Part shown: positions 1 to 64,000 of the stretch, in pieces
Layout of the letters: the number at the start of each line of letters is the position of its first letter
Numbering within the stretch: the stretch's first letter is position 1
From: Scenedesmus sp. PABB004
Lineage: Eukaryota
Direction of reading: 5' to 3'
Length of the DNA: 64,000 nucleotides
Assembly (NCBI GenBank): GCA_014905635.1
Contig: CM026547.1
Coordinates: forward strand, 62,001 to 126,000
Notes under the pieces: generated by a model
Seen by the model: only the letters and a program-made list of their open reading frames with translations
The model's database searches: none
Told to the model about the DNA's origin: nothing
Program-made: the position numbers and the translations under genes

Positions 1-794
1 CGCGTAGGAGGCCTCGACGCGCGCTCCTAGCATCATGAAACCGCCGCGCCCGTCGCGCGCCCGATCGAGGACGACGTTCGACAGCGCCTCCGAGGCCGCC
101 TGGCGCCGGCGCTGCTGTGTCCGCCCCCCGCGGGCGGGGCGAGCGCGGGGTCGGTGACGTTGCCGCGGCGGCGGCAGCACTGGCGGCGCGCTTGCTGCCG
201 GAGGCCAGACCGGGCGGCCAGGCCTCCCCACGCCTGGGCAACGGCCGCAGCCGGCTGCGCGCCGCGCGCTGCTGCCAGCCCGGGCGCCGCGCTCGGCAGC
301 CGCCGCACACACAGCCGCCTGCTTCCCAGACGTCGCGCAGCTGCTCCCGCTGCTGCGCTGGGCCACGCCCGCTGCCCCCGATGCGCCTGCGAGCTGCGGC
401 GGCGCACACCGCGCATGCGGCCGGCCGCGGCGGCGCTGCGCTGCCGCCGCTTACAGCGGGCGCGCCAGGCGCCGTGCGCGCGTCGGGAGCGCGCAACCGA
501 TCTGGAGAGTGCGGGGGCGGGCTGCACGCGCCGCAACGACGATGCCCCGAAGGCGCTCGACGCTTCGACGCGCCCGCGGGTCTTCCCTCCGCGCGGCGCG
601 CTGCGGCCGTGCTGCGCCGCCCGCCCTCCCACTCTCGCCCACGACGTCCCGCCGAACGCAGCCCCGCCCCGCCGCCCACGCGCCCTGCTCGCTCGCCGCC
701 AAGAGCTCGGCAATCAGATTGCCCGCCCGCCCACCCAGAGCGCGCGCGAGGGCCGCTGCTGGTCGCTGAGGGTCGGGAGGCGCGCAGCGGCACC

Positions 795-3700
795 ATGTCG
801 GTGGTCGGCTTCGATGTGAGCGCCCGGCGGGGGCCGCTGGGCGCGGGGGCGAGCTGTCCTGCAGCAGGGAGCAGCAACCACGCCCAACTGCAGCCCAGCA
901 GCCCCGCCGGCGCGCGCGCGGCAGCGCCCTGGGCGGCGAGCCCGGCCAGCAGCGCCCGGCGGCGCCGGCGGCGCGCCCTCGCGCCCGGCAGCGCCGGCGG
1001 CGGCGCCGCAGCAGCGGCGGCCGCCGCCCCCAGGGCCCGCGCCGCGGGGCGGGCGCCGCGCCAGCGCGCGGGCGCTGCACCCGCAGCCGCTCCCGCCACG
1101 CCCACGCCCCCGCCGCCCCGCCCACGCCCACGCCCACGCCGCACGCGCCCCGCGCCCCGCGCGCCCGCGCGCCGGCAGGTCGGCAACGACTGCTCGTGCG
1201 TCGCGATCGCGCGCAAGCGCGGCATCGACGTGCTCATGAACAAGGAGAGCACGCGGGAGACGCCGGCGATGGTGTGCTTCGGCGACAAGATGCGCTTCCT
1301 CGGCACCGACGCGGCGGCCAAGGTCGGCATGAACCCGCGCGCGACGCCGCACCAGCTCAAGCGCCTGCTCGGCAAGCGCTGGGCAGACCCCGCGCTGCAG
1401 GCCGACGTCGCGCGGCTGCCGTTCAAGGTCGGGGAGGCCCCCGACGGCGGCGTGCTCGTGCACGTCACGTTTGGGGGCGAGCCCGCGTCGTTCACGCCGG
1501 AGCAGCTCGTCGCGATGGTGCTGACCGACCTCAAGAAGATTGCCGAGGCGGAGGCGGGCATCGCGGTCACCGACTGCGCGCTCAGCGTGCCCACCTTTTA
1601 CACGCAGGCCGAGCGCGCGGCGATGCTCGACGCCGCGGGCGTCGCGGGGCTCAACTGCCTGCGCCTCGTCAACGAGACGACCGCGACCGCGCTCGCGTAC
1701 GGCATCTTCAAGACCGACCTCCCTGAGACTGACCCCGTGCACGTGGGCTTCGTCGACGTCGGCCACGCGCACACGCAGGCGCGCGTTGGAGCGGCGGGGC
1801 GCCGGCGGCGGGCGCCGGCGGCGGAGCAGCGGCCGAGGCGGCAGCGGCGGGAGCGGCGGGAGCGGCAGTGGCGGTGGGAGTGGCGGGGGCGGCAGCAGCG
1901 GCGGCTGCTGCAGCGTCTCAAGCCCCGCGTGCGCGCGCGCCGCGCGCAGGTGTCGATCGTGTCGTTCCGCAAGGGCGGCCTGTCGGTGCGCTGCCACGCG
2001 TGGGACCGCGACCTCGGCGGCCGCGACATCGACGAGCTGCTGTTTGACCACTTTTGCAAGGAGTTTGCGGCCAAGTTCAAGATCGACGTCCGCAGCAACG
2101 CCAAGGCCTCGTTCAAGCTGCGCACACAGTGCGAGCGCCTCAAGAAGGTGCGTGCGGCGCCGCGCGCCACGTGCCACGCTGCTGCTGCGCGGCGGGCGCG
2201 CGGCCGGCGGCGCCGCGCCGCGCGCCCCGCGCCGCGCGCGCTCACGCCCGCTCCTCGCTCCCTGCTCCTGGCTGCGGCGCTGCGCAGGTGCTGTCTGCCA
2301 ACGCTGAGAGCCCCATCAACATAGAGTGCCTCATGGACGACGTCGACGTGCGCAGCCTGCTCAACCGCGAGCAGCTGGAGGAGATGGTCGAGCCCTTCCT
2401 CGCCCGCCTCAACGCAGTGCTGCGCGCCGCAGTGGAGGCGTCGGGTGAGCGCACGCGCGCACAGCGAGCGAGCCGCGGCGGCGGCGGCGCCGGCGGCGGC
2501 GGCGGCGGCGGCGCGACACCGCGTCGCGCCCGCCGCGCCCGCCGACCCCCCGCCGCCGCCGCCGCGCCCGTGCCGTGCCGCGTTGCGCAGGCCTGCAGCC
2601 GGGCGACATCAGCAGCGTGGAGGTGCTGGGCGGGTCGACGCGCGTGCCGGCGGTGTTCAAGCTCGTGGGCGACGTGTTTGGGCTCACGCCCAGCCGCACG
2701 CTCAACGCCAAGGAGGTGGTCAGCCGCGGCGCGGCGCTGCAGTGCGCGATGATCAGCCCCCTCATCAAGGCGCGGCGCGGGAGGGGGGCAGCGAGGGAGG
2801 GAGGCAGGGAGCGGGCAGCGCTGCCGGGGCGGTCGCGAGAGCGCAGCGCGCCGCGCCGCCGCTCCCCCTCGCTCACCTCCACGTTGCCCGCCCGCCCCCG
2901 TGCGTCCAGGTGCGCGAGTTTGACGTGCAGGACGCGGCGCCGTACGGCGTGACGCTGGCGTACGAGAACAAGGACGGCCAGCCCAAGACCGACGTGCTCT
3001 TCGCGCGCCACAGGCACGCGCGCCGCACGCAGCTCCCCCCCCCCTTCCCCTCCCGCGACGGCGGCGCGCCCTCGCTGCGCGCTCTGCGCGGCGCGCGCCC
3101 GCGCCACAACCCCCACACCGCCGCCCACCGCGTCCCCGCGCCCCCGCCCCGCCCCGCCTCTTGCAGCTTCTTCCCGAGCAAGAAGCTCATCACGCTCTTC
3201 AAGAGCGAGCCCTTCAGCGTGGAGCTCGCGTACGAGCCCGACGACCGCATCCCGCCCGCCTTCCCGCGCAGCCTCGGCACCTTTACCGTGCACCTGCCCA
3301 AGGCGCGCACACGCGCCCCGCGCGCACGCACACGCCCCACCGCCGCCCGGCCCGCGCGCCGGGCCTCCCGCCGCTGGCGCGCCGCCGCCGACGCGCCGCC
3401 GCCGACGCCCGCCCCGACGCCCGCCCCCGACGCCCACGCTGTGCCGCGCTGCCCGCCCACCCGCCGCGCTGCGCAGAGCGACGAGAAGAAGAAGGTGAAG
3501 CTCACGCTGAGCATGAACCTCCACGGCATGGCCAGCCTCGACAGCGCGGTGCTGCACGAGGAGGAGGAGGCCGACGAGGCGCTGCCCGTCACCGTCGCGC
3601 CGCCGCCCGCCGCCAACGGCGCGCCGCCGGCCGAGGGCGACGCGCCGATGGACGCAGAGGCGCCGCCGGCCGCGGGTGCGCCGCCGCGGGGCGCCGCCGC

Positions 3701-5093
3701 GGGGCGCCGCCGTGGGTGGCGCGGGCGCCGCGGCCTGCCCGCACACGCGCCCGCGCCCGCGTCCCCGCCGACGCCCCGCCCGCGCCCCGACGCTGCCGCG
3801 CGCAGACGGCGCGGCGCCGATGGACGCCGACGCGGCGGCGGGCCCGCCGCCGCCGCCGGCGCCCGCGGCCGAGAAGAAGGTCAAGGTCAAGAAGACGGCG
3901 CTGCGCGTGGACGCGGCGGGCGTGGCGGGCTGGGACGGGCCGCGGCGCAACGACATGTTTGAGGCCGAGTGCCAGATGGCGGCCGCGGACAAGCTGCAGG
4001 AGGACACGAACGAGGCGAAGAACGCGCTGGAGTCGTACATCTATGACCTCCGCGACCGCCTCTACGCCCGCCTCGCGCCCTTCGTGGCAGAGGTGCGCGC
4101 CGGGGCGCCGGGGCCGGGGCCGGGGCGGGGCGAGCGGCGGGGCGAGCGGCGGGGCGAGCGACGCGCGGCGAAGCCCCACGACGCGCGGCGCCCGCGCGGC
4201 GCGGCGCCCGGCCGACGCGCGCCGCGCCCGCGGCCGCAGGCGGAGCGCGAGGCGCTGAGCGCGCAGCTGAGCGCGATGGAGGACTGGCTGTACGGCGACG
4301 GCGAGGACGAGACCAAGAGCGCCTACGTGGCCAAGCTCGCGGAGCTGCGGGCCAAGGGCGACCCGATCGACGCGCGCGCGGCGGACGACGAGGCGCGCCC
4401 AGGCACGTCGTCGGCGCGGGGGCGCGGCGCGCGCGGCGCGGGGCTCGCGCGGTGCTCGCGCCGGACGCGGCTGCGCCGCCGCCGTGGCTCACGCGAGCGC
4501 CGCGGCCGCGCGCGCGCGCAGGTGCGGTGGAGGAGCTGCAGCGCATCGCGGGGCAGTACCTGAGCCTCGCCGACTCGACCCTGCCCGCGCACGCGCATCT
4601 CGAGGCGGGCGAGCGCGACACGCTGCGCAAGGAGGCCGGCGCCGCGCTGGAGTGGCTCAACGAGAAGGTCGCGCTGCAGGCGCAGGTGACCGGCGCTCTC
4701 GCCCTGCCCGCCCCGCGCGCGCTGCTCTCGCCCTAGGCTAGCTAGCCAGGCCCCCGCCGCGGCGCGCCCGTCGCGCACGCGTGCGCGCGCCCAACTGCCC
4801 GCCCGCCCGCCACCCCGCCCGCCACCCCCGCGCCGCAGCTGCACAAGTACGACGCGCCGCTGCTGAGCGTGGCGGACATCCACAAGAAGCGCGACGTCGT
4901 GGAGCGCGTGTGCAAGCCCATCGCCGCGCGGCCGCCGCCCAAGAAGGAGGCGCCGCCGCCGCCGCCCGCGCCCGCGCCCGCGGCGGAGCCCGCCGCGGGC
5001 GGCGAGCCCGCGGCCGCGGGCGGCGAGGCCGCGCCGGACGCCGCGCCGATGGAGGCGGAGGGCGGCGAGGGCGCGGCGCCGATGGAGCAGTGA
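795..5093 (+). CDS. HSP110/SSE-type Hsp70 family chaperone (cytosolic nucleotide-exchange factor), 12 exons
   Basis: Spliced translation MSVVGFD-VGNDCSCVAIARKRGIDVLMNKESTRETPA...LRLVNETTATALAYGIFKTDLP...DRDLGGRDIDELLF...EVLGGSTRVP...KNALESYIYDLRDRL...EDWLYGDGEDETK is diagnostic of HSP110. Introns: 816-1178, 1779-1949(GC), 2148-2287, 2445-2590, 2770-2909(GC), 3014-3166(GC), 3303-3476(GC), 3676-3805, 4093-4239, 4403-4521(GC), 4686-4838. Confidence 0.95.
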
Positions 5094-6396
5094 CGGGGGC
5101 AGCGGGCGGGCGGGCGGCGGCGCACGCAGGCGTGTTCCCCCGTGGGCGGCCGCACTGCGCATTTCGTTGGCGCGGACGGGGGCTGGCGGGGGCTGACGCG
5201 GTAGGCAGGTGGCGCTTGCGCGCGCCGGCGGCGCGCGCGCTGCGCGTGCGTCGGGCGCGGAGTAACGGGCGGCGCGGAGGGATGGCCCGCAGCGCTCGTG
5301 TGCGCGTGCGCGCGCGTGTAAGCGCCGAGCCGGATGCTGAGTTGCACACGCCGACTGCCGCCGCGCGAGGTCAGCTCAGCTGTCAGCTCGTGAAGAAGCC
5401 GCCCGACTCGTTGCGGCAGTAGCACTGCGGCGGCGGCGGCGCCCGTCAGCCGGCAGCCGGGCGGCGCGGCTGGTGAGCGCACCGCGCGCGCGCCGCACGC
5501 CGCGCGGGGCGCGCGGCGCGCACCGGCGCCTTCTGCGTGCGCCACGCCTGCGCGCGCGGCGCGCGGCAGCCGTCGGCGTGTGCCACGCTGCGCAGAGTGG
5601 CGCTGTACGGCACGGGAGCTCCGTTGCTGAGCGCCTGGAGCGCGGCCGAGTGCTCGCTGGCGCCGCCGGAGGCCCGCCCGCGCGCCGCCTGGCTGGGCCT
5701 GGTCTGCGCGACGCTGGCCCGCCAGTTCTTCACCTGGAGGCGGCCGCGAGCGAGCGGCGAGCAGAGGAGCTGGCCAGCTCCCCCATGGGGCCGAGCCGCG
5801 GGCGCAGCAGCGCGAGCGCGCCGCGGGCCGCCGCCTCGCCGCCGCGGCCCGCCCGCTGCGGCCCAGCCACGCCTGCTGCGTGAGGTCCATGTCGCTTTCT
5901 CTGCGAAGCGCAAGCAGACCACGAGCTCCCGCGGCTGCAGAGCACGAGCTCCGCTTCTGTCGACTGAGTGCGAGCTCGTGGGGGGGCCCCTGAGCTCGCG
6001 CCTGGGCTGGCAGTGCTTCGTGGGAGCTCCGTGAGCGCTTTGGACGAGCGGCGGCGGGGGCGGCTGTCGGCGCGCGCACGGTTGCGCTACAGCCGCCGTT
6101 GACTACAGCCACCACCGTTGACGGAGCCCTCCGCGAAGTTTACACAGCCGCGAGCCTCACTGCTGAGGCGTGAGGCCGCTGCCGGCCTGCGGCGGTGCCC
6201 GCACCGCCGGCGCCGCCGCCGCCGGCGTATTCACAGGCGCCGGCGGCGTCGCGGCTGCACACGAAGCCATCCGCTGCACAATTGTGCACGCACACACGCG
6301 CCGCGCCGCCGCGGCGCGCCGCCCGCCTGCCTACCCCGCCCGCTGCGCCCTGCACGCGCTCGCCGCTGCTCGCCGCCGATGCCGCCCGGCGCCGCG

Positions 6397-9394
6397 TCAC
6401 GCGGCGCGCGGCGTGACGCGGCACCAGAGGCCATGCCGGAAGCCCAGCGTGATGCCGGGGCGCAGCGGCGGCGGGTCGGGCGTGCGCGCGGCGTCGAGCT
6501 CAAAATCAAACCGCTGCCAGAGGCTGACCAGCACGGTCTTGGCCTCGGACAGCGCAAACTTGTAGCCGATGCAGAGCCGCGGCCCCGCGCCAAACGCGAG
6601 CCACGCGAGCTGGTTGCGCTCCAGCGCCTCGGGCGACTGCGCGGCGGCGGCGGAGCGGCGGCGGCGGCGCGCGTGAGCGCCGCGCGAGCGCGCGCCGCCG
6701 CCGCGGCCGGCCCTGCCCGCCGCCGGCTGCTCGCGGCCGCCGCCACTGCCAGCCAGCCCCCGCGCGCCCCGCCGCCGGCCGGCCGCGGCCGCGCGCCGCG
6801 CGCCGCGCGCCGCCCCGCCCCCGCTCCCGCCAGTGGGCGTGTGTGCGCGCCTTGTCGAGGAAGCGCTCTGGCCGGAAGGCGGTGGGGTCTGGCCAGTAGC
6901 GGGCGCTGCGCTGGATGCCCCAGATGTCGATGTAGACCACCGACCCGCGCGGGATGAACAGCCCGTTGAGCGTGATGTCCTCCACCGCCTCGCGCGTCGT
7001 CATCCACCCGGGCGGGCTCAGCCGCAGCGACTCCTGCAGCACCGCCTGCGCGCGGCGGCGCCGGCGGCGGCGCCGGCGGCGGCGGCGGCGTGGTTCGGGG
7101 CGCGCGGCGCGGCGCGTGGGCCCGGCGCGCTCGCCCGAGCTGGCCCGCGCGGGCCGGCGCGGCTGCGTGCGCTGCGCGTCTGCCCGTCCGCCTGCCCGCC
7201 TGCCCGGCGGGCCCTAAACTAAGCTCACGTCCAGGTAGGGGAACTGGTCCATGTCGGCGTGCGTGACGGGGCGGGTCCGGCCGAAGCGCTCGATCTCCTC
7301 CTGCAGCCGCGCCTTGACGCCCGGGTGGCTGGCCACGTGGTAGAGCGTGGAGGTGAGCATGAAGCTCGTGGTGTCGTGCCCCGCCACCAGGATGCTGTTG
7401 GCCTGCGCGGCGCGGCGCGGCGCAACGAGGGGTCGGCGGCGCGTGCTCACGCGGCACCGCGGCCTGCCGCTCCTCGGGCTGCCTGCCTGCTGCTGCCTGC
7501 CGCCTGCTCGCTGCCGCCGCCTGCCCGCGCCCCCGCGTCCTCCAGCCGCACCTGCGCGACGATGTGGTGCATCTGCAGCGGCTGCCCCGTCTCCTTGTTC
7601 TTGGCCCGCACGAGCAGGTCAACCACGCTGCCCTCCGCCGGCACCACGTCCCGGTACTTCTCACGCAGCGCCGCCACCTCGGGCCGGTCTGGCGGCCGCG
7701 GGGGCGGCGGCGGCGTCAGCGCGGCGGAGCCGATGGCACCAGCGCAGCAGCAGCGGCGGCGGCAGCAGCACAGCGCGCGGGCCGCACCGAAGCGCTTCGC
7801 CATGCCGATCTCGTCCCGCCAGGGCAGGCCGAGGCGGGTGAGCGCGTTTTGCGCGAGCGTGAGCGCGGCGGTGAAGAGCTGCATGCGGCAGACGTTGAGC
7901 TGGCGCAGCCGCGCCGGCGGGAAGGCCTGCACCAGGGGCCAGACGAGGGGCTTGAGCAGCGGCGGCGTGAGCATGAAGGTCAGCGTCACCGCCGTGTTCT
8001 CCAGCGCGTACGTCGCCGCCGCGACGATCGCGTTCTCCCGGATCTCGCCGTCCACCACCTCCTGCGTGTCGAGCTTCACGCTGCGCGGCGCAGCGGCGGC
8101 GCGCGCGGGGGCGCCGCGGCGGGAGCGGGTCGGCGGGGCCGCCGCGCGGCGGGGGAGCGCCGCGAGGGGCTGCGGGCGGGCGCAGCTGGCAGCCATGAAG
8201 CGCCGCGCACCCGAAGGCCGCCTCGCCGATCGACTTGAGCGCGACGTTGGCGAGCGCGGCGTGCATGTCGACGCTCGCGCCCGCGGCGGCCGACTTGCTC
8301 AGCTCGCCCGCGAGCTCGCTGACCGCCGCCTCCACGAGCGGCTGGTAGCTGCGCAGCCCCGTGGAGTGGAAGAGCGGCTGCAGCGCGCCGCGCAGGCCCA
8401 TCCAGTACGCGCCCCTGCGCGACACGACGCGGCCAGACGCGGCGCGGCGGCGGCGGCTCGGGGCGCTGCGGACGCCACCGCGCGGCTGCGACCCGCCGCG
8501 CGGCTGCCCTTAGCGCGGCTGCGCGTGGCGCAACAGCCCCGGCGCGCGCACTTTGAGAAGGTGATGCCCTCGCGGAAGACGCGGTTGACGGTGGCGTCCT
8601 GGGGCGGGTAGAACATGCTGCGGTCGGGGAAGGACTTGAAGTGACGCACCATGATCAGACGCGCCAGCTCAGCGTCTGCGGGGCGCGGCGCGGCGCCGCG
8701 GCGTCGGCGGCGGCGCAGGGGGCCGGCGCGGGCCGCGACGCGGCTCACGCCCCGGGCGCGGCTCGCGCGGGCGGCGCACCGCGGACGCAGATGACGGGCT
8801 GGGGGCCCCAGAACCACTTGAACACGTCACCGTAGGTCTCGGCCCACTCTGCGGCACGTGCGCGCGCGCGTATGTGAGCCCCGGCAGCGCGCGACAGCCG
8901 CGGCGGCGTGCGCCCAGCCAAGGGCAGTAGCCCGTCGCGCGCGCCGCTCACTCTCCCAGGCCTTGAACAGGAAGAGGCCGTGCTGGAACACCTCCAGCGT
9001 GTTGCCGCACACCGGCAGCGGCGGCGGGCCGGGGATGTGGCGCAGCCGCCACCGAGCCACGGGGTGGAAGCTGTCCACGAGGATCTGGGCGCCGCGGCGC
9101 GGCGCGCCCCGGCAGCGGTTGCGGCCGCGCGTCAGCACGCGTACCGCCGCCGCTGCCGGCGAGCGCGGCAGCGCCGCCGCGTGCCGGCCCTGGTGCCGGG
9201 GCGCGTGTCGCAGGGGCTTCCAGGCCAGGGCGCGGCGCAGGGCCGGGGGAGGCGCCAGCGCCGGCCGGCGCGCTGCCGCCGCCAACCGCTGCCGCGCCCG
9301 CCGCCCCGCCGGCGCTCACCAGGACCAGCAGCCCGCCCAGCGCGCCCGCCAGCACGTTCCATGGCGACAGCCCCGCCAGCGCCGCGCCCAGCAT
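6397..9394 (-). CDS. Cytochrome P450, probably CYP711 (MAX1-like) clan, 10 exons
   Basis: N-terminal membrane anchor, IPGPPPLPVCGN hinge, I-helix AGHDTTS, K-helix ESLR, PERF motif, heme motif FGAGPRLCIG. Introns (plus-strand coordinates): 9085-9319, 8849-8951, 8676-8779, 8415-8551, 8081-8210, 7689-7787, 7403-7551, 7046-7228, 6637-6850(GC). Clan assignment is from motif resemblance only. Confidence 0.92.
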
Positions 9395-9782
9395 GGCGCC
9401 GCGCCCCGGGGCGCGCCCGCAGAGCGCGGGGCCGACGCGCGCCCCGACCGCGAGGCCGCAGCGGCCGCGCCGCTCGGAGCAGCTTATCTACAGCGTTTTC
9501 AACCTGCAGCCGACGCCTGGGAGCCTGTGAAGCAGTCAGCGAGAAGGCGGTTACGGCCTCGGAGCCACCGATCCGCGCCTGGCCGTCGTGCTGCTGCGAC
9601 GCTCTGGCAACGAACCCCCGAGCACACTGTGGGCAGCGCGCCGGGGCTCGCGCGCAGCTGGGCCGGGGGTGCGCCGCTGCGCCGCGGCGAAGTGACGGCT
9701 GCGCCGCAACGGCCGCCGTCGTGTTCCAGGCCGGGAACGGCGCGCGCGGTCACACAGCCTGCCCGCCGCCGCGCTCGCTCGG

Positions 9783-12185
9783 TCAGGGCTTGCGCCAGAG
9801 CGCCTCGATCTCCTCCAGCGAGCGTCCCTTGGTTTCGGGCACGTTTGCGTAGATGCTGGCCCAGGCGAGCAGGGCGATGGCGCAGAAGAGGCCGTAGGTG
9901 GCGGTCATGCCCGCGCCGGCCTGGAGCGACGGCAGCGCGAGCGACACGAGGAAGTTGGCCGAGAAGTTGACAAACGTCGCGATCGCGATCGCCTGGCTGC
10001 GCACGGCGAGCGGGAAGACCTCGCCCACGATGAGCCAGCTGATCGGGCCGAAGCTGACCTGCGGCCGGGCGCAGGCGCGGGTGCGGGTGCGGCGGCTGAG
10101 GCGGCGGTCGTCCGAGGCCCCAGCCTGGCGCGGCGCGGCCCGCGGGCCCGCGCGGCGCGGCCCGCGCGGCGCGCGTCTCGCACCTGGTAGCAACCGACAT
10201 AGAGCAGCATCGCGGCCACGCTCACCCACGCCGCGCCGCCGACGCCCGCCGCGGCGCCGGCGGCGGCGTCGACGCCGCCCTGCGCGGCCGTGAGCGCGGC
10301 GAGCGCGAGGGCCATGCCCCCGACGCCGCCGAGCAGCAGCGGCCGGCGCCCGACGCGGTCGACGCTCGCGACCGCGACGAGCGTCATGAGCAGCTTGAAC
10401 CCGCCCAGCAGCACGCTCGCGCCCGCGGCCTCCTGCCCCGCCGCAAAGCCCGCGGCCGCAAAGATCTGGGTCGCGTAGTACAGCACGCTCGGCTGGCCCG
10501 TGATCTGCGCGGCGGCAGGCGGCGGACGCGGGCGCACACGGCGCGCGCGTGTGGCGCGGCGGCGAGGCCGCGGCGCCGCCCCAGCGCGCGCCGGCGGGCG
10601 GTCTCTCAGGGCGGCGGCGCACCTGCTGGAAGAGCATCAGCGACATGCCCACCAGCAGCGGGCGCGAGTAGCGGCGCTCGGCAAACAGCCCCAGGCCCAG
10701 GCCGCCGCCCGCGGCACCGCCGCCCGCGGCGCCCTCCGCGAGGCTGGCCGCCATGGCGTCGACCTCGGCGCCCGCGCGCGACAGGTCGGCCGCGCGGCGC
10801 CCCTCGGCGCGCACGAGCGCGCGCAGCGCGTCGTCGCGCGGCGCGCCCGACAGCAGCAGCCAGCGCGGCGACTCGGGCAGGCTCGCCTGCGCGCGCGCGG
10901 CGGCGGCGCGGGGCGGGGCGCGCGTGGGCGGCGGCCGCCGCGGCCGCGGCCGGCCACGCCCTCGCCCCGCGCCGCACGAGGCCCCCCTGCCGCCCGCGGG
11001 CGCGCACCATCCCCACGCCCAGCAGCAGCGCGAGCGGCGCGGCGCAGCCGTAGATGCTGCGCCAGCCGCCCACGGCATCGGCAAAGACATAGCCGGCGCC
11101 GTAGCCGGCAAGGATGCCGCCCACGATGATCGCCTCCTGCCGAGGGGGGCAGGGGGGGGGGGGGGGCGCTGGGGCGCGGCTGGCGCGGCGGCGGCGCGCC
11201 GCCTCCCTCCGCCCCTCCTCTCGCGCGCCGCCGCCTGCCGGCGCGCGCCCGCACGGTGCCGCCCCGCCGCACTGCCTCCCTGCTCCCCCTCCGCCCCTCC
11301 CCGCCATGTGCCGCACCTTGAGTGAGATGAGCAGCCCCCGCACCGAGGGCGGGCTGGTCTCCGCGATGTACGCCGGCGCCGCGTGCATCGCCGCGCCGAT
11401 GCCCAGGCCGTACAGCAGGCGGCAGGCGAGCAGCGGCGCGAGCCCGCCGGCGAGCCCCAGGCCGCCCGCGCCGACGCCGAAGAGGCCCGCCGCGGCGAGG
11501 AGCTCGGTGCGGCGGCCGACGCGGTTGCCGCCAGCGAGCGCGGCGAGGCTGCCGAGCAGCGCGCCAAAGAGGCTCGTCGACACCACCAACCCGCTCTCAA
11601 ACGCAGACAGCCCCGGCCCCCAGCTCGTGCCGCTGAGCTCGGCGCTCGTGAGGCTCGCGAGCACGCCCGAGCTCGCGCCGATGTCATACCCAAACAGCAG
11701 CCCCCCCAGCTGCGCACGCGCGCACGCGCGCACGCACGGGCGGCGGCGGCGGCGCGGAGGCGCGGTGGAGGTCAGCGGTGCGGCGGGGGTCGGCGGCGGC
11801 GCGCGGCCGGCGCGCCCCCGTGCTGCGCGCGCCGCGCGTGCCGCTGCCGCCGCAGCGGCGGGCCGCACCGCGGGGAAGATGAAGCACAGGCCCGTGGCCA
11901 GCCAGTCAACGTCCACGGCGTCGCTGCCGCGCGGCGCGGCGTGCTCGTGCATGAGCGGCGCGCTCTCGCCCCCTCGCCGCCGCCCTCCTCGACCGCCGCC
12001 ATCTGCAGCGCGCCCCGGCCGCCGCTCGGCGGCGTGTGGCGGTGGCCGTGCCTCTGGCTGGCCGCGCCGCCGAGCATGCGGCGGCGGGCGGGCGCCGCGC
12101 GGGGTGGCGCGCTGCCTCGCAGCCCCGCGCGCCGCGCGCAACGCGCAGCTGCTGCTCCGGCCGGCGCTGGTGCTACGCAGAGCAT
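9783..12185 (-). CDS. MFS sugar porter (VGT / D-xylose-proton symporter-like), possibly plastid-targeted; start uncertain
   Basis: FPALGGLLFGYDIGASSG, RVGRR, MHAAPAYIAETSPPSVRGLLISLKE, LPESPRWLL, FQQITGQPSVLYYA, YQVSFGPISWLIVGEVFPLAVR, VPETKGRSLEEIE. Five GT-AG introns: 11710-11868, 11137-11316, 10887-11007, 10505-10622, 10059-10183. The 5' frame is ambiguous near 11970. Confidence 0.92.
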
Positions 12186-12598
12186 GTCCCGGGCTGACCA
12201 CCGCAGCCGCCTGCTGTCGCGGTCACGCCTTGTCCGGGAGAGAGCGGCGTGCGCGAGGCGTGCGGCGCTGCTGCTGCTGGTGCAGCCTGGTCGTCCCTGA
12301 TCGATCACGCGCCGACGCAGTCAGTGCGTCGGGGGCGGTGGGGTCCGCGAGCGACAGGGCGTGGGGGGTCCGGGGCACAGCGGCGGCGAGCGAAAAGAAC
12401 GGCGCGCCGCGGCGCCGTCGCCGCGCGCAGGGTGCAGGCCGGCCAGCTCGCTCATTGTGCCCGCCCCGGACCCTCCGCATCGCTCGCGCCGCCCACGTCG
12501 ATCGCCGGCCTCTCCCCTGCCGCCGCCGCGCCGCCGCCGCTGCTGCTGCCTGCCGCTGCCGCCCAGGCCCGGCCCCGCCCGGCCACGTCCCGCCCGCC

Positions 12599-15500
12599 AT
12601 GCTGCGCGCCGGCCTGGCCGCGCTGGCGTGGCGCGGGCGCGCGCCGGCGGCGGCGGCGCTGCAGCAGCAGGCGGCGCGCTGCCTGGCCGCGGCCGCCGGC
12701 GGCGAGACAGCGGCGGGGGGCGCGCAGCCGCCGCGCGAGCAGCTGCGGTACGACCTCTGCATCGTGGGCGCGGGGCCAGCGGGGCTGACGGCGGCCATCC
12801 GCTTCAAGCAGGTGACGCCGCCGCGCGCCGACGAGGCCCCCGTGCGGCGGCCGTCCGGGCAGCGCGCGCCGCCGCCGCCTGACCGCGCCCGCCCGCCCCA
12901 CGCGCCGCGCAGCTGTGCGCGGAGGGCGAGAAGGACCTCAGCGTGTGCGTGCTCGAAAAGGGCTCGGAAGTCGGTGAGCGAGGCAGCCGCGCGGCGAGGG
13001 GCGCGCCGCGCCGGCGCCGGCGCCGCGGCGCCACGCACCGCGCCGCGCGCCGTGCAGGCGCGCACATCCTGAGCGGCAACGTCTTTGAGCCGACCGCGCT
13101 GGAGGAGCTGTACCCGGGCTGGCGCGCGAAGCAGGAGGCCGGCGAGGCGCCGTTTTCGGAGCTGCCGCTGCGGACGGGCGTCAGCGCCGACCGCTTCTAC
13201 ATGCTCACCCGCCGCGGCGCGTGGCGCCTGCCGGTGCCATCGCCGATGAAGGGCCGGGGCAAGAACTACGTGGCCAGCCTCAGGCGAGCGCAGGGCAGGG
13301 GCCGCGGAGCGCGCGCGCGCGCCCGCGCCGAGCACGGGGTGCCGCTGGCGCGCGCCCGCGCGGCCGGCGGCCGAGCCGCCGCCGCCGGTGCGCCGCCGCC
13401 GCCGCCGCAGCGAGCTTACGCGCTGGCTCGCGGCGCGGGCGGAGGAGGCCGGCGTGGACGTGTTCCCGGGCACGGCGGGGCGCGAGGTGCTGCACGACTG
13501 GCACAACGCGGTCGTGGGCGTGGCAACGGGCGACAAGGGCCGCGCGCGCGACGGCACGCCCAAGCCGGGCTTTGCGCCCGGCGTGGACGTGCTGGCCAAG
13601 CTCACGCTCTTCGCGGAGGGCGCGCGCGGCTCGCTCACGCAGGCGCGGCGCGGCGCCGGCGCGGTCGGGGTGGCCACTTCTGGCTCGCCGCGGGGGCTGC
13701 CGGCGACACCGCCGCCGCCGCCGCCGCTGCCGCCGCCGCCGCTGTGCCACTGCTGTGCCGCCGCCAGGGCTTGCTGTCCCACTATGGCCTGGTGGAGGCG
13801 GTGGGCGCGTGCCCGCAGACCTACGCGCTGGGCATCAAGGAGGTGTGGGAGGTGCCCGAGGCCGCGGCGCGGCCGGGGCTGGTGGTGCACACGGTCGGCT
13901 GGCCGCTCGACGCGGGGACCTACGGCGGCGGCTGGCTGTACCACATGGACGAGCGGTGAGGCGGCCTGGCGCTGTGTGGCTGTGGCTGTGTGTGTGTGTG
14001 GCTGTGTGTGTGTGTGGCTGTCTGGCGCTGTGTGGCTGTGTGTGTGGCTGTGTGAGAGAGAGCGCGTGTGCGAGCGGGCGTGGAGGCCTGCTGCGAGGCT
14101 GGGCGCGCGCCGACCGCCGGCCGCCGCCGCCGCGCGTGCCGCAGGCGCGTGTCGCTCGGCCTCGTGGTCGGCCTGGACTACTCGGACCCGGGGCTGAACC
14201 CTTACGAGGAGTTCCAGCAGTTCAAGCGCCACCCGCTCATCGCCGCGACGCTGGAGGGCGGGCGCTGCCTGCAGTACGGCGCGCGCACGCTCAACGAGGG
14301 TGCGCACCACGCGCGCCGCGCCGCGCCGCGCGCCCGGCCGCCCGCCCGCCCTCCGACGCGGGGGCGCTCGCCCGTGGGCGCACACCGCGCGCCTGCGCCC
14401 CACGCCGCGCCCCGCGCCGCGCGGCGCGCAGGCGGCGTGCAGTCCATCCCCAAGCTCGTCTTCCCCGGCGGCGCGCTCATCGGCTGCGCGGCGGGGTTCC
14501 TCAACGTGCCCAAGATCCGGGGCACCCACACCGCGATGAAGAGCGGCGCGCTGGCGGGCGAGGAGGCGTTCCGCGCGATCGTCCTCGCCGCGGAGCAGGG
14601 CAAGAAGGTGCGGGGGAGGGCGCGGCGCGCGGCGGCGTGCGGCGGCGGCGGCGGCGGCGGCGGCGGTTGAGAGCAGGCGCGCGCCGGGCGGCTGACGGCT
14701 GCGGCTGGCCGCGCCGGCGCGCGCAGGGCCCGCTGGTGCTGGACAACTATGCGGCGCGGCTGGAGGCGAGCTGGGTGCACGCGGAGCTCGAGCGCGGCCG
14801 CAACGTGCGGCCGGGCTTCAGGTGCGGCGCGCGCCCCGGGCGGCGGGGCCTGCAGGCACCCGTGCCAGGGCGCGCAGCACGGCGCTGACGCGTGCGCGCG
14901 GCGCCCGCCCGCCGCGCTGCGCCGCACGCAGCAAGTGGGGGCTGTGGGGCGGCCCTCGCCAACGCGGCGGTCACCACCTACCTCACGCGCGGCCGCGAGC
15001 CCTGGACGCTGCGGCACAGGTGCGGCGGCCGCGGCCTCCGCCGCCGCCAGGCCCGCCGCCGCCAGGCCCGCCGCCGCCCCGGCGGCCGCCGAGCTCTCAC
15101 GCCGCGCCCCGCTCGCGCGGCTTCGCTCGCGCGCAGACGGCCGGACCACGACGCGTTGCGCCTGGCGCGCGACTGCCCCGCGCGGGCCTACGCCAAGCCC
15201 GACGGCGTGACCACGTTTGACCTGCCCACCTCGCTCTACCGCTCCGGCACCAACCACGAGCACGACCAGCCGTGCCACCTGGTGCTGCGCAACCCGGGCC
15301 TGCCGGCGGTCGTCAACCTGCCGCACTATGGCGGCCCCGAGACGCGGTGCGCTGCGTGCACGCAAGGAGACGTGCCCTCAATGCGCGGCGGCCGCGCGGC
15401 CCGCCGCTGCCGCCCTCCTCACTGGCGCCGCCGCCGCGCCTGAAACCTGAACCCTGAACCCTGAACCCTGAACCCTGCCGGCTGCAGGTACTGCCCGGCC

Positions 15501-15665
15501 GGCGTGTACGAGTACGCGCCGGACGCGCTGAGCGGGCGGCCGGCGCTGCGCATCAACGCGCAGAACTGCCTGCACTGCAAGGCCTGCAGCATCAAGGACC
15601 CGCGGCAGAACATCGTGTGGAACGTGCCCGAGGGCGGCGGCGGGCCCAACTACACCATCATGTGA
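12599..15665 (+). CDS. ETFQO: Electron transfer flavoprotein:ubiquinone oxidoreductase, mitochondrial, 11 exons
   Basis: Mitochondrial-type presequence, [112 protein letters not shown], 4Fe-4S motif YCPAGVYE...[15 protein letters not shown] donors at 13284 and 13643. Apparent +1 frameshift near 14953. Confidence 0.96.
13973..14060 (+). repeat. (TG)n / (TGTGGC)n microsatellite in an ETFQO intron
   Basis: tgtgtggctgtggctgtgtgtgtgtgtggctg... read directly. Confidence 0.85.
15439..15477 (+). repeat. Telomere-like (CCCTGAA)n tract, i.e. TTCAGGG variant, about 5 units, in the last ETFQO intron
   Basis: cctgaaacctgaaccctgaaccctgaaccctgaaccctg read directly. Confidence 0.85.
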
Positions 15666-16141
15666 CCGCGGCGATCACGGCCGCTGGGCGCGCACTATGC
15701 TTGCGCGTCTCGGGCCGCCCTCGCCAGCGCGGCGCCGGCCGCGCGCCGGCGGTGAAGCGCTCGTGCCGGAGCCGGCGGCTCCCAGAGCCTGGCCGGGCGG
15801 CGAAAGCAGCCTGGCGACGGGCGGCGTGCCCACGCTGCGCGGCGGCAGCGCTCGGCGGCAGCGGCCGCCGCGGAGCTGTGGCGCGGCGGCCATTGGCGGA
15901 GGCGGACGCTCTGACGTGTCGGGCGGCGTCCGCGCGCACGTGCAGGCGTCCTACAGCTGCAAATCGGGTTGATCTTGAAGTAACGTGTCATGCTACGTGC
16001 CAACATGCTGGCGACAGCACGCTGCAGCTTGCACCAGCCGCGTGATCGCGCCAGTCTGGTTCCACAGGAGCTCACCGCGCCGGCCCGCCATCCGCAGCGC
16101 GCTCAATTGCCCGCGCCGACACCGCCCGCCCGCGCCGCGCC

Positions 16142-17195
16142 ATGGCGTCCACCATGCGCCTCACCGGCAGCGCCCAGGCAACCGCCAGCCGCAGCCTCGT
16201 GCCCGCGCGGCCCGCGGGCGCGTCGTTCGCCCGCCGCGCCGGCGCTCGCGCGCAGGCGCGCAGGCAGCCCGTGGGCGCCGTGGCGCCGCTGGCGCGGTCG
16301 CAGCAGGTCGCCCGCACCTCCCACGTCGTGTGCGTTGCCGCCCAGGAGGCGCCTGCGCAGCAGGAGACCGCCACCACGGTGAGGCGCCGGCCATCCCGTG
16401 CCGCCCGGCGCAGCCCGGGCGCGCAGGCCCAGATCTCGGGGCGCGTCGCACAGCAGTTGGCACGGGCCCGCCATGGCGGCGGGCGGCACAGCAAATGGGC
16501 GCCCCCGCCGGCCGCGCGCGCCGCCGCCGCGCGGACCCGCTGCTGCTGCTGCTGCCGCCGGCGCCGCGCGTGCGTGGCCGGCGCCGCTCACCCCGCGCCG
16601 CGCGCCGCGCCCGCACGCAGTGGTACGCGCTGGTGGCCAACGCCGAGTTCTTCTGCAACGACGTGCAGAACGAGCCGCTGGCGGAGCAGCTGCGCGAGCG
16701 CGTGCGGTGAGCGGCGCTGCGCGGGGCCCCGGCGGGGGGCCGCCAGCCGCCCACGCCTCCCAGCTCCCGCCCGCGCCTCCCCCCCTGCGCCGCACGCCCG
16801 TGCCGCACCTCACGCGCCGCCGCCTCCCGCGCCGCCGCCGCCGCCCGCGCCGCGCCCGCGCGCCGCCTGACGACAGGTACTTCCAGGAGCAGGGCCGGCC
16901 GACCGACTTTTACCTCGTGCCCAACCCCGCCTGGCTCGACGCGCGCTTCCCCGCCGAGGCCAAGCAGGTGCGCCGGCCGTGCATGGCGCTCGTGTCGACG
17001 GACAAGCAGTGGGTCACGTTCATGAAGCTGCGCCTCGACCGCGTGATGAAGCTGGAGCTGCCCGCCGACATGGCGCCCGCCGACATCACCGCGCCCGGGG
17101 AGGCGCTGCCGGAGTTCAAGAAGCCCGAGAAGTGGACCGCGCCGTACGCGATGTACGCGCCCAAGTGGTGGGAGAAGTTCTACGCCGGCGCGTGA
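16142..17195 (+). CDS. YCF54: Ycf54 (Mg-protoporphyrin IX monomethyl ester cyclase auxiliary protein), chloroplast, 3 exons
   Basis: Transit peptide followed by WYALVANAEFFCNDVQNEPLAEQLRERVRYFQEQGRPTDFYLVPNPAWLD...ALVSTDKQWVTFMKLRLDRV. Introns 16379-16620 and 16707-16876. Confidence 0.93.
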
Positions 17196-17642
17196 GCAGG
17201 CACGCCGGCGCGCGACGCGGCGCCGCGGCGCGACGCCGCCGGGGCGGGGCGGGGGCGGGGAGTTGGCGGCGGGGCGGGGGCAAGGGGACGCGTGGTGTGG
17301 GCGGGCATTCGATCACTGCAGTGCGCCGGCGGCGGGCCATACGCGCCGCCGCCGCCACGCTCAAGGGGCGCAGCGGCTGACCGACTGACGCATTGGGCTC
17401 TGTGTGCTTTGCGCTCGGCCGCGCGCCGGCGCGCAGGACTGCGGGCGGGCGGCTGTGACACACGGCGGCGCAGCGGCCCGCTGCCCGCGGCGAGCACGCG
17501 CTGTAGCCTCGCGTGGCCGGATCGGTTGCCGCACGCAACAGCCGCGCCGGCGCGGCTGTTGCTGGCGCGGCGCCGCGCCAGCAACTCTCGGGCAGCACAG
17601 CCACCACCAATTCAAGCGATGCCCAAGGGTTTAGGGTTGCGT

Positions 17643-20600
17643 TCACTCGTCCTCGTCGCCCTCCTCCGGCACCGGCGTGGCGCGCCGCGATCGAGACCGG
17701 GCACGTGCCGAGCGACGCGGCCCGGCGCCGCTGCCGCCCGCGCCGCCGCTGCCGCCCGCGCCCCTGCTCGCCGCCGTGCCGCTGGCCTCGCCCTCGCCGC
17801 CGCCGTCGGCGCCGGGCTGCTGGCGCAGGCGGCGCGCGGCGGCGCGTGTGGTGACGCGCCGCGAGGTCGTGTGCGCGAGGCTGGCCAGGCCTGCCGCGGC
17901 GGCCGCCGGGATGTCCTGCGCGGCGGCGCGCGGCGCGGAAGCACTCAGCGCGCCGGCGGCGGCGTGGGTGCGGCGCGGCGCGACACGGCCGCGCGGCGCT
18001 CCCCTCCCCGCGCGAGCGCCTCACCAGCGACGCGACCGTGGCGAGCGCCGCCGACGACTGCCGCACCAGCTCCCCCGCGCCCGCCAGCACGCCGCCGGGC
18101 GCCGCCGCCCCGTCCGCAGCCGCTCGGGCGTCGCCGTCGGCTGGCGGCGCCGCCGCCGGCGCGCCAAACACAAACAAGCCCTGCCCGTGCGGCAGCTGCC
18201 ACGCAGCGGGCGGCCCGTCCCCGGCCGGCTGCCACGCCGCGGCCGCGGCCGCGGCCTGGCCCTCGCGCACGGCCGGCCACAGCCGGCCGGCGCGGTCCTG
18301 CTGGGCGGCGCCGTCGCCGGCGCGCTCCGCCGCGGCCGCGCCCGCCGCGGCGGCCGCCGCGGCGCTCGCGGCCGCGCGCTGCCCCGCCTCGCGCAGCGCC
18401 GCGGCGGTGGTGGCGGCCCAGTCCTCGATCGCGCGCGCGAGGTCGCCGTTGTACACCAGGCTCACGCTCGCCATGTTGAGCGGCGAGCCGGGGTTCTTGG
18501 GGTCGGTGCTGCGACACGCGGGCGCGGGCGGCGGCGCGGGCGCGCCGGCGGCGGCGTCGGCGGCGTCGGCGGCGGCAGCGCGGGCCCCTGCCCGCGCGTC
18601 GCTCCCCGTCCCCCGCTCCCTGCCCCCCGCGCGCGCGTGGCGCGCCTGTTGTCTGCGAGCCACGTCGCGATGGCCTCGCGGTCGTAGCTGCTGGGCGTGA
18701 CGGTGCCGTCGTGCAGCAGCAGCGCGGGCGCGCGCATGATGGCCTGCGTGATGGGGCACAGGAAGCCGCGCGGCACCGCAGCGACCGGCAGCTCGTCCAC
18801 CTCGGCCGGGATGTCCAGCGGCCCCGGCCACGGCCCCGGCGCCGACACGGGCGCCTGGCGCCGCTTCGCGCCGCGCTGCGCGCGGCGGCGGCGGCGGCGA
18901 CGGGAGGGGCGGCGGGAGGCGCGGCGGCGACGGCGGTGAGGGGGGCGCGCACGCGGGGTGCCGCCGTGCCGCGCCACCGCGCCTCGTGCGCGCCGCGCAC
19001 GCGCTCTCTCACCGCCGCGCCGCGCGCCGCGAGCACCGCGCGCGGGTCGAGCACGAGGCCGCGCGCCTCGCGCCAGAGCAGCGCCGCGAGGCGGTACGCG
19101 TGCATAAGGCCGCGCAGCTCGTAGGCGCACAAGTCGAAGCTCAGCCACCACAGCCAGCCCGCGGCGGCGGGCGCCGCGCCGAGGCCTGCTGTTGCGGCCT
19201 TGACGAGCGCGACGTCAAACGCGACGTCCAGCGCCGCGTAGCCCTGCGCGCGGCGCCCGGGGGCGCATGCGCGAGCGCGTGAGTTCCAAGGGAGGGGGCG
19301 CGTGCTCGGGCGGGCGCGGCGGGCGCGGCGCGGCGCGCTGGCGGCGCGGCGCGCGCACCAGGCTCTGCCAGAGGCCCAGCAGCATGCCCAGGAGCGTGAG
19401 CCCCGCGCCCGTCGCGCGCGCGAGCGCGCCGTGCCCCGCCAGCAGCGCGAGGCGGTGCGCGACCTTGTAGGCAACGCAGAGCAGGTACAGCCAGTTGCGC
19501 AGCACCGCCAGCAGCACTGCGCCGGCGCCGGCGGCGGCGGCGGCGGGGAGGGGGAGGGGGATCAGGGGGGAGCGCCGCGCGAGCGGCGCGCCTGCGACCG
19601 CCACCGCGCCCGCTGCCGCCCGCGCCCGCCGCGGCGCGGCCTCGCTCACGTATCGCGTACACCACCAGCACCTCCCACTCAAACTCCAGCTCCAGCGGCG
19701 CCAGCGCGGCCAGCAGCGGCGACAGCGCGCCGAGGCCCGCGGTCGGCACGACCCGCGCACCCCACGCCGGCGCGCGCGCCGCGAGCGCGCGGCCGAGCGC
19801 CGCGCCGCGCGCGAGCAGGCGCGCCGCGGGGCCCGCCTGCGCCGCGGCCCCCGCCCTGCCGCCGCACTGGGGCTGCTGCGCAGGGGCGGGCGGGGCGCGC
19901 GCCGCGGCGCCGCGCCGCCGCGCTGGCGGCGGCAGCGGCCCCGGCACGACCGCAAACGTGCCGACCACGCGGCCGGGGTCGGCGCGGCGCGCGACGGCGC
20001 ACACGACCACGTCGGCGGGGCGCAGCGTCGTGCCGTTGACGGGCGCGCTGCACGTCGCGACCCAGCGCGACGGCCGGGCGGCGGCGCCGTCGGGCGTGAG
20101 CGCAGGCACGCCCGCCGCGAGCAGGGCGAGGCTGTCGCGCAGTCCCGGCGGCATCACGCGCCACGAGTCGGGCACCGCGAGCAGCCGGCCCGCCCAGAAG
20201 ACCGCCCAGGGGCTGCGCGCTGTGATGAGCAGCTCCTGCCACGCCGCCCAGCCATCGGCGGGGTGCGCCGCCATCAGCACCGCCGCGCTGCGCCAGAGCG
20301 AGAGCGGGCCCGCGGTAAACTCGCGCGCGGCCGTGTCGTAGCCCATGGCGCCCTGCAGCCGCGCCAGCAGGCGGCTGCTGGCGTAGACGGGCGACGCTGC
20401 GGCGGCGCGGGGCGGCGCGCCCGTGAGCGGGCGCACCGCGCCGCGCCGCGCAGCGCGCTGCCCGCCGCGGCGCCCCGCCGCCGCCGCCGCCGCTGCATTC
20501 TCACTCGAGCCCGCCCATGCGGGCGCGAAGACCGCCTCTGCGGTGGCCTCATCGTGCGCGGGGTACGGCACGCGGCGCAGCAGCTCGCCGCAGAGCGCGA

Positions 20601-20646
20601 GCAGCAGCAGCGCGCGCAGGCCGCGCATGACGACCACGCGGTCCAT
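17643..20646 (-). CDS. Multi-pass membrane protein with a C-terminal U-box (putative E3 ubiquitin ligase), about 7 exons
   Basis: U-box signature VPRGFLCPITQAIMRAPALL...SSYDREAIATWLADNSTDP...LVYNGDLARAIEDW, preceded by hydrophobic segments. Predicted introns: 20397-20504, 19517-19649, 19244-19358, 18876-19012, 18509-18645(GC), 17916-18024. Start codon uncertain. Confidence 0.72.
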
Positions 20647-21254
20647 GCCGGCTGCCGCTGCTGCTGGGTGCGGCGGCGGAGGGCGAGCGGGCGAGCGGGG
20701 TGGCGTCGGCGGCGGCGCGGCGCGCGGCAACAGCAGCAGCGGCGGCGCACCGCCCGCCCCGCGCGCGCCGCGCCGGCGCCGCCGGGCCCAACGGCGCCAC
20801 GCACCGCCACTCACGCGTCACTTAAGCCGCCTCAGGAGCACCGCCCGGCCCGCATGGCCGCGCCGGCCGCGACGGGGCGAGGGGCTCGGCGAATGCGCCA
20901 GCTCCCCGCACGCCCGCACGCCCGGGCCCGCGCCCTGACGCCTGGGCTGAGCGGCTGCGGGGACGATGTCTCGCCTCGGAGGCACGGCGATGAGAGTTCG
21001 CGGCGCGCGCAACCGCTGCGGGCGCCGACGCCGCTGCGCGCTGTTGGCGGCGAGCTGCGGGCGCTTCCGCTGGTGCCGCACGCGTCGGGGGACGCAACGC
21101 TGCTCTCGGGAACACGACGGCCAGCGTGTCACATGAGCGCGGCGCGACGCGCCGCGGCGACAGGCCGCAGCGGGCAGAACCCCGCGCGCTTGCTGGCAAA
21201 ACCCCCGCCCACGGCAGGCACAAAAATCGCGGTGGTCCCCCGCGCACGGCCGCC

Positions 21255-22101
21255 TCAGCCCCCTGCCGCCGGCGTGCGTGCGTAGGTGCGCCGGAAGCGC
21301 CCGTCCACGCCGACGAGGTGCACCGTGCCCGGCTCCAGGTCCGCCACGTCGCCAAAGCCCGGCGCCAGCGGCGCGGCGCCGTAGGCAGAGCGCAGCGAGG
21401 CCATGGCGGCGTCAAACTCGGCACCGCTGCGTCGCAGCCGGCCCGCGAGGCGCTGCGGCACGCGCAGCTGGCGGCGGCGCGCGCGGGCGGGGCGTGGCGC
21501 GGCGGGTCAGGGAGGCGGCCAAGCTCGTGCGCGCCGCTTGCAGGGCCCCAGCTGGCACGCCGGCGCACCGCGTCGGCCATGTGCTGCAGGCTGCAGGGGT
21601 GCCCGCGCCACGCGGCCGCCGCCGCCGCGCGCGGGTGCTGCGGCTGCGACGGCGGCTGCGCCGGCGGCCCGTCCTGCACGTCGCGCCCGCGCAGCACAAA
21701 CATGGCGGCCGCCACGCCAGAGCCAAAGCTGAAGCAGAGCAGCCGCCGCCCCGCCAGGCCCGCGCCCTCGGCCGCGAGCAGCCCCGCGAGGCCGCTGAAG
21801 AGCGACGCGGTGTAGAGGTTGCCGAGCTGCCGCTGCAGCGCCGCGCCCTGGCTCGCCTGCGCGCCGCGGCGGGGCGGAGGCGTCGGTGTGGGGGCCTCTG
21901 GCGCTGCGTCGTGCGGGGGCCGCCCCGCAGGCAGCGCACCATCGCTTGGAACAGCGGCCCGCTCGCTTCCAGCAGCGCGCGCTCCAGCGCCTTGTCGGCG
22001 ATGCTGCCGTCGCCCAGGGCGTCCGGGTCCAGCCCCGCGGCCGCGGCGGGCAGCGGCGGCAGCGGCGGGCGGTCGCGGCAGCGCGCCAGCGTCTGCTGCT
22101 G

Positions 22102-22135
<34 letters not shown>

Positions 22136-23425
22136 TGCTCCTGCTGCTCCTGCTGCTCCTGCTGCTGCTGCTGCAGCTGCTGCAGCTGCTGCTCCTGCTG
22201 CTGCTGCTGCTCCTGCTCCTGCTGCTGCTCCTGCTGCTGCTGCGGCTGCTGCTGCGGCTGCTGCTGCTGCTCCTGCTGAGCCCTGCAGCGGCACGCAGGG
22301 CGACGACGCGGCCGGCCGCGTGAGCGGTGGGCAGCAGGCGGCGCCCCACGCCCCGCGGCTCTCGCCCGCCTGCCCGCGCACCGCAGCATGTCGTGGAGCA
22401 CGAGGCGGGCAAAGACCTTGCGCACGAGCTTGCCGTACGGCGCGTGGCTGATGAAGTGGTCAAAGCGGCGCAGCAGCTGCAGACAGCCACGCGGCGCCCC
22501 GCCCGCCGCGTCGCCGCCCGGCGCGGCGGCGAGCTGGCGCGCGAGCGACGCCGCGCACGCGTCGGCGGCGCGCGTGAACCAGAGCAGCGTGGCGGGGCCG
22601 TCCACCACGGGGTAGAGCGGGTGTCCGTGGGGCTTGAAAAAGTCGTACGCGTGCGCCGCAAAGTGCGCGCGCGCGGGCCACGGCTCCAGCACGAGCGCCG
22701 CGCCGGGACCCACGAGCAGCGCCGCCGCGCCGCCGCCGCCCGTGGGGCGCGCGGGCGACCCCGGGGGGTAGACCTGCGGCCGCCGGCGAGAGAGCAAGGG
22801 GAGGGGAGGGAGGGGGGCTCAGCGGCCCGCTCGGGGCGCAGCCACGTGGCCGCCCGCCTGGCTCGCGCTCACCGCGATGTCCGTGGCCACGACCAGCGCC
22901 AGCCGCCCGTCCCACGACGGCCCCGCGACCCAGTCGGCCGCCGCGAGCAGCGCCGAGACGCCGCCGTAGCAGCCGTGCGTGTGGTCGGACACCGCCAGGC
23001 TCGTGTTGCCGCCGCCCTCAAAGTGGGCCGCCAGGAAGGACGCGACCGACTTGCTGCGGTCAACGCCCGTCTCGGTGCCGACCTCGATGCGCCCCACGTC
23101 GGCCGGCCGCACGCGGGCGGCCTCGAGGCAGCGCAGCGCCGCGGTCGCGGCCATCGAGACGACGTCTTCGCGGTCGCCGCAGAACGCGAGCGCCTCCTGG
23201 CCCAGGCCGGCGGTGTACTTGCCGGCGCAGCCGTCGGCCGCCTCCAGGTCGCTCTGCGCCACCTGCAGGCCCGCCGGCGCGCGTGGGCGCGCGGCGGCGC
23301 CGGCGCGGCAGCGCAGCTGCAGCCAGCGCGCAGCAGCGGCGCCGCCGCGCGGCGGCAGCGCGCCGCACCGACAGGCGGGGCCAGTAGACGTACAGCGCTC
23401 GTACGCCCACGTCAGCACGATCCAT
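21255..23425 (-). CDS. HMGS: Hydroxymethylglutaryl-CoA synthase-like protein with an internal polyQ/E tract, 6 exons
   Basis: DVGVRALYVYWP, GKYTAGLGQ, DREDVVSM, RIEVGTETGVDRSKS (catalytic Glu), HGCYGG (catalytic Cys), ARPTGGGGA, YDFFKP, YPVVDG, SHAPYGKLVRK (catalytic His), GNLYTASL, FSFGSG. Five GT-AG introns. Confidence 0.9.
22094..22278 (-). repeat. Interrupted (CAG/GAG)n trinucleotide repeat encoding about 60 aa of polyQ/E inside the HMGS-like CDS
   Basis: Plus strand (CTG/CTC)n; lies in frame directly after the acceptor at 22283. Confidence 0.9.
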
Positions 23426-23723
23426 GGCTCTTCCCACTGCCGCAGGCTGCCAGGGAGATCGGGGAGCGTGGCGCCGGGGCGTTGTTGGCCCGGCGCGCGC
23501 GCCTGGCACAGGCCGGCCCCACCGCGCACTCCCGGCGTGTGATACAGGTGTCGATCTAGCTCTGCGAGTGGCCGCGGAGTGTCAGGGCCGCGGTTCAGGC
23601 CCGGAACCGCGCGTCGCGCGACGCTGTCGAAAACGCCGCCGCACGCCGGAGCCCGCCACTGCGCCCAGCACCGCCCATTGGCGCGCCACTGCCGGCGCCC
23701 GCTGCCGAGCTCGACGCCAGGTC

Positions 23724-24771
23724 ATGGCCCTGTCCGCGCGGACCGCTGCGCGACCGCCGGCGCTCGCCGCGGAGCAGCCGCAGCGCCGCTGCTGCTCGTG
23801 CGGCGCCGTGCGCAGCGCCCGGCGGCGTCCACAGGCGCTCGACGCGTCGAGTGTGGAGCCGGCAGCCGGCGCCGTGCCGGGGCTGGGCCGGCGCGGCGCG
23901 CTGCAGGCAGCAGCGCTCGCGCCGCTGCTGCAGCTGCTTGCGCGGCCGCGGCGCGCGGCGGCGGAGCCGGACGGCGGCGGCGGCGCGGCGGGGCTGCAGC
24001 TGCAGCTGTACGCCAACGACGCGCAGCAGTACCGGCTGAGCGTGCCGGCGGGCTGGGAACGCAAGGACAAAGCCGGTGCGCGGCACGCCCCCACCAGGGC
24101 GCGGCGCGGCAGCGCCGGCGGGGGCGCCGCGCCTGTGCGGCGCACGCGTCACGCGGCGCAGCGCGCGCACGCCAGCCGCGCGCCGGCCCGCGCGCCGCCC
24201 TGACGTGCCGCCGCGCCGGCGCCGCAGGCGCGGACGTTCTGTTCGAGGACCCCGGGCGCCGCTCCACGAGCGTGGGCGTCACGGTCAGCCCCGTGCGCGT
24301 CGCGAGCATCGAGCAGTTTGGCGGGCTCGACGCCGTCGGGCAGCGCCTGCTGGGCGCGGAGCGCAAGAAGGCGCGCGCGGCGCGCGGCGCCGGGGGGCAG
24401 CAGGGGCCTGCGTCGCGTGCGGCCGGGCGGCAGGCCCGGGCCTGGCGCTGAGCGGCGCCGCCGCCGCCGCCCTCGTGCCGCACGGCATTGCCGGCGCGCA
24501 GGAGAGCACGCTGGGCGTGGAGCTGCTGTCGTCGGGCGCGCGCCGCGGGTCGGGGGGCGCGTCGCTGTATGACTACGAGTACAGCCTCGCCTCGACGCGC
24601 GGCGCCAAGCGCATCCTCAACACCGTGACCATCACGGGCTCGCGGCTCTACATCCTCAACGCCAGCGTCAAGTGCGACAAGGACGACGCCGCATGCGCCG
24701 CGGCGGAGCCGTCGCTCGCGCTGCTGCGCGCCGTCGCGGCGAGCTTCGACGCCGGCGCCCCCGCGCCGTGA
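23724..24771 (+). CDS. PPD2: PsbP domain-containing protein (PPD2-like), thylakoid lumen, 3 exons
   Basis: Bipartite transit peptide with twin-Arg (GRRGALQAAAL...AAA), then YRLSVPAGWERKDKAGADVLFEDP...SVGVTVSPVRVASIEQFG...RLLGAERKKEST...YDYEYSLASTRGAKRILNTVTI. Introns 24076-24227 (GT) and 24371-24501 (GC). Confidence 0.88.
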
Positions 24772-25390
24772 GCTGACCGGCGGCCGAGCGATCCAGGCAG
24801 GGCGCGGCCGAGCGCGCGGCGCCCGCGGAAGCCCGGTCACGCGTGAATTTTGCCGGTCGTGGTCGCCTTTTCCGGGCGCCGACCAGCTGGCCGCGCCCAC
24901 CGCCCGCCCGCCGCTGCCCTCCGGCGCACTCTATTCACCGCGGCGGCCGTGTTCAGCGCGCGCCCGGCCCCGCGGCGACCGCGTACGCGCCCCAACAGCT
25001 GCGGCAGGAATCCGCAGCACCGACCGCGGCGCGCGGGCCCCACCGACCCTCCCAGACAGTCGGCCCAGGCTCGTCTCAGCCCCGGCGAGCGGGCAGCCAG
25101 CGCCGCGGGCGCAGCGGGGGCTCTCTCAGCGGCAGAGCGCAGCAGGGCAGCGCTCCCCGCGGGCGGCCGGCGTGGGAGCGCGGCGACCGTCCGGTGCGGC
25201 GCACGCCGGCGGCGCGCGGCGGCCAGGCGCGCGCGCGGGCCGCCGCTGCGGCGGCGCGAGCAGCGGCAGTTTGCGCCGGCCGCGCGCCGCGCCCGCGCCG
25301 ACCGCCGCACCCTGCCCCGCCGCCCGGCAGACGCGGGCAGCCGCCAGCCGCGCGCGCCGGGGCGGGCCCGCCGGCGGCGGCGGCGCCGCG

Positions 25391-27616
25391 ATGGGGCTGT
25401 CCGACCCGGGCACCGGCGCGGCGGCGTCGAAGCACGCGCTGCTGGTCGCGCGCGAGGTCGTCGCGAGCTACACCTACGTGCTCATATGGATGGCCATCTC
25501 CATCGGCGTCATCCTCTTCAACAAGGCGCGGCGGCGCGGCGCGCCCGCCGCGGCAGCAGCTCTCTCTCAGGCGGCCGGCCGCACGCCATCATGTGATGAT
25601 GGCCGCTCGCTCACTGCCGCCGCCGACGGCCGCCCGCTCACTGCCCGGCCGCGCACTGCCGCCGCCGCCACTCATTGCGCGCAGTGGCTGCTCGCGTACA
25701 GCGGCTTCCCGTTCCCCATCGCGCTCACGCTGTGGCACATGACCTTTTGCTCCGCGGTCGGGTTTGTCGCGGTGCGCCTGCTGCGCCTCGTGCCCAGCCA
25801 CAGCATGACGCCCCGGGAGTACGCGACGCGCGTCATGCCCATCGGTAAGACGCGGCCGCCCGCGCGCCGCAGCAGCAGCAGCAGCCCCGCCCGCCATGCG
25901 CGCTCGCGCCGCCCGCCGCCCACACCGCGCCGCCGCCCGCCCGCGCCCCGTGCGCCGCACGCAGGCCTGCTCTACGCGGGCAGCCTGTGGCTGAGCAACA
26001 GCGCCTATCTCTACCTCAGGTGCGTGCGTGCGTGCGCGCTGCGCTGGCTGGCGGCTCACCGCGCCGCCCTCGCTTTTTGCCCTCGCTGCCCCCCCCCTCC
26101 CCACACACACACACACACGTCCACACACCCACACACACACACACACACACACCTGCCCCACCCACGCGCAGCGTGAGCTTCATCCAGATGACCAAGAGCC
26201 TCATGCCCGGCCTCGTCTACGCCGCCGGCTGCGCGCTCGGCACCGAGGCGTTCCGCCCTGCCGCCGCGGCAAACATGGCGCTCATCGCCGCCGGCGTCGT
26301 CGTGTGCGCGCTGGGGGAGGTCAACCTGGTGCTCACCGGCCTGCTGCAGCAGCTCACCGCGCTCGGCTTTGAGGCGCGCGCCGCGCCGCGTGGGCGGGCA
26401 CGCTCGCTGCGCCGCGCGCCGCGCGCCGCGGCGAGCTGACGCGCCGCCGCGGGGCGCGCAGGCGATGCGGCTGACGCTGGTGCAGGTGCTCATCAACGCC
26501 AAGGGCTACAACATGAACCCGCTGCAGTCGCTCTACTACGTCAGCCCCGCCTGCGGCGCGGCGCTGCTGGTGCCGTTTGTGGCGGTCGAGTGGCCCCGCA
26601 TCGCCCGCGCGCTGTCGGCGGGCAGCGTGACCTTCAGCGCGCCCGTGCTGCTGAGCAACGCGCTCGCCGCGTTTGCGCTCAACCTGGTGCGCGCGACCTG
26701 CCGCGCGCGCGCGCGCGCCGCCGCCGCGCGCGCGCCGCTGACGCCGCCGCGCCTCCACGCTCTCGTCTCCCTCCCCCTTCCCCCTGCCTCTCCCTCCCCT
26801 CACTCTCCCTCCCGCCTCACTCCACTTCGCCCCGCCTCACCCCCTCCCCCCCCCCCCGCCCCCCCCCCCCCAGGCGGTGTTCCTGCTCATCGGCAAGACG
26901 AGCGCGCTGACGATGAACATCGCGGGCGTGATCAAGGACTGGATGCTCATCTTTGCCTCCTACGCCCTCTTCCACGCCCCCGTCACGCGCCTCAACCTCG
27001 CGGGATACGCGTTCTGCTGCAGGCACGGCGGCGGGCGGCGGCGCCCGCGCCGACGCGCCCCGCGCCGCGCGCCGCACGCCCCCCGCCGCGCGCCCCGCGC
27101 CGCGCGCCGGCGGCTGACGGCTGACGTGCCCGTGTCCGCCGCCCGTGCCTCCCCCTCCCGCCGCCCGGTCCCCCCCCCCCCAGCGGCGTGGTGGTGTACA
27201 ACCACGCCAAGCTCAAGGCCATCAAGGCCCGCCTCGCCGCGAGCGCCGGCGCGGGGCCGCCCGCCTACACGGCGGCCAAGGGCGCGGCCGACTACGCGGC
27301 CGGCGGCGGCGGCGCCGCCGCCGACCTCGAGCGCCCGCTGCTGGCGCACCGCACCAAGGACGACCTGCTGGGCGAGATCGCGCGCCTGCAGGAGGAGGTG
27401 GAGCGCCTCGACGGCGTGCCGGGCGCGCGGGGGAGCAGCAGCGCGCTGCGCGGCCTCGGCGGCCTCGGCGCCATCAGCACGGGGCGCCTCGGCGGCGGCG
27501 GCAGCAGCAGCAGCAGCAGCGGCAGCAGCCCGAGCCTCGGCGCCGGCGGCGGCGGCGGCAAGCTGGAGCACCGCAGCCCGCCCGCGGGCGCGCCGGCGCC
27601 CGCGTGGCAGCGCTAG
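25391..27616 (+). CDS. Nucleotide-sugar / sugar-phosphate translocator (TPT/SLC35E family), 7 exons
   Basis: [99 protein letters not shown]. Introns: 25526-25684(GC), 25845-25964, 26020-26171, 26374-26461(GC), 26687-26873, 27023-27183(GC). Confidence 0.93.
26102..26152 (+). repeat. (CA)n microsatellite in a TPT intron
   Basis: Read directly. Confidence 0.85.
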
Positions 27617-28146
27617 CGCGCCGCCGCGGCGGCGCGCCGCGCCGTGTGGCCGCTGGCCGCGGCGCGCGGCGCGCCGGCCCCCGCCGGCCCCGCGCATTCC
27701 TTTGAACTGTGATTGTGCACTGCCGCTGCTATTGCTCCCCTCACACACACACCTGGTTCCGCGCTGCGATGATTGGCGCCCGCGCGCACCCACGCGCGCT
27801 GCTCGTGACTAGTGGAGGTGCCCGCCCTGCCCGGCCGCGCCGCGCGGCCGCCGGATCGCGGCCGCGCGCGCCCGCCGCCGGGCGCCCATTGTTGTGCTCG
27901 CCGCCTGATCGGGCTGCCGCGGCTCGGCGCTGTGCGCGGCGGGGCGCTGCTGCCAGGAGCGGCGCGCGCCGCCTGACTCGATCGAGAGGGACTGTAACGA
28001 ACGACGCCGCTGCATCATCAGTTGCCTCGGGCGCGCCCGCCCCGCCTGCCAGGGAGAGAGAGAGAGAGAGAGAGCCGCCCCCGTGCCCCCCTTGCCCTGC
28101 CCGCCCGCACGCTGCGGAGGATAAGAGAGAGCGCCGTGCGCAGCGC

Positions 28147-32005
<3,859 letters not shown>

Positions 32006-32181
32006 TCAGATCGAGCGGGAGGCACGACTGTTACAGCCGCGGCGCGGGTTCTCGACGCGATCGGCGACCGCCACCGCCCTCCACGCACGCAATTGGCGCG
32101 CTCGCGACGGCCGCCGGCCGGCAGCGGCGCGCGGCGGTCTCGCGGCACCCGCGCGACCGCAGCGCGCCGCCGCGGGCGCGC

Positions 32182-33087
32182 TCACACGCCGAGGCCCGCG
32201 CCGCCGCCGCCGCGGCGCGCCTGCTTGGTGATGAGCCAGTAGGCCATGAGGTTCAGCCCCAGCACCAGGGAGCCGGCGGGGATGTCCGGGACGAGCAGGT
32301 TGCGCTTGGGGACGAGCGCGTGGTGGTGCGACATGTGCTGCCCGTGCCCGCCCGCCGCGAGGACGAGGAACCCGAGGTTGCCGCCCCCCAGCGGGTCGTC
32401 GTCCGGCGCCGCCGCCTGCGCCGGCGCGCCGCCGCGGCTGCTCTGCGACACCGCGAGCTGCGGCACGTGCTGCGCCTGCGCGTGCTGCTGCTGCTGGCCG
32501 CCGCGCTCCGCAAACGCGCCCGCCTCCACGCCCCGCATGAGCTTGCGCAGCCGGTCGTTCGCCAGCAGCGCGCCGCCCGGCGTGGCGTAGAGGCCCTCGC
32601 TGCGCAGCGGGCGGCGGGCGGTGGCGGCGGTGCGGCGGCGGCGGCTGTGCGGCGGCGGTGGTGCGGCGGCGCCGGCTTGCGCGGCCCGGGTCGCGGCGCG
32701 GCGGCCCAGGCGGCCCAGGCTGCCTGCTGGGGCGGTGCCGCGCCGCCCGCCCCTCGGCGCGCCGCCTCACTTGTGGTAGGGGCACTTGGTGCGCAGGCTG
32801 GTCTCGGGGAAGCCCCAGCGCAGCATCGGGCGCACCAGCTCGACCGTCTCCTCCCACGTCGCCGCGAGGGCCTGGAGCGCGGGCGCCGCGAGCAGGCCCA
32901 CGCGCGGCGTCTCGACGTAGAGCACGTTGAAGGGCGCGTTGGGCGGCGGGCCGCCCGCCTCGTCGCCGTACGTGAAGCTCAGGTCGGCCGCGCTCGCGCG
33001 GTGCCCGCCCTTGCGCCCCACGTCGTGCTGGTCCTCCCCGCGCAGCATCTTGATCTTGCCCTTGCCAAACACCTGCGGGATGGGCAT
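32182..33087 (-). CDS. Hypothetical protein, 2 exons, C-terminal hydrophobic segment
   Basis: MPIPQVFGKGKIKMLRGEDQHDVG...PFNVLYVETPR...WGFPETSLRTKCPYHNEGLYAT...; clean GT-AG intron 32600-32770; TGTAA on the minus strand at 32031-32035. No family recognised. Confidence 0.65.
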
Positions 33088-33616
33088 CGCAGCGCGCCGC
33101 GCGCCCGCCTGCGGGCCGCAGCGGCAGACACGGCAGCGGCGGCGGCGGGCTTGGGCAGCGCTGCGTGGCGGCGTCGCGCCACGCACGCCCCAGCGCGCAC
33201 GAAGCGCACCCCGCTGCGCAACGAACGACTGAGGGAACCGCTGTGGCAGCGAATTGGCGCCCGCCCCGCCCGCCGGGCGGCGGCGAAGACAGCAATCCTC
33301 CTGCGAGCGCTCACCGGCGCCGCGGGGGCTCGAGAGAGCGCAGCGGCGAGACCCAGGAAAGAGTCACGACTCAGGTCACTCCACGGAGCACGCCGCGAGG
33401 TGGCGCCCAGCGCGCGGGAAAGCCGGGGGCGATTGGACGCGGAGCACCTCCACTCGCAGCGCGTGGTGGTGGCCTGGCAGCGAGAGCGCTCCTGTGCAAG
33501 TCGCAGGCAGCGCGGGCGGCGTGAAATCGCGGCCACCGCGAGCGCGCGGCGGCGGTGGCGCAGGGCGCGCCGGGCCCGGGCCCTGCGCCGCGTGCGCGGC
33601 CGCACCCGCGGCCGCG

Positions 33617-34784
33617 TCACGCGCCGCCGCCGCCCTGCTGCGTCACCGCCGCCGCGGCGAGCGCCTGCGCGCCGGCGCGGCGCACGCGCGCGTCTCCGTC
33701 CGCCAGGGCCGCGACCGCCGCCTCCGACGCGCGCGGCAGCACGGCGTCCGCCGCCCCGCGCGCGCGGCCCTCCGGCGCCGCGTCGGCCAGCAGCAGCAGC
33801 GCCTGCGCCAGCTCCGCCAGCGCTGCTACGCGGACCGCCGGCGAGCGCCCCGGCGCAGCAGTCGCGGCCGCCGCGAGCTGCTGCAGCGGCGCGGCCGCGC
33901 CCTCGGCGGCGGCGTTCGCCGCCGCGGGCAGCACACCCCCGCCGCCGCCGCCGTCCAGCCACGCCGGCGCCTGCTGCCCGCGCGCCGGGCTGGTTCGCTG
34001 CTCGTCAGCGCTGCCCTGCAGCGCCGCCTGCGCGAGCGCACCCAGCACGCGCACGGCGGCGGCCGCGACCGCGTCGTTGGCGCTGGCCACGCCCAGCTGC
34101 GGCCGGGCGCGGGGCGGGCAGCGCAGGTGGGTGTGCGGCGCACGCCGCGCCGGCGTGCGGGGCCGCCGCCCGCCGCACCTGCACCGCGGCCCAGCCGTCG
34201 GCGCGGGCAAAGGCCTGCAGCGCGGCGCCGCGCTCGTCCGGTCCGCCACCGAGCAGCAGGCCGCAGAGCGCGTCGGCGGCCGCCGCGCTCGCGGGCCGGC
34301 AGCAGGAGCAGCTGAACTCGCACACCATGACGTCGCCTGCTCGGCGGCAGGCCCGGGCGGCGGTCGCGCGCCGCGCTGCTGCCGTCGCTGCTGTCGTCGC
34401 TGCTGCCGGCGCCCGAGTGGCGGCGCAGCGACCCCGCGCACGCACCCTGAGGCGAGCCCAGGAGCGCAGAGATGAGGTCCGCGAGCGGGCTGCGCGCGCC
34501 CTTGACGCGGGGCATGGCGCCGGCGAGAATGGGGATGGGCCAGGCACCTGGCGCCCACCAGGCCCCCGGAGCGCGTCGCTCGCGGTCGCACGACGCGGAG
34601 CCGGAGCGCGGCGATGCGCAGGTCCGGGAGCCAGCACGGCAGACGACCGGCGGCGCGCCGGCGCACGGCGAAACCGCCGCAACGCCACGGACCGCGCCGC
34701 GCCGGCCGCGGCGCGCACTCGGTGGCCGCCGCCAGCTCGTTTAGCAGCTCCTGCAGCGTCGGGAAGAGAGCTCCCACGCGCCAT
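33617..34784 (-). CDS. Hypothetical ARM/HEAT-like helical protein; 5' structure unresolved
   Basis: Plausible exons PLADLISALLGSPQG/DVMVCEF...DALCGLLLGGGPDERGAALQAFARADGWAAVQ/LGVASANDAVAAAAVRVLGALA...AVAALADGDARVRRAGAQALAAA, joined by GT-AG introns; the DxDxxVRxxAxxAL pattern is HEAT-like. Confidence 0.5.
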
Positions 34785-34792
34785 CGCCTTTC

Positions 34793-35636
34793 TCAGGGCG
34801 GCACGCGCGGCCCGGCGCCGCGCGCGGCGCGCGCCGCGCACGCCGCGAGCCAGTCAGCGAGCAGCGCCTCCGCGCCGGGGACCTTGTCGAGGCCTGGAAA
34901 GTAGTTGACGTCCACCACCGTCCACACCCGCTGCTCGCCGCGTGCCGAGCCCTCCTCGCCGGCGCCCGCGTCTGAGGGCGCGGCCTCCTCGCCGCGGCAG
35001 GGCAGTATGTCGGCGTTGAACAGGCTCACGCCCAGCGCGGCGCGCAGGTGCGCCGCGAGCGCGCGCAGCGCCCACGCCGGCGGCGCGCCCGGCGCGGTCA
35101 CGCTGGCGTCGCGCAGCGCGACGCCCTCCTCGCCGCCCCCCGCGCCCCCTGCGCACGCTGCCGCGGCGCCGTCCGGCCGCGGCGCGGCGCCCGCTGCCGC
35201 TGCCGGCGGCGCCTGCGGGCCGCCCGGCGGCAGCGGCGCCGCGCTCGCGCGCCCCAGCAGCACCAGGCCGCTCCCGCCGCCGGCGGCGTCGCGCGCGGCC
35301 GCGTCGCGCAGCTGCGCCACCGTCAGTGTGCCGCGCTGCGTCAGCACGCAGTGCGGGCCGATCACGTACAGCTGCGCGCGGCGGCGCGTGGCGGCGCGCG
35401 GCGGCGCGCGGCGGCCGCACGTCAGCCGCCGCCCCTCGCCAGAGCCGTGCCGCCCCGCGCCGCGCGACGGCCGCCGCCGCGGCGTCACCTTGAACAGCGC
35501 GTCGCCGTGCGGCACGTAGGCCTGCACCACGGCCGGCAGCGCCAGCGCCGCGCCGCCGCCGCAGAGCGCGGCGAGGCCGCGCGGCACATCCACCAGCGCG
35601 GCGAGCTCGTGCCCGTCGCCGCCGGCGGGGGCGCCG

Positions 35637-35673
<37 letters not shown>

Positions 35674-36248
35674 GCGCCGAGTCGGGCGGCGCCGAGCGCA
35701 GCGGCTTGACCAGCGCCGGCGGCCGCACGCCCGCGGCGCGCAGCGCCGCCGCCGCGCGCTCGGCCGCGCAGCCCTGCCGCAGCACGGCCTGCGGCGGCGC
35801 CGCAAACACGGCGGCGCGCGGCGCCGCGCCCGCCGGGCCGTCGACGCGCAGCGGCGCGGCGAGGGGCATGAGCATCGCCTCGCGGTCCTGCAGCGCGGCC
35901 ACCGCGGCCGGCGCGTCGAGCAGCACCACGCGCCCCCGCGCCGCGGCGGCGTGCGCCTCCAGCGCCGGGCCCAGGCCGGGGCGCTTGTGCACGATCACGC
36001 CCGCGCCCGGCCACGCCCCGGGGTCGCCGGGGTCGAGCGCCGCGAGCGACAGCCCCCGCGCCGCCGCCGCCGCGGCCAGCGCCGGCGTCAGCACCCGCGA
36101 GCGCTGTGGCGGGGGGGCGGAGGGGGGCGGCGGGCCGACGGCGGCGCGTGGGCGCGGGCGCGGGCACGGCGCGAGCAGCGGCGGCGGCGGGCGGGCGCGC
36201 GGTCTGCACCTTGCTGTCCTGCAGCAGGAACCCGATCGTGTCTGCCAT
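34793..36248 (-). CDS. ITPK: Inositol-tetrakisphosphate 1-kinase (ITPK, ATP-grasp), 3 exons
   Basis: VIVHK, LLDAPAAVAALQDREAML, LVKPL...GHEL, VVQAYVPHGDALFKLYVIG, LGVSLFNADIL, VVDVNYFPGLDKVP. Introns 36104-36209 and 35372-35488. Confidence 0.88.
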
Positions 36249-36766
36249 GGTGGTGCTGGAGGGATTTTGCAGAAGAGTGGATCGCCGGAGAGGCAGAGGC
36301 GACCGGAGCGCCGCGCCGCCGCGTGACGTGCTGGCGCGCGTCAAATTCCCAGCGCCTTCTTTTGGCCGCCCCCCCCCCATCGCATCGTGGTGCACACCCA
36401 CAGCCAGCCACACCGCAAGCAAGCCGCGCTCTTCCCCGTTCGCGTGGCCTCGTCCTCGCCAGCCAAGCTCACACCTCGCCGTTCCGGGGTCCGCCAGGTG
36501 CGGCGACGGGGCGCGAGACCGTCATCTGAATTGGAAGCCGCGATGGGCAGCCGCGGGCGCGCCCTGGGCATCATCACACGCCGCTGCGCACCTGGCTCGC
36601 ATGCGGCCACGCCCGGGCGTGCCCGCGCGCGCACGGGCCCCGGCGGGCCCGCCACACCGTCGCGGTGACGGCCCCCGCTGGACCGCCGCTCCTGCTCCTG
36701 CTCCGCTGACGCGTGCTCGCCGCCGCCGCTCGCGCCCGCGCCGCTGCCGCTGCCTCAGGGCGAGCG

Positions 36767-37506
36767 ATGGCCGCGCCGCCGCCGCCGGGCTATCCGGCGC
36801 CGCCGCCGCCGCTGGACGGCGGCTACGCGTCGCCCTACCCGCCCCAGCCCTACCCGCCCCAGCAGGGGGGCGCGGGGCCGAGCAGCGGCCAGCCGTATCC
36901 GCCGCAGCCGGCGGCGAGCCCGATGGACCCGCCCGTCAAGCCCCCGCCCGGCGGGCCGCCCGGGGGCTACCCGCCGCAGGCCGGCGGTCCGCCCGGGGGC
37001 TACCCGCCCGCCGGCGGGCCGCCCGGGGGCTACCCGCCGCAGGCGCCGGCGCCGGCGCCGTACGGCGACTACTACAACGCCCAGCCCGCGCAGGGCGTGC
37101 CGCTCGGCGCGCCCGGCTACGGCGGCGGCATGGCGCCCATGGGCGTCGCGGGCGCGCCGCCGCCGGGGGAGCCCGAGCGCTGCGCATGCAGCGTGGGCTG
37201 GGTGCTGTTTGCGGTCGGGTTCATCTTTCCCGTTACCTGGATCGCCGCCGTGTTCACGCCCTTCTGCACCAAGCGCCTCAACGACAGACGCGCGGCGGTG
37301 CGCGCCGCGCCGCCGCCCTGCGCGCCGCGCCGCGCCACCACCCTGCGCGGGGCACGCTCTCACGTCCGCCGCCGCCGCCGCGCGGCGCGCGACAGATGGC
37401 GTCGAGCGTGGCGCTGCTGGTTTACGTAGTCTTGATCATCGTACTGAGCTCAACGTCGTCCCGCTGGCACTCCCAGCGCGGCTCGATGTACTACTACGGC
37501 GGCTGA
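36767..37506 (+). CDS. Pro/Gly/Tyr-rich membrane protein (plant 'RPL18a-like' type Cys-GW transmembrane module), 2 exons
   Basis: GYPP repeats, then CACSVGWVLFAVGFIFPVTWIAAVFTPFC..NDRRAAMASSVALLVYVVLII. Intron 37298-37395. Family label is from resemblance. Confidence 0.75.
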
Positions 37507-38053
37507 GCGCGCCGCACGCGGCGGCGGGGGCGCCGCGGTGCGGCCGCAGAGCGCGCCGCGCGGGGGCTGGCACCGGACCTGCTGGCCTGCGGCACTTTGA
37601 CTTGACTGCCTGTCGGGCGCGCGCGCACGTCGCGAGGCTTGAATGAGGTTCTGAGTAAGGCTTGAACGCGGGCGGCCCGCTCGGAAAACTGCGGCATCAC
37701 CTGTGCGCGTGTCGCGCTCGCACGCGCAGCCGCTCGCGCGCGCCGCCCGCGCGCCGCGCCGTCGCACGCGGCGGTCGCTCAGCGCCTGGGTCGCAGCTGC
37801 CGGGCGACGACGGCGACGCCGAACAACCTGTCTGTACAGCGCGGCGCCGCCGCCGCCGCCCGCCCGGCTGCCGCGTGCCGTTGCGCCCTGCCTCTCTCCC
37901 TCGCCGCATCTCTCCGCCGCCCAGTTCCCGACCCCACCTGATCCTCACGCGCGGCGACGCAGGACGCCCGGCGCAGCCAACCGCCCGCCGCCGCTCCGCC
38001 CAGCTCCCGTCGCGCGCAGCCGTCGCCGGCCCTCAGCGCCCGCCGCCACGATC

Positions 38054-38905
38054 ATGGGCGAGGGCAAGGGAGACGCGGCGTGGTCGCCCTACCCAGCGGT
38101 GCCGGGCGCCGCCGGCAGCAGCGGCAGCGGCGGTGCCGCCGATGCCGCGGCCCACCCGTTCGGCGGCGCGGCGCAGCAGCACGCTCCTGATGCGGCCCAC
38201 CCGTACGGCGGCGCGGTGCAGCAGCACGCTCCTGATGCGGCCCACCCGTACGGCGCCGCGGTGCAGCACCACCAGCAGCCCGCCGTGCTGGGCACGCCCG
38301 TGGCGCCGGGGGGCTTCCCGGTCGCGCCTGGCGGCGCCCCGCCCGGCGCGCTGCCCGCGCTCGCGGTGGAGGTGCCGCACGGCGGCGGCTGCCACGGCGG
38401 GCGGCGCAAGGACGGCTGCGACTGCACTGCAGGCTGGTGGTTGTTCGGCCTGGGCTGGATCTTCCCGCCCCTGTGGTTCGTCGGGGCGCTCCTGCCCTGC
38501 TGCGAGCCGTACAAGAGCAGCAGGCGCGGGCGACGAAAGCGGGCGCGCGACGGCGGGCGCGCCTGGCGGCAGCGCTGGCCCGCGCCCGCGCCCGCGCCCG
38601 CGCCAGCGCCGTCGCACTCCCGAAATGCCTCCCTTCACCTCTCCCTCCCTGCCTGCCTCGCCCGTGCGCCCAGGAACGACCGGCGCGCCGGCATCGGCAG
38701 CGCGGTCATGGCGGCCGTGACCGTGGTGGTCGCAGTCGTGGTCATCGTGGTGCCCCTCGTGCTCATGGCGCGGCTCACCAGCGCGCTCGGCGCCGCGATC
38801 GCGGCCGGCACGGCCAACGTCACGACCACGCTGACCGTGGGGCTGCCCGCGTCGCCCGCGCCGCGCGCGGGGCTCGGCCCCGCCGGCGCGCCCATGTACG
38901 GCTGA
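38054..38905 (+). CDS. Tandem paralogue of the preceding Pro-rich membrane protein, 2 exons
   Basis: CDCTAGWWLFGLGWIFPPLWFVGALLPCC..NDRRAGIGSAVMAAVTVVVAVVVIVV. GC-AG intron 38524-38673. Confidence 0.75.
   Translation: MGEGKGDAAWSPYPAVPGAAGSSGSGGAADAAAHPFGGAAQQHAPDAAHPYGGAVQQHAPDAAHPYGAAVQHHQQPAVLGTPVAPGGFPVAPGGAPPGALPALAVEVPHGGGCHGGRRKDGCDCTAGWWLFGLGWIFPPLWFVGALLPCCEPYKSSRRGRRKRARDGGRAWRQRWPAPAPAPAPAPSHSRNASLHLSLPACLARAPRNDRRAGIGSAVMAAVTVVVAVVVIVVPLVLMARLTSALGAAIAAGTANVTTTLTVGLPASPAPRAGLGPAGAPMYG
38141..38275 (+). repeat. Three copies of a coding 45-bp tandem repeat (DAAHPYGGAVQQHAP)
   Basis: gatgcggcccacccgtacggcggcgcggtgcagcagcacgctcct unit repeated with few changes. Confidence 0.85.
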
Positions 38906-39209
38906 CGCGGCGCGGCGGCGCGGGCGCGGGGGCGAATGGCCGAGCGAGGCGTCCGCGCGAGGCACGCGGCGCGCGGGGAGGGATTCGGCGCAGCGCGCGG
39001 GCGGCAATGCAGGGTGTAGTTACATGGCCCGGACAGCCGCCGGGCGCGCTGGCGTCAGCACACGCAGCTGCTGCCGCGAGTGACGGGGGGAGAGGGGAGG
39101 GGGGATGCTGAGTCTGGCCGCGTCGGCTGCAGGCGCGCTCCGCAGCACTGGCCAGCCCCAGGCTCACGCGCGCGCGCGCGCTGGGACACGCCTCGGACGC
39201 TGATTAGCA

Positions 39210-39802
39210 TCAGGCGGCAGGCATGCGGAGTGCGTTGGCACCGCCCTTGGCGGCGATGCCGTGGCAGGTGAAGAGGAACGAGGGCAGCAGCCCCGCGCGG
39301 CCCTGGCGGACGCAGGCAGAGCCGAGCAGCGGGCTCGTGCACCACGCGCATCCGGCCGCGCCGCAGGCCGCCTGGTCGGCCGCCAGCGCGCAGGTCGGGG
39401 CCTTCTGCTCCGGGTCGGGGTCGGGCTCGGAGCCGTTCTGGCACGTGAAGGCGACTGCGGGCGCGCCGCGCGCGCGGGGGGCGGCGGCGGTGGGTGGCGG
39501 CGGCGGCGGTGGGGTCGGCGGCGGCGTCACCCGGCACGCCGGAGCACCGCGGCGCGCCGCCGAGGCGTGCCGAGCGCACAGGAGGGAAGCAGGGCAGCCT
39601 CAGAGTCCAGGTAGCAGCCGCTGGGCAGCAGGGTAGAGGAACAGAACGTGCAATTCACGGTCTGAAGGCACTCCGCCTTCGACGTGGAGTTGTGGCAGGC
39701 CGCGGCGGCGGGGCTGCCCAGGGGCGCGAGCCGGGCGTTGGCCCCCGCAGCCGCCAGGCACGCCACGAGGGCGGCCAGGGCGATCACGTGCCCAGGGCGC
39801 AT
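39210..39802 (-). CDS. Small secreted cysteine-rich protein with two internal repeats, 2 exons
   Basis: Signal peptide MRPGHVIALAALVACLAAAGANA; repeats C..C...CTFCSSTLLPSGC...LLPSFAFTC and C..C...CAWCTSPLLGSAC...LLPSFLFTC. Intron 39455-39579; TGTAA on the minus strand near 39020. Confidence 0.8.
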
Positions 39803-40413
39803 GGTGGGGGGCTGCGTCGCTCGGCGGCGACCGGCGACCGGCGCACGGGCCGTGTTTAGCGTGATCTGGGCGGCGCGGGCGAGAGCTGGGCGTGATCTGA
39901 GCGATGGGGCGGCTGCAGCAGGACGAGCGCGGCGCTGCAGGCTCCACAGAGCCGCTAGGGCTTCAGGTGCCGGCGCGCAGCGGTCGATGCCCTCGCCACG
40001 GCGGTGCGCCCTGCGCGCGCCCTGCCCCGGTGCGCGATCGACCGTCGAACGTGCGTTACAGATTCTGCGGCCATGCGGCAGCGCACACACACGCGTCACC
40101 GGTCGAGGCTCGCTCCGCTGCTGCTGCCGGCACCGCTCACGCCCCCGGCGCGATGGGATCACACGCACTCACAGCCCCACGCACTCACAGCCGCCCCACA
40201 CACCCACGTGTTCGTGCCGCCGCCGTGGTGCCGCCGAGGATGCGCTTGCGCGAGGCTGACCGAGGGAAAAAGCAATCCCCCCTCTGACCTCTTGCCTCCA
40301 TCCCCTGCCGCCCATCCTGCATGCGCTCGCCGAGCTCCCCTGACCTCATGCCCACACGCTCGCACACACGGCACGCACATGCTCAGTCAAGAATGCACGC
40401 GGGCATCATTCAC

Positions 40414-41617
40414 TCAGCCGTGCCAGCGGTCCAGCAGGTCAACGAGCGTCGCGCCCGCGGGCATCGACGCCGCGCTGCGCGGCGACGCGGGGCCGCCCCC
40501 GCCGGCGGCGGTCGACGCGCCGCGCACGCTGCGGGGCGGGCGTGGCGGGCGTGAGGGCGTGCGGGGGCGTGAGGGCGTGCGGGGGCGTGAGGGCGTGGGG
40601 CACGGGGCAGCCGCCCGCGCCGCGCGCGCGCGCGCGCGCACCTGCCGCTGGCCCAGCGCCACAGCCCGCCGCCGCGCGCCGGGCTCGTGATGGCCGCGCC
40701 CACGCGCGCCGGCGCGCTGCACAGCGAGCTCGCGCCGGCGTCGCTGCCAGTGCGCGCCGGCAGCGGCAGGCGGTCCTTGAAGGCCTGGGGGTGCGGGGGG
40801 CGGGCGGGGCAGTGAGGGGCGGTGGCGTGGCCGGCCGCCGCAAACAGCACTGCCGCGGGTGCCGCCGCCGCCGCCGCCACGCTCACCCCCAGCTCGCCGC
40901 CTGTCGCTGGCGTGCCGCCGCCGCCGTCCGCGCCCTCCTCGCACACCGCAGCCAGCCCGCGCGGCGCGGCAGCCGCGCCCGGCGCGCCCGCCTGGTCGCG
41001 CGCGGCCGCCTGGTCCGGCGCAGCTGCCGCGCCGCCGGCGGCGCTGGCGCCGCGCGGCGCAGGCTTTTGCTGGCCGGGACGCAGCTGCCGCAGGCGCGCG
41101 TCCCTCTGCCGCGCCGCGATCGACTCGCGCAGGACGTCGGCGACTGTCCGCGCGCCGCCGCCGCCGCCGCGCGACGTCGACGGCGGCGGCGCGCTCGGCC
41201 TCGCCGGCGCCGCGGGGGCTGCGGCCGCGGCCGCGGCCGCCCCTCGGCGCCGCGCGCCGGGGCCGCGGCGGCCGGGCCGCGCGCGAGCGCGGGCGCGGGG
41301 AGCGCGCCCCCGGCCCCGCCCGGCCGCGCCGGCTGCTTGGCGCGGCGTCGCGGCGGGGCCGGCTCGCCCGCGCTGCTGGGCGTCGACGGGCCGAGTGAGG
41401 GGCCGGCCCCCGCCGGCGCCGCCGCCGCCGGCGGCGCGGCGACCTTGCTCGCGCGCGAGGCCTGCCGCGCCTGCTGCTCCTTGGCGGGCGGCGCCTGGCG
41501 GCGCCCGCGCCGCGCCAGGCGCCACAGCGCGCCGACCGCTACTAGCGCGGCACCAGCAGCGAGCGCCGCCGCGGCGACCCGCTGCTCGCGCGGCCGGCGC
41601 CGCGCCGGGCCGTGCAT
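40414..41617 (-). CDS. Hypothetical protein with an N-terminal membrane anchor; exon structure approximate
   Basis: MHGPARRRPREQRVAAAALAAGAALVAVGALWRL..., internal RTVADVLRESIAARQRDARLRQL, AFKDRLPLP, terminal SMPAGATLVDLLDRWHG*; GT-AG junctions near 40886/40785 and 40641/40529. Confidence 0.5.
40547..40600 (+). repeat. 18-bp tandem repeat (GGGCGTGAGGGCGTGCGG) x3, intronic
   Basis: Read directly. Confidence 0.8.
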
Positions 41618-42090
41618 CGCGCGGGAGCTGGAGGAGGCCGATGCGAGCGCCGGGCGAGCAGGGCGTGCGCTATTCGGGGAATTGGCGACTGGTTCTCCAA
41701 CACGTGTGTATCCAAGGCCGGCGCTGATTCCCCCACACCGTTGGGACTGGAGTGCTTGGGCCACGGCGGAAGCGGCGGTGCGGCGCCGGCGGCGGCGGCG
41801 GTCTGCGCGCCGCTGCACCGCCGCGGCGCACTCGAACGCGCCGCCAGCCCGGGGGAGTGTCCCACTCCGCGCCCGTCACCCCAGTCCACGCCCAGACTGG
41901 GATCGCCGCCCCCGGGCGCTCGTCCGCTGCGCGCAACCGCCGCCGCGCCGCCGCTGTCTGCGCGCGCCGCTGCCGGCGATTCCCACAGCCGCCCAGCCTG
42001 CCCAGCGCCGCTGCCAGCGCCTCCACCAGCAGCCGCCCAGCCGCCCAGACCGCCCGCCGCCACTGCCAGCGCTGCTGCGAGCGTCTCGCC

Positions 42091-43539
42091 ATGGCCCCGC
42101 AGCCGGCGGCGGCGGGCGCGGCGGCCCTCGCGGCGCTCGCGGACGTCGCGGGCGAGGCGGGCAAGCACGTGGTCTACTCGCCCCCCGAGATGGTGCCCAC
42201 CTGGGCGCCCGACTACGACGCCCGCCTCCACGCCGCGGCGGCGGCCGCGCTCGCCGGCGGCACGCCGCCGCGCCGCGTGCTGGCGCTCCTGCGCGGCGCA
42301 GCGGCGGGCGCGGGCCTCGACGCGCTGCCCCCGCGCTTCTTGGGCGCGTGCGTGGCGGCGGGGCTGAGCCCCGACGCCGACGTGGGCGGCGAGAGCCTGC
42401 TGCACGCGCTCATCAACCACCCGGCGCCGCCGCCGCTCGGCGCGCTCGGCGACGCCGAGCGCGCGCTCGCCGCCGCGCTCGCGCCGCGCCGCCGGGGCGC
42501 AACCCCGCCGGCGGCGGCGTGACCCTGGACGAGCTGCTGTCGCGCGGGTGCACGCCCAACGTCGAGGACGGCGGCGGCAACACCGCGATGCACATGCTCG
42601 TCGCCTGCATGGTGCAGCGCGTGCACTTCCCGGGTGCGCGCGGCCGGGCGGGAAGTGACTTCCCGGGAGCGCCCGACCGCCGGCGGCGAGTGCCGCGCGC
42701 CTGCCGAGCCGCGCCGCGCGCCCGCCCGCCCGCCCGCCGGCCCGCTGGCCAGACCCGCAGCTGCCGGAGGCGCCGGACGGCGGCGACGGCGACGGCGATG
42801 GTGACGGCGCTGCACCCGCACCGCCGCCGCCGGCGCCGGCGTGTCTGGAGGACCACGACGCGCCGCGCGCGGCGTACGCGCTGCTCGCCTTCCGCCGCCT
42901 GCTGGCCGCGGGCTGGGAGCCGGGGCTGCGCAACCACACGGGCTACACGGTCGCCAACCTCATTGAAGCCGGCCTCGCGCGCTACCAGGCCGGTGCGGCG
43001 CGCAAACGCGCACGGCGCCGCCCGGCGCGCGCCTGTCGCCTGCCAACCGCGCGCGCAGCGAAAGGGGGGGGGGGCCAGCGCCGCCGCCCAGCGGCCGCCC
43101 AGCAGCCGCGCCGCGCCGCGCCGCAGAGCTGTACGACCTGAAGGACCCGAAGGGCGCCGCGCAGACGACGGTCGCGGCGCTCGCGGAGCGCGCGCCGGAC
43201 CGGGGCCTGCCGGCCTTCCTCGCGGCCAAGGTGTCGGGCGTGGAGGCGGTGGTGGACGCGCTGCAGGAGATGCACACGCTCGCCGCGGCCGCGGCCGCGC
43301 CGCGGCAGGCGCGCAGCGCTGGTGTGCTGGTGGGCCTGTGGCTGCTGCTGCTGGCCGCCATGCTCTACTTCACGTTCGTGCTCCGCCGGCGCGGACAGCA
43401 CGGCGACGCCGCCGGGGGCACGGCGGCGAGCTGTGACCGCACCGGCGGCGGGGCGCGGCACGCGACGCCGGGGGGCACGGCGAGCTGTGACTGCACCCGC
43501 GGCGGGGCGTGCACGGCGGGCGCGCGCGGGCGTCAGTGA
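42091..43539 (+). CDS. Ankyrin-like repeat protein with a C-terminal transmembrane helix; apparent frameshift near 42500
   Basis: GESLLHALINH, LDELLSRGCTPNVEDGGGNTAMHML, LLAAGWEPGLRNHTGYTVANL are ankyrin-like; TM segment VLVGLWLLLLAAMLYFTFVL; GT-AG introns near 42634-42752 and 42993-43126. Confidence 0.65.
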
Positions 43540-43729
43540 CGCCGGCGGTTTTTGGCGCAGCGCAGGTGCAACGGCGTGGGCAGCAGGCGCTGAGCAGCGC
43601 CGGCCAAACGCACACAAGCGCAGCCCCGAGCCAGCCGCCGCGCGGCGCTGCTGCTGCCGCTGCCGCCCGCCGCGTGTGCCGCTCAGCCCGCTCCACCCTC
43701 GCCGCGACTCGAGTCGCGCGACGCGCCTC

Positions 43730-46371
43730 ATGCCGGCTCTGCCGGCAGGCGGCCGCTGCCGCTGCGGCGGCGCGCTGGGCGGCGGTGCGGACGCCGGCGC
43801 CCGACCGCTCGCCCCTGGCGCCCTGGCGGCCTCCCGCGCGCGGCAGCCGTCGGTGGCAGCCCACGCGCTGCTGGCCCACGCCTGCGGCTGCGGCGGCGCA
43901 GCGCGGGGAGCAGCAGCGGCCGGCGGCAGCACGGCACCGCTGCCGCCGCATGCTGCCTGGGCGCCGCAGCGGACGGCCGCCAGCGGGCGGGGCGGCGTGC
44001 GCGCCGCCGCGGCGCTGACGGAGCGGGAGCTGACCATCAAGCTCTCCATCGCCTCGAGCACGGGTGCGGCCGCGGCGGCGGCAGTCGCCACGGCCGCCAC
44101 GGCCAGCCGCGCGGCGGCACGCTCGCGCTCACGCGCGCTCCGGCCGCGGCGCAGACCGGCTGGACCTGTCGGGCTGCGACCTGGCGGAGGTGCCGGAGGC
44201 CGTGTTTGAGCTCACTGGCCTGGTGGAGCTGTCGCTCGCGGGCAATCAGCTCACGGCGCTGCCGTCCGCCGTCTCGCGCCTCACCAACCTGCGCCGCCTC
44301 GTCGTCGCGGGCAACTGGCTGCAGCACCTCCCGCCAGAGCTGTGGGAGCTGGCCGGCCTCGAGGGCCTCTGGCTGCACGGGAACCTGCTGGAGGACCTGC
44401 CCCCGCAGTTGGGGCAGCTCGCGCAGCTGCGCGCGCTCTCGCTCGCGGGTGCGGCGCAGCGCCGCGGCGTGGCTGCTCGCCGCCGCTCGCCGCTGCTCGC
44501 CGTTGCTTGCCGTTGCTTGCCGCCGCTGCCGCAGCCTGCAGCCATTGCCGCCGCCGCCGACACGGCCGCACCCGCCGGGCTGCCGCCGCGCAGGCAACTG
44601 CCTGGCCGCGGTGCCGGACAGCCTGAGCCAGCTGGTGCACCTTGCCGACCTGAACCTCAGCGGCAATGCGCTGACCGCGCTGCCGGCCGGCATCAGCGCG
44701 CTCACGGGGCTCACCATGCTCAGCCTGCACGGCAACGCGCTCGATGCGCTGCCGCCGGCCGGCTGGGGCACGCTCGGCGCGCTCGTCGAGGTCACGCTGC
44801 AGGGCAACCGCCTCACCGAGCTGCCCGACAGCTTCGCGCAGCTCACGGTGACGCGCACCGCGCCGCGCCGCGCCGCGCCGGCGCGCGCCGGCTCACCGCC
44901 GCCGCCCGCCCGCCGCCGCCGCGCGCCGCAGGCGCTGACGGAGCTGTCGATCGCCGACAACCGCATCGCGCGCCTGCCGGACGACCTCAGCGCGTGGCGG
45001 CGGCTCGCCAAGTTCCACGCCTACGGCAACGCGCTCACGCAGCTGCCGCTCGGCCCGCGCGGCCTGCCCGCGCTGCTGCCGCCCGCGCCGGCGCCGCGCG
45101 ACGAACGCGCCGCGCGGTCCGCGCCGGCCGGCGGCGGCGCGACGAACACGGGCAGCTGGGACGAGCCCGAGGGCGGCCGCGGCGCGGGCGTCGTGCGCAG
45201 CGTCGACGGCGACGACGGCGCCGGCGGCGGCGACGCCGGCGGCGGCCGGCTGGTGAGCCTGTGGCTCGAGGGCAACCCGCTGCAGGAGGCCTGCGTGGCG
45301 GCGCTGGTCGGCGCCATGGCGCCGCGCGGCACGACGCGGCTCGGCCTCGACCAGCGCCAGCTCGTCGGCGCGGCGCGCGCCGCGGCGGACGCGCTGCGCG
45401 ACGCCGGCAGCATGTCGGTGCGCGCGGGCGTGGTGGAGGGGGCGGGCCCCGGATACTTCAAGCTCCAGCCCGGCCCGCCCGGCCCGCCCGGATGCGAGCG
45501 CGTGCTCGTCGTCGCGTTTGGCAGCGCGCCGGGGCTGCCCAACTGGGGCGGCGTGATGCGCCTGGTCGCGGCAGCGGCGGAGGCGCCCGAGCAGCGGTGC
45601 AGCGCGCGGCGCGGCGCGGCGCACGCGCCCGCGCCAGCGGCGAGGCCCGCCGCCCGCGTCACTCCGCTCCGCCCCGCCCGCGCCCCGCCGCCCTGCCCCG
45701 CCGCCGCGCCGCGCCGCGCCTCGGGTGCAGGGCGTTTGACGTGCTGTATGTGGTCGACCCCTGCCGCACGTGGTACCACGGCGGCGACCCCGCCGCGATG
45801 GCGGAGACGTACGGGCGCCGCCTGTCCGCCGTCACGGGCCGCTACCGGCACGTCGTCATGGTCGGGGACAGCATGGGCGCGACCGGGGCGCTGCTCTTCG
45901 CGCCGCTCGCGACGTCGGTGCTCGCGTTCTGCCCCCAGGCGCGCCGCTGCGCCGCGCGGCCAGGACGGGACGGGCGGCGCGGCGCCGGCGGGCGCGCGCC
46001 GGCGGCGCCTGTCATCGCCCAAGCTTGCCGCGCGCCCGCCCGCCGCCGTGCAGGTGGACCTCGCGACGTCGTCGATCCGCCCCGGCCGGCCGCGCGCCTG
46101 GCAGGCGGCGCTGCAGGCGTCGCTGCAGGCGTCGCTGTCGGGCAGCACGGCGCGCGTGCGCGTGTTCACGGGCACCTGGCAGCACGACGTGGACCAGGCC
46201 AACCTGCTGGCGCACCACCCGCGGCTGAGCATCAAGGTGTATGGCGTCGAGTCGCACCGCCTCGCGCTCGCGCTCGCGCGGCAGCGCAAGCTCGCGCCGC
46301 TCATACGCGAGGCCGTGCTGGGCGAGCTCGGCCTGCCGAGCGGCAACATTAGGCTGGCCAACCTTCTTTAG
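43730..46371 (+). CDS. Leucine-rich-repeat protein fused to a C-terminal alpha/beta-hydrolase-like domain, 6 exons
   Basis: About 10 LRRs (LxxLxLxGNxLxxLP), then VLVVAFGSAPGLPNWGG...FDVLYVVDP..WY...VVMVGDSMGATGALLFA...VLAFCPQ...HDVDQA...ESHRLA. Introns: 44064-44154, 44449-44593, 44848-44931, 45597-45730, 45939-46053(GC). Start uncertain. Confidence 0.85.
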
Positions 46372-46634
46372 CGGCGGCGTGGTGCGGGCGGCGGCGGCGG
46401 CGGGGGGCCGCGGCGGCACGCGGGCGGCGGGGCGCTGCGCGCTGAGCGGTCGGCGGCGGCGCTGGGCCCCGAGCGGCGCGGTTCTGGTGGCAAGCGTGCA
46501 GGGTCTGCGCCGGCACGACGCTCGGCTGTGACCATCGCGACCGTCCGCACGCCGCTGCTCAGCCGCGCCCAGCAGCTCAGCCGCACCGGTCGCGGCAGCA
46601 GCGAGCGCTGCTCTGCCGGCGCCGCTCCTGCTCA

Positions 46635-49125
46635 ATGCTGCGTGCCGCGTTGGCGCGCTCCAGCAGCACGTTTAGGGCTCTGGGCTCGCTGCGAGCGGGC
46701 GCGGGCGTCAGGGGCGTGCCTTTCGGCGCCCTGCCGGCTGCGTGGCAGCGAGCAAAGCGCTCGCTCCACCAGCGCGGCGCCGCCGCCCCGGGCGCGGGTG
46801 CCGCTGCCGACGTCATGGACATCACGCACCTGTGCGTCCAGCTCGCGTGATTGGGGTGGACAGCTGCGGCGGCGCTGCCGCCCGCGGCCGCGCCGCCAGC
46901 GCGCGCCGTGGCCGCTGCCGACGCCCCGCGCGCTGCCGACGCCCCGCCGACCCCCGCAGGACGCAGGCCGAGGCGGTGGCGGTTGACGAGGAGCTCATGG
47001 GGCCGCTGGGCTTCAGCGTGGACCAGCTCATGGAGCTGGCAGGCCTCAGCGTCGCGGTCAGCCTGGCAAGAGAGTACCCGGCCGCAACCCACGGCCGCGT
47101 GCTCGTGCTGGCGGGGCCGGGCAACAACGGCGGCGACGGCCTCGTCGCGGCGCGGCACCTCACGCACTTTGGGTACGCGGTCACGGTCTGCTACCCCAAG
47201 CCCACGCCGCGGCCCCTCTACGACGGCCTCGTCACGCAGTGCCGGGCCCTGGGCGTGCCGTTTGTGGGCGTGGACGAACTCGCCGCAGGCGGCGTGGCGG
47301 GCGTGGCCGACGTCGTGCTCGACGCGCTCTTCGGGTTCTCCTTCCGCGGCCCGCCACGCGCGCCCTTCGACGCGCTGCTGCAGGCGCGCGCCCCGCGCCG
47401 CCGCGGCGCGCGAGCGGCAGCCGCCGCGCGCGGCCGCCGCCGCGCCCGCGCCTCCCGCCGCGCGCGCGAGCGGCGGTCTCGCACTGCTCTCCGCCGCAGA
47501 TGCTCGCGCCCGCCGCGGCGCCGCCGCCGGTGGTGTCGGTCGACATCCCGTCGGGGTGGGACGTCGAGGCGGGCCCGGGGGACGCGCCCGGCGCGCTCGC
47601 GCCAGACATGCTCGTCTCGCTCACCGCGCCAAAGCTCGCGGCGCGGTTCTTTGCCGGCCGGCACCACTACCTCGGCGGCCGGTGCGTGGTGTGCCCTGGA
47701 GGGGGGGGGCAGCGGGACGTCGTGCCGCCCCGCAGCGGCAGGCGGCCGCGGCTCACGCGCCTCACACGACCCGCCACCGCCGCCGCCTCCGTGCCGCTGC
47801 CTCCAGGTTTGTGCCGCCCGCGATCCGCGACAAGTACCGCCTGCGCCTGCCGCCCTTCCCCGGCACGGACCAGTGCGTGCGCCTGCCCGCGCGCGGCGCC
47901 GCGGCGGCGGCCGAGGCGGCCTCCGCGCCCGTGGCTGCGGGTGCGGCTGCGGCTGCGGGTGCGCCCCCGAGCCCCGCCGACATGCGTGTGAGCTACGAGC
48001 TGCACGGCCTGCTGGAGGGCGAGGCCGCGGCCGACCCGGTGGAGCAGTTCCGCGCCTGGTTTGCCGCGGCGGTCGAGTCCAAGGCGCGGCGGGGGCGCGG
48101 CGGCCTGCGCCCGCACGCGCGCCGCGCGGCGGTGCGCCCCCAGCCGGCCCGCGCGCCCACTGGCCCGCGCGCACCCCCCGCGCCGCCCGCGCGCCGCCAG
48201 GTGTGCGAGGAGCCCAACGCGATGGCGGTCGCCAGCGTGGGCGCCTCGGGCGCGCCGAGCCTGCGCTACGTGCTGCTCAAGGGCTTTGATGAGCGCGGCT
48301 TTGTCTTTTACACCAACTACGACTCACGCAAGGGCCGGGTGCGTGCGAGCGGCGGGGCCGCGGCCGCGGCCCACGCGCGCACGCGGCGCGCCGCGCGCCC
48401 AGGCCGGGCCGCGGCCGCGGCCGCGGCCGCGGCGCGCGACGCAGCGCGCGCGCGCCGCCCGCAGGAGCTCGCGGCGAGCGGCCGCGCGGCGCTCGCGTTC
48501 TGGTGGGAGGGCCTGCAGCGGCAGGTGCGCGGCACGCCGCGCGCCGCGGCGCGCCCCGCCCCGCCGCGCCGTGCGGCAGCCCCGCGCTGCGCGGCGAGCG
48601 TGGCGCGCCGCGCTCTCCTATTGCCCCGTCCCGCCCCAGGTGCGCGTGGAGGGCCTGGTCGAGCGCGTGCCCGAGGCCGAGGCGACCGCCTACTTTGACA
48701 GCCGGCCGCGCGGCAGCCAGATCGGCGCGTGGGTCAGCCTGCAGAGCCAGGCCGTATTCGGCGGGCGGCGCGAGATCGAGGCCAGGCGCGCTGCCGCTGC
48801 GGCGCGGGCGGGGGCGCGCGCTGTGAGGGGGCGGGGACGCGGGGCTTGGCAGCCGCGCGTGCGCTGAGCGCCTCGCCGCCGCCGACGCCGGCGGCGCCGG
48901 CGCCGCGCTCGTCCCGCTCGCGCGCGCAGGCAGGCTGAGCTGGAGGCGCGGTACGCCGACGCGTCGCTGCCCGTGCCGCGGCCGCCGCACTGGGGTGGCT
49001 ACCTGGTGCGCCCGCTGGCGGTCGAGTTCTGGCAGGGCCGCCCCAGCCGGCTGCACGACCGCCTGGTCTACACGCGCCCGAGCGTGGACAGCGCCGACTG
49101 GGCGCTGCAGCGCCTCTACCCCTGA
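46635..49125 (+). CDS. PDX3: Bifunctional NAD(P)HX epimerase (YjeF_N) / pyridoxine-pyridoxamine 5'-phosphate oxidase, 8 exons
   Basis: [69 protein letters not shown]; then [74 protein letters not shown] donors at 47384, 48084 and 48786. Confidence 0.95.
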
Positions 49126-49557
49126 CCAGGGCGCGGGGCGGCCGCGGGCGGCCGCGGGCGGCCGGGCCTCGTGGGGGCGGAAGGCGCGCGTGGTGTATAC
49201 AACATGTTGAGCCGCGCGCTGGTCAACTCTGGACCGCGCCGCTTGCGCTCGCGTCGCACCCCAGCCTCAGGCCGTGTGATCAGCAGCAAGCAGCAAGCCG
49301 CCGCACGCGCCAGTGCGTGCCACACACACAGCCGGTGGCGCCCTCGTTATTCGCCGGCGCGCGGGCCCGCCGCACGTCAAAAACCGCGCCGGCAGCGTCA
49401 CCAGCCGCCAAAATGGAATCGCCCCTCGAATTGTCGGGGCCCCTCGAATTCAAAGAGCGCGAGCGCAACGAACACGAATTGAAGCGTTAGGAATCCGGGC
49501 GCCGCGCCCGGCGCGGCGCCCGCAAAATCGCGCGCGCGCGCGCCGGCGCGCGCGCGC

Positions 49558-51158
49558 TCACGCCAGGCTGGCGTGCGTTGACACGCCGGTCAGGGCCGTC
49601 GCGAGCTCCCAGAGCTCCGCGCCGCGCCGCGGGTCTCGCGCGTCGGCGTCCGGCCGGGCGAGGCTGTCGTTGTGCAGGTAGCGCCCCGCGACGCGGCCCG
49701 CCGGCGCGGTCGCGGCGCGCAGCATGCTGTCCGCGCTGCGCTCGGGCGTGCGCAGCACGAGCGGGTAGAGCGCGGCCAGCAGCGGGTCCAGCACGTGCGC
49801 GAGCCCTGGCAGCGCGCCGCTGCCGGTCTGGCGGAAGAACCCAGTCGCGAGCGCGGTGTGCACGATGCCGGGGTGGATCGCGACCGCGCTGTCGGCGCCC
49901 CAGCGCCCGGCGTTGCGGTCGAAGCGGCGCTGGAACTCGAGCGCCATGGCGGTGTTGGCGAGCTTGCTGAAGGCGTAGCTGGTGAACGGGTTGTACGCCA
50001 ACAGCGACTGGTGCAGCGGCGGCCGGCGGCGGCGGCGGCGGCGGCAGCGCCCGTTGCGCGGCGCGCGCGCCGCCCAGGGGCCGCGCGCGCCGCGCCCGCC
50101 GCGCTGCCCTGCGCCCGAGCGCCGGGGGCGCCGCGGCCCGTGTGGCGCACCTGCTTGTCCGCCCACTGCAGCTTGCCGGCGGGGTGCGTGAGCGACGAGA
50201 GCATCACCAGGCGCGTGCCCCCGCTGTCGGCACCGCAGCCGCGCTTGGCCGCCTTAGCGCGGCGGCGGCGCTGCTCGGCGAGAAGCTCGTGCGCGAGGAG
50301 CCAGTGGCTCAGGAAGTTGACCTGCGCAGAGGGGGGAGGGGCCTGCTGAGCGTGCCAAAGGGACGCCGGTGCGCCCCGCCCGCTTGGCCTGGACGCCCCG
50401 CGCCGCCGCGCCGCCGGCCCCACCTGGAACTGCATCTCCAGCCCGTCCTCAGACTCCTGGCGCGTGGCGGGGCTCATGATGCCTGGCGTGCGGCACGGGA
50501 GGTCCCCGGGCGCGGCGGGCGAGAGCGGCGCGGCGCAGGCGTCTCTGAGTGCGGCGCCCGCTTCGCGCGCCGCGTCCGCGCCGGCGGGCGAGCACCGGCC
50601 CCGGCGCACCCGCGTTGCAGATGAGGACGTCGAGGCGGCGCCCCCGCGCGTTGAAGGACCGCGCAAACGCCCGCACGTCGGCAAGGGACGCGAGGTCGAG
50701 CCGCGCAAACTCGACGCGCCCGCGGCCGCACCCCGGCAGCGGCGGCACGTCCGCCAGCACCTGCGCGCGCCCGCGGCGGCGCGGGGCGCCGGCGGCGGCG
50801 GCGCCGTCACGCGCGGGCCGCGTGTGGCGCGCGCCGCGCAGCCCGGCGTCCCGCCCCGCCCCGCCGCGCGCGCCGGCGCCGCGCGCGCCTTTGCCGCCGC
50901 GAGGCCGCGCTCGCGGCTGCGGCACGCGAGCACCACGGTCGCGCCGCGCTCCGCCAGCTTGCGCGCGGTGGCGAAGCCGATGCCGGCGTTGCCGCCGGTC
51001 ACGATCGCGAGGCGGCCGTCGAGCGGCGCGTCCAGCTCGGCCGCGTGCTGCCGGCGGCGCGGCAGGCCCAGGTGGTCCGCCACGTTGATCGCGACGTTCT
51101 CCAGGCTGTCCAGCGCGCCCGCGCCCACCGCCTGCGCCAGGGGCAGCAGGCGGTCCAT
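49558..51158 (-). CDS. Short-chain dehydrogenase/reductase (retinol dehydrogenase / WWOX-like), 5 exons
   Basis: [58 protein letters not shown], catalytic [13 protein letters not shown]. Introns: 50761-50888(GC), 50483-50609, 50322-50423, 50008-50150. Confidence 0.93.
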
Positions 51159-51566
51159 GGGCGCTGGCGGCCACCGCGCACGCCGCCTCTGGCTGGGTGC
51201 ACGCTGCTGCCGGGCCGGCGGGCGGGCGCGCGGCGCGCCGCTGCTGCGTGCGCGCGTGCTGCGCCGGGCGCAGTCCCAGGCCGTGCCCAGCTGAGGGGCG
51301 GAGCAGGCGTGGTGGAGTGGCAGCGCCGGGCGGGCGCAGCGAGAGCTGGCGCCCGCGTCAGCGGCGGCGTCGTCGGCCGCGGTTTCCGCGCGCCCCGGTC
51401 GTGGCCCGCCTCCCGCTGCCCCGCCAGTTCAGCCCCGACGTGGTGAGCGGTTACCGCAGGCCCCGCGCTCCCCGGAGGCGCCCTCGCGGGACTGCCGTTT
51501 CGCACGGTCCGCGCGCCCGCGCCCCGCGCCGTGGCGCGCGCGTGCCGCTCCTGCGGGCGCGCCATC

Positions 51567-53020
51567 ATGTCGCGGCGCGTCTGCGTCGGCGCTGCGGCGC
51601 TGCTGCTGCTGGGCGTCGCCGCGGCGCTGCAGGAGGTACGCCGACCCGCCCGCCCGGCGCGGGCGGGCCGCCCGGACCGGCTGCCGGCGGCCTATCCCAA
51701 CCCCCGCCGCGCCCGGCACAGGCCCCGCGCGTGTCGCTGGCCAGCGAGCTCGACGTGGGCGCGGCGCTGGTGGCGCAGTGCATGCTGTACAACCCCGAGG
51801 CCCGCGCGCTCTGCGCGGGCCGGGAGCCCTTCACGCTCGCGGAGGAGCCCGGCAGCGGCTGCCGCAACTACTTTTGGTGCAGCCCCGAGGGCGGCGCCTG
51901 CATGCTGGCCTGCCCCGGCGGTGCGCGCTGCGCCGCGCCGCCGCGCGCCGTGCCGCGCCCCCAGCTCACCCTCGCCCCGACCGCCGCAGGCACGCTGTTC
52001 GACGCGGCGTGCCGCTGCTGCCGCGACGCCGCGGCGCCCGGCGCCGCGGCGCTCGACGCCGCCACGTGCAGCAGCGGCGCCGCCGCCGCGCCCGCGGGGG
52101 GTGCCGAGGGCGCGGCGCGGCGCCTGCTGGCCGCCGACCCGGCGGCGGGCGCGGGCAACACGCCCGGCGGCGGCGCGGCGCTGAGCAGCGAGGAGCGCGA
52201 GCGCCTGCGCGCCCGCGCGGCGGCGCGCCTCGAGGCGCGCCGCAAGCGCCGCCAGGCGGTCGCTGCCGCGGCCGCGTTGTCGGGCGCGGCGCCGGACGGC
52301 GCCAGCGCCGCCGCGCTGCCCGGCGCGCGGCGCGCGGGCCGCCGCGGCGGGCGCGCCAGCGCGTGGACGGCGCACGGCAAGCGCTACCGCAGCGGCGCGC
52401 TGGCGAGCCGCAACGTCGTCAAGGAGCCCGCCATGCGCGTCACCACGCCCGCCGACGGCGCGCCGCCCGGCGCCGCCGCGCCGCCCGGCGGCGGCACCGA
52501 GCGCCGCCGCCTGCTGGCGGACGGCGGCGCCGCGCCCGGGGCGCCCGGGACGCCGGGGCGCGGCGTGCAGATGAAGCGCGTGCCGCGCGTGCAGCGCCTC
52601 GCCGCGCAGGCCGCGGCCGCGGCGGCGAGCGCGGGCGACGCCGCGCAGGCGGCGGCGGTGCTCGACGCGCTCGAGCGCGGCGCCGCCGAGTCGGCCGCCG
52701 CGCGGCGGGCGCGCCTGCGGCCCATGGACGACATGCGCGGCGCCAAGGCGGCGAGCGACCCCGCCGCGGCGGTCGAGCCCTTTGCCGCGCCGGCGGCCGC
52801 CGGCAAGGCCAGGCAGGGCGGCGGCGCCGGCGACGCGGCGGCCGCCGCGCGCAAGCGGCTGCGCGTGCGCCGCAACCGGCGCGCGCGCCGCGCCGACGGG
52901 GCGGCCAAGGCGGCCACGGCGCCGGGCAAGGGCCAGGGCAGCGCGCCCGCCGCGGCGGCGGCGGCGCCGCCGCAGGCCGCGCAGCAGCCGGTCAAGGCCG
53001 CGGAGGGCCCGGCCGCGTGA
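51567..53020 (+). CDS. Secreted protein with a chitin-binding type-2 (CBM14/peritrophin-A)-like domain and RRLL motifs, 3 exons
   Basis: Signal peptide; LCAGREPFTLAEEPGSGCRNYFWCSPEGGACMLACPGGTLFDAACRCC...C follows the CBM14 spacing (C..YxxC..CPxGxxFD..C). Introns 51636-51721 and 51921-51989; TGTAA at about 53097. Confidence 0.72.
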
Positions 53021-53413
53021 TCGGGGTGTTGAGTTGGGGGCGTTGGTGAGTCGAGGGACGAGACCGGGCTGGATGGGGGCGGTGAAGGGGGATCGCTGTA
53101 ATGGGTCGGCTGCGCAGGACGCCCCGCGCAGGACGCCCGCCCGGCGCCGCGCGCCGGCGCGGCTGTACCCGCTCCACAGTTCGGGCTCGCCGTTTTACGA
53201 CCGACGCCACGCGCAGCAGCGCGCGCACGCACCCTGGCGAGCCGCGGCGCCCGCCGCGGCGGCACCGACACTGACAACCCTTTTTGGCGCGCTCAGGGGG
53301 GCCGCCGCGGCTGGCGCCGCCACCATTTTTCTCTTCACGCGCGCAAGCAAGGCCCCTCCCCAGCTCGGCAGCCTCCGCGCGAGCCACGCGAGCCAGGAGC
53401 GCGCGTTGGCGCC

Positions 53414-56400
53414 ATGTCGCGGGCAGCCCTCGCGGCCGCGCTCCTGGCGCTGGCGTGCGCGGCCTGCGCGGCCGCGTCGGGCATCCCCGCCGCGCCCATC
53501 GCGCCCACGCGCAGCCGCATCCGCGCGCGCTCCACGCCGCGCGAGGCGGCGGCCGGCGCCGCCGCGGCGCCGGGTGCTGCTGCGGCCAAGGCCGCCCCGC
53601 GCCCGCTGATCGTCGCCTCGGCGTCTGCCGGACGCGCGCGCGTCACAGAGGACATGCCGGCAGGTGTGAGGCGGCGGCGCGCGCGGGGAGTACCGCAGCG
53701 CGCCATCAGCATCCGACCGCCTCCTCCCCACGCCCGCCCGGGCCGCACGACCGCCCCGCAGGCACGCCGCTGCCCGGCGAGTTCATCGTCGTCTTCGCGC
53801 CCGACGTCATCGACCACGAGGCCGCCGTCGCAGAGTGCGGCGGCAGCGCTGCGGCCTGGCTGCCGCCCAGCCCGGCGGCGCACACGCTCAATCCCCCGTC
53901 GTTGCCCGCGCCCTGCCCCGCGCTGCCGCACAGCTCCCACGCGCGCGTCTCGCAGGCGGTGGCGGCCGCGCGCGCGTCGGGCGGCGGCGCGGCCGCCAGC
54001 CCCGCCGGCGCAGCGGCCGCCACTGCGGGCGTCGCGGTCGTGTCCTCCTCGGCCGCGCCGCCCGGCGTGCCCAGCACCGCGGTGCTGCGCGTGCTCGAGC
54101 TGAGCGTGGCCGAGGTGCGCGCGGCGCTGGCCGCGTCGCCACACGTGGAGGGCGTCGTCTCCAACCGCGTCGTGTCGGTCGCGCAGCCTGGCCGTGAGTG
54201 CCGCAGCGCGCGCGCGGCTGCGGCCGGCCGCTGCGGCGCCCCGGGGGCTGCGCTGGCGGATCCGCCAGCGCGCCCCAGCTCCGGAGCTGGGGCGCGCGCG
54301 CGGCGCGCGCCGACGCTCGCTGCCGCATGCAGGCGGGTGCCACGCGCCGCACTTTGCGTCGGGCGTGCGCGCCGACCCCGCGTCGGGCATCACGCTAACC
54401 TGGGCCGGCTGCCTCACCGCCGACACGCGGCTCGCGGTCTTTGGCGAGCGCTGCGGCGCGGCACTCGACAGGTTCAGGTGCGCGCCGCGCGGCGCGCGCC
54501 GACGGCGGGCGGCGCGCGTTGGCGGCGGCGCCGAGCAGGGGCTGCGTCCTGGGCAGGCGCGCGAGCGCGCGCCGGGGCCGCCGCCGCGCCCGCGCCGCGC
54601 TGCTCGAGCCTTGCCGCACGCGCTGCGCCCGCAGGTGGAAGGGCGTGTATGCGTACAACCCCACGACGGGGCAGATGGTCGGCGACTGCGTGCACCTGCG
54701 CGCGGACGAGCCGAGCGCGGCGCGCGCGGCCGCGCTGTTTGGCGACTGCGGCGTGCCGCCCACTTACTTCCCGGGGCTGCCCGTCGCGGTGTGCGGGGAG
54801 GACGCAGGCACCGCGTGCGTTGACCTCGGGGCGCTGGACAAGTACGAGGTCACCCTCACCGCGGCGGCGTGCGAGGGCGGCGGCAAGGCCGCGACGTACC
54901 GCGGCGCGCCGTGCGGCCCGCGCGGCGCGCTGGTGCAGTGGGACAGCCTCTCCGCGGCGGGCTGCCACGCCGTGCACCGCGCGGCGGTCGACGCCAAGAG
55001 CCAGAGCGACTGGATCGGCGAGTGCGGCGTGCCGCCGCTGCAGGTCGCGGGCGTGCCCACGCGCGTGTGCGGGCGCGTGCCCGCCGAGGGCGACGCGCCG
55101 GCGGCGCCGGCGCCGCCGCCGCCGGAGGCCAGCCCGGCGCCGCCCGGCGACGGCGGCGGCGACGGCGGCGACGGCGAGGGCGACGGTGAGGGTGAGGACA
55201 ACGCGCCGCCGCCGCTCGGCGACGTGACGCCACTGCCGCGCGAGGCGCTGGAGAGCGGCGAGAAGCCCAACTGGGGCGTCGCGCGCGTGGGCGCGTCGCT
55301 CGGCGGCACCGTGGTGGACGCGGCCGCCGCGGCCGCGGCGACGGGCTTCAAGGTGGCGGTGCTGGACACGGGTGCGCGCCCCCCGCCCCGCGTGCTGAGC
55401 GCGCGCTGAGCGCGCTGAGCGTGCGCTGAGCGCCTCGCGCCGTACCCCGCCCCGCCCCAGGCGTCGACGTGGGGCACGGCGACCTCAACGTCGTGGAGTT
55501 TGTCGACTTTGTCGACGCGCCGGGCACAGACTACCACGGCCGCGACGGCAACGGGCACGGCACGCACTGTGCGGGCATCGTGGGCGCGCGCAACAACGGC
55601 TACGGCATGACCGGCGTCGTGCCGGGGATGCCCCTCCTCGCGCTAAAGGCGCGCGCGCAGGGGCAGCTAGCTAACTAGGGCCGCGGACGGCGCGGGGCGC
55701 AGGGGGCAAGGGGGCGTCGGGGACCCCCTCCTTGGCCCTGCACCTGGCCCCACACGCGCGCGCGCTCGCCGCCCCGCCCCGCCCCGCCCCGCCGCCCCCG
55801 CCGCCGCCTGTGTCTCGCCGCCGCCGCCCCGCAGGTGCTGCCCAAGGACGGGTCTGGGCCGCTCGACCCCATCTACGCCGCGTACCAGGACGTGCTGGCG
55901 CGCCTCGCGGCGGGCGAGAAGATCGTCGCCGTCTCGCTCTCGCTGTCGAGCCAGTCGAGCGACCCCGAGGACCACCGGGTCGAGTGCGCCTGGGCGGCGC
56001 GCATGGCGGCCGGCGGCACCGCCGTCGTCGCGGCGGCGGGCAACGACGGCGAGCCGCTCGACGCCAACCTGCCCGCGTCGTGCGCGGACGCGCTGACCGT
56101 CACGTCAACGACCAGCAGCGACGGCGGCAGCAGCTTCAGCAACTACCTTGACGCCGGCGGCGCGCTGCGCAAGCAGGGCAGCCTGATCGCCGCCCCCGGC
56201 AGCAGCATATACAGCACCTACGCCGGTGGCGGCTACACGACGCTCAGCGGCACGAGGTGCGTGAAGGGGCGCGCGCGCGCCGCGCCAGGCCCCAAACCCG
56301 CGCCAGGCCCCGCGCCGCCGACGTTGAGCCGCGCCGCCGCCGCGCCGCGCCGCGCCGCGCCGCGCCGCCGCAGCATGGCGACGCCGTTTGTCTCGGGCGG

Positions 56401-56581
56401 CGTTGCGCACTGCTTCCTGTCGGGGCGCTGCCGCTTCGGGGGCGGCAGCACCTACGCCGCGATGCTCGAGGCCGCCGCGGCGCAGCCCTGCAACGTGGCG
56501 GGCAGCCGCTGCGGGCCGGCCTGGGGCGGCAGCGCCACCAAGTACTACGGCTACATGCTCAACCTGCGCCCCTTCACGTAG
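53414..56581 (+). CDS. Secreted subtilisin-like serine protease (S8) with I9-like prodomain and a Cys-rich insertion, about 8 exons
   Basis: Signal peptide; prodomain PGEFIVVF; catalytic Asp VAVLDTGVD, His DGNGHGTHCAG, oxyanion Asn AAAGN, Ser LSGTSMATPFVSG. GC-AG intron 55649-55834, the others GT-AG. Confidence 0.93.
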
Positions 56582-57446
56582 ACCAGGGGTTGCGAGTGCA
56601 CTAGCGCGCGGCGCGGGATTGCTTGTACGAACAGCAGGGGCGAGCGGGGTGGGCGGGGCGGCTGGGGTGGGCCGGCTGGGCGGCACCGAGCGGCAGCACG
56701 CGGCATGCGTGCGCAGAACCGCACCCACAGCATGCGCGCGGCGGCAACGAGCTCGCTCGACTGGGCAGGGTAAGGTTTTCGACACCGCCGCGCCGCCAGC
56801 GAACCAAGTGGCTGCCCGGGTGCGCGCACCGCGCGGTCCAACCTCTCGCTCGAACCCCGCGCGCCGTGACGGTGCGGTGGCGACGGCGCGGCGCCGCCAG
56901 CGCCGCACACACTGTGCTGTGCAGCCCCTGCTGGGCAGCCGCAGCCGCCCCGTGCGCCGCGCCGCAGCGCCGCTGAGAGCAGCAGTAGCAGCGCCCGCGC
57001 CGCGCACGCGCCAGCCGCGCCTACGCTCGCGCGCGGCGGCCGCGCTCAGCGGATCCGGATCAGCGGGACCGTCAAAGCCAGCAGGTGCGGGGTCGCGCGG
57101 GCCGCTTCGCGCGGCGGGCAGCTGCCGAGGGCAGCTCGCGGCCTCCGCGCAGCTGCTGCCGCTGGCCGCGCGGCCAGGCGCTCCACTGGGCAGCCCCGCG
57201 TCGACGGTGGCGCGCAGCAGGGCCAGGGCGGACCGTTGTGGCAGGCCGGGGAGGTGCTGATGCGCCAGAGGTTGCTGCGCCCCCGGCCTGCAGCGGCCGC
57301 CCCCGGAGCCACACGCGCTCCTGTGTCCTCTCTGGCATGCGACCGTACGATCAGCGAGCCCGTCGGCCTCGTCACACCGCCCGCCGCCGCCGCTCGCAGG
57401 CAGTCGCAGCGCCGAGCGCCGGCGCGCACCCCGCGGCGGCAGCGCC

Positions 57447-58865
57447 ATGGCCACTGGCGGCTGGGGCGGCGCGTACAGCAACCCGTTTGCGGGCCAGGCC
57501 GGCGGCGCGGCGGCGGAGGCGGCCGCCGCGGACAAGGCGCCGGGCGGCGCGTACGGCGCCTGGAGCGGCGCCGCCGCGGGCGCCGTGCCGGCGTCGGCCG
57601 CCGCCTCGGCGCCGCCCGTGCCGCCCGTGATGGGCGGTGCGTTTGGCGGCGCCGGGGCGGCGCCGCCGACATGGGCGGCCGCGAGGCGGCGCTCGCGCGC
57701 CGCGAGGCCGACCTCGCGCGCCGCGAGGCCGCGCTGGCCGCCGCGGGCGCGAGCGGCGTCATCCGGGTGCGCACGCACGCCTCCTCGACCCCCCGCCGCC
57801 GCCGCCATCCCTCGCGCCCCATGCTGCGCGCGGTGCGGGCCTTGCCCACGCGCGTTGTCGCCTCTGCCCCGCAGAACTGGCCGTCGTGCTGCCCCGTGAT
57901 CTACCACAGTATCCGCGAGCAGGTGCCGGCGTGGAACCGCAGCATGGTGCGCTTCACCTACCTCGTCGAGCTGCTCAGCCTGGCGGGGTTCTTCTTCAAC
58001 GCGCTCGTCCTCCTCGCCGCGCTGCTCGCCGGCACGGGCCCGCTCCTGCAGGCGCGGCCGCGGCCGCGCCCGCAGCGCCTGCCGCGCCCGCGCCCGCCGC
58101 CGCGCCTCACCTGCGCCCGCGACCGCGCCTCACCTGCCCCCCCCCCCCCACGCACGCACGCACACACACACGCGCACACACCCACACACAGAGCTGGTTC
58201 CTGTCCATCATTGCGCTCGTGCTGGGCGTGCCGCTGAGCTGGCTGCTCTTCTACAAGGGCGTCTTCAACGCCGCCAAGACCGACGGCGCGACCTACACCT
58301 ACATCCGCGTCATGCTCACCACGCTGCTGCACTTTGCGTGGTGCGTGTGGATGGTGCTCGCGCTGCAGCGCCTCGGCGACTTCTCCGCGGGTGCGGCGAC
58401 GTGCGGGGCAGCGGCGCGGGGCAGCGGCGCGGGGCAGCGGCGCGGGGCAGCGGCGCGGGCGCCGCCGGCGCGCACGTCGCGCGCGTGGGCTCACCGCCCC
58501 CATCCCTCTCCCAAACACACACACACACACACACCACACGCCCGCCGCCGCCGCCGCCAGGCATCTTCCCCATGCTCCGCCAGTTTCAGCGCGGCGACGC
58601 CAAGGGCATCGCGTTTGGCATCCTCTACATCATCAACATCGCCATCTGGGGCCTCGCAGCGGGCGGCTGCTGGTGCGGCGCCGCGCGGCGCGGCCGGCCG
58701 GCGGCTGCGCCTGCGGCCGCCGCGGCGTGACGCCGGCGACGCCCCCGCCCGCGCGCGCGCAGGCTGGTGCTGGGCCTGGCGGTCGCGGCGTACCGCCGCG
58801 GCGACGGCCCGCGCCGCGAGTACGAGGCGCGCATGGGCGGCGTGCAGCTGGGCGCGGCGGTGTGA
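57447..58865 (+). CDS. SCAMP: Secretory carrier membrane protein (SCAMP), 5 exons; apparent 1-nt deletion near 57655
   Basis: N-terminal NPF, coiled coil REAALARREADLARRE, NWPSCCPVIYHSI, GVPLSWLLFYKGVFNA (E-peptide), four TM helices. Introns: 57767-57874, 58052-58191(GC), 58391-58560, 58673-58762. Confidence 0.9.
58403..58458 (+). repeat. 13-bp tandem repeat (GCGGGGCAGCGGC) x4 in a SCAMP intron
   Basis: Read directly. Confidence 0.8.
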
Positions 58866-59604
58866 GCGGGCCGCAGCCGCGGCCCGGGCCGGCGGCGGCG
58901 GCGGGGCCCGGCGGCCGGGGCGGCGAGCGGGCGGGCGGCGCAGCCGCCGCGGGGCCGACGCGGGGCCGCGGGGGGCAGGGCTCTGGGCTGCTCGGACGCG
59001 CACGCAGCGTGGTGCGCGCAGGCGTGTGTTCTGGCGGAGCGCGCGCGGCTGGTCCGCCAGCTTGTGACTCCGCAGCGAGGAACGCCCCGCCGGGGGGGGG
59101 GGGGGCAGCGCTCGGGCGGGGCCAGTCGCCGCCGCACGCCCGCCGCAGCGCGCGCAGCGGCAGCGGCCGGCAGAGGGTGCGCGCTCGTTGCCTGGCGGCG
59201 TGAGGAGCGGCGAGTCGGACCGGGCGGGGCGTGAGCGGGCCGACGGGGCGATGCGCGCGGGCAGGCGGTGGGGCGACCGCTGCGCTTCCACCGCCGTCGT
59301 GCCGCCGCTTCTGCAGTGCAAGCTCGTGCGCCGGGCAGCTCCTGCACCACACCCCGCTCCCGCCCGCCCGCCCGCCCGACCTGGTGCACGCCAGGCCGCA
59401 CGCCGGCGCGCCGCTGCTGCTGCGCACGCCGCCACACGCGTGCTCCTGCCGGACGCCAGCACGGGGCACGCTTGCCAAGGAGGACTGCCGAAGCGGCAGG
59501 GCGGGCGGGCGGCGCAGGCCGCCAGGCGCCAGGCGGCAGGGCGGCAGCAGCGGCTGAGCAGCAGCAGCGGCGGCGGCGGCTCGTGCGGCCGGCGCAGGCG
59601 CATC

Positions 59605-61191
59605 ATGGCGTCCGACGCCTTCGCCGCCAAGGCCGCCGCCGCTTTCGGCGCGCTGGGCGGCGCGGCGTCGTCGTGGGCGCTGCGGCCGGACCAGGGCTTC
59701 GCGCCCGGCGGCGGCGCGGACAGCAGCGACGACGAGGCGGGCGGCGGCGCCGACGCGCCGGCGCCCCCGCTCCCGGGCGCGGCCGGCAGCGACGAGGAGG
59801 AGGAGGCCGCGTTCCAGCGCGCCTCGTGCGCGTACCGCCGCGCGTTTGAGGCGGAGGCAGAGGAGGACGCGTACGACGTGCAGGCCGAGGGCGCGGGCGG
59901 CGACGAGCGCCGCCCCGCGCGCGGCACCGAGGTGCGCCGCGCGCGCCAGCAGCGAGCGGGGGCCTGCCCGGGTGCTGCGGCGTGGGGCGTGGCGCGGCGC
60001 GCGCGTCGCGCTGCAGCTGACCGCGGCGCCCGCGCGCGCGCAGGTGCTGGAGGATAACGCATTTGACCGCATGCACAGCGCCCGCAAGCCTGCGGCGACG
60101 GCGCACGAGCAGCGGCGCCACGACGCGGGCGGGCCGGCGGCGATGGAGGTCGACGGAGACCTGCCGCCCCTGGAGCCGGCGCCCGGCGCGGCGGCAGCAG
60201 CTGCGGCCGGGGAGCAGCAGGCGCAGCCGGCGGCCAAGCGCCAGCGGTCGGCGGCGCCCGGCGGCGGCGTCTGGGTCCCGCCGCATCGGCGGCCCGGCCA
60301 CGAGTGAGCCGCTGGCCGTTGCTGCGCGCCCGGCGGCAGCAGCAGGCCCGCACGCGCGCCCGGCTGACGCCGCCCCCGCCGCCGCACGCGCGCAGGCCGC
60401 CCGCGCCGCGCGAGCCTGCCGCTGACGACCAGGCGGAGCAGCAGGCGCGGCAGCGGGGCCAGCAGCGGCGCGTGCGCTTTGCGGACGGCGGCGCCGACGC
60501 CGGCGACGGGCCGCAGCCGCAGCGGCAGCAGCAGCGGCAGCCGCAGCAGCGGCAGCAGCGGCAGCGCGGCCGCGGCCGGGGTGTGCCCGACCATGTGGCG
60601 CACCCGGAGCGCTACACGGTGTATGTGCTCGACGAGCCGCTGCTCGTTGGGCAGGGCGGCGGCGACGACGCCGCCGCCAACCGCGCCGCCGCCGAGGCGC
60701 TCGCGGCGGCGGCGCCGCACGACTGGTCGCGCGCGCAGGAGGAGGTGCTGGCGGCGGCGCCCGCGCGCGCGACGCAGCACGCGGCGCCCGGAGCGGCCGA
60801 GGCGCCGGCCGAGCCGCCGCACGCGCTGCCGCCCGCCGGAGGCATTCGGTTCCAGCCCAGCGGTGAGCCACGCGCGCGCACGGGAGGCGCGGGGCCGCCC
60901 CCGCCGGCAGCAGGGGGCTGACCACCGCGCCGCGCGTGCTGCGCCGCAGGCAAGCGCGCGTGCCGGGCGGGCGCCGGCGCTGCGGGCGCCGCGCCCCCGC
61001 GCGGCTCCTCGGCCGGCCGGGGCGCGTTCCTGGAGGAGCAGGAGGGCGAGGAGGACGTGGCGGGCGGGCCGGAGGAGAGCGCGCCAGCGCCCGCGGGCGG
61101 CGGCGCCAGCGCGGCGGGGCGGCCGGGCCCGCGGGCTGCGCGGCAGCTTCGCGGCCGGCCAGGCGCCGGCGGCGAGCCTGCTGCGGAGTAG
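59605..61191 (+). CDS. TSSC4-like protein (U5 snRNP-associated factor), 4 exons
   Basis: N-terminal F....AAFGAL...W, acidic tracts and VPDHVAHPERYTVYVLDE resemble the TSSC4 VPDxxxxPxxYTxY motif. Introns: 59932-60043, 60304-60395, 60863-60949. Confidence 0.7.
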
Positions 61192-61677
61192 CGGGACGGC
61201 CCCCGCAGCTGCGCATGGAGCCTGGAGGTGACCGGCGGTCCCCTGTGCCAGGCGATGTGCGCACCTTGGCCGCGAGCTCGCGCAGCGCAGACAGCCGGCG
61301 CCCCTCCGCTCGGCAACTGCAAACTCAGCGTCGTGCGCGGACGGCCGGGCGCTGCTCTGGCTCCGGGGTTTGAGGCCCGGTTGTGCTGGCGGGCCTCGCA
61401 GTCGCCTCCCGAGCCCCCGGCCGCGCCCCACGCCACTGCCTCGCCGCCCCGACACCCGGGCCGTGCCCGCACGCGCCGCCGAGCCAGCACCGAGCGAGCT
61501 CCGTGCGCGGCTAGCCGGGCGCCATCACGCGTTTGCACCGCCCCGCCCGCGCCCCCGGACCGCCCGGGAGCGGGGCGACACGATGAGGGCGGGCTGCTGC
61601 TCCCACTGCCGGGCGACGTCGAGCCCCTGCTGGCGCAGGTGGGCGCCGTGCGGGGCGCGATGCTCCCCCGGCCAACA

Positions 61678-61945
61678 ACGCGCCGCGCGTGCTGCGCCGC
61701 AGGCAAGCGCGCGTGCCGCGCCGGCGCCGGCGCTGAGGGCACCGCGCCCCCGCGCTGCACCTTGGCCGGCCGGGGCGCGTTCCTGGAGGAGCAGGAGGCA
61801 AGGAGGACGTGGCGGGCGGGCCGGAGGAGAGCGTGCCAGCGCCCGCGGGCGGCGGCGCCAGCGCGGCGCGGCGCGCGGGCTGCGCGGCAGCTTCGCGGCC
61901 GGCCAGGCGCGGCGGCGAGCCTGCTGCGAAGTAGCGGGACGGCCC
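61678..61945 (+). pseudogene. Diverged duplicate of the TSSC4-like last exon, with its splice acceptor and stop region (source about 60926-61203)
   Basis: cgccgcgcgtgctgcgccgcaggcaagcgcgcgtgcc...gcgttcctggaggagcaggag...cagcttcgcggccggccaggcg...gtagcgggacggccc occurs twice, with substitutions and small indels in this copy. Confidence 0.85.
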
Positions 61946-61968
61946 TCCTCAGCAGCGACGTCTGCGCT

Positions 61969-62036
61969 GTGGTTCAGGGCTGTGCGCAGCCCTGAACCAC
62001 GCCGACCGTCTGAAAACCACGCCGACCGTCTGAAAA
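61969..62036. repeat. 14-bp perfect hairpin overlapping a 20-bp direct repeat
   Basis: GTGGTTCAGGGCTG-tgcg-CAGCCCTGAACCAC (61969-62000), and AACCACGCCGACCGTCTGAA twice. Confidence 0.85.
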
Positions 62037-62348
62037 TCCGTACGCTCGGACACACGCAGCGGTCACCCGCGCCCGGCGAGAGCCTCCCGCGATGTGCACA
62101 GCCGGCGGTGATCGGGCGACTGGGGCGCGCGCGCTGCCGGCAGCCCCAAGCCGGCGCGCGCCGCGATGGGCAGCCTGCGAGGCGCGCGTGGTGCGTGCGT
62201 CGCGGCCGCTCGGACCGCGCACTCCGCGCCGGGCGCGTTCCGGAAGATTCAAGCCGCCGCCCGCCCCGCGCGCCCCGCCCCCGCCCCGCCCCGCCCCGCC
62301 CGACCCGTCAGGCGCCTCGGCTGAGGGCGTGACGGGCGCGCTGGGTGC

Positions 62349-64000
62349 ATGGCGCCGGAGCCGGAGCCGCCGCCGCAGCCCGCGGCCGGAGCAGCGGCGC
62401 CGCGGCAGGCGCCCGCCGGCGGCGGCTTCGCGTACCAGGAGGTGGGGGCGGGCGCGCCAGGACCTGCCGGGGCACGACTGCACCCAGTGCCGCCGCCGCC
62501 GGCGCGCCCGCGCCGTGCGGCGGGCGCAGCCGCAACCGCAGCCCGCCGGCGGCCGAGTGCCACACCGCGGCGGGCCGGGCCCTGGCTGCGCAGCGCCGTG
62601 GATGCCAGCGAGGCGGCCATGCGTCTGCGCAAGCCCTCAGCTCCTGCAGCGGGAGGTCGCCGGCGCTGCGGTCCCTGGCGGAGCGGCTACGGCTGGCGCT
62701 GGCCGCGCTGACCGCCGCCGGCGACGCGACGGTGGAGGCGACCTCGCAGCCATGGAGGCGGGAGGCGCTCGTGGTGCTGCGCCATGGCAGCCTGCGCCAT
62801 GGCAGCCTGCCACGAGCGCCTCCAGCGGCACCTCGCGCGGCCGCGCGGCGCGGCGGCGGCGGCGGCGGCGCCCGACTGGCAGCCGGATGCCGTGCAGGCC
62901 TGTTGGGCGACTGCGGCGCCCGACTGACGGCCGCGCGCGGCCACCTGGCGGCCGCCGCAGCGGCCGCGCAGGGTCGCGCTGCGCCAGCGCCGCCGGCCCA
63001 GCAGCAGCAACAGCAGCAGCCGCCGCCCGCGCCGCGCACGCCCGGGGAGGCGGCGGCGGCTGTCGCGGCGCTGCGTCGCGAGGCCTCGGCCGGCGGGCGC
63101 CGCGCGGTGTGCGCGACGCTCGAGGCGGCGCTGGCTGCGGCGACCGCCGCCGGCGCGGCGACCGCCGCCGGCGCCGGCGTCGCCCGGCGGCCGCAGCGGC
63201 GGCAGGCACCCGCCGCAGCGCGCCGGCGGCGTGCGGCAGCACCCCGACGTGCTCGTCGCGGTCGCGGGCGCGTGCAAGGTGCTGCGCGCCCTGCGCTCGC
63301 GGCACGCCGCGCGCGTGGTGCTGCCCAAGCGGCGCGCCTCCACGCTGGCGCCAGGTGCAGGTGCTGGATCCAGCACCTGCACCTCTGTCCGCCTCGGGCA
63401 CGCAGGCGCTGGATGCTGCGCTGCGCGCGCGCCTGGCCGGGGCGCCCGCCGCGGGCCAGCCGGCCGGCCAGCCGCCGCCGCCCAGCACCGCCCCGCCGGG
63501 CGGAGGCGCCCCGCCGCCCGCGCCGCCGTCCCAGCGGGACTATCAAAGTATGCATCCCAAACGGGGTCTATGAATCAAAGTATGTGTCCCAGACGGGGTC
63601 ATAGACCCCGCTTGGGATGCATGCTTTAATTTTGGCCGGCGCCCCGGGCGCGCGCGCGGCGTGCTGCATGCCAACTCAAAGGTCAACCGAGCCCGCAAAG
63701 CGGCTCGTTGACATTTGAGTTGGCGGCGCTGCAGGTGCGCGTGCGCGTCGAGGGCGCCACCGACCCCGCCCCGCGCCGCGGCCAGCGACTGCCGGCAGAG
63801 CACCGCAGTGGCGGCAGCGCGGCGGCTGCTCTGCGACGCGCTGGCGCCGCACAGCGTGGCCGACGAGGCGGCGCTTGACGCGCTGCCGCTCGACCCGTGC
63901 GAGCTGCGCGGCGTGGAGGGCCTGCCGCCAAGTCGCGGCACAAATCATGCGCGCCCGGCCTGGGTCAGGGTGATTTGTGCCGCGACTTGGCGGCAGGGCC
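62349..64000 (+). CDS. Possible hypothetical or degenerate gene running off the window end
   Basis: Coding-like stretches (MAPEPEPPPQ...FAYQE|GT; LRSLAERLRLALAALT; QHPDVLVAVAGACKVLRAL; RRLLCDALAPHSVADEAALDALPLDPCEL), but I could not build a consistent spliced frame. Confidence 0.3.
63353..63997. repeat. Cluster of four long inverted repeats / palindromes
   Basis: 32-bp perfect palindrome 63353-63384; 32-bp arms 63542-63573/63599-63630 (3 mismatches); about 25-bp stem 63670-63724; perfect 27-bp arms 63921-63947/63971-63997. Confidence 0.9.

Follow-up and report, generated by a model that had tools for sequence, protein, structure and literature searches.

The window, that is, the whole 64-kb stretch of Scenedesmus sp. 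PABB004 DNA that was analyzed, holds genes for an Hsp110-type HSP70 (HSP70-14), a cytochrome P450, an ETF-ubiquinone oxidoreductase (ETF-QO), a U-box protein, a PsbP-family protein, a TPT-family transporter, an organellar-type glutamyl-tRNA synthetase (GluRS), an LRR protein, a YjeF_N-PNPOx fusion, a short-chain dehydrogenase, a subtilase (S8), and a SCAMP, as well as a gene without a Pfam match. An HSP70 exon in the window was 100% identical to "HSP70-14 [Scenedesmus sp. PABB004]." The GC content of the window was 79.3%; for the genome, 39.8 Mb and 78.5% GC are given in a table of PMC12571836.

In a sequence-only reading of this DNA, 23 introns had been proposed to start with GC, each in the context AG/GC(G/A)(C/A)G (the slash outside parentheses marks the exon border). 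Direct reading of the sequence found this context at 23/23 positions on the claimed strand, with the pentamer GCGCG at 19 donors, GCACG at 3 (3014, 4403, and 27023), and GCGAG at 1 (13284). Counting both strands, the window had 112 matches to the pattern AGGC[GA][CA]G, so the heptamer alone is no proof, and the claim depends on the gene models. On both strands, GC dinucleotides (27,288) were about 6-fold commoner than GT (4,698).

Intron borders defined by protein homology

Four genes (HSP70-14/Hsp110, YjeF_N-PNPOx, the TPT-family transporter, and organellar GluRS) were picked for homology testing because they hold most of the claimed GC donors. Each was compared with 11 to 14 independent homologues using our own protein-to-DNA spliced aligner, which is blind to splice signals, and a G[TC]...AG pair was sought among the equally scoring alignment borders. 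In this way, 32 introns were mapped, comprising 13 GC-AG and 19 GT-AG introns; the GC share of 41% in these genes is inflated, as they were picked for claimed GC donors. At each of the 13 GC introns, GC-AG was the only G[TC]...AG pair among the equal-scoring borders. Exact-border support ranged from 2/11 to 14/14 homologues, and the remaining homologues were a few bases off.

GT-AG alternatives within ±60 nt of each border were scored in BLOSUM units summed over 9 to 14 homologues. The best GC-AG border exceeded the best GT-AG border at 13/13 introns, with margins of 130 to 1078 except at 47384, for which there was no GT-AG candidate to score (Table 1), and the same scoring selected GT in 19/19 GT introns. 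The TPT borders were repeated by 10 uninterrupted open reading frames (ORFs) from metagenome contigs (exactly in 10/10, 9/10, and 2/10 ORFs for the three GC introns), and the metagenome scan found only uninterrupted relatives, at 51 to 67% identity. The deposited 820-aa protein P0001 mapped letter for letter only with 5 of 11 introns taken as GC-AG, and an insertion at the HSP70 junctions was found in none of 22 homologues.

Only 8 of the 23 GC introns have a length divisible by 3; retention of any of the other 15 would shift the reading frame. Across 5,922 nt of verified coding sequence, there was no frameshift or stop. In these comparisons, conserved proteins and open frames were restored by the predicted GC-AG borders and by no others. 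As judged from protein homology and reading frame, the GC donors are real, and the collinear proteins and intact frames argue strongly, if indirectly, that the segments are removed from the mature mRNA.

Table 1. GC-AG introns in the window and the evidence for each (score loss in nats; alternative scores in summed BLOSUM units)
Intron	Position	Strand	Main support	GC-AG vs best GT-AG	Further evidence
HSP70-14 (Hsp110-type) intron 2	1779..1949	+	Exact border in 10/11 homologues; P0001	1800 vs 1670	Gapless in 23-sequence alignment; weakest margin
HSP70-14 intron 5	2770..2909	+	Exact border in 11/11 homologues	1548 vs 470	140 nt, frame-shifting if retained
HSP70-14 intron 6 (GCACG)	3014..3166	+	Exact in 6/11, others few nt off; P0001	1031 vs 479	
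HSP70-14 intron 7	3303..3476	+	Exact in 2/11, poorly conserved stretch; P0001	919 vs 720	Recovered by leave-one-out gene finder
HSP70-14 intron 10 (GCACG)	4403..4521	+	Exact border in 4/11 homologues	935 vs 480	119 nt, frame-shifting if retained
Cytochrome P450	6637..6850	-	Ab initio score loss 12.3		Flanks match Pfam p450 positions 325-393 and 395-453; 214 nt, frame-shifting if retained
ETF-QO (GCGAG)	13284..13410	+	Ab initio score loss 13.6		Flanking exons align to pig ETF-QO 2gmh_A 78-140(143) and (145)146-220, with one split codon between
ETF-QO	13643..13767	+	Ab initio score loss 8.0		PDB (2gmh) alignment continuous within 2 residues over variable loop
U-box protein	18509..18645	-	Ab initio score loss 6.0		Pfam U-box match stops at 18651, two codons ahead of donor
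PsbP family	24371..24501	+	Ab initio score loss 8.0		Pfam PsbP 27-76 and 77-134 on the two flanking exons
TPT-family transporter intron 1	25526..25684	+	Exact in 13/14 homologues, 10/10 metagenome ORFs	4088 vs 3505	
TPT-family intron 4	26374..26461	+	Exact in 14/14 homologues, 9/10 metagenome ORFs	2118 vs 1782	
TPT-family intron 6 (GCACG)	27023..27183	+	Exact in 14/14 homologues, 2/10 metagenome ORFs	1962 vs 1397	
Organellar-type GluRS	29275..29428	-	Exact border in 10/12 homologues	1305 vs 993	
GluRS	30462..30592	-	Exact border in 5/12 homologues	549 vs 321	
Gene without Pfam match	38524..38673	+	Ab initio only, score loss 12.3-12.6; no homology support		
LRR protein	45939..46053	+	Ab initio only, score loss 5.3; no homology support		
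YjeF_N-PNPOx fusion	47384..47499	+	Exact in 6/13 homologues, 4 more within 3 nt		
PNPOx	48084..48200	+	Exact in 3/13 homologues, most others within 6 nt	1244 vs 1066	
PNPOx	48786..48929	+	Exact border in 5/13 homologues	1334 vs 1070	
Short-chain dehydrogenase	50761..50888	-	Pfam adh_short match ends exactly at 50889		Ab initio score loss 3.7, below high-confidence cutoff
Subtilase (S8)	55649..55834	+	Ab initio score loss 10.8		Pfam S8 coordinates from both flanks extrapolate to profile position ~87 at the junction
SCAMP	58052..58191	+	Ab initio score loss 11.6		Pfam SCAMP 2-56 and 57-120 on the flanks; sole AG within 58090-58200 is 58191; sole GT within 58001-58110 is 58007

Recovery of GC donors by a gene finder

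The 32 verified introns served as the training set for a gene finder with a GC-donor prior of 0.05 and a required AG acceptor, which was tested by leaving one gene out at a time. The effect of forbidding a donor was expressed as a score loss in nats. Whichever GC prior was set, from 0.5 to 0.001, 30 to 32 of the 32 verified introns came back. The finder also recovered every one of the 10 claimed GC donors outside the homology-tested genes, with losses of 3.7 to 13.6 nats; these 10 rest mainly on this finder, which was trained with the other 13. For the donor at 58052, the acceptor threshold had to be relaxed, and the site was inspected by eye as well. When GC donors were forbidden, all genes claimed to contain one were parsed with a lower score, such as 647 instead of 720 for HSP70 and 353 instead of 390 for P450. 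The claimed GC donors were confirmed, 13 by homology and the other 10 mainly through the gene finder.

Share of GC donors and their context

Introns were considered high confidence when the score loss was at least 4 and both flanking exons were at least 40 nt long, a cutoff that was chosen after the data had been seen. By this definition, 22 of 85 introns in the window (26%) were GC-AG. The share was 9 of 53 (17%) in 16 genes whose selection had nothing to do with GC donors. On these gene models, GC-AG introns account for approximately 17 to 26% of the confidently mapped introns within the 64-kb window, and the earlier estimate of 21% (23 of about 109) falls between the two values. The intron density was approximately 1 per 500 to 700 bp of gene.

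The GC donors were distinguished by the exon end. Exonic AG at -2/-1 was present at 22/22 GC donors versus 21/63 GT donors (p = 1.2e-8), which fits the proposal that C is tolerated at +2 only where the exon end pairs well with U1. Among the 43 AG-preceded donors, 22 were GC and 21 were GT, consistent with the "roughly half" given in the sequence-only reading, and there was no GC donor among the 42 donors without exonic AG. A at -2, G at -1, a purine at +3, and G at +5 were each found in 22/22 GC donors. In those genes, the GT donors followed the pattern (A)G/GTG(C/A)G.

The GC-AG consensus of animals and plants is AG/GCAAGT, and compensation for the C at +2 would predict A at +3 and +4. The opposite was observed at +4, where C occurred in 21/22 GC donors versus 45/63 GT donors (p = 0.019) and A in 1/22 versus 16/63. 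Compensation by +3/+4 A was therefore absent, as had been claimed, and the compensating strength of the GC donors sits at the exon end. Among the introns compared, those with GC and GT donors were 88 to 174 and 115 to 363 nt long, with GC contents of 0.88 and 0.855, respectively, and shared the acceptor (C/G)CAG. The GC introns thus resemble the GT introns in size, acceptor, and base composition. Inside verified exons, AGGCGCG was observed 2 times versus 3.1 expected, so the motif is not avoided. Both copies in verified coding sequence were unused as donors, and thus the heptamer is not sufficient as a donor.

Origin of the GC donors

We consider it probable, at roughly 80%, that these are ordinary U2-type introns with C in place of T at the second base, in an extremely GC-rich green alga. 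A strong substitution bias toward G and C would keep turning T into C at +2. The sequence-only reading had named GC pressure as the driver, which fits the C/(C+T) of 0.88 in intron interiors, and papers on other GC-rich algae read their findings in the same way. The change from T to C would survive only where A at -2, G at -1, G at +1, and G at +5 pair sufficiently with U1 and later with U5/U6. In such a strong context, the choice between T and C may be near-neutral, leaving about half of the donors GC, whereas in weaker contexts, selection would remove C at +2, as the lack of GC donors without exonic AG suggests. Special machinery is not required by the data. The C at +4 reflects either a different pairing rule in this alga or mere GC bias.

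The donor code itself might differ from the textbook GC-AG rule, in that C is accepted at +2 only after AG, nearly always with C at +4 and G at +5 and without A at +3/+4, either through co-evolution of U1/U6 (or U1C/LUC7) with an 80% GC genome or through near-neutrality of +2 in strong contexts. In the latter case, the observed 22 GC to 21 GT would stand against a neutral expectation of approximately 7:1, which on simple assumptions would mean that selection is only weak, with 4Nes on the order of -2. Such a departure from the textbook rule is doubtful; if it is true, no green alga or plant would so far be known to use GC-AG more, and the splice code would have been reshaped by GC content in a third independent case.

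It is unlikely that the spliceosome has changed, with a variant U1 5' end (or an altered U1C/LUC7 or U6 ACAGA box) reading C no less well than T at +2 and no less well than A at +4. In that case, the high GC-AG share would reflect co-evolved machinery and not mere tolerance. The excess of C at +4 without compensating A would agree with such a change. GT donors, too, are mostly GTGCG, which pairs poorly with the textbook 5' end of U1. In addition, the GA donors of a copepod have been linked to a proposed U1 isoform variant (PMC7072748). However, a strict requirement for exonic AG is already expected from standard U1 pairing, and the C at +4 may be the same GC bias acting at a weakly selected site. 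The window yielded 0 Rfam matches, with no snRNA gene within it. A changed spliceosome and GC bias are compatible explanations and not mutually exclusive.

There is very little chance that the GC donors are a gene-modeling artefact, with the true introns using nearby GT donors or the segments being coding insertions that are not removed. As GC is so much commoner than GT, a GC is nearly always found near any border; eight of the introns are multiples of 3, and the donor at 1779 is followed 6 nt later by a GT (at 1785) whose use would cost only a 2-aa insertion. On the other hand, the splice-blind alignment chose no GT-AG pair at any of the 13 tested sites. The GT-AG alternatives always scored lower, and within 60 nt of 47384 there were 0 in-frame GT-AG candidates. 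Retention would shift the frame in most of the introns, the HSP70 homologues carried no insertions, the metagenome ORFs were collinear over the TPT junctions, and the GT introns were assigned GT by the same method. For the 13 homology-tested introns, the alignment and the scoring of alternatives largely refute an artefact.

Assembly or polishing errors that replaced the T of genuine GT donors with C are more improbable still. Extreme GC content is hard on sequencing chemistry, but 23 errors would be needed at one position of the splice signal and only after AG, while 21 AG/GT donors were left intact and the verified coding sequence remained free of frameshifts and stops. Minor-spliceosome (U12-type) introns, which are suggested by nothing beyond the non-GT start and have a negligible probability, were refuted by direct reading, as 23/23 donors are GC(G/A)(C/A)G and lack the conserved U12 donor box /ATCC; to our knowledge, no class of U12-type introns that begin with GC has been described.

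Comparison with known systems

For Scenedesmus sp. PABB004, no published description of abundant GC-AG introns was found. The phenomenon is not new in kind, however, nor is it a new kind of splicing. The sequence-only reading had correctly suspected that it may not be wholly new, although the precedents are Emiliania huxleyi and the pelagophytes. The elevated GC-AG use that it mentioned for Monoraphidium neglectum was not supported: a 2018 plant survey lists 19 major noncanonical introns among 67,746 junctions (PMC6310983), and the terms "GC-AG" and "donor" are both absent from the genome paper of that alga.

Annotated GC-rich green algae in the same survey show raised major noncanonical use: 173/2044 (8.5%) in Ostreococcus tauri, 8057/114347 (7.0%) in Micractinium conductrix, 7090/124435 (5.7%) in Chlorella sorokiniana, and 496/8831 (5.6%) in Micromonas pusilla (PMC6310983, supplementary table 6). 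These shares, which pool GC-AG with AT-AC and depend on each annotation, are all well below that in the window. In plants and animals, GC-AG introns are reported at approximately 1% (PMC6310983, PMC7072748). The introns described here resemble those U2-type GC-AG introns in their GC...AG ends, the major spliceosome, and an otherwise strong donor, here with an invariant exon-end AG, but they are 15 to 25 times more frequent in the window, and there is no +3/+4 A enrichment. A shift to a non-GT donor is also reported for the copepod Eurytemora affinis, in which GA/GG donors occur at approximately 10% or more of introns, lineage-wide (PMC5714493, PMC7072748). The U1 isoform variant mentioned above was proposed as the enabler there; that shift involves a different dinucleotide and is not tied to GC content.

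A close parallel is E. huxleyi, with 56 to 65% GC donors verified by RT-PCR and RNA-seq in a genome of 65% GC (Feldmesser et al. 2014, BMC Genomics 15:148, PMC4028052). High genome GC was considered the probable cause by its authors, and high intron retention was also reported (PMC4028052). Both organisms are GC-rich algae in which GC donors form a large share while the acceptor is still AG; Scenedesmus, however, is a green alga and not a haptophyte, and it has a lower share, 17 to 26% GC donors in the window, at a higher GC content of 79%. In this alga and others that are similarly GC-rich, many genes will be mis-modeled by gene finders that look for GT donors. If 17 to 26% of introns are GC-AG and a gene has 6 to 11 introns, most genes would contain at least one. 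The same mis-modeling was met in the first E. huxleyi gene models, in which ab initio annotation under-called GC donors (PMC4028052).

For the pelagophytes Aureococcus anophagefferens and Pelagomonas calceolata, 14 to 17% and approximately 14% GC-AG introns, respectively, were predicted and attributed to high GC content, with 0.32% in a lower-GC relative (bioRxiv 10.1101/2024.10.30.620910). The share in the window is of the same order of magnitude, but these stramenopiles are intron-poor (0.1 to 0.9 introns per gene), unlike the intron-dense genes described here. How strong selection on +2 is, and how far it depends on the exon-end AG, should be measurable against relatives with 57% GC. After the haptophyte and the pelagophytes, Scenedesmus would be a third lineage in which 5' splice sites have independently been driven from GT toward GC by extreme GC content.

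Gene content of the window and the donor motif

The window is rich in G+C (79.3% over 64 kb) and evenly so, at 0.778 to 0.810 per 4 kb. The genome of Scenedesmus sp. PABB004 has been reported as 39.8 Mb with 78.5% GC and 7,092 genes, its relatives, Tetradesmus obliquus and Scenedesmus sp. NREL 46B-D3 among them, being at about 57% GC (PMC12571836). When stop-to-stop ORFs of at least 50 aa were scanned with Pfam (596 of the 597 in the window), about 17 recognisable nuclear genes were found in pieces on both strands. They encode an Hsp110-type HSP70, a cytochrome P450, a sugar transporter, ETF-ubiquinone oxidoreductase (ETF-QO), Ycf54, a U-box protein, HMG-CoA synthase, PsbP, a TPT-family transporter, an organellar-type GluRS, an inositol-trisphosphate kinase, an LRR protein, a YjeF_N-PNPOx fusion, a short-chain dehydrogenase, a subtilase, SCAMP, and TSSC4. 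Every one of these genes was divided among many ORF pieces, as short exons would predict. No Rfam family matched the window at the gathering score.

Several features were observed in passing (see the table of coordinates). HMG-CoA synthase was recognised by HMG_CoA_synt_N (3.6e-38) plus C-terminal pieces; the mevalonate pathway is usually said to be absent from chlorophyte green algae, and the presence and role of this enzyme here may merit attention. The match to NAD-GH (PF10712; 1.2e-23) falls on the strand opposite a genuine Hsp70 coding exon; most likely it is not a gene but a spurious hit of the family to antisense sequence. The YjeF_N (NAD(P)H-hydrate epimerase) domain is fused N-terminally to pyridoxamine-phosphate oxidase, an arrangement shared by the plant and algal homologues that were collected. 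Mapped introns were richer in GC (0.855 to 0.88) than the whole window (0.79), A and T being concentrated in exon codon positions; the top coding log-odds belonged to codons such as TAC, AAG, ATC, and TTC.

The sequence-only reading had listed 23 GC donors, and each position indeed carries exonic AG followed by GC(G/A)(C/A)G on the strand assigned to it (19 GCGCG, 3 GCACG, and 1 GCGAG). The donor heptamer by itself is weak evidence, and the case hangs on correct exon borders. AGGC(G/A)(C/A)G occurs in 112 copies on the two strands of the window, in which the dinucleotide GC is present 27,288 times versus 4,698 for GT. Two copies of the AGGCGCG-type heptamer lie inside verified exons and neither is used as a donor; thus, the heptamer is insufficient to make a donor. 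Its avoidance within verified exons was not seen (2 observed versus 3.1 expected).

Coordinates of features in the window
Feature	Positions	Strand	Type
NAD-GH (PF10712) match	717-2315	-	Antisense match
ETF-QO, first junction	13284-13410		Claimed GC donor
ETF-QO, second junction	13643-13767		Claimed GC donor
HMG-CoA synthase	20825-23721	-	Gene
TPT-family transporter	25391-27300	+	Gene
(CA)n / ACACAC tract	26100-26160	+	Acceptor tract
Additional GluRS intron	31891-32220	-	GC-AG prediction
YjeF_N-PNPOx fusion	46676-49122	+	Gene
Additional PNPOx intron	47873-47971	+	GT-AG prediction
SCAMP intron, rejected	57978-58075		Initial prediction
SCAMP intron, accepted	58052-58191		Claimed GC donor
(CA)n / ACACAC tract	58140-58191	+	Acceptor tract

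Homology test of intron borders

Because reading frames remain open at 79% GC, gapped tblastn aligned straight across introns in this window. Homologues were collected by protein searches with single-exon queries, and borders were placed with a custom protein-to-DNA spliced aligner whose intron state was blind to splice signals, carried a constant penalty, and accepted any dinucleotide in all three phases. After alignment, all equal-scoring shifts were enumerated and then checked for any GT...AG or GC...AG pair.

The long first HSP70 exon was 100% identical to the deposited 820-aa protein HSP70-14 [Scenedesmus sp. PABB004]; its identity to Tetradesmus obliquus was 88%. Alignment of the deposited protein with the window gave 11 introns, in 5 of which the sole AG-ending option begins with GC. 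As deposited, the protein already incorporates these five GC-AG introns, and it was excluded from the independent-homologue counts.

Introns in the four homology-verified genes
Gene	Homologues	GC-AG	GT-AG
HSP70	11	5	6
PNPOx, conserved part	13	3	3
TPT-family transporter	14	3	3
GluRS	12	2	7
Total		13	19

Among the GC introns, exact borders were least supported at 3303, which lies in a poorly conserved region (2 of 11 homologues), and best supported at 26374 and 27023 (14 of 14 each). Where homologues disagreed, their borders differed by a few bases, and none fell on a GT-AG pair. All five HSP70 GC junctions were gapless in a 23-sequence alignment extending from Scenedesmaceae to land plants. A marine metagenome scan for TPT relatives yielded 80 loci, all uninterrupted, at 51 to 67% identity; 10 of these were taken as annotation-free homologues, their ORFs being independent of any splice model, and the three TPT GC-AG introns were reproduced exactly by 10, 9, and 2 of the 10.

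Unlike the HSP70 gene, the PNPOx-fusion and TPT genes had no 100%-identical deposited protein among the matches listed in the length ranges searched. The public annotation (7,092 genes) may omit or mis-model genes, perhaps partly through GC donors.

GT donors as alternatives

Whether a nearby GT donor could fit the homologues equally well was examined at every one of the 32 verified introns. All in-frame, stop-free GT-AG and GC-AG pairs within 60 nt of both borders were scored by summed BLOSUM62 of the resulting peptide against the matching segments of homologues. The consensus border model was best at all 32 introns. The 13 GC introns led the best GT-AG pair by 130 to 1078 units, and at 47384 there was no GT-AG candidate within 60 nt of the borders. 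The narrowest case was 1779, where a GT 6 bases downstream scored 1670 versus 1800 and adds two residues found in no homologue. In the reverse comparison, the best GC-AG alternative to each of the 19 GT introns was lower every time, by 38 to 278 units. Retention of the GC introns would wreck the downstream frame in 15 of 23 cases, since their lengths are not multiples of three.

Gene-finder analysis of the remaining donors

A gene finder was built on the verified data (32 introns and 5,922 nt of coding sequence), combining codon log-odds against intron triplets, separate GT and GC donor matrices, an acceptor matrix, and an explicit GC prior. It was applied per gene interval rather than across the whole window. 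In leave-one-gene-out runs with GC priors from 0.5 to 0.001, it recovered 30 to 32 of the 32 verified introns, including all 13 GC introns at the lowest priors, which shows that GC donors are demanded by frame and coding potential alone.

With a GC prior of 0.05, all 10 remaining claimed GC donors were recovered in 14 further gene intervals, and forbidding them cost between 3.7 (50888) and 13.6 (13284) nats of parse score. GT-only parses were inferior in each gene with a claimed GC donor. The exons around the first ETF-QO junction match pig ETF-QO up to residue 143 and from residue 145, with one split codon between; the second junction, located in a variable loop, agrees to within two residues. 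Pfam profile coordinates were continuous across junctions within about 2 positions for P450 (393 to 395), PsbP (76 to 77), and SCAMP (56 to 57), and the S8 (subtilase) junction lay at profile position ~87 on either side. The adh_short match stops precisely at the exon end, 50889. The donors at 38524 and 45939 are candidates, predicted only by the gene finder.

In SCAMP, the first prediction, made with an acceptor threshold of 0, missed the donor at 58052 and was replaced after inspection and a relaxed threshold. The position 58191 is the sole AG in 110 nt; the 110 nt before contain a single GT, and its use would remove 15 residues. This intron had been missed by the acceptor matrix because of the (CA)n / ACACAC tract before its acceptor; some introns carry such tracts directly before the acceptor, in contrast to the GC-rich (C/G)CAG sequence otherwise usual there.

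Two additional introns, not confirmed by homologues, were predicted within verified genes and left uncounted: one in the N-terminal region of GluRS, probably a transit peptide (score loss, 4.4), and one in the PNPOx linker (score loss, 7.1).

Frequency and context of GC donors

Introns were counted if homology verified or, for gene-finder introns, if the score loss was at least 4 nats and both flanking exons were at least 40 nt, a high-confidence cut fixed only after the leave-one-out results had been seen. The gene finder contributed 45 introns in 14 intervals and 8 in two further genes. In this high-confidence set for the 64-kb window, there were 63 GT and 22 GC introns (26% GC). The share was 9 of 53 (17%) in the 16 genes outside the four verified ones, which had been selected for their GC donors. 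The earlier hand-mapped estimate, 23 of about 109 (21%), falls between these values. Left out were 45 low-confidence predictions (27 GT and 18 GC), mostly tiny exons at gene ends, and 5 extra predictions in verified genes, one of them the GC donor at 32220.

Donor context in the counted introns
Feature	GC donors	GT donors	Fisher p
A at -2	22/22	24/63	8.6e-8
AG at -2/-1	22/22	21/63	1.2e-8
G at +5	22/22	57/63	0.33
Purine at +3	22/22 (G 19, A 3)	62/63	1
C at +4	21/22	45/63	0.019
A at +4	1/22	16/63	0.059

The rule of an exonic AG proposed from sequence held: GC was used at 22 of 43 AG-preceded donors and at none of the 42 donors without AG. GC and GT introns showed no visible difference in length, acceptor, or composition.

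No donor resembles the U12 box, and U12-type introns were rejected; ordinary U2-type splicing is the simplest reading of the GC-AG introns. The U1 5' end pairs with the donor, and the invariant exonic AG is what this pairing would require if the +2 pair is lost. In intron interiors, C/(C+T) was 0.88, so a neutral pyrimidine site would be C about 7 times in 8. C occupied +2 in about half of the strong-context donors and never in weak-context donors. Under simple equilibrium assumptions, these donor ratios suggest context-dependent selection for T at +2, which would be weak in strong context and strong elsewhere. GC donors hardly ever have A at +4, which runs counter to the usual compensation picture; the same GC bias may account for it, or U1, U6, or their proteins may read +4 differently here. 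Tolerance combined with GC pressure, the interpretation offered previously, is reasonable; the changed snRNAs that it also invokes are a hypothesis.

Comparison with known systems

In plants, animals, and fungi, about 1% of introns are GC-AG (PMC6310983, PMC7072748). Raised shares of "major non-canonical" introns were listed for a few GC-rich green algae in the supplementary table of a 2018 plant survey: Ostreococcus tauri, 8.5%; M. conductrix, 7.0%; C. sorokiniana, 5.7%; and M. pusilla, 5.6% (PMC6310983). The elevated GC-AG use suggested earlier for Monoraphidium neglectum was not borne out by two sources, the same table giving 19 of 67,746 for this species and its genome paper containing neither "GC-AG" nor "donor". 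A search of the literature on Scenedesmus or PABB004 and on GC-AG in green algae found no description of the trait for Scenedesmus or this strain, and the words "intron" and "splice" do not appear in a genome-comparison paper that includes PABB004 (PMC12571836).

The direct precedents both lie outside the green lineage. In Emiliania huxleyi, RT-PCR and RNA-seq confirmed the use of GC at 56 to 65% of donors, a share ascribed to the 65% GC genome (PMC4028052). In the pelagophytes A. anophagefferens and P. calceolata, 14 to 17% of introns are predicted to be GC-AG, which was likewise ascribed to high GC; a lower-GC relative has 0.32% (bioRxiv 10.1101/2024.10.30.620910). The abundance of GC donors first noticed in this window was a careful observation and is confirmed here. 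Within the green lineage, no stronger case has probably been seen to date, and it is a further instance of a known phenomenon rather than a new splicing principle.
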